This document shows, in pieces, positions 1-64,000 of a stretch of DNA of 64,000 nt. The stretch comes from Nemertoderma westbladi (Eukaryota > Animalia > Xenacoelomorpha), in assembly GCA_032718475.1 (NCBI GenBank), contig JAUCBJ010000640.1, positions 1-64,000 of the forward strand, read 5' to 3'. Positions within the stretch are counted from its first letter, which is position 1; each line of letters begins with the position of its first letter. The notes beneath the pieces were generated by a model, which had not been told where the DNA came from, did no database searches, and saw only the letters and a list, made by a program, of their open reading frames with translations. Both the position numbers and the translations under genes were made by a program.

Positions 1-2487
1 CAAGCGCTCGATGAGGTATCTAAGTTTTTCTCCATTAGATAGTACAGAGTTCTGTATGTTATCTTTGTAATATTCATTAAAAGGTAACCATTTCATCTCA
101 TCTCCATTGAACTTAACGATCTCTCCCACCTTTACCGCTTGCCGGGCTTCGGTTCTAGCCATTTGACGCGTAAAACTTTCTTGGGCCATCGTGCTATATA
201 ATATCGAATTATCGGTATATAAATTTCTCGGATTATGATCAGTTCTATATGGAATATCATTATCAACAGGTCTATAATTACCCTTAATAGGGTTCACTAT
301 AGGAGTTTCTACTTCGCTAGCAGTATAGATGCGTGTAGGCTCCACACCTTGCGCATGCGATACTTCAGACCTAACAGGTTGACACATTGTTACAGAGGGT
401 GGTGGTATACCCTTTTGGGTGTTTACTAATTTATCGCGTTCAAGCGCGATACTTTGCTGCACTTCTTGCAACTCTAGCCTACTTTCCCTTACTGTGCCCT
501 TGAATTGTTGGACAGTCTCCTGCATCTGCCCGAGCAGGTTCCCCCGTCGTCTCTCGTCCACCCATTCGACCGCCGAAGCGGGAGTCGCCAACGTTGTAGC
601 GGGCGGACGAGGGACAACGGGCGACAAATCTGGAATATTTCGCTCGGAGTCCAGGGTATGCACTGTCTCATGGACTGTTCTGCTGGGCACAGGTAGCTTA
701 ATGCTGTGCAAAGGGAATTGAGAAGTAGGTTCAGGGAGTACAGGTGTCTCTACGACCGAAAGGGTAGCTTCGGGAACAGGCCTAATTATTTCAGGCTCAT
801 CTACTATAGTAGGGAGTCTCTCTATTGTAATTATTTGGTCTGTGGGTTCTGTACTACCTACTTTGGTGTTATTTAGTTGCCTTCTAACAGCTGGAGGCAA
901 ATCAGGCAATTTCTGCCGGTGGAATGTTCTTTTACGTCTGCTTATGCGAGATCGATTTCCTCCGCCTTCAGTGTCGGTGGTATCGCCTTCCTCAGATGAT
1001 GTATACCCCTGTCTCTTGGGAGTAGATCGACTCATCATCTGCATATTGCTCGCTGTTAACTGTTTATTGAAGTTGTCTTGCTTCTCTTGAAGAATTTCCA
1101 ACTCTAGTTGGGTTGCCTCTTCAGATGCCCTCCATTCGGCTTCTACCACTGCCTCTGCTATTGCCAGTGCCGCTTTTCTTTCGGTTTCTGCCGCTGCCTC
1201 TGCTATTGCCAGTGCCGCTTTTCTTTCGGTTTCTGCCGCTGCCTCTGCTATTGCCAGTGCCGCTTTTCTTTCGGCTTCTGCCGCTGCCACTGCTGCTGCC
1301 ACTGCCGTTGTCTTTCTATCTTCTATACGTTTTTTCTTTACTTGTTCTTCTTGTTCTCTAGCGATGCGGAGTTGTTCATCGAATTTAGCTTGGTTCGCCG
1401 CTAACCTATCCACATCAATCGCATCTAACACGAGTTTGGCTCCTTCGCTATTAGGGCTAAGTCCCTCTAGCCTTCTCCTCAACTCTTCATCTCCCAAAAA
1501 ACGCTGATAGTCTGACAGATAGATATCAATGGCATCCTTCTTATGCGGTTTCTCTGCCGTCGCTTCACTTTCCACTTGGGAAAAAGTAGCGTCCGTCGAT
1601 TCTCCATGGGTTGAGCGCTCCTCCAACTGAGCTTTCCACTGAGCTGCTCCTTGAACCTGGCGACTCACCCGTTGAAACCAAGTTTTTACGGCAACTTGCA
1701 ACGACGTGTCTTGTTTTCTTTTAGAAGCCTCCTCAAAGGCGGATAAGATTAGCCTAATCCGCAAAACTCTTTCTCTAACTTGATAAAGCAGCGATCCCTG
1801 CTCTTGAGGTCCTTGAGGTTGTTGAAAAAGTTGCTTTTCTACTCGCTCCATAGAGCTGAAGAATCCCTGTGCGTATCCGGCTGCGGACCTCTTCCACACA
1901 GCTGGATCGATGGTTTCCTTGGCTACTCCCATCCGGTGTATGTCTTCCCAGGCAGCTTCTGATAAATCAAACGGGAGTCCGGGTCCGGGGAAGTTCCATT
2001 GCGACTCGACAATAGACTTCAGTTCTTCACTCGTGTATCCCGCGTAACTATCTCTAGTTGACCGTTGACTTCTCGCCCAATCGATCTGGTGTTCTTCCAC
2101 CGCGATCAATAACCCAGCGAGCACGGCTGCAGGAAGGATGAGAAGGGGATCCGTATAAACCGCATCCGTCATCTCTGCTCCGCGCTCGGGTGTCAGCTCT
2201 ACAGTATCATCACTACTGGAGCTGCTGGGCCGCTGAGGAATAAATTCTTGACTAGCGGGTTGTTGCTGTTCCGCTGCTTGTTGGTCCCGCTTGACCTGAG
2301 CTCGGGTGCCTATGATAGACCTACGATGTTGGACTAGCCTAGGTTCTGTTATTACTACTGGAGGGATGACCTTCCTCACAGTGGGAGGTGAACTGAACTT
2401 ACGACCAGACAGTTGTACGTCTCGATCTGAGTTGCAGATAGTTACATCTAATAAACTGTCTGACAGGTTCTGCTTAGTATCAGACAT
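1..2487 (-). CDS. gag: Gag(-Pol) polyprotein N-terminal part of a BEL/Pao LTR retrotransposon (3'-partial, continues beyond the left edge)
   Basis: Manual translation from the ATG at 2487 (MSDTKQNLSDSLLDVTICNSDRDVQLSGRKFSSPP...) gives 829 codons with no stop down to position 1. The last ~40 aa (IVKFNGDEMKWLPFNEYYKDNIQNSVLSNGEKLRYLIERL) fit the F-x-G-D-x3-W-x2-F...LS-x2-EKL-x-YL pattern of the DUF1759 Gag domain of BEL/Pao elements. There is an E/K/R/A-rich coiled-coil-like segment and a Pro/Thr-rich linker. Family call is by motif recognition, not a database search. Confidence 0.85.
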   Translation of the reverse strand, partial: MSDTKQNLSDSLLDVTICNSDRDVQLSGRKFSSPPTVRKVIPPVVITEPRLVQHRRSIIGTRAQVKRDQQAAEQQQPASQEFIPQRPSSSSSDDTVELTPERGAEMTDAVYTDPLLILPAAVLAGLLIAVEEHQIDWARSQRSTRDSYAGYTSEELKSIVESQWNFPGPGLPFDLSEAAWEDIHRMGVAKETIDPAVWKRSAAGYAQGFFSSMERVEKQLFQQPQGPQEQGSLLYQVRERVLRIRLILSAFEEASKRKQDTSLQVAVKTWFQRVSRQVQGAAQWKAQLEERSTHGESTDATFSQVESEATAEKPHKKDAIDIYLSDYQRFLGDEELRRRLEGLSPNSEGAKLVLDAIDVDRLAANQAKFDEQLRIAREQEEQVKKKRIEDRKTTAVAAAVAAAEAERKAALAIAEAAAETERKAALAIAEAAAETERKAALAIAEAVVEAEWRASEEATQLELEILQEKQDNFNKQLTASNMQMMSRSTPKRQGYTSSEEGDTTDTEGGGNRSRISRRKRTFHRQKLPDLPPAVRRQLNNTKVGSTEPTDQIITIERLPTIVDEPEIIRPVPEATLSVVETPVLPEPTSQFPLHSIKLPVPSRTVHETVHTLDSERNIPDLSPVVPRPPATTLATPASAVEWVDERRRGNLLGQMQETVQQFKGTVRESRLELQEVQQSIALERDKLVNTQKGIPPPSVTMCQPVRSEVSHAQGVEPTRIYTASEVETPIVNPIKGNYRPVDNDIPYRTDHNPRNLYTDNSILYSTMAQESFTRQMARTEARQAVKVGEIVKFNGDEMKWLPFNEYYKDNIQNSVLSNGEKLRYLIERL
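1151..1285 (-). repeat. 45-bp in-frame tandem repeat x3 within gag (15-aa unit AAE[T/A]ERKAALAIAEA)
   Basis: gcctctgctattgccagtgccgcttttctttcgg(t/c)ttctgccgct at 1151, 1196 and 1241, with degenerate partial copies on both sides. Confidence 0.95.
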
Positions 2488-2622
2488 GACTAGGTATGTA
2501 CAGTTGAATGCCTACTGCTATATTACAGTCTAAGCAAGTCTAGTAACTCAGTATTAACTGCTAGCCTAGTAATTAATTACCGTTACTGCTACTCAGTGTA
2601 GCGTGATATATAATATATTATA

Positions 2623-2860
2623 ATACCGGTATGCTTATAGTATAGATAACTATTATTACAGACTAGGTTTATCACCGAATACCGGTATAAATTTAGCACA
2701 AATATATATAAATATATAATAGGCCTATCTGGAATACCGGTATACAGCTTACAGTTTGTAGGATATATAATTCTGAAATAGAATTAATTACACGTACCGG
2801 TATAATTTCAGCCTAGATTTATAGAAATAAAGATAATAGGCCTATCGTAAATACCGGTAT
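2623..2860. repeat. Degenerate ~57-bp (about 116-bp dimeric) repeat anchored on the palindrome ATACCGGTAT
   Basis: (A/G)TACCGGTAT at 2623, 2679, 2734, 2794 and 2851 (spacing 56, 55, 60, 57). AATAGGCCTATC precedes the 2734 and 2851 copies. Confidence 0.8.
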
Positions 2861-3840
2861 ATCAATTATTTTAAAATAACTGAATTTCTGAATTTCAAGG
2901 GTTACTTGGTTACTTTACTTACTTTATTACCGTTATTTGAGCAGTAATCCAACTGATATTGAGACCTAATGGTTGTATGGTAGGCCTACTATTTATAAAT
3001 CGTTAGATTTGATTTATAATATATATATACCCGTTTTAATGGGTTTTGTCTATGTTTGAAATAAATGTTATTATTTCTGGGGTAATCACTACACAAAGCG
3101 GTGCGCTTTCAGTGAAGTGTTACTTATAGGACACTAAAACAAATAATTCTAATTTACCTAAGTTACTTAACACTACAAATTACGTACAATTCGGGTGAGA
3201 TTACAATCTCTAAATAAACACAAAAATTTACAAAAACACAAAATACGAAATTTTTAGGGTAATTTTACAAGAAGTCTACAAACCAGTCTAACAAAGGGTT
3301 AGAAATCTGGTTATTACAGCGGACAGGGTACTGCGGTATTTGAAAATAATACGTAGTAGTAAATACACTGCGTTGTCTAGATAGGAAAATACCACCGCCT
3401 GACGACCTATAGCCGTATCGCTATAGGTTCTACGTTATGTATCACGGAGTGTTCCTACCTAGAAGTTAATAGAGCTAATCGAATGTGCCTATCAACCACT
3501 TTACAACACAAATATAATGCCTACACTAATTACTTCGGAAAGTACTGTACACTAAACCCTAAATTAGGTACGAGTACTTGTACAACAGATAATCAGTAGT
3601 TACATATACTTGAACAGCTAAAAGAACCACGGCATCTGCTGGAGTGACCGATGCACAAAATCACCAGTCTTTACCTACGCCGAGCAGCCCGTGTAGTACC
3701 GGGGTTAATTTAACTATAGCGGTATGTATAACAAACACAATTACTGTAGGAACAAACTTGGGGAATGAATGTTGCGGATAATCGCATAAACTCTGAATAA
3801 TAAATATTACGCTACGCGCACAAACTACTTAAACAAAATA

Positions 3841-4370
3841 CAGACCGAACACTGACAGACTACTATCAAGCTTAAACAAACTACGGTATATGCAGACTCC
3901 GAAATGATTAGGGAGTATGCGCTCTAACCCAGTAGTGCGACTTATTCTTTAGTTGGGGGTTTACCTTACAGCGTTCGCTGCCCCTACTTCCTAACCGTAC
4001 TTAATCGGACAAATGATCTACACACACTGCAATCCGTTCAGACCTAATAACAGCCGGACAACTATCCAGCCTACAAATTATCTAAATAAAATTATACGCT
4101 ACCCGTACAGACTTACACAAACAAAGTACAGACTAAACGATGGCAGACTACTCTCAAGCCTAAATAAACCGCAGGACATGCAGACTCCGAAATGATTAGG
4201 GAGTATGCGCTCTAACCCAGTAGTGCGACTTATTCTTTAGTTGGGGGTTTACCTTACAGCGTTCGCTGCCCCTACTTCCTAACCGTACTTAATCGGACAG
4301 GTGATCTACACACACTGCAATCCGTTCGGACTTAACAGCAGTCAGACAACAGCTCAGCCTACAAATCGTC
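3841..4370. repeat. 288-bp-period direct duplication with a 122-bp identical core (3890-4011 = 4178-4299)
   Basis: ATGCAGACTCCGAAATGATTAGGGAG...CTTAATCGGACA occurs twice without a mismatch. The flanks align but carry many substitutions. Confidence 0.95.
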
Positions 4371-4540
4371 TGTACAATCTGATCAGGTTTACACGCCTTC
4401 TGTTCAATACTGGCCTACAAATAAATAAAACTTGACAGAAATAAGTAAACCATATAAAGGAATAAGGGGTGATCAATCCCTAATCCCTTAAACAGCCTAC
4501 CGGTATACAACAATCAAATCGAATAATACTAGTGTACTTA

Positions 4541-4672
4541 TACGGAAGTACCGGTTAGGACAGCTAGGCCTATGGACCTACAGAAGTACCGGTTCTGGCA
4601 GTTGGACCTACGGACCTACGGCAGTACCGGTTCTAGCGGTTGGGCCTACTGACCTACAGATGTACTGGTTCA
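4541..4672. repeat. 38-bp diverged tandem repeat, about 3.5 copies, containing GTACCGGTT
   Basis: GAAGTACCGGTT at 4545 and 4583, GCAGTACCGGTT at 4621, GATGTACTGGTT at 4659; the first three are followed by G(G/A)CCTA..GACCTAC. Confidence 0.9.
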
Positions 4673-5332
4673 GGTTTACCGGTTGACTGGTACTTTCAAC
4701 TTTATTGCTTACTGCAATAAAGAAGCTATATCCTTTAATGTTCGCGCTTTCAGACCTTTGGCAGTTTAACCCGCCAAATTAAGATGTCTTCTAGATATTA
4801 AATCGCTTTTTAGCCTATTACAAGTATTTGATTCACTACACTAGTCGAAACCAATCTGTGCGCGACCATTCACCCGCTGGATATTCCCGGGAGATTGGGT
4901 TCGACGGTTTAATTTTATTGCTATGTAAGCCTAATGTATTATTCGACTGACAGTATTATATAATCTCTGACAATATTATTCACCTTCGGGAATATTAACA
5001 GTTCCTTTAGGACGTGGCGCTTTATCTATATAAACAGAGTTATGACTTAAACTACTCACAACGATATGGCTTAATTATATTTCACATATATGGCGCATTC
5101 TTTAGGAAATGCTTCTTTAACAGACTCACTCGCACACAATGCTGCACAATACTGCACACTAATCTGCCAATCTTCACTGATTTTAGTCACATATAAAGGA
5201 ACACAGACTGACTCATGTAGGGTCTATCAAATAACATTAGATTCACTTCAAACCACTTTAACATAAGTCACAATCGTTATTGGTAACCTTTCTCTCTTAC
5301 CTTCGGTATATCAAGAATATTGGGTGTCGGGG

Positions 5333-5350
5333 TTATTTCTCGTTATTCCA
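5333..5350 (-). other. Putative primer-binding site (TGGAATAACGAGAAATAA on the minus strand)
   Basis: TGG lies one base after a minus-strand ...TACA end, the usual LTR/PBS geometry. I could not match it to a specific tRNA 3' end. Confidence 0.35.
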
Positions 5351-5351
5351 A

Positions 5352-5979
5352 TGTAATAATTCATCAACAAATATAATGAATAACCGACAACAAATAGCAG
5401 TATACGGTATTGATTGAGCAGGTAATTTTAGCAGTTTCAGCAGTTATTAAAAGCCGTGTATCAGCAGGTATTATGCAGCAGTGACTACTGCAGTGCCGCA
5501 GATAAAGGATATATGTCCTTATAATTAAACCTACTAGTGGAGCTAAAAAGCAGAAAGCACAAAACACTAAAAAGCCGTTCTTTCGTGGCTTTGAAAAACT
5601 CGTGACTACTGCTCTATACGAGTATACCAACCACCCTTATTCCACGAAGCTCCCGTTCAACACAGAGAAAGAGCAGTGAGATAGGAAAATTTCAGTTCAG
5701 TAGCGCTGTGATAGGTCAAAATCAAGGCTAACTCAAATTCTATTGGGAGATACAAAAACAAGGCTATGACGCAACCTCCTTAGGCTTGGTGGCCGATTAA
5801 ACAGAGCCCAGATGCCTGCGTACAGCAAATCAGCCAATAAGCTGGTAACTTGCACTATTTTTAGCTATAGATCACTTTGAGAGTATTCTTAGCGACTGGG
5901 GGGGAACTGGCCAACAAGGCAAACGAATCAGTTATCCCACAAAAGCTTTTACACCAAGATTTTGGTGAAATTCACAACA
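5352..5979 (-). repeat. Putative 5' LTR (TGT...ACA); outer boundary not fixed (ACA at 5977-5979 or 6088-6090 are candidates)
   Basis: Begins TGTAAT at 5352 next to the PBS-like motif, is of typical LTR size and contains promoter-like motifs. No second copy is in the window to confirm it. Confidence 0.4.
5740..5870 (-). promoter_or_regulatory. Possible U3 promoter motifs in the putative LTR
   Basis: ATTGG at 5742, ATGACGCAA (CRE/C-EBP-like) at 5766-5774 and CAGCCAAT at 5831-5838. Short motifs only. Confidence 0.25.
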
Positions 5980-6104
5980 ACCAAGTCGAACTAATAATAA
6001 TAAATAAAACAATAAAAAAAAATAATAATGCAAGCTTAACTAAATAAATTATACCTCTAAGACTCTGATTCTGATATATATATAACTACATTTATTGAAA
6101 GCAG

Positions 6105-6222
6105 AAATTAAATTGGGCGACGAGACGGCAAACACTGTAGAAGATTGGGAAACTTGGAACATGAACCAATATCTGGAAGAGAAGAGGGAGGAAGTTTACA
6201 AAGAGACGTTTCTGGAGCAGAG
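6105..6222 (+). CDS. Putative internal coding exon (118 nt, phase 1 to phase 2) of an unidentified host gene
   Basis: Flanked by ...TTTATTGAAAGCAG and GTGAGT. Composition shifts from AT-rich low-complexity sequence to purine-rich coding-like sequence. Open frame reads xIKLGDETANTVEDWETWNMNQYLEEKREEVYKETFLEQR. The polypyrimidine tract is weak and the protein was not recognised. Confidence 0.6.
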
Positions 6223-6228
6223 GTGAGT
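6220..6228 (+). promoter_or_regulatory. 5' splice donor GAG|GTGAGT (GT at 6223-6224), also the start of satellite unit 1
   Basis: Matches the AG|GTRAGT consensus. Confidence 0.65.
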
Positions 6229-9200
6229 AAATAAAGAGAGAGTTTAGGTTAATATACATCCGAGGTGAGTAAATAAAGAGAGGGTTTAGGTTAATATACC
6301 CCCGAGGTGAGTAAATAAAGAGAGAGTTCAGGTTAATATACCCCCGAGGTGAGTAAATAAAGAGAGAGTTCAGGTTAATATACCTCCGAGGTGAGTAAAT
6401 AAAGAGAGAGTTTAGGTTAATATACCCCCGAGGTGAGTAAATAAAGAGAGAGTTTAGGTTAATATACCCCCGAGGTGAGTAAATAAAGAGAGAGTTTAGG
6501 TTAATATACCTCCGAGGTGAGTAAATAAAGAGAGAGTTTAGGTTAATATACCTCCGAGGTGAGTAAATAAAGAGAGAGTTTAGGTTAATATACCCCCGAG
6601 GTGAGTAAATAAAGAGAGAGTTTAGGTTAATATACCTCCGAGGTGAGTAAATAAAGAGAGAGTTTAGGTTAATATACCTCCGAGGTGAGTAAATAAAGAG
6701 AGAGTTTAGGTTAATATACCCCCGAGGTGAGTAAATAAAGAGAGAGTTTAGGTTAATATACCTCCGAGGTGAGTAAATAAAGAGAGAGTTTAGGTTAATA
6801 TACCCCCGAGGTGAGTAAATAAAGAGAGAGTTCAGGTTAATATACCCCGAGGTGAGTAAATAAAGAGAGAGTTCAGGTTAATATACCCCCGAGGTGAGTA
6901 AATAAAGAGAGAGTTCAGGTTAATATACCTCCGAGGTGAGTAAATAAAGAGAGAGTTCAGGTTAATATACCCCCGAGGTGAGTAAATAAAGAGAGAGTTT
7001 AGGTTAATATACCCCCGAGGTTAGTAAATAAAGAGAGAGTTCAGGTTAATATACCCCGAGGTGAGTAAATAAAGAGAGAGTTTAGGTTAATATACCCCGA
7101 GGTGAGTAAATAAAGAGAGAGTTTAGGTTAATATACCTCCGAGGTGAGTAAATAAAGAGAGAGTTCAGGTTAATATACCCCGAGGTGAGTAAATAAAGAG
7201 GGAGTTTAGGTTAATATACCCCCGAGGTGAGTAAATAAAGAGAGAGTTTAGGTTAATATACCCCGAGGTGAGTAAATAAAGAGAGAGTTTAGGTTAATAT
7301 ACCTCCGAGGTGAGTAAATAAAGAGAGAGTTCAGGTTAATATACCCCGAGGTGAGTAAATAAAGAGGGAGTTTAGGTTAATATACCCCCGAGGTGAGTAA
7401 ATAAAGAGAGAGTTTAGGTTAATATACCTCCGCGGTGAGTAAATAAAGAGAGAGTTTAGGTTAATATACCCCCGAGGTGAGTAAATAAAGAGAGAGTTTA
7501 GGTTAATATACCTCCGCGGTGAGTAAATAAAGAGAGAGTTTAGGTTAATATACCCCCGAGGTGAGTAAATAAAGAGAGAGTTCAGGTTAATATACCCCGA
7601 GGTGAGTAAATAAAGAGGGAGTTTAGGTTAATATACCCCCGAGGTGAGTAAATAAAGAGAGAGTTCAGGTTAATATACCCCGAGGTGAGTAAATAAAGAG
7701 AGAGTTTAGGTTAATATACCCCCGAGGTGAGTAAATAAAGAGAGAGTTTAGGTTAATATACCCCCGAGGTTAGTAAATAAAGAGAGAGTTTAGGTTAATA
7801 TACCCCCGAGGTGAGTAAATAAAGAGAGAGTTTAGGTTAATATACCTCCGAGGTGAGTAAATAAAGAGAGAGTTTAGGTTAATATACCCCCGAGGTGAGT
7901 AAATAAAGAGAGAGTTCAGGTTAATATACCCCGAGGTGAGTAAATAAAGAGAGAGTTTAGGTTAATATACCCCGAGGTGAGTAAATAGAGAGAGAGTTTA
8001 GGTTAATATACCTCCGAGGTGAGTAAATAAAGAGAGAGTTTAGGTTAATATACCTCCGAGGTGAGTAAATAAAGAGAGAGTTCAGGTTAATATACCCCGA
8101 GGTGAGTAAATAAAGAGGGAGTTTAGGTTAATATACCTCCGAGGTGAGTAAATAAAGAGAGAGTTCAGGTTAATATACCCCGAGGTGAGTAAATAAAGAG
8201 GGAGTTTAGGTTAATATACCTCCGAGGTGAGTAAATAAAGAGAGAGTTCAGGTTAATATACCCCGAGGTGAGTAAATAAAGAGGGAGTTTAGGTTAATAT
8301 ACCTCCGAGGTGAGTAAATAAAGAGAGAGTTCAGGTTAATATACCCCGAGGTGAGTAAATAAAGAGGGAGTTTAGGTTAATATACCTCCGAGGTGAGTAA
8401 ATAAAGAGAGAGTTCAGGTTAATATACCCCGAGGTGAGTAAATAGAGAGAGAGTTTAGGTTAATATACCTCCGAGGTGAGTAAATAAAGAGAGAGTTCAG
8501 GTTAATATACCCCGAGGTGAGTAAATAAAGAGGGAGTTTAGGTTAATATACCTCCGAGGTGAGTAAATAAAGAGAGAGTTTAGGTTAATATACCTCCGAG
8601 GTGAGTAAATAAAGAGAGAGTTTAGGTTAATATACCTCCGAGGTGAGTAAATAAAGAGAGAGTTCAGGTTAATATACCCCCGAGGTGAGTAAATAAAGAG
8701 AGAGTTTAGGTTAATATACCCCCGAGGTGAGTAAATAAAGAGAGAGTTTAGGTTAATATACCCCGAGGTGAGTAAATAAAGAGAGAGTTTAGGTTAATAT
8801 ACCTCCGAGGTGAGTAAATAAAGAGAGAGTTTAGGTTAATATACCTCCGAGGTGAGTAAATAAAGAGAGAGTTCAGGTTAATATACCCCGAGGTGAGTAA
8901 ATAAAGAGGGAGTTTAGGTTAATATACCTCCGAGGTGAGTAAATAAAGAGAGAGTTTAGGTTAATATACCTCCGAGGTGAGTAAATAAAGAGGGAGTTTA
9001 GGTTAATATACCTCCGAGGTGAGTAAATAAAGAGAGAGTTTAGGTTAATATACCTCCGAGGTGAGTAAATAAAGAGAGAGTTTAGGTTAATATACCTCCG
9101 AGGTGAGTAAATAAAGAGAGAGTTTAGGTTAATATACCTCCGAGGTGAGTAAATAAAGAGAGAGTTCAGGTTAATATACCCCGAGGTGAGTAAATAAAGA

Positions 9201-12200
9201 GGGAGTTTAGGTTAATATACCTCCGAGGTGAGTAAATAAAGAGAGAGTTCAGGTTAATATACCCCGAGGTGAGTAAATAGAGAGAGAGTTTAGGTTAATA
9301 TACCTCCGAGGTGAGTAAATAAAGAGAGAGTTCAGGTTAATATACCCCGAGGTGAGTAAATAAAGAGGGAGTTTAGGTTAATATACCTCCGAGGTGAGTA
9401 AATAAAGAGAGAGTTTAGGTTAATATACCTCCGAGGTGAGTAAATAAAGAGAGAGTTTAGGTTAATATACCTCCGAGGTGAGTAAATAAAGAGAGAGTTC
9501 AGGTTAATATACCCCCGAGGTGAGTAAATAAAGAGAGAGTTTAGGTTAATATACCCCCGAGGTGAGTAAATAAAGAGAGAGTTTAGGTTAATATACCCCG
9601 AGGTGAGTAAATAAAGAGAGAGTTTAGGTTAATATACCTCCGAGGTGAGTAAATAAAGAGAGAGTTTAGGTTAATATACCTCCGAGGTGAGTAAATAAAG
9701 AGAGAGTTCAGGTTAATATACCCCGAGGTGAGTAAATAAAGAGGGAGTTTAGGTTAATATACCTCCGAGGTGAGTAAATAAAGAGAGAGTTCAGGTTAAT
9801 ATACCCCCGAGGTGAGTAAATAAAGAGAGAGTTTAGGTTAATATACCTCCGAGGTGAGTAAATAAAGAGGGAGTTTAGGTTAATATACCTCCGAGGTGAG
9901 TAAATAAAGAGAGAGTTCAGGTTAATATACCCCGAGGTGAGTAAATAAAGAGAGAGTTTAGGTTAATATACCTCCGAGGTGAGTAAATAAAGAGAGAGTT
10001 TAGGTTAATATACCTCCGAGGTGAGTAAATAAAGAGGGAGTTTAGGTTAATATACCTCCGAGGTGAGTAAATAAAGAGAGAGTTCAGGTTAATATACCCC
10101 GAGGTGAGTAAATAAAGAGAGAGTTTAGGTTAATATACCTCCGAGGTGAGTAAATAAAGAGAGAGTTTAGGTTAATATACCCCGAGGTGAGTAAATAAAG
10201 AGAGAGTTCAGGTTAATATACCCCCGAGGTGAGTAAATAAAGAGAGAGTTTAGGTTAATATACCCCGAGGTGAGTAAATAAAGAGAGAGTTCAGGTTAAT
10301 ATACCCCCGAGGTGAGTAAATAAAGAGAGAGTTTAGGTTAATATACCTCCGAGGTGAGTAAATAAAGAGGGAGTTTAGGTTAATATACCTCCGAGGTGAG
10401 TAAATAAAGAGGGAGTTTAGGTTAATATACCTCCGAGGTGAGTAAATAAAGAGAGAGTTTAGGTTAATATACCTCCGAGGTGAGTAAATAAAGAGGGAGT
10501 TTAGGTTAATATACCTCCGAGGTGAGTAAATAAAGAGAGAGTTCAGGTTAATATACCCCGAGGTGAGTAAATAAAGAGAGAGTTTAGGTTAATATACCTC
10601 CGAGGTGAGTAAATAAAGAGAGAGTTCAGGTTAATATACCCCGAGGTGAGTAAATAAAGAGGGAGTTTAGGTTAATATACCTCCGAGGTGAGTAAATAAA
10701 GAGAGAGTTCAGGTTAATATACCCCGAGGTGAGTAAATAAAGAGAGAGTTCAGGTTAATATACCCCGAGGTGAGTAAATAAAGAGGGAGTTTAGGTTAAT
10801 ATACCTCCGAGGTGAGTAAATAAAGAGAGAGTTCAGGTTAATATACCCCGAGGTGAGTAAATAAAGAGGGAGTTTAGGTTAATATACCTCCGAGGTGAGT
10901 AAATAAAGAGAGAGTTCAGGTTAATATACCCCGAGGTGAGTAAATAAAGAGGGAGTTTAGGTTAATATACCTCCGAGGTGAGTAAATAAAGAGAGAGTTC
11001 AGGTTAATATACCCCGAGGTGAGTAAATAGAGAGAGAGTTTAGGTTAATATACCTCCGAGGTGAGTAAATAAAGAGAGAGTTTAGGTTAATATACCTCCG
11101 AGGTGAGTAAATAAAGAGAGAGTTCAGGTTAATATACCCCGAGGTGAGTAAATAAAGAGGGAGTTTAGGTTAATATACCTCCGAGGTGAGTAAATAAAGA
11201 GAGAGTTTAGGTTAATATACCTCCGAGGTGAGTAAATAAAGAGAGAGTTTAGGTTAATATACCTCCGAGGTGAGTAAATAAAGAGAGAGTTCAGGTTAAT
11301 ATACCCCCGAGGTGAGTAAATAAAGAGAGAGTTTAGGTTAATATACCCCCGAGGTGAGTAAATAAAGAGAGAGTTTAGGTTAATATACCCCGAGGTGAGT
11401 AAATAAAGAGAGAGTTTAGGTTAATATACCTCCGAGGTGAGTAAATAAAGAGAGAGTTTAGGTTAATATACCTCCGAGGTGAGTAAATAAAGAGAGAGTT
11501 CAGGTTAATATACCCCGAGGTGAGTAAATAAAGAGGGAGTTTAGGTTAATATACCTCCGAGGTGAGTAAATAAAGAGAGAGTTCAGGTTAATATACCCCC
11601 GAGGTGAGTAAATAAAGAGAGAGTTTAGGTTAATATACCTCCGAGGTGAGTAAATAAAGAGGGAGTTTAGGTTAATATACCTCCGAGGTGAGTAAATAAA
11701 GAGAGAGTTCAGGTTAATATACCCCGAGGTGAGTAAATAAAGAGAGAGTTTAGGTTAATATACCTCCGAGGTGAGTAAATAAAGAGAGAGTTTAGGTTAA
11801 TATACCTCCGAGGTGAGTAAATAAAGAGGGAGTTTAGGTTAATATACCTCCGAGGTGAGTAAATAAAGAGAGAGTTCAGGTTAATATACCCCGAGGTGAG
11901 TAAATAAAGAGAGAGTTTAGGTTAATATACCTCCGAGGTGAGTAAATAAAGAGAGAGTTTAGGTTAATATACCCCGAGGTGAGTAAATAAAGAGAGAGTT
12001 CAGGTTAATATACCCCCGAGGTGAGTAAATAAAGAGAGAGTTTAGGTTAATATACCCCGAGGTGAGTAAATAAAGAGAGAGTTCAGGTTAATATACCCCC
12101 GAGGTGAGTAAATAAAGAGAGAGTTTAGGTTAATATACCTCCGAGGTGAGTAAATAAAGAGGGAGTTTAGGTTAATATACCTCCGAGGTGAGTAAATAAA

Positions 12201-15200
12201 GAGGGAGTTTAGGTTAATATACCTCCGAGGTGAGTAAATAAAGAGAGAGTTTAGGTTAATATACCTCCGAGGTGAGTAAATAAAGAGGGAGTTTAGGTTA
12301 ATATACCTCCGAGGTGAGTAAATAAAGAGAGAGTTCAGGTTAATATACCCCGAGGTGAGTAAATAAAGAGAGAGTTTAGGTTAATATACCTCCGAGGTGA
12401 GTAAATAAAGAGAGAGTTCAGGTTAATATACCCCGAGGTGAGTAAATAAAGAGGGAGTTTAGGTTAATATACCTCCGAGGTGAGTAAATAAAGAGAGAGT
12501 TCAGGTTAATATACCCCGAGGTGAGTAAATAAAGAGAGAGTTTAGGTTAATATACCCCCGAGGTGAGTAAATAAAGAGAGAGTTTAGGTTAATATACCTC
12601 CGAGGTGAGTAAATAAAGAGGGAGTTTAGGTTAATATACCTCCGAGGTGAGTAAATAAAGAGAGAGTTCAGGTTAATATACCTCCGAGGTGAGTAAATAA
12701 AGAGAGAGTTCAGGTTAATATACCTCCGAGGTGAGTAAATAAAGAGAGAGTTTAGGTTAATATACCTCCGAGGTGAGTAAATAAAGAGGGAGTTTAGGTT
12801 AATATACCTCCGAGGTGAGTAAATAAAGAGAGAGTTCAGGTTAATATACCCCCGAGGTGAGTAAATAAAGAGAGAGTTTAGGTTAATATACCCCCGAGGT
12901 GAGTAAATAAAGAGAGAGTTTAGGTTAATATACCTCCGAGGTGAGTAAATAAAGAGGGAGTTTAGGTTAATATACCTCCGAGGTGAGTAAATAAAGAGAG
13001 AGTTTAGGTTAATATACCCCCGAGGTGAGTAAATAAAGAGAGAGTTCAGGTTAATATACCCCGAGGTGAGTAAATAAAGAGGGAGTTTAGGTTAATATAC
13101 CTCCGAGGTGAGTAAATAAAGAGGGAGTTTAGGTTAATATACCTCCGAGGTGAGTAAATAAAGAGAGAGTTTAGGTTAATATACCCCCGAGGTGAGTAAA
13201 TAAAGAGAGAGTTCAGGTTAATATACCCCGAGGTGAGTAAATAAAGAGAGAGTTTAGGTTAATATACCCCCGAGGTGAGTAAATAAAGAGAGAGTTCAGG
13301 TTAATATACCCCGAGGTGAGTAAATAAAGAGGGAGTTTAGGTTAATATACCTCCGAGGTGAGTAAATAAAGAGAGAGTTCAGGTTAATATACCCCGAGGT
13401 GAGTAAATAAAGAGAGAGTTTAGGTTAATATACCCCGAGGTGAGTAAATAAAGAGAGAGTTTAGGTTAATATACCTCCGAGGTGAGTAAATAAAGAGAGA
13501 GTTCAGGTTAATATACCCCCGAGGTGAGTAAATAAAGAGAGAGTTTAGGTTAATATACCTCCGAGGTGAGTAAATAAAGAGGGAGTTTAGGTTAATATAC
13601 CTCCGAGGTGAGTAAATAAAGAGAGAGTTCAGGTTAATACACCCCGAGGTGAGTAAATAAAGAGAGAGTTTAGGTTAATATACCCCCGAGGTGAGTAAAT
13701 AAAGAGAGAGTTCAGGTTAATATACCCCCGAGGTGAGTAAATAAAGAGAGAGTTTAGGTTAATATACCCCCGAGGTGAGTAAATAAAGAGAGAGTTTAGG
13801 TTAATATACCTCCGAGGTGAGTAAATAAAGAGAGAGTTTAGGTTAATATACCCCCGAGGTGAGTAAATAAAGAGAGAGTTTAGGTTAATATACCCCCGAG
13901 GTGAGTAAATAAAGAGAGAGTTTAGGTTAATATACCTCCGCGGTGAGTAAATAAAGAGAGAGTTTAGGTTAATATACCCCCGAGGTGAGTAAATAAAGAG
14001 AGAGTTTAGGTTAATATACCCCCGAGGTGAGTAAATAAAGAGAGAGTTTAGGTTAATATACCCCCGAGGTGAGTAAATAAAGAGAGAGTTCAGGTTAATA
14101 TACCTCCGAGGTGAGTAAATAAAGAGAGAGTTCAGGTTAATATACCCCGAGGTGAGTAAATAAAGAGGGAGTTTAGGTTAATATACCTCCGAGGTGAGTA
14201 AATAAAGAGAGAGTTCAGGTTAATATACCTCCGAGGTGAGTAAATAAAGAGAGAGTTTAGGTTAATATACCCCCGAGGTGAGTAAATAAAGAGAGAGTTT
14301 AGGTTAATATACCCCCGAGGTGAGTAAATAAAGAGAGAGTTCAGGTTAATATACCTCCGAGATGAGTAAATAAAGAGAGAGTTCAGGTTAATATACCTCC
14401 GAGGTGAGTAAATAAAGAGAGAGTTTAGGTTAATATACCCCGAGGTGAGTAAATAAAGAGAGAGTTTAGGTTAATATACCCCCGAGGTGAGTAAATAAAG
14501 AGAGAGTTTAGGTTAATATACCCCCGAGGTGAGTAAATAAAGAGAGAGTTTAGGTTAATATACCCCGAGGTGAGTAAATAAAGAGAGAGTTTAGGTTAAT
14601 ATACCCCCGAGGTGAGTAAATAAAGAGAGAGTTTAGGTTAATATACCCCCGAGGTGAGTAAATAAAGAGAGAGTTTAGGTTAATATACCCCCGAGGTTAG
14701 TAAATAAAGAGAGAGTTTAGGTTAATATACCTCCGAGGTGAGTAAATAAAGAGAGAGTTCAGGTTAATATACCCCGAGGTGAGTAAATAAAGAGAGAGTT
14801 TAGGTTAATATACCTCCGAGGTGAGTAAATAAAGAGAGAGTTTAGGTTAATATACCCCGAGGTTAGTAAATAAAGAGAGAGTTTAGGTTAATATACCCCC
14901 GAGGTGAGTAAATAAAGAGGGAGTAGTTCAGGTTAATATAACTCCGAGGTGAGTAAATAAAGAGGGAGTTTAGGTTAATATACCCCCGAGGTGAGTAAAT
15001 AAAGAGGGAGTTTAGGTTAATATACCCCCGAGGTGAGTAAATAAAGAGAGAGTTTAGGTTAATATACCCCCGAGGTGAGTAAATAAAGAGAGAGTAGTTC
15101 AGGTTAATATACCCCCGAGGTGAGTAAATAAAGAGAGAGTTTAGGTTAATATACCCCCGAGGTGAGTAAATAAAGAGAGAGTTCAGGTTAATATACCCCC

Positions 15201-18200
15201 GAGGTGAGTAAATAAAGAGAGAGTTTAGGTTAATATACCTCCGAGGTGAGTAAATAAAGAGAGAGTTTAGGTTAATATACCCCCGAGGTGAGTAAATAAA
15301 GAGAGAGTTTAGGTTAATATACCTCCGAGGTGAGTAAATAAAGAGGGAGTTTAGGTTAATATACCCCCGAGGTGAGTAAATAAAGAGAGAGTTTAGGTTA
15401 ATATACCCCCGAGGTGAGTAAATAAAGAGAGAGTTTAGGTTAATATACCCCCGAGGTGAGTAAATAAAGAGAGAGTTCAGGTTAATATACCTCCGAGATG
15501 AGTAAATAAAGAGAGAGTTCAGGTTAATATACCTCCGAGGTGAGTAAATAAAGAGAGAGTTTAGGTTAATATACCCCGAGGTGAGTAAATAAAGAGAGAG
15601 TTTAGGTTAATATACCCCCGAGGTGAGTAAATAAAGAGAGAGTTCAGGTTAATATACCTCCGAGATGAGTAAATAAAGAGAGAGTTCAGGTTAATATACC
15701 TCCGAGGTGAGTAAATAAAGAGAGAGTTTAGGTTAATATACCCCGAGGTGAGTAAATAAAGAGAGAGTTTAGGTTAATATACCCCCGAGGTGAGTAAATA
15801 AAGAGAGAGTAGTTCAGGTTAATATACCCCCGAGGTGAGTAAATAAAGAGAGAGTTTAGGTTAATATACCCCCGAGGTGAGTAAATAAAGAGAGAGTTCA
15901 GGTTAATATACCTCCGAGATGAGTAAATAAAGAGAGAGTTCAGGTTAATATACCTCCGAGGTGAGTAAATAAAGAGAGAGTTTAGGTTAATATACCTCCG
16001 AGGTGAGTAAATAAAGAGAGAGTTTAGGTTAATATACCCCCGAGGTGAGTAAATAAAGAGAGAGTTTAGGTTAATATACCCCCGAGGTGAGTAAATAAAG
16101 AGAGAGTTCAGGTTAATATACCTCCGAGGTGAGTAAATAAAGAGGGAGTAGTTCAGGTTAATATACCCCCGAGGTGAGTAAATAAAGAGAGAGTTTAGGT
16201 TAATATACCTCCGAGGTGAGTAAATAAAGAGAGAGTTCAGGTTAATATACCTCCGAGATGAGTAAATAAAGAGAGAGTTCAGGTTAATATACCTCCGAGG
16301 TGAGTAAATAAAGAGAGAGTTTAGGTTAATATACCCCCGAGGTGAGTAAATAAAGAGAGAGTTTAGGTTAATATACCCCCGAGGTGAGTAAATAAAGAGA
16401 GAGTTCAGGTTAATATACCTCCGAGGTGAGTAAATAAAGAGGGAGTAGTTCAGGTTAATATACCCCCGAGGTGAGTAAATAAAGAGAGAGTTTAGGTTAA
16501 TATACCTCCGAGGTGAGTAAATAAAGAGGGAGTAGTTCAGGTTAATATACCTCCGAGGTGAGTAAATAAAGAGAGAGTTCAGGTTAATATACCTCCGAGG
16601 TGAGTAAATAAAGAGGGAGTAGTTCAGGTTAATATACTTCCGAGGTGAGTAAATAAAGAGAGAGTAGTTCAGGTTAATATACTTCCGAGGTGAGTAAATA
16701 AAGAGAGAGTAGTTCAGGTTAATATACCTCCGAGGTGAGTAAATAAAGAGGGAGTTTAGGTTAATATACCCCCGAGGTGAGTAAATAAAGAGAGAGTTTA
16801 GGTTAATATACCTCCGAGGTGAGTAAATAAAGAGAGAGTTTAGGTTAATATACCTCCGAGGTGAGTAAATAAAGAGAGAGTTTAGGTTAATATACCTCCG
16901 AGGTGAGTAAATAAAGAGAGAGTTTAGGTTAATATACCCCCGAGGTGAGTAAATAAAGAGAGAGTTCAGGTTAATATACCTCCGAGGTGAGTAAATAAAG
17001 AGGGAGTAGTTCAGGTTAATATACCCCCGAGGTGAGTAAATAAAGAGAGAGTTCAGGTTAATATACCCCCGAGGTGAGTAAATAAAGAGAGAGTTCAGGT
17101 TAATATACCCCCGAGGTGAGTAAATAAAGAGAGAGTTCAGGTTAATATACCCCCGAGGTGAGTAAATAAAGAGAGAGTTCAGGTTAATATACCCCCGAGG
17201 TGAGTAAATAAAGAGAGAGTTCAGGTTAATATACCTCCGAGGTGAGTAAATAAAGAGGGAGTAGTTCAGGTTAATATACCCCCGAGGTGAGTAAATAAAG
17301 AGAGAGTTCAGGTTAATATACCTCCGAGGTGAGTAAATAAAGAGAGAGTTTAGGTTAATATACCCCCGAGGTGAGTAAATAAAGAGAGAGTTTAGGTTAA
17401 TATACCTCCGAGGTGAGTAAATAAAGAGGGAGTAGTTCAGGTTAATATACCTCCGAGGTGAGTAAATAAAGAGAGAGTTTAGGTTAATATACCCCCGAGG
17501 TGAGTAAATAAAGAGAGAGTTTAGGTTAATATACCCCCGAGGTGAGTAAATAAAGAGAGAGTTCAGGTTAATATACCTCCGAGGTGAGTAAATAAAGAGG
17601 GAGTAGTTCAGGTTAATATACTTCCGAGGTGAGTAAATAAAGAGAGAGTAGTTCAGGTTAATATACCTCCGAGGTGAGTAAATAAAGAGGGAGTTTAGGT
17701 TAATATACCCCCGAGGTGAGTAAATAAAGAGAGAGTTTAGGTTAATATACCTCCGAGGTGAGTAAATAAAGAGGGAGTAGTTCAGGTTAATATACTTCCG
17801 AGGTGAGTAAATAAAGAGAGAGTAGTTCAGGTTAATATACCTCCGAGGTGAGTAAATAAAGAGGGAGTTTAGGTTAATATACCCCCGAGGTGAGTAAATA
17901 AAGAGAGAGTTTAGGTTAATATACCTCCGAGGTGAGTAAATAAAGAGAGAGTTTAGGTTAATATACCTCCGAGGTGAGTAAATAAAGAGAGAGTTTAGGT
18001 TAATATACCCCCGAGGTGAGTAAATAAAGAGGGAGTTTAGGTTAATATACCCCCGAGGTGAGTAAATAAAGAGGGAGTAGTTCAGGTTAATATACCCCCG
18101 AGGTGAGTAAATAAAGAGAGAGTTTAGGTTAATATACCTCCGAGGTGAGTAAATAAAGAGGGAGTAGTTCAGGTTAATATACCCCCGAGGTGAGTAAATA

Positions 18201-21200
18201 AAGAGAGAGTTTAGGTTAATATACCTCCGAGGTGAGTAAATAAAGAGAGAGTTTAGGTTAATATACCTCCGAGGTGAGTAAATAAAGAGGGAGTAGTTTA
18301 GGTTAATATACCTCCGAGGTGAGTAAATAAAGAGGGAGTAGTTCAGGTTAATATACCTCCGAGGTGAGTAAATAAAGAGGGAGTTTAGGTTAATATACCC
18401 CCGAGGTGAGTAAATAAAGAGAGAGTTTAGGTTAATATACCCCCGAGGTGAGTAAATAAAGAGAGAGTTTAGGTTAATATACCTCCGAGGTGAGTAAATA
18501 AAGAGAGAGTTCAGGTTAATATACCCCCGAGGTGAGTAAATAAAGAGGGAGTAGTTCAGGTTAATATACCTCCGAGGTGAGTAAATAAAGAGGGAGTTTA
18601 GGTTAATATACCCCCGAGGTGAGTAAATAAAGAGAGAGTTTAGGTTAATATACCCCCGAGGTGAGTAAATAAAGAGAGAGTTTAGGTTAATATACCTCCG
18701 AGGTGAGTAAATAAAGAGAGAGTTCAGGTTAATATACCCCCGAGGTGAGTAAATAAAGAGGGAGTTCAGGTTAATATACCTCCGATGTGAGTAAATAAAG
18801 AGAGAGTTTAGGTTAATATACCCCCGAGGTGAGTAAATAAAGAGGGAGTAGTTCAGGTTAATATACCCCGAGGTGAGTAAATAAAGAGGGAGTTCAGGTT
18901 AATATACCTCCGATGTGAGTAAATAAAGAGAGAGTTTAGGTTAATATACCCCCGAGGTGAGTAAATAAAGAGGGAGTAGTTCAGGTTAATATACCTCCGC
19001 GGTGAGTAAATAAAGAGAGAGTTTAGGTTAATATACCTCCGAGGTGAGTAAATAAAGAGAGAGTTTAGGTTAATATACCTCCGAGGTGAGTAAATAAAGA
19101 GAGAGTTTAGGTTAATATACCCCCGAGGTGAGTAAATAAAGAGAGAGTTTAGGTTAATATACCTCCGAGGTGAGTAAATAAAGAGAGAGTTTAGGTTAAT
19201 ATACCCCCGAGGTGAGTAAATAAAGAGAGAGTTTAGGTTAATATACCTCCGAGGTGAGTAAATAAAGAGAGAGTTTAGGTTAATATACCCCCGAGGTGAG
19301 TAAATAAAGAGGGAGTAGTTCAGGTTAATATACCCCGAGGTGAGTAAATAAAGAGAGAGTTCAGGTTAATATACCTCCGAGGTGAGTAAATAAAGAGAGA
19401 GTTTAGGTTAATATACCCCCGAGGTGAGTAAATAAAGAGGGAGTAGTTCAGGTTAATATACCCCCGAGGTGAGTAAATAAAGAGGGAGTTTAGGTTAATA
19501 TACCTCCGAGGTGAGTAAATAAAGAGAGAGTTTAGGTTAATATACCCCCGAGGTGAGTAAATAAAGAGAGAGTTCAGGTTAATATACCTCCGAGGTGAGT
19601 AAATAAAGAGAGAGTTTAGGTTAATATACCCCGAGGTGAGTAAATAAAGAGAGAGTTTAGGTTAATATACCTCCGAGGTGAGTAAATAAAGAGGGAGTAG
19701 TTCAGGTTAATATACTTCCGAGGTGAGTAAATAAAGAGGGAGTTTAGGTTAATATACCCCCGAGGTGAGTAAATAAAGAGAGAGTAGTTCAGGTTAATAT
19801 ACCCCCGAGGTGAGTAAATAAAGAGAGAGTTTAGGTTAATATACCTCCGAGGTGAGTAAATAAAGAGGGAGTTTAGGTTAATATACCTCCGAGGTGAGTA
19901 AATAAAGAGAGAGTAGTTCAGGTTAATATACCCCCGAGGTGAGTAAATAAAGAGAGAGTTTAGGTTAATATACCTCCGAGGTGAGTAAATAAAGAGGGAG
20001 TTTAGGTTAATATACCCCCGAGGTGAGTAAATAAAGAGAGAGTAGTTCAGGTTAATATACCCCCGAGGTGAGTAAATAAAGAGAGAGTTTAGGTTAATAT
20101 ACCCCCGAGGTGAGTAAATAAAGAGAGAGTTTAGGTTAATATACCCCCGAGGTGAGTAAATAAAGAGAGAGTTCAGGTTAATATACCTCCGAGGTGAGTA
20201 AATAAAGAGAGAGTTTAGGTTAATATACCCCGAGGTGAGTAAATAAAGAGAGAGTTTAGGTTAATATACCCCCGAGGTGAGTAAATAAAGAGAGAGTAGT
20301 TCAGGTTAATATACCCCCGAGGTGAGTAAATAAAGAGAGAGTTTAGGTTAATATACCCCCGAGGTGAGTAAATAAAGAGAGAGTTTAGGTTAATATACCC
20401 CCGAGGTGAGTAAATAAAGAGAGAGTTCAGGTTAATATACCTCCGAGGTGAGTAAATAAAGAGAGAGTTTAGGTTAATATACCTCCGAGGTGAGTAAATA
20501 AAGAGAGAGTTTAGGTTAATATACCTCCGAGGTGAGTAAATAAAGAGAGAGTTTAGGTTAATATACCCCGAGGTGAGTAAATAAAGAGGGAGTAGTTCAG
20601 GTTAATATACCTCCGAGGTGAGTAAATAAAGAGAGAGTTTAGGTTAATATACCTCCGAGGTGAGTAAATAAAGAGAGAGTTTAGGTTAATATACCCCGAG
20701 GTGAGTAAATAAAGAGGGAGTAGTTCAGGTTAATATACCTCCGAGGTGAGTAAATAAAGAGGGAGTAGTTCAGGTTAATATACCCCGAGGTGAGTAAATA
20801 AAGAGGGAGTTTAGGTTAATATACCCCCGAGGTGAGTAAATAAAGAGGGAGTAGTTCAGGTTAATATACCTCCGAGGTGAGTAAATAAAGAGGGAGTAGT
20901 TCAGGTTAATATACTTCCGAGGTGAGTAAATAAAGAGAGAGTTCAGGTTAATATACCCCCGAGGTGAGTAAATAAAGAGGGAGTTTAGGTTAATATACCC
21001 CGAGGTGAGTAAATAAAGAGGGAGTAGTTCAGGTTAATATACTTCCGAGGTGAGTAAATAAAGAGAGAGTTCAGGTTAATATACCCCCGAGGTGAGTAAA
21101 TAAAGAGAGAGTTTAGGTTAATATACCCCGAGGTGAGTAAATAAAGAGGGAGTAGTTCAGGTTAATATACCTCCGAGGTGAGTAAATAAAGAGAGAGTTT

Positions 21201-24200
21201 AGGTTAATATACCTCCGAGGTGAGTAAATAAAGAGAGAGTTTAGGTTAATATACCTCCGAGGTGAGTAAATAAAGAGAGAGTTCAGGTTAATATACCTCC
21301 GAGGTGAGTAAATAAAGAGAGAGTTTAGGTTAATATACCTCCGAGGTGAGTAAATAAAGAGAGAGTTTAGGTTAATATACCCCCGAGGTGAGTAAATAAA
21401 GAGAGAGTTTAGGTTAATATACCCCCGATGTGAGTAAATAAAGAGAGAGTTTAGGTTAATATACCCCCGAGGTGAGTAAATAAAGAGAGAGTTCAGGTTA
21501 ATATACCTCCGAGATGAGTAAATAAAGAGAGAGTTCAGGTTAATATACCTCCGAGGTGAGTAAATAAAGAGAGAGTTTAGGTTAATATACCTCCGAGGTG
21601 AGTAAATAAAGAGAGAGTTTAGGTTAATATACCTCCGAGGTGAGTAAATAAAGAGGGAGTAGTTCAGGTTAATATACTTCCGAGGTGAGTAAATAAAGAG
21701 AGAGTTTAGGTTAATATACCCCCGAGGTGAGTAAATAAAGAGGGAGTTTAGGTTAATATACCCCCGAGGTGAGTAAATAAAGAGAGAGTTTAGGTTAATA
21801 TACCTCCGAGGTGAGTAAATAAAGAGGGAGTTCAGGTTAATATACCTCCGAGGTGAGTAAATAAAGAGAGAGTTTAGGTTAATATACCCCCGAGGTGAGT
21901 AAATAAAGAGGGAGTTTAGGTTAATATACCCCGAGGTGAGTAAATAAAGAGAGAGTTCAGGTTAATATACCTCCGAGGTGAGTAAATAAAGAGAGAGTTT
22001 AGGTTAATATACCCCCGAGGTGAGTAAATAAAGAGAGAGTTTAGGTTAATATACCCCCGAGGTGAGTAAATAAAGAGAGAGTTTAGGTTAATATACCCCC
22101 GAGGTGAGTAAATAAAGAGAGAGTTTAGGTTAATATACCCCCGAGGTGAGTAAATAAAGAGAGAGTTTAGGTTAATATACCCCCGAGGTGAGTAAATAAA
22201 GAGAGAGTTCAGGTTAATATACCTCCGAGATGAGTAAATAAAGAGAGAGTTCAGGTTAATATACCTCCGAGGTGAGTAAATAAAGAGAGAGTTTAGGTTA
22301 ATATACCTCCGAGGTGAGTAAATAAAGAGAGAGTTTAGGTTAATATACCCCCGAGGTGAGTAAATAAAGAGGGAGTAGTTCAGGTTAATATACCTCCGAG
22401 GTGAGTAAATAAAGAGAGAGTTTAGGTTAATATACCTCCGAGGTGAGTAAATAAAGAGGGAGTTCAGGTTAATATACCCCCGAGGTGAGTAAATAAAGAG
22501 GGAGTAGTTCAGGTTAATATACCTCCGCGGTGAGTAAATAAAGAGAGAGTTTAGGTTAATATACCTCCGAGGTGAGTAAATAAAGAGAGAGTTTAGGTTA
22601 ATATACCCCCGAGGTGAGTAAATAAAGAGGGAGTTTAGGTTAATATACCTCCGAGGTGAGTAAATAAAGAGAGAGTTTAGGTTAATATACCCCCGAGGTG
22701 AGTAAATAAAGAGAGAGTTTAGGTTAATATACCTCCGAGGTGAGTAAATAAAGAGAGAGTAGTTCAGGTTAATATACCCCCGAGGTGAGTAAATAAAGAG
22801 AGAGTTTAGGTTAATATACCTCCGAGGTGAGTAAATAAAGAGAGAGTTTAGGTTAATATACCTCCGAGGTGAGTAAATAAAGAGAGAGTTTAGGTTAATA
22901 TACCTCCGAGGTGAGTAAATAAAGAGAGAGTTTAGGTTAATATACCCCCGAGGTGAGTAAATAAAGAGAGAGTTTAGGTTAATATACCTCCGAGGTGAGT
23001 AAATAAAGAGAGAGTAGTTCAGGTTAATATACCTCCGCGGTGAGTAAATAAAGAGAGAGTTTAGGTTAATATACCTCCGAGGTGAGTAAATAAAGAGAGA
23101 GTTTAGGTTAATATACCTCCGAGGTGAGTAAATAAAGAGAGAGTTTAGGTTAATATACCCCCGAGGTGAGTAAATAAAGAGAGAGTTTAGGTTAATATAC
23201 CTCCGAGGTGAGTAAATAAAGAGAGAGTAGTTCAGGTTAATATACCCCCGAGGTGAGTAAATAAAGAGAGAGTTTAGGTTAATATACCTCCGAGGTGAGT
23301 AAATAAAGAGGGAGTTTAGGTTAATATACCCCCGAGGTGAGTAAATAAAGAGAGAGTTTAGGTTAATATACCCCCGAGGTGAGTAAATAAAGAGAGAGTT
23401 TAGGTTAATATACCTCCGAGGTGAGTAAATAAAGAGAGAGTAGTTCAGGTTAATATACCCCCGAGGTGAGTAAATAAAGAGAGAGTTTAGGTTAATATAC
23501 CTCCGACGTGAGTAAATAAAGAGAGAGTTTAGGTTAATATACCTCCGAGGTGAGTAAATAAAGAGAGAGTTTAGGTTAATATACCCCCGAGGTGAGTAAA
23601 TAAAGAGAGAGTTTAGGTTAATATACCTCCGAGGTGAGTAAATAAAGAGGGAGTTTAGGTTAATATACCCCCGAGGTGAGTAAATAAAGAGAGAGTTTAG
23701 GTTAATATACCTCCGAGGTGAGTAAATAAAGAGAGAGTTTAGGTTAATATACCTCCGAGGTGAGTAAATAAAGAGAGAGTAGTTCAGGTTAATATACCTC
23801 CGAGGTGAGTAAATAAAGAGAGAGTAGTTCAGGTTAATATACCCCCGAGGTGAGTAAATAAAGAGAGAGTTTAGGTTAATATACCTCCGAGGTGAGTAAA
23901 TAAAGAGGGAGTTTAGGTTAATATACCCCCGAGGTGAGTAAATAAAGAGAGAGTTTAGGTTAATATACCTCCGAGGTGAGTAAATAAAGAGAGAGTTTAG
24001 GTTAATATACCCCCGAGGTGAGTAAATAAAGAGAGAGTTTAGGTTAATATACCCCCGAGGTGAGTAAATAAAGAGAGAGTTTAGGTTAATATACCCCCGA
24101 GGTGAGTAAATAAAGAGAGAGTTCAGGTTAATATACCTCCGAGATGAGTAAATAAAGAGAGAGTTCAGGTTAATATACCTCCGAGGTGAGTAAATAAAGA

Positions 24201-27200
24201 GAGAGTTTAGGTTAATATACCCCCGAGGTGAGTAAATAAAGAGGGAGTAGTTCAGGTTAATATACCTCCGAGGTGAGTAAATAAAGAGAGAGTTTAGGTT
24301 AATATACCTCCGAGGTGAGTAAATAAAGAGGGAGTTTAGGTTAATATACCTCCGAGGTGAGTAAATAAAGAGAGAGTTCAGGTTAATATACCTCCGAGGT
24401 GAGTAAATAAAGAGAGAGTTTAGGTTAATATACCCCCGATGTGAGTAAATAAAGAGGGAGTAGTTTAGGTTAATATACCTCCGAGGTGAGTAAATAAAGA
24501 GAGAGTAGTTCAGGTTAATATACCTCCGAGGTGAGTAAATAAAGAGAGAGTTTAGGTTAATATACCCCCGATGTGAGTAAATAAAGAGGGAGTAGTTTAG
24601 GTTAATATACCCCCGATGTGAGTAAATAAAGAGGGAGTAGTTTAGGTTAATATACCTCCGAGGTGAGTAAATAAAGAGAGAGTTCAGGTTAATATACCTC
24701 CGAGGTGAGTAAATAAAGAGAGAGTTTAGGTTAATATACCCCCGATGTGAGTAAATAAAGAGGGAGTAGTTTAGGTTAATATACCTCCGAGGTGAGTAAA
24801 TAAAGAGAGAGTTCAGGTTAATATACCTCCGAGATGAGTAAATAAAGAGAGAGTTCAGGTTAATATACCTCCGAGGTGAGTAAATAAAGAGAGAGTTTAG
24901 GTTAATATACCCCCGATGTGAGTAAATAAAGAGGGAGTAGTTTAGGTTAATATACCTCCGAGGTGAGTAAATAAAGAGAGAGTAGTTCAGGTTAATATAC
25001 CTCCGCGGTGAGTAAATAAAGAGAGAGTTTAGGTTAATATACCTCCGAGGTGAGTAAATAAAGAGAGAGTTTAGGTTAATATACCTCCGAGGTGAGTAAA
25101 TAAAGAGAGAGTTTAGGTTAATATACCCCCGAGGTGAGTAAATAAAGAGAGAGTTTAGGTTAATATACCTCCGAGGTGAGTAAATAAAGAGAGAGTAGTT
25201 CAGGTTAATATACCCCCGAGGTGAGTAAATAAAGAGAGAGTTTAGGTTAATATACCTCCGAGGTGAGTAAATAAAGAGGGAGTTTAGGTTAATATACCCC
25301 CGAGGTGAGTAAATAAAGAGAGAGTTTAGGTTAATATACCTCCGAGGTGAGTAAATAAAGAGAGAGTTTAGGTTAATATACCCCCGAGGTGAGTGAATAA
25401 AGAGAGAGTTTAGGTTAATATACCCCCGAGGTGAGTAAATAAAGAGAGAGTTTAGGTTAATATACCCCCGAGGTGAGTAAATAAAGAGAGAGTTCAGGTT
25501 AATATACCTCCGAGATGAGTAAATAAAGAGAGAGTTCAGGTTAATATACCTCCGAGGTGAGTAAATAAAGAGAGAGTTTAGGTTAATATACCTCCGAGGT
25601 GAGTAAATAAAGAGAGAGTTTAGGTTAATATACCCCCGAGGTGAGTAAATAAAGAGAGAGTTCAGGTTAATATACCTCCGAGATGAGTAAATAAAGAGAG
25701 AGTTCAGGTTAATATACCTCCGAGGTGAGTAAATAAAGAGAGAGTTTAGGTTAATATACCCCCGAGGTGAGTAAATAAAGAGAGAGTTTAGGTTAATATA
25801 CCCCCGAGGTGAGTAAATAAAGAGAGAGTTCAGGTTAATATACCTCCGAGGTGAGTAAATAAAGAGAGAGTTCAGGTTAATATACCTCCGAGGTGAGTAA
25901 ATAAAGAGAGAGTTTAGGTTAATATACCTCCGAGGTGAGTAAATAAAGAGAGAGTTTAGGTTAATATACCCCCGAGGTGAGTAAATAAAGAGAGAGTTCA
26001 GGTTAATATACCTCCGAGGTGAGTAAATAAAGAGAGAGTTCAGGTTAATATACCTCCGAGGTGAGTAAATAAAGAGAGAGTTTAGGTTAATATACCTCCG
26101 AGGTGAGTAAATAAAGAGAGAGTTTAGGTTAATATACCCCCGAGGTGAGTAAATAAAGAGAGAGTTCAGGTTAATATACCTCCGAGATGAGTAAATAAAG
26201 AGAGAGTTCAGGTTAATATACCTCCGAGGTGAGTAAATAAAGAGAGAGTTTAGGTTAATATACCCCCGAGGTGAGTAAATAAAGAGAGAGTTCAGGTTAA
26301 TATACCTCCGAGATGAGTAAATAAAGAGAGAGTTCAGGTTAATATACCTCCGAGGTGAGTAAATAAAGAGAGAGTTTAGGTTAATATACCCCCGAGGTGA
26401 GTAAATAAAGAGAGAGTTTAGGTTAATATACCCCCGAGGTGAGTAAATAAAGAGAGAGTTCAGGTTAATATACCTCCGAGATGAGTAAATAAAGAGAGAG
26501 TTCAGGTTAATATACCTCCGAGGTGAGTAAATAAAGAGAGAGTTTAGGTTAATATACCTCCGAGGTGAGTAAATAAAGAGAGAGTTTAGGTTAATATACC
26601 CCCGAGGTGAGTAAATAAAGAGAGAGTTCAGGTTAATATACCTCCGAGATGAGTAAATAAAGAGAGAGTTCAGGTTAATATACCTCCGAGGTGAGTAAAT
26701 AAAGAGAGAGTTTAGGTTAATATACCTCCGAGGTGAGTAAATAAAGAGAGAGTTTAGGTTAATATACCTCCGAGGTGAGTAAATAAAGAGGGAGTAGTTC
26801 AGGTTAATATACCTTCCGAGGTGAGTAAATAAAGAGAGAGTTCAGGTTAATATACCCCCGAGGTGAGTAAATAAAGAGAGAGTTCAGGTTAATATACCTC
26901 CGAGGTGAGTAAATAAAGAGAGAGTTTAGGTTAATATACCTCCGAGGTGAGTAAATAAAGAGAGAGTTCAGGTTAATATACCTCCGAGGTGAGTAAATAA
27001 AGAGAGAGTTTAGGTTAATATACCTCCGAGGTGAGTAAATAAAGAGAGAGTTCAGGTTAATATACCTCCGAGGTGAGTAAATAAAGAGAGAGTTCAGGTT
27101 AATATACCTCCGAGGTGAGTAAATAAAGAGAGAGTTTAGGTTAATATACCTCCGAGGTGAGTAAATAAAGAGGGAGTTTAGGTTAATATACCCCCGAGGT

Positions 27201-30200
27201 GAGTAAATAAAGAGGGAGTAGTTCAGGTTAATATACCTCCGAGGTGAGTAAATAAAGAGAGAGTTTAGGTTAATATACCTCCGAGGTGAGTAAATAAAGA
27301 GAGAGTTCAGGTTAATATACCTCCGAGGTGAGTAAATAAAGAGGGAGTAGTTCAGGTTAATATACCTCCGAGGTGAGTAAATAAAGAGAGAGTTTAGGTT
27401 AATATACCCCCGAGGTGAGTAAATAAAGAGAGAGTTTAGGTTAATATACCTCCGAGGTGAGTAAATAAAGAGAGAGTTTAGGTTAATATACCCCCGAGGT
27501 GAGTAAATAAAGAGGGAGTAGTTCAGGTTAATATACCTCCGAGGTGAGTAAATAAAGAGAGAGTTTAGGTTAATATACCTCCGAGGTGAGTAAATAAAGA
27601 GAGAGTTCAGGTTAATATACCTCCGAGGTGAGTAAATAAAGAGGGAGTAGTTCAGGTTAATATACCTCCGAGGTGAGTAAATAAAGAGAGAGTTTAGGTT
27701 AATATACCCCCGAGGTGAGTAAATAAAGAGAGAGTTTAGGTTAATATACCCCCGAGGTGAGTAAATAAAGAGGGAGTAGTTCAGGTTAATATACCTCCGA
27801 GGTGAGTAAATAAAGAGGGAGTAGTTCAGGTTAATATACCTCCGAGGTGAGTAAATAAAGAGAGAGTTTAGGTTAATATACCCCCGATGTGAGTAAATAA
27901 AGAGAGAGTTTAGGTTAATATACCTCCGAGGTGAGTAAATAAAGAGAGAGTTCAGGTTAATATACCTCCGAGGTGAGTAAATAAAGAGGGAGTAGTTCAG
28001 GTTAATATACCTCCGAGGTGAGTAAATAAAGAGAGAGTTTAGGTTAATATACCTCCGAGGTGAGTAAATAAAGAGAGAGTTCAGGTTAATATACCTCCGA
28101 GGTGAGTAAATAAAGAGGGAGTAGTTCAGGTTAATATACCTCCGAGGTGAGTAAATAAAGAGAGAGTTTAGGTTAATATACCCCCGAGGTGAGTAAATAA
28201 AGAGAGAGTTTAGGTTAATATACCCCCGAGGTGAGTAAATAAAGAGAGAGTTTAGGTTAATATACCTCCGAGGTGAGTAAATAAAGAGGGAGTTTAGGTT
28301 AATATACCTCCGAGGTGAGTAAATAAAGAGAGAGTTTAGGTTAATATACCCCCGAGGTGAGTAAATAAAGAGAGAGTTTAGGTTAATATACCTCCGAGGT
28401 GAGTAAATAAAGAGAGAGTTTAGGTTAATATACCTCCGAGGTGAGTAAATAAAGAGGGAGTAGTTCAGGTTAATATACCCCCGAGGTGAGTAAATAAAGA
28501 GGGAGTAGTTCAGGTTAATATACCTCCGAGGTGAGTAAATAAAGAGAGAGTTCAGGTTAATATACCTCCGAGGTGAGTAAATAAAGAGAGAGTTTAGGTT
28601 AATATACCCCCGAGGTGAGTAAATAAAGAGAGAGTTTAGGTTAATATACCTCCGAGGTGAGTAAATAAAGAGAGAGTTTAGGTTAATATACCTCCGAGGT
28701 GAGTAAATAAAGAGGGAGTAGTTCAGGTTAATATACCCCCGAGGTGAGTAAATAAAGAGGGAGTAGTTCAGGTTAATATACCCCCGAGGTGAGTAAATAA
28801 AGAGGGAGTAGTTCAGGTTAATATACCTCCGAGGTGAGTAAATAAAGAGATAGTTCAGGTTAATATACCTCCGAGGTGAGTAAATAAAGAGAGAGTTCAG
28901 GTTAATATACCCCCGAGGTGAGTAAATAAAGAGAGAGTTTAGGTTAATATACCCCCGAGGTGAGTAAATAAAGAGAGAGTTTAGGTTAATATACCTCCGA
29001 GGTGAGTAAATAAAGAGAGAGTTTAGGTTAATATACCTCCGAGGTGAGTAAATAAAGAGGGAGTAGTTCAGGTTAATATACCTCCGAGGTGAGTAAATAA
29101 AGAGAGAGTTTAGGTTAATATACCCCCGAGGTGAGTAAATAAAGAGGGAGTAGTTCAGGTTAATATACCCCCGAGGTGAGTAAATAAAGAGGGAGTAGTT
29201 CAGGTTAATATACCTCCGAGGTGAGTAAATAAAGAGAGAGTTCAGGTTAATATACCTCCGAGGTGAGTAAATAAAGAGAGAGTTCAGGTTAATATACCCC
29301 CGAGGTGAGTAAATAAAGAGAGAGTTCAGGTTAATATACCCCCGAGGTGAGTAAATAAAGAGGGAGTAGTTCAGGTTAATATACCTCCGAGGTGAGTAAA
29401 TAAAGAGAGAGTTCAGGTTAATATACCCCCGAGGTGAGTAAATAAAGAGAGAGTTCAGGTTAATATACCTCCGAGGTGAGTAAATAAAGAGAGAGTTTAG
29501 GTTAATATACCCCCGATGTGAGTAAATAAAGAGAGAGTTTAGGTTAATATACCTCCGAGGTGAGTAAATAAAGAGGGAGTTTAGGTTAATATACCTCCGA
29601 GGTGAGTAAATAAAGAGAGAGTTTAGGTTAATATACCCCCGAGGTGAGTAAATAAAGAGAGAGTTTAGGTTAATATACCTCCGAGGTGAGTAAATAAAGA
29701 GAGAGTTTAGGTTAATATACCTCCGAGGTGAGTAAATAAAGAGAGAGTTTAGGTTAATATACCTCCGAGGTGAGTAAATAAAGAGAGAGTTTAGGTTAAT
29801 ATACCTCCGAGGTGAGTAAATAAAGAGAGAGTTTAGGTTAATATACCTCCGAGGTGAGTAAATAAAGAGAGAGTTTAGGTTAATATACCTCCGAGGTGAG
29901 TAAATAAAGAGAGAGTTTAGGTTAATATACCTCCGAGGTGAGTAAATAAAGAGAGAGTTTAGGTTAATATACCTCCGAGGTGAGTAAATAAAGAGAGAGT
30001 TTAGGTTAATATACCTCCGAGGTGAGTAAATAAAGAGAGAGTTTAGGTTAATATACCCCCGAGGTGAGTAAATAAAGAGGGAGTTTAGGTTAATATACCT
30101 CCGAGGTGAGTAAATAAAGAGAGAGTTTAGGTTAATATACCTCCGAGGTGAGTAAATAAAGAGAGGAGTTTAGGTTAATATACCTCCGAGGTGAGTAAAT

Positions 30201-33200
30201 AAAGAGAGAGTTTAGGTTAATATACCCCCGAGGTGAGTAAATAAAGAGAGAGTTTAGGTTAATATACCTCCGAGGTGAGTAAATAAAGAGAGAGTTTAGG
30301 TTAATATACCTCCGAGGTGAGTAAATAAAGAGAGAGTTTAGGTTAATATACCTCCGAGGTGAGTAAATAAAGAGAGAGTTTAGGTTAATATACCTCCGAG
30401 GTGAGTAAATAAAGAGAGAGTTTAGGTTAATATACCTCCGAGGTGAGTAAATAAAGAGAGAGTTTAGGTTAATATACCTCCGAGGTGAGTAAATAAAGAG
30501 AGAGTTTAGGTTAATATACCTCCGAGGTGAGTAAATAAAGAGGGAGTAGTTCAGGTTAATATACCTCCGAGGTGAGTAAATAAAGAGAGAGTTTAGGTTA
30601 ATATACCTCCGAGGTGAGTAAATAAAGAGAGTTTAGGTTAATATACCCCCGAGGTGAGTAAATAAAGAGAGAGTTTAGGTTAATATACCTCCGAGGTGAG
30701 TAAATAAAGAGGGAGTTTAGGTTAATATACCCCCGAGGTGAGTAAATAAAGAGGGAGTAGTTCAGGTTAATATACCTCCGAGGTGAGTAAATAAAGAGAG
30801 AGTTTAGGTTAATATACCTCCGAGGTGAGTAAATAAAGAGGGAGTTTAGGTTAATATACCTCCGAGGTGAGTAAATAAAGAGAGAGTTTAGGTTAATATA
30901 CCCCCGAGGTGAGTAAATAAAGAGAGAGTTTAGGTTAATATACCTCCGAGGTGAGTAAATAAAGAGGGAGTAGTTCAGGTTAATATACCTCCGAGGTGAG
31001 TAAATAAAGAGAGAGTTCAGGTTAATATACCTCCGAGGTGAGTAAATAAAGAGAGAGTTTAGGTTAATATACCTCCGAGGTGAGTAAATAAAGAGAGAGT
31101 TTAGGTTAATATACCTCCGAGGTGAGTAAATAAAGAGGGAGTTCAGGTTAATATACCCCCGAGGTGAGTAAATAAAGAGAGAGTTTAGGTTAATATACCT
31201 CCGAGGTGAGTAAATAAAGAGGGAGTAGTTCAGGTTAATATACCTCCGAGGTGAGTAAATAAAGAGAGAGTTTAGGTTAATATACCTCCGAGGTGAGTAA
31301 ATAAAGAGGGAGTAGTTCAGGTTAATATACCTCCGAGGTGAGTAAATAAAGAGGGAGTTTAGGTTAATATACCTCCGAGGTGAGTAAATAAAGAGGGAGT
31401 TTAGGTTAATATACCTCCGAGGTGAGTAAATAAAGAGAGAGTTTAGGTTAATATACCTCCGAGGTGAGTAAATAAAGAGAGAGTTTAGGTTAATATACCT
31501 CCGAGGTGAGTAAATAAAGAGGGAGTTCAGGTTAATATACCCCCGAGGTGAGTAAATAAAGAGAGAGTTTAGGTTAATATACCTCCGAGGTGAGTAAATA
31601 AAGAGAGAGTTTAGGTTAATATACCTCCGAGGTGAGTAAATAAAGAGGGAGTTCAGGTTAATATACCCCCGAGGTGAGTAAATAAAGAGAGAGTTCAGGT
31701 TAATATACCTCCGAGGTGAGTAAATAAAGAGAGAGTTTAGGTTAATATACCTCCGAGGTGAGTAAATAAAGATGGAGTAGTTCAGGTTAATATACCTCCG
31801 AGGTGAGTAAATAAAGAGGGAGTTTAGGTTAATATACCTCCGAGGTGAGTAAATAAAGAGAGAGTTTAGGTTAATATACCTCCGAGGTGAGTAAATAAAG
31901 AGGGAGTTTAGGTTAATATACCTCCGAGGTGAGTAAATAAAGATGGAGTAGTTCAGGTTAATATACCTCCGAGGTGAGTAAATAAAGAGGGAGTTTAGGT
32001 TAATATACCTCCGAGGTGAGTAAATAAAGAGAGAGTTTAGGTTAATATACCCCCGAGGTGAGTAAATAAAGAGAGAGTTCAGGTTAATATACCCCCGAGG
32101 TGAGTAAATAAAGACAGAGTAGTTTAGGTTAATATACCCCCGAGGTGAGTAAATAAAGAGGGAGTAGTTCAGGTTAATATACCCCCGAGGTGAGTAAATA
32201 AAGAGAGAGTTTAGGTTAATATACCTCCGAGGTGAGTAAATAAAGAGAGAGTTTAGGTTAATATACCCCCGAGGTGAGTAAATAAAGAGAGAGTTCAGGT
32301 TAATATACCTCCGAGGTGAGTAAATAAAGAGGGAGTTTAGGTTAATATACCTCCGAGGTGAGTAAATAAAGAGAGAGTTTAGGTTAATATACCTCCGAGG
32401 TGAGTAAATAAAGAGGGAGTTTAGGTTAATATACCTCCGAGGTGAGTAAATAAAGAGGGAGTTTAGGTTAATATACCTCCGAGGTGAGTAAATAAAGAGA
32501 GAGTTTAGGTTAATATACCTCCGAGGTGAGTAAATAAAGAGGGAGTTTAGGTTAATATACCTCCGAGGTGAGTAAATAAAGATGGAGTAGTTCAGGTTAA
32601 TATACCTCCGAGGTGAGTAAATAAAGAGGGAGTTTAGGTTAATATACCTCCGAGGTGAGTAAATAAAGAGAGAGTTTAGGTTAATATACCCCCGAGGTGA
32701 GTAAATAAAGAGAGAGTTCAGGTTAATATACCCCCGAGGTGAGTAAATAAAGACAGAGTAGTTTAGGTTAATATACCCCCGAGGTGAGTAAATAAAGAGG
32801 GAGTAGTTCAGGTTAATATACCCCCGAGGTGAGTAAATAAAGAGAGAGTTTAGGTTAATATACCTCCGAGGTGAGTAAATAAAGAGAGAGTTTAGGTTAA
32901 TATACCCCCGAGGTGAGTAAATAAAGAGAGAGTTCAGGTTAATATACCTCCGAGGTGAGTAAATAAAGAGAGAGTTTAGGTTAATATACCTCCGAGGTGA
33001 GTAAATAAAGAGAGAGTTTAGGTTAATATACCCCCGAGGTGAGTAAATAAAGAGAGAGTTCAGGTTAATATACCCCGAGGTGAGTAAATAAAGAGAGAGT
33101 TCAGGTTAATATACCTCCGAGGTGAGTAAATAAAGAGAGAGTTTAGGTTAATATACCCCCGAGGTGAGTAAATAAAGAGGGAGTAGTTCAGGTTAATATA

Positions 33201-36200
33201 CCCCCGAGGTGAGTAAATAAAGAGAGAGTTTAGGTTAATATACCTCCGAGGTGAGTAAATAAAGAGAGAGTTTAGGTTAATATACCCCCGAGGTGAGTAA
33301 ATAAAGAGAGAGTTCAGGTTAATATACCTCCGAGGTGAGTAAATAAAGAGGGAGTAGTTCAGGTTAATATACCCCCGAGGTGAGTAAATAAAGAGAGAGT
33401 TTAGGTTAATATACCCCCGAGGTGAGTAAATAAAGAGAGAGTTCAGGTTAATATACCCCCGAGGTGAGTAAATAAAGAGGGAGTTTAGGTTAATATACCC
33501 CCGAGGTGAGTAAATAAAGAGAGAGTTTAGGTTAATATACCCCCGAGGTGAGTAAATAAAGAGAGAGTTCAGGTTAATATACCTCCGAGGTGAGTAAATA
33601 AAGAGAGAGTTCAGGTTAATATACCCCCGAGGTGAGTAAATAAAGAGGGAGTAGTTCAGGTTAATATACCCCCGAGGTGAGTAAATAAAGAGAGAGTTTA
33701 GGTTAATATACCTCCGAGGTGAGTAAATAAAGAGAGAGTTTAGGTTAATATACCTCCGAGGTGAGTAAATAAAGAGGGAGTAGTTCAGGTTAATATACCT
33801 CCGAGGTGAGTAAATAAAGAGAGAGTTCAGGTTAATATACCTCCGAGGTGAGTAAATAAAGAGGGAGTTTAGGTTAATATACCCCCGAGGTGAGTAAATA
33901 AAGAGAGAGTTTAGGTTAATATACCTCCGAGGTGAGTAAATAAAGAGAGAGTAGTTCAGGTTAATATACCTCCGAGGTGAGTAAATAAAGAGAGAGTAGT
34001 TCAGGTTAATATACCCCCGAGGTGAGTAAATAAAGAGGGAGTTTAGGTTAATATACCCCCGAGGTGAGTAAATAAAGAGGGAGTAGTTCAGGTTAATATA
34101 CCTCCGAGGTGAGTAAATAAAGAGAGAGTTCAGGTTAATATACCCCCGAGGTGAGTAAATAAAGAGGGAGTAGTTCAGGTTAATATACCCCCGAGGTGAG
34201 TAAATAAAGAGAGAGTTTAGGTTAATATACCTCCGAGGTGAGTAAATAAAGAGAGAGTTTAGGTTAATATACCCCCGAGGTGAGTAAATAAAGAGAGAGT
34301 TCAGGTTAATATACCTCCGAGGTGAGTAAATAAAGAGGGAGTAGTTCAGGTTAATATACCCCCGAGGTGAGTAAATAAAGAGAGAGTTTAGGTTAATATA
34401 CCCCCGAGGTGAGTAAATAAAGAGAGAGTTCAGGTTAATATACCCCCGAGGTGAGTAAATAAAGAGGGAGTTTAGGTTAATATACCCCCGAGGTGAGTAA
34501 ATAAAGAGAGAGTTCAGGTTAATATACCTCCGAGGTGAGTAAATAAAGAGGGAGTTTAGGTTAATATACCCCCGAGGTGAGTAAATAAAGAGAGAGTTTA
34601 GGTTAATATACCTCCGAGGTGAGTAAATAAAGAGAGAGTAGTTCAGGTTAATATACCTCCGAGGTGAGTAAATAAAGAGAGAGTAGTTCAGGTTAATATA
34701 CCCCCGAGGTGAGTAAATAAAGAGGGAGTTTAGGTTAATATACCCCCGAGGTGAGTAAATAAAGAGGGAGTAGTTCAGGTTAATATACCTCCGAGGTGAG
34801 TAAATAAAGAGAGAGTTCAGGTTAATATACCCCCGAGGTGAGTAAATAAAGAGGGAGTAGTTCAGGTTAATATACCCCCGAGGTGAGTAAATAAAGAGAG
34901 AGTTTAGGTTAATATACCTCCGAGGTGAGTAAATAAAGAGAGAGTTTAGGTTAATATACCCCCGAGGTGAGTAAATAAAGAGAGAGTTCAGGTTAATATA
35001 CCTCCGAGGTGAGTAAATAAAGAGGGAGTAGTTCAGGTTAATATACCCCCGAGGTGAGTAAATAAAGAGAGAGTTTAGGTTAATATACCCCCGAGGTGAG
35101 TAAATAAAGAGAGAGTTCAGGTTAATATACCCCCGAGGTGAGTAAATAAAGAGGGAGTTTAGGTTAATATACCCCCGAGGTGAGTAAATAAAGAGAGAGT
35201 TTAGGTTAATATACCCCCGAGGTGAGTAAATAAAGAGAGAGTTCAGGTTAATATACCTCCGAGGTGAGTAAATAAAGAGAGAGTTTAGGTTAATATACCT
35301 CCGAGGTGAGTAAATAAAGAGAGAGTTTAGGTTAATATACCTCCGAGGTGAGTAAATAAAGAGGGAGTAGTTCAGGTTAATATACCCCCGAGGTGAGTAA
35401 ATAAAGAGAGAGTTTAGGTTAATATACCTCCGAGGTGAGTAAATAAAGAGGGAGTTTAGGTTAATATACCCCCGAGGTGAGTAAATAAAGAGAGAGTTTA
35501 GGTTAATATACCTCCGAGGTGAGTAAATAAAGAGGGAGTTTAGGTTAATATACCTCCGAGGTGAGTAAATAAAGAGGGAGTTTAGGTTAATATACCCCCG
35601 AGGTGAGTAAATAAAGAGAGAGTTTAGGTTAATATACCTCCGAGGTGAGTAAATAAAGAGGGAGTAGTTCAGGTTAATATACCCCCGAGGTGAGTAAATA
35701 AAGAGAGAGTTTAGGTTAATATACCTCCGAGGTGAGTAAATAAAGAGGGAGTTTAGGTTAATATACCTCCGAGGTGAGTAAATAAAGAGAGAGTTTAGGT
35801 TAATATACCTCCGAGGTGAGTAAATAAAGAGAGAGTTTAGGTTAATATACCTCCGAGGTGAGTAAATAAAGAGAGAGTTTAGGTTAATATACCCCCGAGG
35901 TGAGTAAATAAAGAGGGAGTAGTTCAGGTTAATATACCTCCGAGGTGAGTAAATAAAGAGGGAGTTTAGGTTAATATACCTCCGAGGTGAGTAAATAAAG
36001 AGAGAGTTTAGGTTAATATACCTCCGAGGTGAGTAAATAAAGAGAGAGTTTAGGTTAATATACCTCCGAGGTGAGTAAATAAAGAGAGAGTTTAGGTTAA
36101 TATACCCCCGAGGTGAGTAAATAAAGAGGGAGTAGTTCAGGTTAATATACCCCCGAGGTGAGTAAATAAAGAGGGAGTTCAGGTTAATATACCTCCGAGG

Positions 36201-39200
36201 TGAGTAAATAAAGAGGGAGTAGTTCAGGTTAATATACCCCCGAGGTGAGTAAATAAAGAGAGAGTTTAGGTTAATATACCTCCGAGGTGAGTAAATAAAG
36301 AGGGAGTAGTTCAGGTTAATATACCTCCGAGGTGAGTAAATAAAGAGAGAGTTTAGGTTAATATACCCCCGAGGTGAGTAAATAAAGAGAGAGTTTAGGT
36401 TAATATACCCCCGAGGTGAGTAAATAAAGAGAGAGTAGTTCAGGTTAATATACCTCCGAGGTGAGTAAATAAAGAGAGAGTTTAGGTTAATATACCTCCG
36501 AGGTGAGTAAATAAAGAGAGAGTTTAGGTTAATATACCCCCGAGGTGAGTAAATAAAGAGAGAGTAGTTCAGGTTAATATACCTCCGAGGTGAGTAAATA
36601 AAGAGGGAGTAGTTCAGGTTAATATACCTCCGAGGTGAGTAAATAAAGAGAGAGTTTAGGTTAATATACCCCCGAGGTGAGTAAATAAAGAGGGAGTAGT
36701 TCAGGTTAATATACCTCCGAGGTGAGTAAATAAAGAGGGAGTTTAGGTTAATATACCTCCGAGGTGAGTAAATAAAGAGGGAGTTTAGGTTAATATACCT
36801 CCGAGGTGAGTAAATAAAGAGGGAGTAGTTCAGGTTAATATACCTCCGAGGTGAGTAAATAAAGAGGGAGTAGTTCAGGTTAATATACCTCCGAGGTGAG
36901 TAAATAAAGAGGGAGTAGTTCAGGTTAATATACCTCCGAGGTGAGTAAATAAAGAGGGAGTAGTTCAGGTTAATATACCTCCGAGGTGAGTAAATAAAGA
37001 GGGAGTAGTTCAGGTTAATATACCTCCGAGGTGAGTAAATAAAGAGGGAGTAGTTCAGGTTAATATACCTCCGAGGTGAGTAAATAAAGAGAGAGTTTAG
37101 GTTAATATACCCCCGAGGTGAGTAAATAAAGAGGGAGTAGTTCAGGTTAATATACCTCCGAGGTGAGTAAATAAAGAGGGAGTTTAGGTTAATATACCTC
37201 CGAGGTGAGTAAATAAAGAGGGAGTTTAGGTTAATATACCTCCGAGGTGAGTAAATAAAGAGGGAGTAGTTCAGGTTAATATACCTCCGAGGTGAGTAAA
37301 TAAAGAGAGAGTTTAGGTTAATATACCTCCGAGGTGAGTAAATAAAGAGAGAGTTTAGGTTAATATACCTCCGAGGTGAGTAAATAAAGAGAGAGTTCAG
37401 GTTAATATACCTCCGAGGTGAGTAAATAAAGAGAGAGTTTAGGTTAATATACCCCCGAGGTGAGTAAATAAAGAGAGAGTTTAGGTTAATATACCTCCGA
37501 GGTGAGTAAATAAAGAGGGAGTAGTTCAGGTTAATATACCTCCGAGGTGAGTAAATAAAGAGGGAGTAGTTCAGGTTAATATACCTCCGAGGTGAGTAAA
37601 TAAAGAGGGAGTAGTTCAGGTTAATATACCTCCGAGGTGAGTAAATAAAGAGAGAGTTTAGGTTAATATACCCCCGAGGTGAGTAAATAAAGAGGGAGTA
37701 GTTCAGGTTAATATACCTCCGAGGTGAGTAAATAAAGAGGGAGTTTAGGTTAATATACCTCCGAGGTGAGTAAATAAAGAGGGAGTTTAGGTTAATATAC
37801 CTCCGAGGTGAGTAAATAAAGAGGGAGTAGTTCAGGTTAATATACCTCCGAGGTGAGTAAATAAAGAGAGAGTTTAGGTTAATATACCTCCGAGGTGAGT
37901 AAATAAAGAGAGAGTTTAGGTTAATATACCTCCGAGGTGAGTAAATAAAGAGAGAGTTCAGGTTAATATACCTCCGAGGTGAGTAAATAAAGAGAGAGTT
38001 TAGGTTAATATACCCCCGAGGTGAGTAAATAAAGAGGGAGTAGTTCAGGTTAATATACCCCCGAGGTGAGTAAATAAAGAGAGAGTTTAGGTTAATATAC
38101 CCCCGAGGTGAGTAAATAAAGAGGGAGTTCAGGTTAATATACCTCCGAGGTGAGTAAATAAAGAGAGAGTTTAGGTTAATATACCTCCGAGGTGAGTAAA
38201 TAAAGAGAGAGTTTAGGTTAATATACCTCCGAGGTGAGTAAATAAAGAGAGAGTTTAGGTTAATATACCTCCGAGGTGAGTAAATAAAGAGAGAGTTTAG
38301 GTTAATATACCCCCGAGGTGAGTAAATAAAGAGGGAGTAGTTCAGGTTAATATACCTCCGAGGTGAGTAAATAAAGAGGGAGTTTAGGTTAATATACCTC
38401 CGAGGTGAGTAAATAAAGAGAGAGTTTAGGTTAATATACCTCCGAGGTGAGTAAATAAAGAGAGAGTTTAGGTTAATATACCTCCGAGGTGAGTAAATAA
38501 AGAGAGAGTTTAGGTTAATATACCCCCGAGGTGAGTAAATAAAGAGGGAGTAGTTCAGGTTAATATACCCCCGAGGTGAGTAAATAAAGAGGGAGTTCAG
38601 GTTAATATACCCCCGAGGTGAGTAAATAAAGAGAGAGTTTAGGTTAATATACCTCCGAGGTGAGTAAATAAAGAGAGAGTTTAGGTTAATATACCTCCGA
38701 GGTGAGTAAATAAAGAGGGAGTTTAGGTTAATATACCCCCGAGGTGAGTAAATAAAGAGAGAGTTTAGGTTAATATACCTCCGAGGTGAGTAAATAAAGA
38801 GAGAGTTTAGGTTAATATACCTCCGAGGTGAGTAAATAAAGAGGGAGTTTAGGTTAATATACCCCCGAGGTGAGTAAATAAAGAGGGAGTTTAGGTTAAT
38901 ATACCCCCGAGGTGAGTAAATAAAGAGGGAGTTTAGGTTAATATACCCCCGAGGTGAGTAAATAAAGAGGGAGTAGTTCAGGTTAATATACCTCCGAGGT
39001 GAGTAAATAAAGAGGGAGTTTAGGTTAATATACCTCCGAGGTGAGTAAATAAAGAGAGAGTTTAGGTTAATATACCTCCGAGGTGAGTAAATAAAGAGAG
39101 AGTTTAGGTTAATATACCTCCGAGGTGAGTAAATAAAGAGAGAGTTTAGGTTAATATACCCCCGAGGTGAGTAAATAAAGAGGGAGTAGTTCAGGTTAAT

Positions 39201-42200
39201 ATACCCCCGAGGTGAGTAAATAAAGAGGGAGTTCAGGTTAATATACCCCCGAGGTGAGTAAATAAAGAGAGAGTTTAGGTTAATATACCTCCGAGGTGAG
39301 TAAATAAAGAGAGAGTTTAGGTTAATATACCTCCGAGGTGAGTAAATAAAGAGGGAGTTTAGGTTAATATACCCCCGAGGTGAGTAAATAAAGAGAGAGT
39401 TTAGGTTAATATACCTCCGAGGTGAGTAAATAAAGAGGGAGTTTAGGTTAATATACCTCCGAGGTGAGTAAATAAAGAGGGAGTTTAGGTTAATATACCT
39501 CCGAGGTGAGTAAATAAAGAGGGAGTTTAGGTTAATATACCCCCGAGGTGAGTAAATAAAGATGGAGTTTAGGTTAATATACCCCCGAGGTGAGTAAATA
39601 AAGAGAGAGTTTAGGTTAATATACCTCCGAGGTGAGTAAATAAAGAGGGAGTTTAGGTTAATATACCCCCGAGGTGAGTAAATAAAGAGGGAGTAGTTCA
39701 GGTTAATATACCTCCGAGGTGAGTAAATAAAGAGGGAGTTTAGGTTAATATACCTCCGAGGTGAGTAAATAAAGAGAGAGTTTAGGTTAATATACCTCCG
39801 AGGTGAGTAAATAAAGAGAGAGTTTAGGTTAATATACCTCCGAGGTGAGTAAATAAAGAGAGAGTTTAGGTTAATATACCCCCGAGGTGAGTAAATAAAG
39901 AGGGAGTAGTTCAGGTTAATATACCCCCGAGGTGAGTAAATAAAGAGGGAGTTCAGGTTAATATACCCCCGAGGTGAGTAAATAAAGAGAGAGTTTAGGT
40001 TAATATACCTCCGAGGTGAGTAAATAAAGAGAGAGTTTAGGTTAATATACCTCCGAGGTGAGTAAATAAAGAGGGAGTTTAGGTTAATATACCCCCGAGG
40101 TGAGTAAATAAAGAGAGAGTTTAGGTTAATATACCTCCGAGGTGAGTAAATAAAGAGAGAGTTTAGGTTAATATACCTCCGAGGTGAGTAAATAAAGAGG
40201 GAGTTTAGGTTAATATACCCCCGAGGTGAGTAAATAAAGAGGGAGTTTAGGTTAATATACCCCCGAGGTGAGTAAATAAAGAGAGAGTTCAGGTTAATAT
40301 ACCTCCGAGGTGAGTAAATAAAGAGGGAGTTTAGGTTAATATACCCCCGAGGTGAGTAAATAAAGAGGGAGTAGTTCAGGTTAATATACCCCCGAGGTGA
40401 GTAAATAAAGAGAGAGTACAGGTTAATATACCCCCGAGGTGAGTAAATAAAGAGGGAGTTTAGGTTAATATACCCCCGAGGTGAGTAAATAAAGAGGGAG
40501 TAGTTCAGGTTAATATACCCCCGAGGTGAGTAAATAAAGAGAGAGTTTAGGTTAATATACCTCCGAGGTGAGTAAATAAAGAGAGAGTTTAGGTTAATAT
40601 ACCTCCGAGGTGAGTAAATAAAGAGGGAGTTTAGGTTAATATACCCCCGAGGTGAGTAAATAAAGAGAGAGTTTAGGTTAATATACCTCCGAGGTGAGTA
40701 AATAAAGAGAGAGTTTAGGTTAATATACCCCCGAGGTGAGTAAATAAAGAGAGAGTTTAGGTTAATATACCTCCGAGGTGAGTAAATAAAGAGAGAGTTC
40801 AGGTTAATATACCTCCGAGGTGAGTAAATAAAGAGGGAGTTTAGGTTAATATACCCCCGAGGTGAGTAAATAAAGAGGGAGTAGTTCAGGTTAATATACC
40901 CCCGAGGTGAGTAAATAAAGAGGGAGTAGTTCTGGTTAATATACCTCCGAGGTGAGTAAATAAAGAGAGAGTTTAGGTTAATATACCTCCGAGGTGAGTA
41001 AATAAAGAGGGAGTTTAGGTTAATATACCCCCGAGGTGAGTAAATAAAGAGAGAGTTTAGGTTAATATACCTCCGAGGTGAGTAAATAAAGAGAGAGTTT
41101 AGGTTAATATACCTCCGAGGTGAGTAAATAAAGAGGGAGTTTAGGTTAATATACCCCCGAGGTGAGTAAATAAAGAGGGAGTAGTTCAGGTTAATATACC
41201 CCCGAGGTGAGTAAATAAAGAGGGAGTTCAGGTTAATATACCCCCGAGGTGAGTAAATAAAGAGAGAGTTTAGGTTAATATACCTCCGAGGTGAGTAAAT
41301 AAAGAGGGAGTTTAGGTTAACATACCCCCGAGGTGAGTAAATAAAGAGGGAGTAGTTCAGGTTAATATACCCCCGAGGTGAGTAAATAAAGAGAGAGTTT
41401 AGGTTAATATACCTCCGAGGTGAGTAAATAAAGAGAGAGTTTAGGTTAATATACCCCCGAGGTGAGTAAATAAAGAGGGAGTTCAGGTTAATATACCCCC
41501 GAGGTGAGTAAATAAAGAGAGAGTTTAGGTTAATATACCTCCGAGGTGAGTAAATAAAGAGGGAGTTTAGGTTAATATACCCCCGAGGTGAGTAAATAAA
41601 GAGAGAGTTTAGGTTAATATACCTCCGAGGTGAGTAAATAAAGAGAGAGTTTAGGTTAATATACCTCCGAGGTGAGTAAATAAAGAGAGAGTTTAGGTTA
41701 ATATACCTCCGAGGTGAGTAAATAAAGAGGGAGTTCAGGTTAATATACCCCCGAGGTGAGTAAATAAAGAGAGAGTTTAGGTTAATATACCTCCGAGGTG
41801 AGTAAATAAAGAGGGAGTTTAGGTTAATATACCCCCGAGGTGAGTAAATAAAGAGAGAGTTTAGGTTAATATACCTCCGAGGTGAGTAAATAAAGAGAGA
41901 GTTTAGGTTAATATACCTCCGAGGTGAGTAAATAAAGAGAGAGTTTAGGTTAATATACCTCCGAGGTGAGTAAATAAAGAGAGAGTTTAGGTTAATATAC
42001 CTCCGAGGTGAGTAAATAAAGAGGGAGTTTAGGTTAATATACCCCCGAGGTGAGTAAATAAAGAGAGAGTTTAGGTTAATATACCTCCGAGGTGAGTAAA
42101 TAAAGAGAGAGTTTAGGTTAATATACCTCCGAGGTGAGTAAATAAAGAGGGAGTTCAGGTTAATATACCCCCGAGGTGAGTAAATAAAGAGAGAGTTTAG

Positions 42201-45200
42201 GTTAATATACCTCCGAGGTGAGTAAATAAAGAGGGAGTTCAGGTTAATATACCCCCGAGGTGAGTAAATAAAGAGAGAGTTTAGGTTAATATACCTCCGA
42301 GGTGAGTAAATAAAGAGGGAGTTTAGGTTAATATACCCCCGAGGTGAGTAAATAAAGAGGGAGTAGTTCAGGTTAATATACCCCCGAGGTGAGTAAATAA
42401 AGAGAGAGTTTAGGTTAATATACCTCCGAGGTGAGTAAATAAAGAGAGAGTTTAGGTTAATATACCCCCGAGGTGAGTAAATAAAGAGGGAGTTCAGGTT
42501 AATATACCCCCGAGGTGAGTAAATAAAGAGGGAGTTTAGGTTAATATACCTCCGAGGTGAGTAAATAAAGAGGGAGTAGTTCAGGTTAATATACCCCCGA
42601 GGTGAGTAAATAAAGAGAGAGTTTAGGTTAATATACCTCCGAGGTGAGTAAATAAAGAGAGAGTTTAGGTTAATATACCCCCGAGGTGAGTAAATAAAGA
42701 GGGAGTTCAGGTTAATATACCCCCGAGGTGAGTAAATAAAGAGAGAGTTTAGGTTAATATACCTCCGAGGTGAGTAAATAAAGAGGGAGTTTAGGTTAAT
42801 ATACCCCCGAGGTGAGTAAATAAAGAGGGAGTAGTTCAGGTTAATATACCCCCGAGGTGAGTAAATAAAGAGAGAGTTTAGGTTAATATACCTCCGAGGT
42901 GAGTAAATAAAGAGAGAGTTTAGGTTAATATACCCCCGAGGTGAGTAAATAAAGAGGGAGTTCAGGTTAATATACCCCCGAGGTGAGTAAATAAAGAGAG
43001 AGTTTAGGTTAATATACCTCCGAGGTGAGTAAATAAAGAGGGAGTTTAGGTTAATATACCCCCGAGGTGAGTAAATAAAGAGGGAGTAGTTCAGGTTAAT
43101 ATACCCCCGAGGTGAGTAAATAAAGAGGGAGTTCAGGTTAATATACCCCCGAGGTGAGTAAATAAAGAGAGAGTTTAGGTTAATATACCTCCGAGGTGAG
43201 TAAATAAAGAGAGAGTTTAGGTTAATATACCTCCGAGGTGAGTAAATAAAGAGAGAGTTTAGGTTAATATACCTCCGAGGTGAGTAAATAAAGAGAGAGT
43301 TTAGGTTAATATACCTCCGAGGTGAGTAAATAAAGAGAGAGTTTAGGTTAATATACCTCCGAGGTGAGTAAATAAAGAGAGAGTTTAGGTTAATATACCT
43401 CCGAGGTGAGTAAATAAAGAGAGAGTTTAGGTTAATATACCTCCGAGGTGAGTAAATAAAGAGAGAGTTTAGGTTAATATACCTCCGAGGTGAGTAAATA
43501 AAGAGAGAGTTTAGGTTAATATACCTCCGAGGTGAGTAAATAAAGAGAGAGTTTAGGTTAATATACCTCCGAGGTGAGTAAATAAAGAGAGAGTTCAGGT
43601 TAATATACCTCCGAGGTGAGTAAATAAAGAGAGAGTTTAGGTTAATATACCTCCGAGGTGAGTAAATAAAGAGAGAGTTTAGGTTAATATACCTCCGAGG
43701 TGAGTAAATAAAGAGAGAGTTTAGGTTAATATACCTCCGAGGTGAGTAAATAAAGAGAGAGTTTAGGTTAATATACCTCCGAGGTGAGTAAATAAAGAGA
43801 GAGTTTAGGTTAATATACCCCCGAGGTGAGTAAATAAAGAGGGAGTAGTTCAGGTTAATATACCCCCGAGGTGAGTAAATAAAGAGAGAGTTTAGGTTAA
43901 TATACCCCCGAGGTGAGTAAATAAAGAGGGAGTTTAGGTTAATATACCTCCGAGGTGAGTAAATAAAGAGAGAGTTTAGGTTAATATACCTCCGAGGTGA
44001 GTAAATAAAGAGGGAGTTTAGGTTAATATACCTCCGAGGTGAGTAAATAAAGAGAGAGTTCAGGTTAATATACCCCCGAGGTGAGTAAATAAAGAGGGAG
44101 TAGTTCAGGTTAATATACCCCCGAGGTGAGTAAATAAAGAGAGAGTTTAGGTTAATATACCCCCGAGGTGAGTAAATAAAGAGAGAGTTTAGGTTAATAT
44201 ACCTCCGAGGTGAGTAAATAAAGAGAGAGTTTAGGTTAATATACCTCCGAGGTGAGTAAATAAAGAGGGAGTAGTTCAGGTTAATATACCCCCGAGGTGA
44301 GTAAATAAAGAGAGAGTAGTTCAGGTTAATATACCCCCGAGGTGAGTAAATAAAGAGGGAGTTTAGGTTAATATACCCCCGAGGTGAGTAAATAAAGAGG
44401 GAGTTTAGGTTAATATACCTCCGAGGTGAGTAAATAAAGAGGGAGTTTAGGTTAATATACCCCCGAGGTGAGTAAATAAAGAGGGAGTTTAGGTTAATAT
44501 ACCTCCGAGGTGAGTAAATAAAGAGAGAGTTTAGGTTAATATACCCCCGAGGTGAGTAAATAAAGAGAGAGTAGTTCAGGTTAATATACCCCCGAGGTGA
44601 GTAAATAAAGAGGGAGTTTAGGTTAATATACCCCCGAGGTGAGTAAATAAAGAGGGAGTTTAGGTTAATATACCTCCGAGGTGAGTAAATAAAGAGAGAG
44701 TTTAGGTTAATATACCTCCGAGGTGAGTAAATAAAGAGAGAGTTTAGGTTAATATACCCCCGAGGTGAGTAAATAAAGAGAGAGTAGTTCAGGTTAATAT
44801 ACCCCCGAGGTGAGTAAATAAAGAGGGAGTTTAGGTTAATATACCCCCGAGGTGAGTAAATAAAGAGGGAGTTTAGGTTAATATACCTCCGAGGTGAGTA
44901 AATAAAGAGAGAGTTTAGGTTAATATACCTCCGAGGTGAGTAAATAAAGAGGGAGTTTAGGTTAATATACCTCCGAGGTGAGTAAATAAAGAGAGAGTTC
45001 AGGTTAATATACCCCCGAGGTGAGTAAATAAAGAGGGAGTAGTTCAGGTTAATATACCCCCGAGGTGAGTAAATAAAGAGAGAGTTTAGGTTAATATACC
45101 CCCGAGGTGAGTAAATAAAGAGAGAGTTTAGGTTAATATACCCCCGAGGTGAGTAAATAAAGAGAGAGTTTAGGTTAATATACCCCCGAGGTGAGTAAAT

Positions 45201-48200
45201 AAAGAGAGAGTTCAGGTTAATATACCTCCGAGGTGAGTAAATAAAGAGGGAGTAGTTCAGGTTAATATACCTCCGAGGTGAGTAAATAAAGAGAGAGTTC
45301 AGGTTAATATACCCCCGAGGTGAGTAAATAAAGAGAGAGTTTAGGTTAATATACCTCCGAGGTGAGTAAATAAAGAGAGAGTTTAGGTTAATATACCCCC
45401 GAGGTGAGTAAATAAAGAGGGAGTAGTTCAGGTTAATATACCTCCGAGGTGAGTAAATAAAGAGAGAGTTTAGGTTAATATACCTCCGAGGTGAGTAAAT
45501 AAAGAGGGAGTTTAGGTTAATATACCTCCGAGGTGAGTAAATAAAGAGGGAGTTTAGGTTAATATACCCCCGAGGTGAGTAAATAAAGAGAGAGTTTAGG
45601 TTAATATACCTCCGAGGTGAGTAAATAAAGAGAGAGTTTAGGTTAATATACCCCCGAGGTGAGTAAATAAAGAGAGAGTTTAGGTTAATATACCCCCGAG
45701 GTGAGTAAATAAAGAGGGAGTAGTTCAGGTTAATATACCCCCGAGGTGAGTAAATAAAGAGAGAGTTTAGGTTAATATACCCCCGAGGTGAGTAAATAAA
45801 GAGGGAGTTTAGGTTAATATACCTCCGAGGTGAGTAAATAAAGAGAGAGTTTAGGTTAATATACCCCCGAGGTGAGTAAATAAAGAGAGAGTTTAGGTTA
45901 ATATACCCCCGAGGTGAGTAAATAAAGAGGGAGTTTAGGTTAATATACCCCCGAGGTGAGTAAATAAAGAGAGAGTTTAGGTTAATATACCTCCGAGGTG
46001 AGTAAATAAAGAGAGAGTTTAGGTTAATATACCCCCGAGGTGAGTAAATAAAGAGAGAGTTTAGGTTAATATACCCCCGAGGTGAGTAAATAAAGAGGGA
46101 GTAGTTCAGGTTAATATACCCCCGAGGTGAGTAAATAAAGAGAGAGTTTAGGTTAATATACCCCCGAGGTGAGTAAATAAAGAGGGAGTTTAGGTTAATA
46201 TACCTCCGAGGTGAGTAAATAAAGAGAGAGTTTAGGTTAATATACCTCCGAGGTGAGTAAATAAAGAGGGAGTTTAGGTTAATATACCTCCGAGGTGAGT
46301 AAATAAAGAGAGAGTAGTTCAGGTTAATATACCTCCGAGGTGAGTAAATAAAGAGAGAGTTTAGGTTAATATACCTCCGAGGTGAGTAAATAAAGAGGGA
46401 GTTTAGGTTAATATACCTCCGAGGTGAGTAAATAAAGAGAGAGTTTAGGTTAATATACCTCCGAGGTGAGTAAATAAAGAGAGAGTTTAGGTTAATATAC
46501 CTCCGAGGTGAGTAAATAAAGAGGGAGTTTAGGTTAATATACCTCCGAGGTGAGTAAATAAAGAGAGAGTTTAGGTTAATATACCTCCGAGGTGATTAAA
46601 TAAAGAGAGAGTAGTTCAGGTTAATATACCCCCGAGGTGAGTAAATAAAGAGAGAGTTTAGGTTAATATACCTCCGAGGTGAGTAAATAAAGAGGGAGTT
46701 TAGGTTAATATACCCCCGAGGTGAGTAAATAAAGAGGGAGTTTAGGTTAATATACCCCCGAGGTGAGTAAATAAAGAGGGAATTTAGGTTAATATACCCC
46801 CGAGGTGAGTAAATAAAGAGAGAGTTTAGGTTAATATACCCCCGAGGTGAGTAAATAAAGAGGGAGTTTAGGTTAATATACCCCCGAGGTGAGTAAATAA
46901 AGAGAGAGTTTAGGTTAATATACCTCCGAGGTGAGTAAATAAAGAGAGAGTTCAGGTTAATATACCTCCGAGGTGAGTAAATAAAGAGGGAGTAGTTCAG
47001 GTTAATATACCTCCGAGGTGAGTAAATAAAGAGAGAGTAGTTCAGGTTAATATACCCCCGAGGTGAGTAAATAAAGAGGGAGTAGTTCAGGTTAATATAC
47101 CTCCGAGGTGAGTAAATAAAGAGAGAGTTCAGGTTAATATACCTCCGAGGTGAGTAAATAAAGAGAGAGTTTAGGTTAATATACCCCCGAGGTGAGTAAA
47201 TAAAGAGGGAGTAGTTCAGGTTAATATACCTCCGAGGTGAGTAAATAAAGAGAGAGTTTAGGTTAATATACCTCCGAGGTGAGTAAATAAAGAGGGAGTA
47301 GTTCAGGTTAATATACCCCCGAGGTGAGTAAATAAAGAGGGAGTAGTTCAGGTTAATATACCCCCGAGGTGAGTAAATAAAGAGAGAGTTTAGGTTAATA
47401 TACCTCCGAGGTGAGTAAATAAAGAGAGAGTTTAGGTTAATATACCTCCGAGGTGAGTAAATAAAGAGAGAGTTCAGGTTAATATACCCCCGAGGTGAGT
47501 AAATAAAGAGAGAGTTTAGGTTAATATACCTCCGAGGTGAGTAAATAAAGAGGGAGTTTAGGTTAATATACCCCCGAGGTGAGTAAATAAAGAGAGAGTT
47601 TAGGTTAATATACCTCCGAGGCGAGTAAATAAAGAGGGAGTTTAGGTTAATATACCTCCGAGGTGAGTAAATAAAGAGGGAGTTTAGGTTAATATACCTC
47701 CGAGGTGAGTAAATAAAGAGGGAGTTTAGGTTAATATACCCCCGAGGTGAGTAAATAAAGAGGGAGTTTAGGTTAATATACCTCCGAGGTGAGTAAATAA
47801 AGAGGGAGTTTAGGTTAATATACCCCCGAGGTGAGTAAATAAAGAGGGAGTTTAGGTTAATATACCTCCGAGGTGAGTAAATAAAGAGGGAGTTTAGGTT
47901 AATATACCTCCGAGGTGAGTAAATAAAGAGGGAGTTTAGGTTAATATACCCCCGAGGTGAGTAAATAAAGAGAGAGTTTAGGTTAATATACCTCCGAGGT
48001 GAGTAAATAAAGAGGGAGTTTAGGTTAATATACCTCCGAGGTGAGTAAATAAAGAGGGAGTTTAGGTTAATATACCTCCGAGGTGAGTAAATAAAGAGGG
48101 AGTTTAGGTTAATATACCCCCGAGGTGAGTAAATAAAGAGAGAGTTTAGGTTAATATACCCCCGAGGTGAGTAAATAAAGAGAGAGTTTAGGTTAATATA

Positions 48201-51200
48201 CCTCCGAGGTGAGTAAATAAAGAGGGAGTTTAGGTTAATATACCTCCGAGGTGAGTAAATAAAGAGGGAGTTTAGGTTAATATACCCCCGAGGTGAGTAA
48301 ATAAAGAGAGAGTTTAGGTTAATATACCTCCGAGGTGAGTAAATAAAGAGGGAGTAGTTCAGGTTAATATACCTCCGAGGTGAGTAAATAAAGAGAGAGT
48401 TTAGGTTAATATACCTCCGAGGTGAGTAAATAAAGATATAGTTTAGGTTAATATACCTCCGAGGTGAGTAAATAAAGAGAGAGTTTAGGTTAATATACCT
48501 CCGAGGTGAGTAAATAAAGAGGGAGTTTAGGTTAATATACCTCCGAGGTGAGTAAATAAAGAGGGAGTTTAGGTTAATATACCTCCGAGGTGAGTAAATA
48601 AAGAGGGAGTAGTTCAGGTTAATATACCTCCGAGGTGAGTAAATAAAGAGAGAGTTTAGGTTAATATACCTCCGAGGTGAGTAAATAAAGATATAGTTTA
48701 GGTTAATATACCCCCGAGGTGAGTAAATAAAGAGGGAGTTTAGGTTAATATACCCCCGAGGTGAGTAAATAAAGAGGGAGTTCAGGTTAATATACCTCCG
48801 AGGTGAGTAAATAAAGAGGGAGTTTAGGTTAATATACCCCCGAGGTGAGTAAATAAAGAGGGAGTTCAGGTTAATATACCTCCGAGGTGAGTAAATAAAG
48901 AGGGAGTTTAGGTTAATATACCTCCGAGGTGAGTAAATAAAGAGAGAGTAGTTCAGGTTAATATACCTCCGAGGTGAGTAAATAAAGAGGGAGTTTAGGT
49001 TAATATACCCCCGAGGTGAGTAAATAAAGAGGGAGTTTAGGTTAATATACCCCCGAGGTGAGTAAATAAAGAGGGAGTTCAGGTTAATATACCTCCGAGG
49101 TGAGTAAATAAAGAGGGAGTTTAGGTTAATATACCTCCGAGGTGAGTAAATAAAGAGAGAGTAGTTCAGGTTAATATACCCCCGAGGTGAGTAAATAAAG
49201 AGGGAGTTCAGGTTAATATACCTCCGAGGTGAGTAAATAAAGAGGGAGTTTAGGTTAATATACCTCCGAGGTGAGTAAATAAAGAGAGAGTAGTTCAGGT
49301 TAATATACCTCCGAGGTGAGTAAATAAAGAGGGAGTTTAGGTTAATATACCTCCGAGGTGAGTAAATAAAGAGGGAGTAGTTCAGGTTAATATACCTCCG
49401 AGGTGAGTAAATAAAGAGAGAGTTTAGGTTAATATACCTCCGAGGTGAGTAAATAAAGAGAGAGTTTAGGTTAATATACCTCCGAGGTGAGTAAATAAAG
49501 AGGGAGTTTAGGTTAATATACCCCCGAGGTGAGTAAATAAAGAGGGAGTTCAGGTTAATATACCTCCGAGGTGAGTAAATAAAGAGGGAGTTTAGGTTAA
49601 TATACCCCCGAGGTGAGTAAATAAAGAGAGAGTAGTTCAGGTTAATATACCTCCGAGGTGAGTAAATAAAGAGGGAGTTTAGGTTAATATACCTCCGAGG
49701 TGAGTAAATAAAGAGGGAGTAGTTCAGGTTAATATACCTCCGAGGTGAGTAAATAAAGAGGGAGTTTAGGTTAATATACCTCCGAGGTGAGTAAATAAAG
49801 AGGGAGTAGTTCAGGTTAATATACCTCCGAGGTGAGTAAATAAAGAGAGAGTTTAGGTTAATATACCTCCGAGGTGAGTAAATAAAGAGAGAGTTTAGGT
49901 TAATATACCTCCGAGGTGAGTAAATAAAGAGAGAGTTTAGGTTAATATACCTCCGAGGTGAGTAAATAAAGAGGGAGTTTAGGTTAATATACCTCCGAGG
50001 TGAGTAAATAAAGAGAGAGTTTAGGTTAATATACCTCCGAGGTGAGTAAATAAAGAGAGAGTTTAGGTTAATATACCTCCGAGGTGAGTAAATAAAGAGA
50101 GAGTTTAGGTTAATATACCTCCGAGGTGAGTAAATAAAGAGAGAGTTTAGGTTAATATACCTCCGAGGTGAGTAAATAAAGAGAGAGTTTAGGTTAATAT
50201 ACCTCCGAGGTGAGTAAATAAAGAGAGAGTTTAGGTTAATATACCTCCGAGGTGAGTAAATAAAGAGAGAGTTTAGGTTAATATACCTCCGAGGTGAGTA
50301 AATAAAGAGAGAGTTTAGGTTAATATACCTCCGAGGTGAGTAAATAAAGAGAGAGTTTAGGTTAATATACCTCCGAGGTGAGTAAATAAAGAGAGAGTTT
50401 AGGTTAATATACCTCCGAGGTGAGTAAATAAAGAGGGAGTAGTTCAGGTTAATATACCTCCGAGGTGAGTAAATAAAGAGGGAGTAGTTCAGGTTAATAT
50501 ACCTCCGAGGTGAGTAAATAAAGAGGGAGTTCAGGTTAATATACCCCCGAGGTGAGTAAATAAAGATATAGTTCAGGTTAATATACCTCCGAGGTGAGTA
50601 AATAAAGAGGGAGTTCAGGTTAATATACCCCCGAGGTGAGTAAATAAAGATATAGTTCAGGTTAATATACCTCCGAGGTGAGTAAATAAAGAGGGAGTTT
50701 AGGTTAATATACCTCCGAGGTGAGTAAATAAAGAGGGAGTAGTTTAGGTTAATATACCTCCGAGGTGAGTAAATAAAGAGGGAGTTCAGGTTAATATACC
50801 CCCGAGGTGAGTAAATAAAGATATAGTTCAGGTTAATATACCTCCGAGGTGAGTAAATAAAGAGGGAGTTCAGGTTAATATACCCCCGAGGTGAGTAAAT
50901 AAAGATATAGTTCAGGTTAATATACCTCCGAGGTGAGTAAATAAAGAGAGAGTTTAGGTTAATATACCTCCGAGGTGAGTAAATAAAGAGGGAGTAGTTC
51001 AGGTTAATATACCTCCGAGGTGAGTAAATAAAGAGGGAGTTCAGGTTAATATACCCCCGAGGTGAGTAAATAAAGATATAGTTCAGGTTAATATACCTCC
51101 GAGGTGAGTAAATAAAGAGGGAGTTCAGGTTAATATACCCCCGAGGTGAGTAAATAAAGAGAGAGTAGTTCAGGTTAATATACCTCCGAGGTGAGTAAAT

Positions 51201-54200
51201 AAAGAGGGAGTTCAGGTTAATATACCCCCGAGGTGAGTAAATAAAGATATAGTTCAGGTTAATATACCTCCGAGGTGAGTAAATAAAGAGGGAGTTCAGG
51301 TTAATATACCCCCGAGGTGAGTAAATAAAGAGAGAGTAGTTCAGGTTAATATACCTCCGAGGTGAGTAAATAAAGAGGGAGTTCAGGTTAATATACCCCC
51401 GAGGTGAGTAAATAAAGATATAGTTCAGGTTAATATACCTCCGAGGTGAGTAAATAAAGAGGGAGTTCAGGTTAATATACCCCCGAGGTGAGTAAATAAA
51501 GAGAGAGTTTAGGTTAATATACCTCCGAGGTGAGTAAATAAAGAGAGAGTTTAGGTTAATATACCTCCGAGGTGAGTAAATAAAGAGGGAGTTCAGGTTA
51601 ATATACCCCCGAGGTGAGTAAATAAAGAGGGAGTAGTTCAGGTTAATATACCCCCGAGGTGAGTAAATAAAGAGAGAGTTTAGGTTAATATACCTCCGAG
51701 GTGAGTAAATAAAGAGGGAGTTTAGGTTAATATACCTCCGAGGTGAGTAAATAAAGAGGGAGTTCAGGTTAATATACCCCGAGGTGAGTAAATAAAGAGG
51801 GAGTTTAGGTTAATATACCTCCGAGGTGAGTAAATAAAGAGAGAGTTTAGGTTAATATACCTCCGAGGTGAGTAAATAAAGAGAGAGTTTAGGTTAATAT
51901 ACCTCCGAGGTGAGTAAATAAAGAGGGAGTAGTTCAGGTTAATATACCTCCGAGGTGAGTAAATAAAGAGAGAGTTTAGGTTAATATACCTCCGAGGTGA
52001 GTAAATAAAGAGGGAGTAGTTCAGGTTAATATACCTCCGAGGTGAGTAAATAAAGAGGGAGTTTAGGTTAATATACCTCCGAGGTGAGTAAATAAAGAGA
52101 GAGTTCAGGTTAATATACCCCGAGGTGAGTAAATAAAGAGGGAGTTCAGGTTAATATACCCCCGAGGTGAGTAAATAAAGAGGGAGTTCAGGTTAATATA
52201 CCCCGAGGTGAGTAAATAAAGAGGGAGTTCAGGTTAATATACCCCCGAGGTGAGTAAATAAAGAGGGAGTAGTTCAGGTTAATATACCTCCGAGGTGAGT
52301 AAATAAAGAGGGAGTTTAGGTTAATATACCTCCGAGGTGAGTAAATAAAGAGAGAGTTCAGGTTAATATACCCCGAGGTGAGTAAATAAAGAGGGAGTTC
52401 AGGTTAATATACCCCGAGGTGAGTAAATAAAGAGGGAGTTCAGGTTAATATACCCCCGAGGTGAGTAAATAAAGAGGGAGTAGTTCAGGTTAATATACCC
52501 CCGAGGTGAGTAAATAAAGAGAGAGTTTAGGTTAATATACCTCCGAGGTGAGTAAATAAAGAGGGAGTTTAGGTTAATATACCTCCGAGGTGAGTAAATA
52601 AAGAGGGAGTTCAGGTTAATATACCCCGAGGTGAGTAAATAAAGAGGGAGTTTAGGTTAATATACCTCCGAGGTGAGTAAATAAAGAGAGAGTTTAGGTT
52701 AATATACCTCCGAGGTGAGTAAATAAAGAGAGAGTTTAGGTTAATATACCTCCGAGGTGAGTAAATAAAGAGGGAGTAGTTCAGGTTAATATACCTCCGA
52801 GGTGAGTAAATAAAGAGGGAGTAGTTCAGGTTAATATACCCCGAGGTGAGTAAATAAAGAGGGAGTTCAGGTTAATATACCCCGAGGTGAGTAAATAAAG
52901 AGGGAGTTTAGGTTAATATACCTCCGAGGTGAGTAAATAAAGAGGGAGTTTAGGTTAATATACCTCCGAGGTGAGTAAATAAAGAGAGAGTTTAGGTTAA
53001 TATACCTCCGAGGTGAGTAAATAAAGAGAGAGTTTAGGTTAATATACCTCCGAGGTGAGTAAATAAAGAGAGAGTTTAGGTTAATATACCTCCGAGGTGA
53101 GTAAATAAAGAGGGAGTAGTTCAGGTTAATATACCTCCGAGGTGAGTAAATAAAGAGAGAGTTTAGGTTAATATACCTCCGAGGTGAGTAAATAAAGAGA
53201 GAGTTTAGGTTAATATACCTCCGAGGTGAGTAAATAAAGAGAGAGTTTAGGTTAATATACCCCCGAGGTGAGTAAATAAAGAGGGAGTTTAGGTTAATAT
53301 ACCTCCGAGGTGAGTAAATAAAGAGAGAGTTTAGGTTAATATACCTCCGAGGTGAGTAAATAAAGAGAGAGTTTAGGTTAATATACCTCCGAGGTGAGTA
53401 AATAAAGAGGGAGTAGTTCAGGTTAATATACCTCCGAGGTGAGTAAATAAAGAGAGAGTTTAGGTTAATATACCTCCGAGGTGAGTAAATAAAGAGGGAG
53501 TAGTTCAGGTTAATATACCTCCGAGGTGAGTAAATAAAGAGAGAGTTTAGGTTAATATACCTCCGAGGTGAGTAAATAAAGAGGGAGTAGTTCAGGTTAA
53601 TATACCTCCGAGGTGAGTAAATAAAGAGGGAGTTTAGGTTAATATACCTCCGAGGTGAGTAAATAAAGAGAGAGTTCAGGTTAATATACCTCCGAGGTGA
53701 GTAAATAAAGAGGGAGTAGTTCAGGTTAATATACCTCCGAGGTGAGTAAATAAAGAGAGAGTTTAGGTTAATATACCTCCGAGGTGAGTAAATAAAGAGG
53801 GAGTAGTTCAGGTTAATATACCTCCGAGGTGAGTAAATAAAGAGGGAGTTCAGGTTAATATACCCCGAGGTGAGTAAATAAAGAGAGAGTTTAGGTTAAT
53901 ATACCTCCGAGGTGAGTAAATAAAGAGGGAGTAGTTCAGGTTAATATACCTCCGAGGTGAGTAAATAAAGAGGGAGTTCAGGTTAATATACCCCGAGGTG
54001 AGTAAATAAAGAGGGAGTTTAGGTTAATATACCTCCGAGGTGAGTAAATAAAGAGGGAGTAGTTCAGGTTAATATACCTCCGAGGTGAGTAAATAAAGAG
54101 GGAGTAGTTCAGGTTAATATACCTCCGAGGTGAGTAAATAAAGAGGGAGTAGTTCAGGTTAATATACCTCCGAGGTGAGTAAATAAAGAGGGAGTAGTTC

Positions 54201-57200
54201 AGGTTAATATACCTCCGAGGTGAGTAAATAAAGAGAGAGTTTAGGTTAATATACCTCCGAGGTGAGTAAATAAAGAGGGAGTTTAGGTTAATATACCTCC
54301 GAGGTGAGTAAATAAAGAGGGAGTTCAGGTTAATATACCCCGAGGTGAGTAAATAAAGAGAGAGTTCAGGTTAATATACCTCCGAGGTGAGTAAATAAAG
54401 AGAGAGTTCAGGTTAATATACCCCCGAGGTGAGTAAATAAAGAGAGAGTTTAGGTTAATATACCTCCGAGGTGAGTAAATAAAGAGAGAGTTTAGGTTAA
54501 TATACCTCCGAGGTGAGTAAATAAAGAGAGAGTTTAGGTTAATATACCTCCGAGGTGAGTAAATAAAGAGAGAGTTCAGGTTAATATACCCCCGAGGTGA
54601 GTAAATAAAGATATAGTTTAGGTTAATATACCCCCGAGGTGAGTAAATAAAGATATAGTTTAGGTTAATATACCCCCGAGGTGAGTAAATAAAGAGGGAG
54701 TTTAGGTTAATATACCTCCGAGGTGAGTAAATAAAGAGAGAGTTTAGGTTAATATACCTCCGAGGTGAGTAAATAAAGAGGGAGTTTAGGTTAATATACC
54801 TCCGAGGTGAGTAAATAAAGAGAGAGTAGTTCAGGTTAATATACCTCCGAGGTGAGTAAATAAAGAGGGAGTAGTTCAGGTTAATATACCCCCGAGGTGA
54901 GTAAATAAAGAGAGAGTTTAGGTTAATATACCTCCGAGGTGAGTAAATAAAGAGGGAGTTTAGGTTAATATACCCCCGAGGTGAGTAAATAAAGAGAGAG
55001 TTTAGGTTAATATACCCCCGAGGTGAGTAAATAAAGAGAGAGTTCAGGTTAATATACCCCCGAGGTGAGTAAATAAAGAGAGAGTTTAGGTTAATATACC
55101 TCCGAGGTGAGTAAATAAAGAGGGAGTAGTTCAGGTTAATATACCTCCGAGGTGAGTAAATAAAGAGAGAGTTTAGGTTAATATACCTCCGAGGTGAGTA
55201 AATAAAGAGGGAGTAGTTCAGGTTAATATACCTCCGAGGTGAGTAAATAAAGAGAGAGTTTAGGTTAATATACCCCCGAGGTGAGTAAATAAAGAGAGAG
55301 TTCAGGTTAATATACCTCCGAGGTGAGTAAATAAAGAGAGAGTTCAGGTTAATATACCTCCGAGGTGAGTAAATAAAGAGGGAGTTTAGGTTAATATACC
55401 CCCGAGGTGAGTAAATAAAGAGGGAGTAGTTCAGGTTAATATACCTCCGAGGTGAGTAAATAAAGAGGGAGTTTAGGTTAATATACCTCCGAGGTGAGTA
55501 AATAAAGAAGGAGTAGTTCAGGTTAATATACCTCCGAGGTGAGTAAATAAAGAGAGAGTTTAGGTTAATATACCTCCGAGGTGAGTAAATAAAGAGAGAG
55601 TTTAGGTTAATATACCTCCGAGGTGAGTAAATAAAGAGAGAGTTTAGGTTAATATACCTCCGAGGTGAGTAAATAAAGAGGGAGTAGTTCAGGTTAATAT
55701 ACCTCCGAGGTGAGTAAATAAAGAGAGAGTTTAGGTTAATATACCCCCGAGGTGAGTAAATAAAGAGAGAGTTCAGGTTAATATACCTCCGAGGTGAGTA
55801 AATAAAGAGGGAGTAGTTCAGGTTAATATACCTCCGAGGTGAGTAAATAAAGAGGGAGTTTAGGTTAATATACTTCCGAGGTGAGTAAATAAAGAGGGAG
55901 TTTAGGTTAATATACCTCCGAGGTGAGTAAATAAAGAGGGAGTAGTTCAGGTTAATATACCTCCGAGGTGAGTAAATAAAGAGAGAGTTTAGGTTAATAT
56001 ACCTCCGAGGTGAGTAAATAAAGAGGGAGTAGTTCAGGTTAATATACCCCGAGGTGAGTAAATAAAGAGGGAGTAGTTCAGGTTAATATACCTCCGAGGT
56101 GAGTAAATAAAGAGAGAGTTTAGGTTAATATACCTCCGAGGTGAGTAAATAAAGAGAGAGTTTAGGTTAATATACCCCCGAGGTGAGTAAATAAAGAGAG
56201 AGTAGTTCAGGTTAATATACCCCCGAGGTGAGTAAATAAAGAGAGAGTTTAGGTTAATATACCTCCGAGGTGAGTAAATAAAGAGGGAGTAGTTCAGGTT
56301 AATATACCCCCGAGGTGAGTAAATAAAGAGGGAGTAGTTCAGGTTAATATACCTCCGAGGTGAGTAAATAAAGAGAGAGTTTAGGTTAATATACCTCCGA
56401 GGTGAGTAAATAAAGAGGGAGTAGTTCAGGTTAATATACCTCCGAGGTGAGTAAATAAAGAGAGAGTTTAGGTTAATATACCTCCGAGGTGAGTAAATAA
56501 AGAGGGAGTAGTTCAGGTTAATATACCCCCGAGGTGAGTAAATAAAGAGAGAGTTTAGGTTAATATACCTCCGAGGTGAGTAAATAAAGAGGGAGTTTAG
56601 GTTAATATACCTCCGAGGTGAGTAAATAAAGAGGGAGTTTAGGTTAATATACCTCCGAGGTGAGTAAATAAAGAGGGAGTAGTTCAGGTTAATATACCTC
56701 CGAGGTGAGTAAATAAAGAGGGAGTAGTTCAGGTTAATATACCTCCGAGGTGAGTAAATAAAGAGAGAGTTTAGGTTAATATACCTCCGAGGTGAGTAAA
56801 TAAAGAGGGAGTTCAGGTTAATATACCTCCGAGGTGAGTAAATAAAGAGGGAGTTCAGGTTAATATACCTCCGAGGTGAGTAAATAAAGAGAGAGTTTAG
56901 GTTAATATACCCCCGAGGTGAGTAAATAAAGAGGGAGTAGTTCAGGTTAATATACCTCCGAGGTGAGTAAATAAAGAGAGAGTTTAGGTTAATATACCTC
57001 CGAGGTGAGTAAATAAAGAGAGAGTTTAGGTTAATATACCTCCGAGGTGAGTAAATAAAGAGGGAGTTTAGGTTAATATACCTCCGAGGTGAGTAAATAA
57101 AGAGGGAGTAGTTCAGGTTAATATACCTCCGAGGTGAGTAAATAAAGAGAGAGTTTAGGTTAATATACCTCCGAGGTGAGTAAATAAAGAGGGAGTTTAG

Positions 57201-60200
57201 GTTAATATACCTCCGAGGTGAGTAAATAAAGAGAGAGTTTAGGTTAATATACCTCCGAGGTGAGTAAATAAAGAGGGAGTTTAGGTTAATATACCTCCGA
57301 GGTGAGTAAATAAAGAGAGAGTTTAGGTTAATATACCTCCGAGGTGAGTAAATAAAGAGGGAGTTTAGGTTAATATACCTCCGAGGTGAGTAAATAAAGA
57401 GAGAGTTTAGGTTAATATACCTCCGAGGTGAGTAAATAAAGAGGGAGTTTAGGTTAATATACCTCCGAGGTGAGTAAATAAAGAGGGAGTAGTTCAGGTT
57501 AATATACCTCCGAGGTGAGTAAATAAAGAGGGAGTAGTTCAGGTTAATATACCTCCGAGGTGAGTAAATAAAGAGGGAGTAGTTCAGGTTAATATACCTC
57601 CGAGGTGAGTAAATAAAGAGGGAGTAGTTCAGGTTAATATACCTCCGAGGTGAGTAAATAAAGAGGGAGTAGTTCAGGTTAATATACCTCCGAGGTGAGT
57701 AAATAAAGAGGGAGTTCAGGTTAATATACCTCCGAGGTGAGTAAATAAAGAGGGAGTTCAGGTTAATATACCTCCGAGGTGAGTAAATAAAGAGAGAGTT
57801 TAGGTTAATATACCTCCGAGGTGAGTAAATAAAGAGGGAGTAGTTCAGGTTAATATACCTCCGAGGTGAGTAAATAAAGAGGGAGTAGTTCAGGTTAATA
57901 TACCTCCGAGGTGAGTAAATAAAGAGGGAGTTTAGGTTAATATACCTCCGAGGTGAGTAAATAAAGAGGGAGTTTAGGTTAATATACCCCCGAGGTGAGT
58001 AAATAAAGAGGGAGTTTAGGTTAATATACCCCCGAGGTGAGTAAATAAAGAGAGAGTTTAGGTTAATATACCTCCGAGGTGAGTAAATAAAGAGGGAGTA
58101 GTTCAGGTTAATATACCTCCGAGGTGAGTAAATAAAGAGGGAGTAGTTCAGGTTAATATACCTCCGAGGTGAGTAAATAAAGAGGGAGTTTAGGTTAATA
58201 TACCTCCGAGGTGAGTAAATAAAGAGGGAGTTTAGGTTAATATACCCCCGAGGTGAGTAAATAAAGAGGGAGTTTAGGTTAATATACCTCCGAGGTGAGT
58301 AAATAAAGAGAGAGTTTAGGTTAATATACCTCCGAGGTGAGTAAATAAAGAGAGAGTTTAGGTTAATATACCTCCGAGGTGAGTAAATAAAGAGGGAGTT
58401 TAGGTTAATATACCTCCGAGGTGAGTAAATAAAGAGAGAGTTTAGGTTAATATACCTCCGAGGTGAGTAAATAAAGAGAGAGTTTAGGTTAATATACCTC
58501 CGAGGTGAGTAAATAAAGAGGGAGTTTAGGTTAATATACCTCCGAGGTGAGTAAATAAAGAGGGAGTAGTTCAGGTTAATATACCTCCGAGGTGAGTAAA
58601 TAAAGAGAGAGTTCAGGTTAATATACCCCCGAGGTCAGTAAATAAAGAGAGAGTTTAGGTTAATATACCTCCGAGGTGAGTAAATAAAGAGGGAGTAGTT
58701 CAGGTTAATATACCTCCGAGGTGAGTAAATAAAGAGGGAGTAGTTCAGGTTAATATACCTCCGAGGTGAGTAAATAAAGAGGGAGTAGTTCAGGTTAATA
58801 TACCTCCGAGGTGAGTAAATAAAGAGGGAGTTCAGGTTAATATACCTCCGAGGTGAGTAAATAAAGAGGGAGTTCAGGTTAATATACCTCCGAGGTGAGT
58901 AAATAAAGAGGGAGTAGTTCAGGTTAATATACCTCCGAGGTGAGTAAATAAAGAGAGAGTTCAGGTTAATATACCCCCGAGGTCAGTAAATAAAGAGAGA
59001 GTTTAGGTTAATATACCTCCGAGGTGAGTAAATAAAGAGGGAGTAGTTCAGGTTAATATACCTCCGAGGTGAGTAAATAAAGAGGGAGTAGTTCAGGTTA
59101 ATATACCTCCGAGGTGAGTAAATAAAGAGGGAGTAGTTCAGGTTAATATACCTCCGAGGTGAGTAAATAAAGAGGGAGTTCAGGTTAATATACCTCCGAG
59201 GTGAGTAAATAAAGAGGGAGTTCAGGTTAATATACCTCCGAGGTGAGTAAATAAAGAGGGAGTAGTTCAGGTTAATATACCTCCGAGGTGAGTAAATAAA
59301 GAGGGAGTAGTTCAGGTTAATATACCTCCGAGGTGAGTAAATAAAGAGGGAGTAGTTCAGGTTAATATACCTCCGAGGTGAGTAAATAAAGAGGGAGTAG
59401 TTCAGGTTAATATACCTCCGAGGTGAGTAAATAAAGAGGGAGTTTAGGTTAATATACCTCCGAGGTGAGTAAATAAAGAGGGAGTTTAGGTTAATATACC
59501 TCCGAGGTGAGTAAATAAAGAGAGAGTTTAGGTTAATATACCTCCGTTGTGAGTAAATAAAGAGGGAGTTTAGGTTAATATACCTCCGAGGTGAGTAAAT
59601 AAAGAGAGAGTTTAGGTTAATATACCTCCGAGGTGAGTAAATAAAGAGGGAGTAGTTCAGGTTAATATACCTCCGAGGTGAGTAAATAAAGAGGGAGTAG
59701 TTCAGGTTAATATACCTCCGAGGTGAGTAAATAAAGAGGGAGTAGTTCAGGTTAATATACCTCCGAGGTGAGTAAATAAAGAGGGAGTAGTTCAGGTTAA
59801 TATACCTCCGAGGTGAGTAAATAAAGAGGGAGTTCAGGTTAATATACCTCCGAGGTGAGTAAATAAAGAGGGAGTTCAGGTTAATATACCTCCGAGGTGA
59901 GTAAATAAAGAGAGAGTTTAGGTTAATATACCTCCGAGGTGAGTAAATAAAGAGGGAGTAGTTCAGGTTAATATACCCCCGAGGTGAGTAAATAAAGAGG
60001 GAGTAGTTCAGGTTAATATACCTCCGAGGTGAGTAAATAAAGAGAGAGTTTAGGTTAATATACCCCCGAGGTGAGTAAATAAAGAGGGAGTAGTTCAGGT
60101 TAATATACCCCCGAGGTGAGTAAATAAAGTGGGAGTAGTTCAGGTTAATATACCTCCGAGGTGAGTAAATAAAGAGGGAGTTTAGGTTAATATACCTCCG

Positions 60201-63200
60201 AGGTGAGTAAATAAAGAGGGAGTTTAGGTTAATATACCCCCGAGGTGAGTAAATAAAGAGGGAGTTTAGGTTAATATACCCCCGAGGTGAGTAAATAAAG
60301 AGAGAGTTTAGGTTAATATACCTCCGAGGTGAGTAAATAAAGAGGGAGTAGTTCAGGTTAATATGCCTCCGAGGTGAGTAAATAAAGAGGGAGTAGTTCA
60401 GGTTAATATACCTTCGAGGTGAGTAAATAAAGAGGGAGTTTAGGTTAATATACCTCCGAGGTGAGTAAATAAAGAGGGAGTTTAGGTTAATATACCCCCG
60501 AGGTGAGTAAATAAAGAGGGAGTTTAGGTTAATATACCTCCGAGGTGAGTAAATAAAGAGAGAGTTTAGGTTAATATACCTCCGAGGTGAGTAAATAAAG
60601 AGGGAGTTTAGGTTAATATACCCCCGAGGTGAGTAAATAAAGAGAGAGTTTAGGTTAATATACCTCCGAGGTGAGTAAATAAAGAGAGAGTTTAGGTTAA
60701 TATACCTCCGAGGTGAGTAAATAAAGAGGGAGTTTAGGTTAATATACCCCCGAGGTGAGTAAATAAAGAGAGAGTTTAGGTTAATATACCTCCGAGGTGA
60801 GTAAATAAAGAGAGAGTTCAGGTTAATATACCTCCGAGGTGAGTAAATAAAGAGGGAGTAGTTCAGGTTAATATACCTCCGAGGTGAGTAAATAAAGAGG
60901 GAGTTCAGGTTAATATACCCCCGAGGTGAGTAAATAAAGAGAGAGTTTAGGTTAATATACCTCCGAGGTGAGTAAATAAAGAGAGAGTTTAGGTTAATAT
61001 ACCTCCGAGGTGAGTAAATAAAGAGAGAGTTTAGGTTAATATACCTCCGAGGTGAGTAAATAAAGAGAGAGTTCAGGTTAATATACCTCCGAGGTGAGTA
61101 AATAAAGAGAGAGTTTAGGTTAATATACCTCCGAGGTGAGTAAATAAAGAGAGAGTTTAGGTTAATATACCTCCGAGGTGAGTAAATAAAGAGGGAGTAG
61201 TTCAGGTTAATATACCTCCGAGGTGAGTAAATAAAGAGAGAGTAGTTCAGGTTAATATACCCCCGAGGTGAGTAAATAAAGAGAGAGTTTAGGTTAATAT
61301 ACCTCCGAGGTGAGTAAATAAAGAGAGAGTTTAGGTTAATATACCTCCGAGGTGAGTAAATAAAGAGAGAGTTTAGGTTAATATACCTCCGAGGTGAGTA
61401 AATAAAGAGAGAGTTTAGGTTAATATACCTCCGAGGTGAGTAAATAAAGAGAGAGTTTAGGTTAATATACCCCCGAGGTGAGTAAATAAAGAGAGAGTTT
61501 AGGTTAATATACCTCCGAGGTGAGTAAATAAAGAGAGAGTTTAGGTTAATATACCTCCGAGGTGAGTAAATAAAGAGAGAGTTTAGGTTAATATACCTCC
61601 GAGGTGAGTAAATAAAGAGAGAGTTTAGGTTAATATACCTCCGAGGTGAGTAAATAAAGAGAGAGTTTAGGTTAATATACCCCCGAGGTGAGTAAATAAA
61701 GAGAGAGTTCAGGTTAATATACCTCCGAGGTGAGTAAATAAAGAGAGAGTTTAGGTTAATATACCCCCGAGGTGAGTAAATAAAGAGAGAGTTTAGGTTA
61801 ATATACCTCCGAGGTGAGTAAATAAAGAGAGAGTTTAGGTTAATATACCTCCGAGGTGAGTAAATAAAGAGAGAGTTTAGGTTAATATACCTCCGAGGTG
61901 AGTAAATAAAGAGAGAGTTTAGGTTAATATACCTCCGAGGTGAGTAAATAAAGAGAGAGTTTAGGTTAATATACCTCCGAGGTGAGTAAATAAAGAGAGA
62001 GTTTAGGTTAATATACCCCCGAGGTGAGTAAATAAAGAGAGAGTTTAGGTTAATATACCCCCGAGGTGAGTAAATAAAGAGAGAGTTTAGGTTAATATAC
62101 CTCCGAGGTGAGTAAATAAAGAGAGAGTTTAGGTTAATATACCTCCGAGGTGAGTAAATAAAGAGAGAGTTTAGGTTAATATACCTCCGAGGTGAGTAAA
62201 TAAAGAGAGAGTTTAGGTTAATATACCTCCGAGGTGAGTAAATAAAGAGAGAGTTTAGGTTAATATACCTCCGAGGTGAGTAAATAAAGAGAGAGTTTAG
62301 GTTAATATACCCCCGAGGTGAGTAAATAAAGAGAGAGTTTAGGTTAATATACCCCCGAGGTGAGTAAATAAAGAGAGAGTTTAGGTTAATATACCTCCGA
62401 GGTGAGTAAATAAAGAGAGAGTTTAGGTTAATATACCCCCGAGGTGAGTAAATAAAGAGAGAGTTTAGGTTAATATACCCCCGAGGTGAGTAAATAAAGA
62501 GAGAGTTTAGGTTAATATACCTCCGAGGTGAGTAAATAAAGAGAGAGTTTAGGTTAATATACCCCCGAGGTGAGTAAATAAAGAGAGAGTTCAGGTTAAC
62601 ATACCCCCGAGGTGAGTAAATAAAGAGAGAGTTTAGGTTAATATACCTCCGAGGTGAGTAAATAAAGAGAGAGTTTAGGTTAATATACCCCCGAGGTGAG
62701 TAAATAAAGAGAGAGTTTAGGTTAATATACCTCCGAGGTGAGTAAATAAAGAGAGAGTTTAGGTTAATATACCCCCGAGGTGAGTAAATAAAGAGAGAGT
62801 TCAGGTTAATATACCTCCGAGGTGAGTAAATAAAGAGAGAGTTTAGGTTAATATACCCCCGAGGTGAGTAAATAAAGAGAGAGTTTAGGTTAATATACCT
62901 CCGAGGTGAGTAAATAAAGAGGGAGTAGTTCAGGTTAATATACCTCCGAGGTGAGTAAATAAAGAGGGAGTTCAGGTTAATATACCCCCGAGGTGAGTAA
63001 ATAAAGAGAGAGTTTAGGTTAATATACCTCCGAGGTGAGTAAATAAAGAGAGAGTTTAGGTTAATATACCCCCGAGGTGAGTAAATAAAGAGAGAGTTTA
63101 GGTTAATATACCCCCGAGGTGAGTAAATAAAGAGAGAGTTCAGGTTAATATACCCCCGAGGTGAGTAAATAAAGATATAGTTCAGGTTAATATACCTCCG

Positions 63201-64000
63201 AGGTGAGTAAATAAAGAGGGAGTTCAGGTTAATATACCCCCGAGGTGAGTAAATAAAGATATAGTTCAGGTTAATATACCTCCGAGGTGAGTAAATAAAG
63301 AGAGAGTAGTTCAGGTTAATATACCTCCGAGGTGAGTAAATAAAGAGGGAGTTCAGGTTAATATACCCCCGAGGTGAGTAAATAAAGATATAGTTCAGGT
63401 TAATATACCTCCGAGGTGAGTAAATAAAGAGGGAGTTCAGGTTAATATACCCCCGAGGTGAGTAAATAAAGAGAGAGTAGTTCAGGTTAATATACCTCCG
63501 AGGTGAGTAAATAAAGAGGGAGTTTAGGTTAATATACCTCCGAGGTGAGTAAATAAAGAGGGAGTAGTTCAGGTTAATATACCTCCGAGGTGAGTAAATA
63601 AAGAGGGAGTAGTTCAGGTTAATATACCTCCGAGGTGAGTAAATAAAGAGGGAGTTTAGGTTAATATACCCCCGAGGTGAGTAAATAAAGAGAGAGTAGT
63701 TCAGGTTAATATACCTCCGAGGTGAGTAAATAAAGAGGGAGTTTAGGTTAATATACCTCCGAGGTGAGTAAATAAAGAGGGAGTAGTTCAGGTTAATATA
63801 CCTCCGAGGTGAGTAAATAAAGAGGGAGTAGTTCAGGTTAATATACCTCCGAGGTGAGTAAATAAAGAGGGAGTTTAGGTTAATATACCTCCGAGGTGAG
63901 TAAATAAAGAGGGAGTAGTTTAGGTTAATATACCTCCGAGGTGAGTAAATAAAGAGGGAGTTCAGGTTAATATACCCCCGAGGTGAGTAAATAAAGATAT
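6220..64000. repeat. Giant minisatellite/satellite array, 42-bp unit GAGGTGAGTAAATAAAGAG(A/G)GAG[TAG]TT(T/C)AGGTTAATATACC(T/C)CC, roughly 1,350 copies, open at the right edge
   Basis: Period 42 (AGGTGAG at 6221, 6263, 6305). Common variants are A/G, T/C, T/C, a 1-bp C deletion (41 bp) and a 3-bp insertion (45 bp). All units are head-to-tail; I saw no inversion or foreign insertion. Copy number is estimated from length. Confidence 0.99.

What the first reader, a model, noticed from the sequence alone, without database searches (positions are those of the whole stretch)
6105..64000. A >57 kb satellite born from an exon-intron junction: ~1,350 tandem copies of a 5' splice site
Seen: the array starts precisely at the 3' end of a coding-like exon. 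Unit 1 is the exon's last bases (GAG) plus its donor GTGAGT and the following intronic bases, and nearly every later unit repeats GAG|GTGAGT. The common polymorphisms all lie outside the donor; hits to it (GAGATG, GATGTG, GCGGTG, GTTAGT, GTCAGT) are rare. Established: AG|GTGAGT is a near-optimal U1 snRNA site. Inference: this is a giant intron built by amplifying its own donor, so the spliceosome must choose the first of >1,000 equivalent donors. Using any later donor would add AGG TGA, an in-frame stop, making the mRNA an NMD target. The pre-mRNA could act as a U1 sponge or a length-tunable splicing/expression rheostat, analogous to satellite-filled giant introns of Drosophila Y fertility genes.
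Basis: partly seen in the sequence, partly recalled or inferred. Interest (0 to 1): 0.8.

Follow-up and report, generated by a model that had tools for sequence, protein, structure and literature searches.

The report
Giant splice-donor satellite, unverified exon
A 42-base piece carrying a textbook splice signal is repeated about 1,360 times over at least 58 kb right behind a likely, but unproven, exon of an unidentified animal gene, so this is likely a very large, tolerated example of a repeat type already known from lancelet and human genes rather than a control device.

Summary
The array is real: 1,360 units of 42/45/41 bp from 6220 to the window's end. GAG|GTGAGT is intact in 1,317 of 1,359 full units, and local block duplications argue against an assembly artefact. 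The build (3 exon + 39 intron bases) closely matches the human F7 intron-7 VNTR (4 + 33) and lancelet 'mirages', where the first donor is mostly or only used. The exon at 6105-6222 is plausible but unproven: the frame is open, there is a weak CAG acceptor and GC steps from 19% to 43%, but no homologue or transcript was found. The claim that donors are protected fails: they vary as much as the rest of the unit or more, so nothing supports a U1 sponge or rheostat. The scan has found this before on other DNA: 16 notes seen in this genome (up to ~2,100 copies, most in named genes) and 4 in other genomes; all are unchecked AI notes. Verdict: likely a new, very large member of a known kind, and a weakly anchored one.

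The parts
6105..6222 (+). Candidate internal exon, 118 nt, phase 1 to phase 2, reading (E)IKLGDETANTVEDWETWNMNQYLEEKREEVYKETFLEQ(R); gene unidentified
   Evidence: Open frame 6086-6223; GC 43% against 19% in 5991-6104; no homologue
6099..6104 (+). Candidate acceptor, AAG-CAG tandem pair; pyrimidine tract weak (9 of 20)
   Evidence: sequence
6220..6228 (+). First donor GAG|GTGAGT, cut after 6222; also the start of unit 1
6224..6226 (+). In-frame TGA met on reading past the first donor
6230..6235 (+). AATAAA at donor +8..+13, repeated in 1,355 of 1,359 full units
6220..6261 (+). Unit 1: 3 exon-side bases plus 39 intron-side bases; carries a private variant found in no other unit
6220..64000 (+). 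Satellite array, 1,360 units of 42/45/41 bp, at least 57.8 kb, running off the window
1..2511 (-). Context: 837-codon open frame, gag-like, of a likely BEL/Pao LTR retrotransposon upstream of the candidate exon
   Evidence: weak DUF1759 match E 0.0094, below Pfam's cut-off

Best explanation
A 42-bp unit made of the last 3 bases of a likely exon, its splice donor and 33 further likely intronic bases is repeated about 1,360 times; it was likely amplified by slippage and unequal exchange into a likely tolerated 'mirage'-type intronic satellite in which splicing would use the first donor. Shown: the array, the donor match in 97% of units, local block duplications, regional variants and the in-frame stop behind the first donor. 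Inferred: that 6105-6222 is a live exon; that a short GAG repeat 42 bases apart seeded the first duplication; and that the most upstream donor wins, as in F7, with rare use of later donors giving stop-containing mRNA that is suppressed or degraded. The copies of the donor and of AATAAA would be passengers of the unit, kept alike by repeat turnover and not by selection.
For: The array boundary falls 3 bases before the cut site of the only strong + strand donor in 1-6230. A shuffled unit holds AG|GTRAGT on either strand in 0.5% of 20,000 shuffles (AG|GTRAG 1.7%), and a 39-codon open frame ends at a given point about 22% of the time. With the boundary position, the joint chance is roughly 3e-4 to 9e-4 (post hoc). 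The same build is published: the F7 IVS7 monomer is 4 exon + 33 intron bases and only the most upstream donor is used (PMC1557585); lancelet mirages do not disturb splicing (PMC3087553; PMC3902484). Turnover signature: an identical run of 34 units at 9308 and 11100, against 5-8 in 20 shuffles; all 15 GAGATG donors lie in 14359-26646; the edge unit has a private variant, as described for mirage clusters. No excess conservation of the donor: 9 distinct substitutions in 9 positions against 19 in 33, binomial p 0.94 for fewer and 0.13 for more.
Against: The exon has no homologue in Pfam, PDB, the ESM Atlas, 1.84 billion representatives or two word-index searches; a 40-residue query is weak, but nothing positive anchors it. 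The acceptor is weak. The open frame alone is common (22%). The upstream 6 kb looks transposon-derived and shows no other exon. The finding was selected for this pattern, which inflates the joint-chance figure. AATAAA next to a 5' splice site is reported to be counter-selected in introns (PMC5499120). The far end of the intron is outside the window. Published arrays have at most about 25 copies, and in IFI6 and CBS two later donors are also used, so 'first donor only' is extrapolated.
Confidence: 0.68

Rival explanations
1. 6105-6222 is not a live exon (a dead gene piece, transposon-borne sequence or a chance open frame), and the array is an ordinary satellite whose unit holds a donor-like 9-mer as a relic or by chance; nothing is spliced here.
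For: No homologue in any search; weak acceptor; open frames of this length are common; the neighbourhood is repeat-derived: 306 contigs of run X1, most under 99% alike, lie on 1-6090, and there is a weak DUF1759 match.
Against: A near-perfect donor exactly at the array edge is unlikely by chance. There is a sharp GC step from 19% to 43% at the acceptor. Unchecked notes report the same build at real exons of many named genes in this genome (a lead, not support).
Confidence: 0.17
2. The exon is a last or composite exon: some or all transcripts read through the donor to the TGA at 6224-6226 and are cleaved behind the AATAAA at 6230-6235, so the unit is an amplified stop-plus-poly(A) module and the array either lies beyond the gene's end or sets a splice-or-terminate choice.
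For: TGA is followed three bases later by AATAAA; the hexamer is in 1,355 of 1,359 units. AATAAA is reported to be selected against beside intronic 5' splice sites.
Against: AATAAA arises in 6.5% of shuffles of this A-rich unit, against 0.5% for the full donor, so the donor is the rarer signal. The hexamer is no better kept than AGGTTAATA (1,356). No clear U/GU-rich downstream element is visible. Bound U1 would cover -2..+7 and abut the hexamer (recalled), which should suppress cleavage.
Confidence: 0.08
3. One reading: the transcribed array acts as a U1 sponge or a length-tuned splicing and expression rheostat, kept by selection.
For: 1,318 strong donor matches on the presumed sense strand; at least 58 kb would add transcription time (inference); satellite-filled giant introns are transcribed and need special RNA-binding proteins in Drosophila (PMC6508621 abstract).
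Against: Donor positions are not better kept than the rest of the unit, and donor-killing variants have spread by block duplication. About 1,300 sites on a few nascent transcripts are small against some 10^5-10^6 U1 particles per nucleus (recalled figure for mammalian cells). Internal donors are not specially masked or exposed compared with shuffled controls.
Confidence: 0.04
4. The length is an assembly artefact (a short repeat over-expanded).
For: Units are very alike (mean 1.3 differences per 42-nt unit); no raw reads could be laid across the array.
Against: 61 distinct units in a non-periodic mosaic, with regional variants and gradients along the array, and no long exact repetition beyond 34 units.
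Confidence: 0.03

Closest known systems
Human F7 intron 7 37-bp VNTR, with the IFI6 (6-16), CBS, lamin B2 and PDGF arrays it cites (Borensztajn et al. 2006, PMC1557585; abstract, Introduction passages and Discussion read)
   Same: The first monomer spans the exon-intron boundary (4 exon + 33 intron bases; here 3 + 39), so the donor is repeated down the intron; later donors are silent or rarely used.
   Different: 5-25 copies there, about 1,360 here (over 50 times more); there the exon and its splicing are proven, here they are not; here each unit also holds AATAAA.
Lancelet 'mirage' minisatellites (Adh3, globins BflGb6/BflGb9, troponin C, PGBD5; PMC3087553 and PMC3902484, matching passages read; the original Adh3 paper not read)
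   Same: Tandem copies of an exon-intron boundary, units of 10-160 bp, concerted evolution with distinct edge units, no disturbance of splicing reported.
   Different: The examples with copy numbers in the passages read have 3-6 copies; this array is satellite-scale (at least 57.8 kb) and carries only 3 exon-side bases.
Satellite-filled giant introns of Drosophila Y fertility genes kl-3 and kl-5 (PMC6508621; abstract read)
   Same: A long satellite tract would lie inside an intron and be transcribed.
   Different: Those are megabases of simple satellites, with dedicated RNA-binding proteins; they are not described as built from the gene's own donor; here neither transcription nor the intron's end is known.
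Latent 5' splice sites and suppression of splicing (PMC1524910, PMC3510495; search listing with start of abstract only)
   Same: Intronic donor matches preceded by an in-frame stop are abundant and normally unused.
   Different: Those are scattered single sites; here they are more than 1,300 identical ones in a row.

Membership tests
Junction-spanning minisatellite ('mirage', F7 type) | Head-to-tail repeat of a short unit (10-160 bp) | tested here: met
   42/45/41-bp units, 1,360 copies
Junction-spanning minisatellite ('mirage', F7 type) | Each unit repeats the splice signal | tested here: met
   GAG|GTGAGT in 1,317 of 1,359 full units
Junction-spanning minisatellite ('mirage', F7 type) | The first monomer spans a real exon-intron boundary | tested here: inconclusive
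   Exon-like anatomy but no homologue and no transcript seen
Junction-spanning minisatellite ('mirage', F7 type) | mRNA is spliced at the first donor | not testable with these tools
   No RNA holder of the exon was listed
Junction-spanning minisatellite ('mirage', F7 type) | Concerted turnover inside the array, edge unit apart | tested here: met
   34-unit duplicated block, regional variants, private variant in unit 1; only the left edge is visible
Junction-spanning minisatellite ('mirage', F7 type) | Copy number differs between alleles | not testable with these tools
   One haplotype only; no whole genome held
Drosophila Y-type gigantic intron | Megabase-scale intron | tested here: inconclusive
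   At least 57.8 kb; the end lies outside the window
Drosophila Y-type gigantic intron | Filled with simple satellite repeats | tested here: not met
   The unit is a complex 42/45-mer; the abstract of PMC6508621 describes simple satellites
Drosophila Y-type gigantic intron | Transcribed in a dedicated germ-line programme | not testable with these tools
   No tissue RNA available
Selected U1-binding array (sponge or rheostat) | Donor positions better conserved than the rest of the unit | tested here: not met
   9 substitutions in 9 positions against 19 in 33; 1,317 intact against 1,353-1,356 for invariant non-donor 9-mers

The most novel reading that the evidence does not exclude
Each unit is a paired module, a strong U1 site with AATAAA directly behind it, so the intron is a run of about 1,350 poly(A) signals each guarded by its own U1 site: a natural telescripting gauntlet in which U1 supply and array length set how many transcripts are cut short after the in-frame stop rather than spliced, giving a tunable switch between a truncated and a full-length protein.
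Probability: 0.06. Interest if true: 0.65.

Novelty: new member of a known kind. Interest (0 to 1): 0.2.

Why it matters
As a single locus it is ordinary in kind and unusual only in size. If the exon is real, it extends the 'first donor wins' rule from 5-25 copies to more than 1,300 and gives a natural test of it, and of U1 protection against a poly(A) signal placed right behind a donor. The more interesting question is genome-wide: why this animal, by the scan's unchecked notes, turns many of its splice donors into satellites. Loci with a named gene and spliced RNA are better entry points than this one.

Tried and rejected
Whole genome: none held, so dispersal of the unit and the downstream exon could not be checked. 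Homologue searches with the 39-46-residue peptide: Pfam none; word-index search none among proteins of 71-2000 and 22-70 residues; phmmer on 1.84 billion representatives 0 at E 0.001; ESM Atlas no usable hit; PDB one chance-level hit, ribosomal L17, E 0.53, rejected. The locus search needs 48 residues and could not be run. Sequencing runs: no RNA holder listed; one run, X1, kind guessed. 306 of its contigs lie on 1-6300, with depth in 29 of 30 bins and none in 6091-6300, and 0 lie on 6034-6262 at 80%; by the tool's own caveat this blank is no evidence either way. The five joints lie in the upstream repeat and none has GT..AG ends on the + strand. The 38-nt unit core has 0 exact matches in viral and metagenome contigs; these collections do not cover the host genome. 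Longer exon contribution to the unit: best local match of 7-9 nt, p 0.06-0.52 for the 8 commonest units, rejected. Masking of later donors by RNA structure: predicted opening energy 0.87 kcal/mol for donor 1 and 0.90 for donor 2, against a median of 3.96 for units 3-402 (3% as low) and 4.05 for 191 sampled later units (4 as low). Shuffled tiled controls give a median of 3.85 with 7% as low, so no specific masking is shown. Coding by the minus strand: one frame is open up to 4,511 codons (33063-46595, no Met), but 97% of shuffled units have an open frame, rejected. Fixed higher-order repeat: no autocorrelation peak (0.17-0.21 at the top lags and at lags 1-12, base 0.13). Micro-intron plus 17-nt micro-exon per unit, or recursive splice points at TTYAG|GTTAAT: considered from the sequence; the 17-nt piece shifts the frame into a stop and the second donor is weak; not pursued. 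Rfam on 1-6700: one chance hit, E 0.79. Identity of the upstream ORF: no hit; only the weak DUF1759 match. An Atlas query for 5770-5877 could not be run. Paper searches for giant arrays of this build found only the lancelet papers; the library lacks most subscription journals.

Full report
Observation. Tandem Repeats Finder reports one array at 6220-63997, period 42, 1,359 copies, 94% matches. My own parse finds 1,360 unit starts from 6220 to 63980; the 1,359 full units are mostly 42 nt (1,028), 45 nt (248) or 41 nt (75), with 61 distinct sequences and 376 copies of the commonest. No foreign insertion interrupts it. GAG|GTGAGT is intact in 1,317 of 1,359 full units; AGGTRAGT occurs 1,318 times in the window against 24.5 expected, and the first occurrence is at the array's first unit.

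The array is real DNA, not a collapsed or padded repeat, as far as one sequence can show. Variants form a non-periodic mosaic with regional character: 41-nt units make up 28% of the first tenth and 0-2% of most middle tenths; all 15 GAGATG donors lie between 14359 and 26646; the longest identical block is 34 units (9308 and 11100) against 5-8 in 20 shuffles; there is no fixed higher-order period. Unit 1 has a private variant. This is the pattern of slippage and unequal exchange, with an edge unit left out of homogenisation, as described for lancelet mirage clusters (PMC3087553, passages).

Are the donors protected? No. The common polymorphisms (three substitutions, a 3-nt insertion and a 1-nt deletion) do lie outside the donor, but five sites miss a 9-of-42 stretch with chance 0.28. 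The nine donor positions carry 9 distinct substitutions against 19 in the other 33 (binomial p 0.94 for fewer, 0.13 for more); a few changes in the 44-46-nt units may be hidden in alignment gaps. Non-donor 9-mers starting at unit positions 10 and 27-30 are intact in 1,353-1,356 units, more than the donor. A GT-to-AT variant that should kill the donor has been copied 15 times. The uniformity is that of a young, homogenised repeat.

Is 6105-6222 an exon? For: an open frame 6086-6223 giving an ordinary-looking acidic peptide; 118 nt between an AAG-CAG acceptor pair and the donor; GC 43% against 19% in the 114 bases before; the only strong + strand donor in the first 6.2 kb by my three patterns. 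A shuffled unit contains AG|GTRAGT on either strand in 0.5% of trials, and an open frame of 39 codons precedes a given point in about 22%; with the boundary position the product is 3e-4 to 9e-4, a post hoc figure for a finding selected on this pattern. Against: the pyrimidine tract is weak (9 of 20), and no search found a relative, though 40 residues of a fast-evolving animal protein are a weak query. The one listed run does not cover the exon, which counts neither way. Only GAG is shared between the exon end and the unit; a longer likeness is not significant. The 6 kb upstream look like transposon sequence: an 837-codon minus-strand frame with a weak DUF1759 match at its window-side end (E 0.0094, below cut-off), the gag domain typical of BEL/Pao elements (recalled), and many diverged copies in run X1. 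I put the chance of a live exon at about three in four.

Mechanism. Shown: the anatomy above, and that reading past donor 1 gives AGG TGA, so use of any later donor includes a stop. Inferred: a 42-base stretch bounded by GAG on both sides was duplicated by slippage and then amplified by unequal exchange; splicing takes the most upstream donor. [quoted passage not shown] In IFI6 and CBS two later sites are also used; in lamin B2 and PDGF only the first (PMC1557585; abstract, Introduction passages and Discussion). Lancelet mirages likewise do not disturb splicing. Donor-like sites behind an in-frame stop are common and normally unused in mammalian introns (listing of PMC1524910 and PMC3510495). 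Folding predicts donors 1 and 2 to be more open (0.87 and 0.90 kcal/mol) than internal ones (median about 4), but shuffled controls give the same spread, so this is at most a mild help and no designed masking.

Each unit has AATAAA at donor +8 to +13 (1,355 of 1,359), three bases after the in-frame TGA. This permits a composite or terminal-exon reading. AATAAA is reported to be counter-selected most strongly next to 5' splice sites (PMC5499120; abstract and section 11), which makes the feature worth a look. But the hexamer arises in 6.5% of shuffles of this A-rich unit, is no better kept than other invariant parts, and would sit beside a bound U1 (recalled), so I treat it as a passenger and give the functional version 6-8%.

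The U1-sponge and rheostat ideas have no support here: there is no selection on donors, and about 1,300 sites on a few nascent transcripts are small against the nuclear U1 pool (recalled). The Drosophila Y introns are megabases of simple satellite with their own RNA-binding proteins (PMC6508621, abstract); the likeness is limited to 'satellite in an intron'.

Comparison and novelty. It works like, and probably is, a junction-spanning minisatellite of the F7 or mirage kind. Membership is met for the repeat, the repeated donor and the turnover pattern, inconclusive for the exon, and untestable for splicing and allele length. Its size is over 50 times that of the published cases I read (at most about 25 copies). 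Four paper searches showed no description of satellite-scale examples; subscription journals are largely missing from the library, the original Adh3 paper was not read, and no supplements were opened. The scan's own notes list 16 different findings of this build in the same genome among those shown (8 rows a call, of 79 notes), some as large or larger (about 1,300 copies in GALNS, about 2,100 in a nuclear receptor), and 4 in other genomes. These notes gave me the comparison with mirages and F7, which I then checked in the papers; their claims about other loci are unchecked. One note guesses an acoel; I did not establish the organism, and the passages matched in an acoel genome paper do not mention such arrays (PMC9911081).

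Verdict. Observation largely confirmed, exon unproven, functional interpretation not supported. New, very large member of a known kind; interest 0.2.

Noticed in passing
window 1-2511 (-): 837-codon open frame running off the window's start, with a 15-residue coiled-coil-like repeat (45-bp tandem at 1135-1316) and a weak DUF1759 match: likely gag of a BEL/Pao LTR retrotransposon; multi-copy by run X1.
   Followed up: partly
window 5352-5664: TG...CA-bounded stretch, followed on the minus strand by T-TGG like a primer-binding site; an X1 contig ends at 5351. Possibly the element's 5' LTR, leaving a long (~2.8 kb) leader with 288-bp and 38-bp tandem repeats.
   Followed up: partly
window 5770-5970 (+): Short broken frames that resemble, by recalled motif only, the integrase zinc-binding region of BEL/Pao pol; Pfam gave no match.
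   Followed up: partly
window 6246 onward, every unit: TTTAG|GT or TTCAG|GT (852 and 505 of 1,359 units): an acceptor-like AG directly followed by a weak GT, resembling a recursive splice point, 25-28 nt after each donor.
   Followed up: partly
window 33063-46595 (-): One minus-strand frame of the array is open for 4,511 codons of a 14/15-residue repeat, without Met; expected by chance for such a unit.
   Followed up: yes
window 2570-2861 and 4499-4680: Repeated TACCGGT-type palindromic motifs in the presumed element leader.
   Followed up: no
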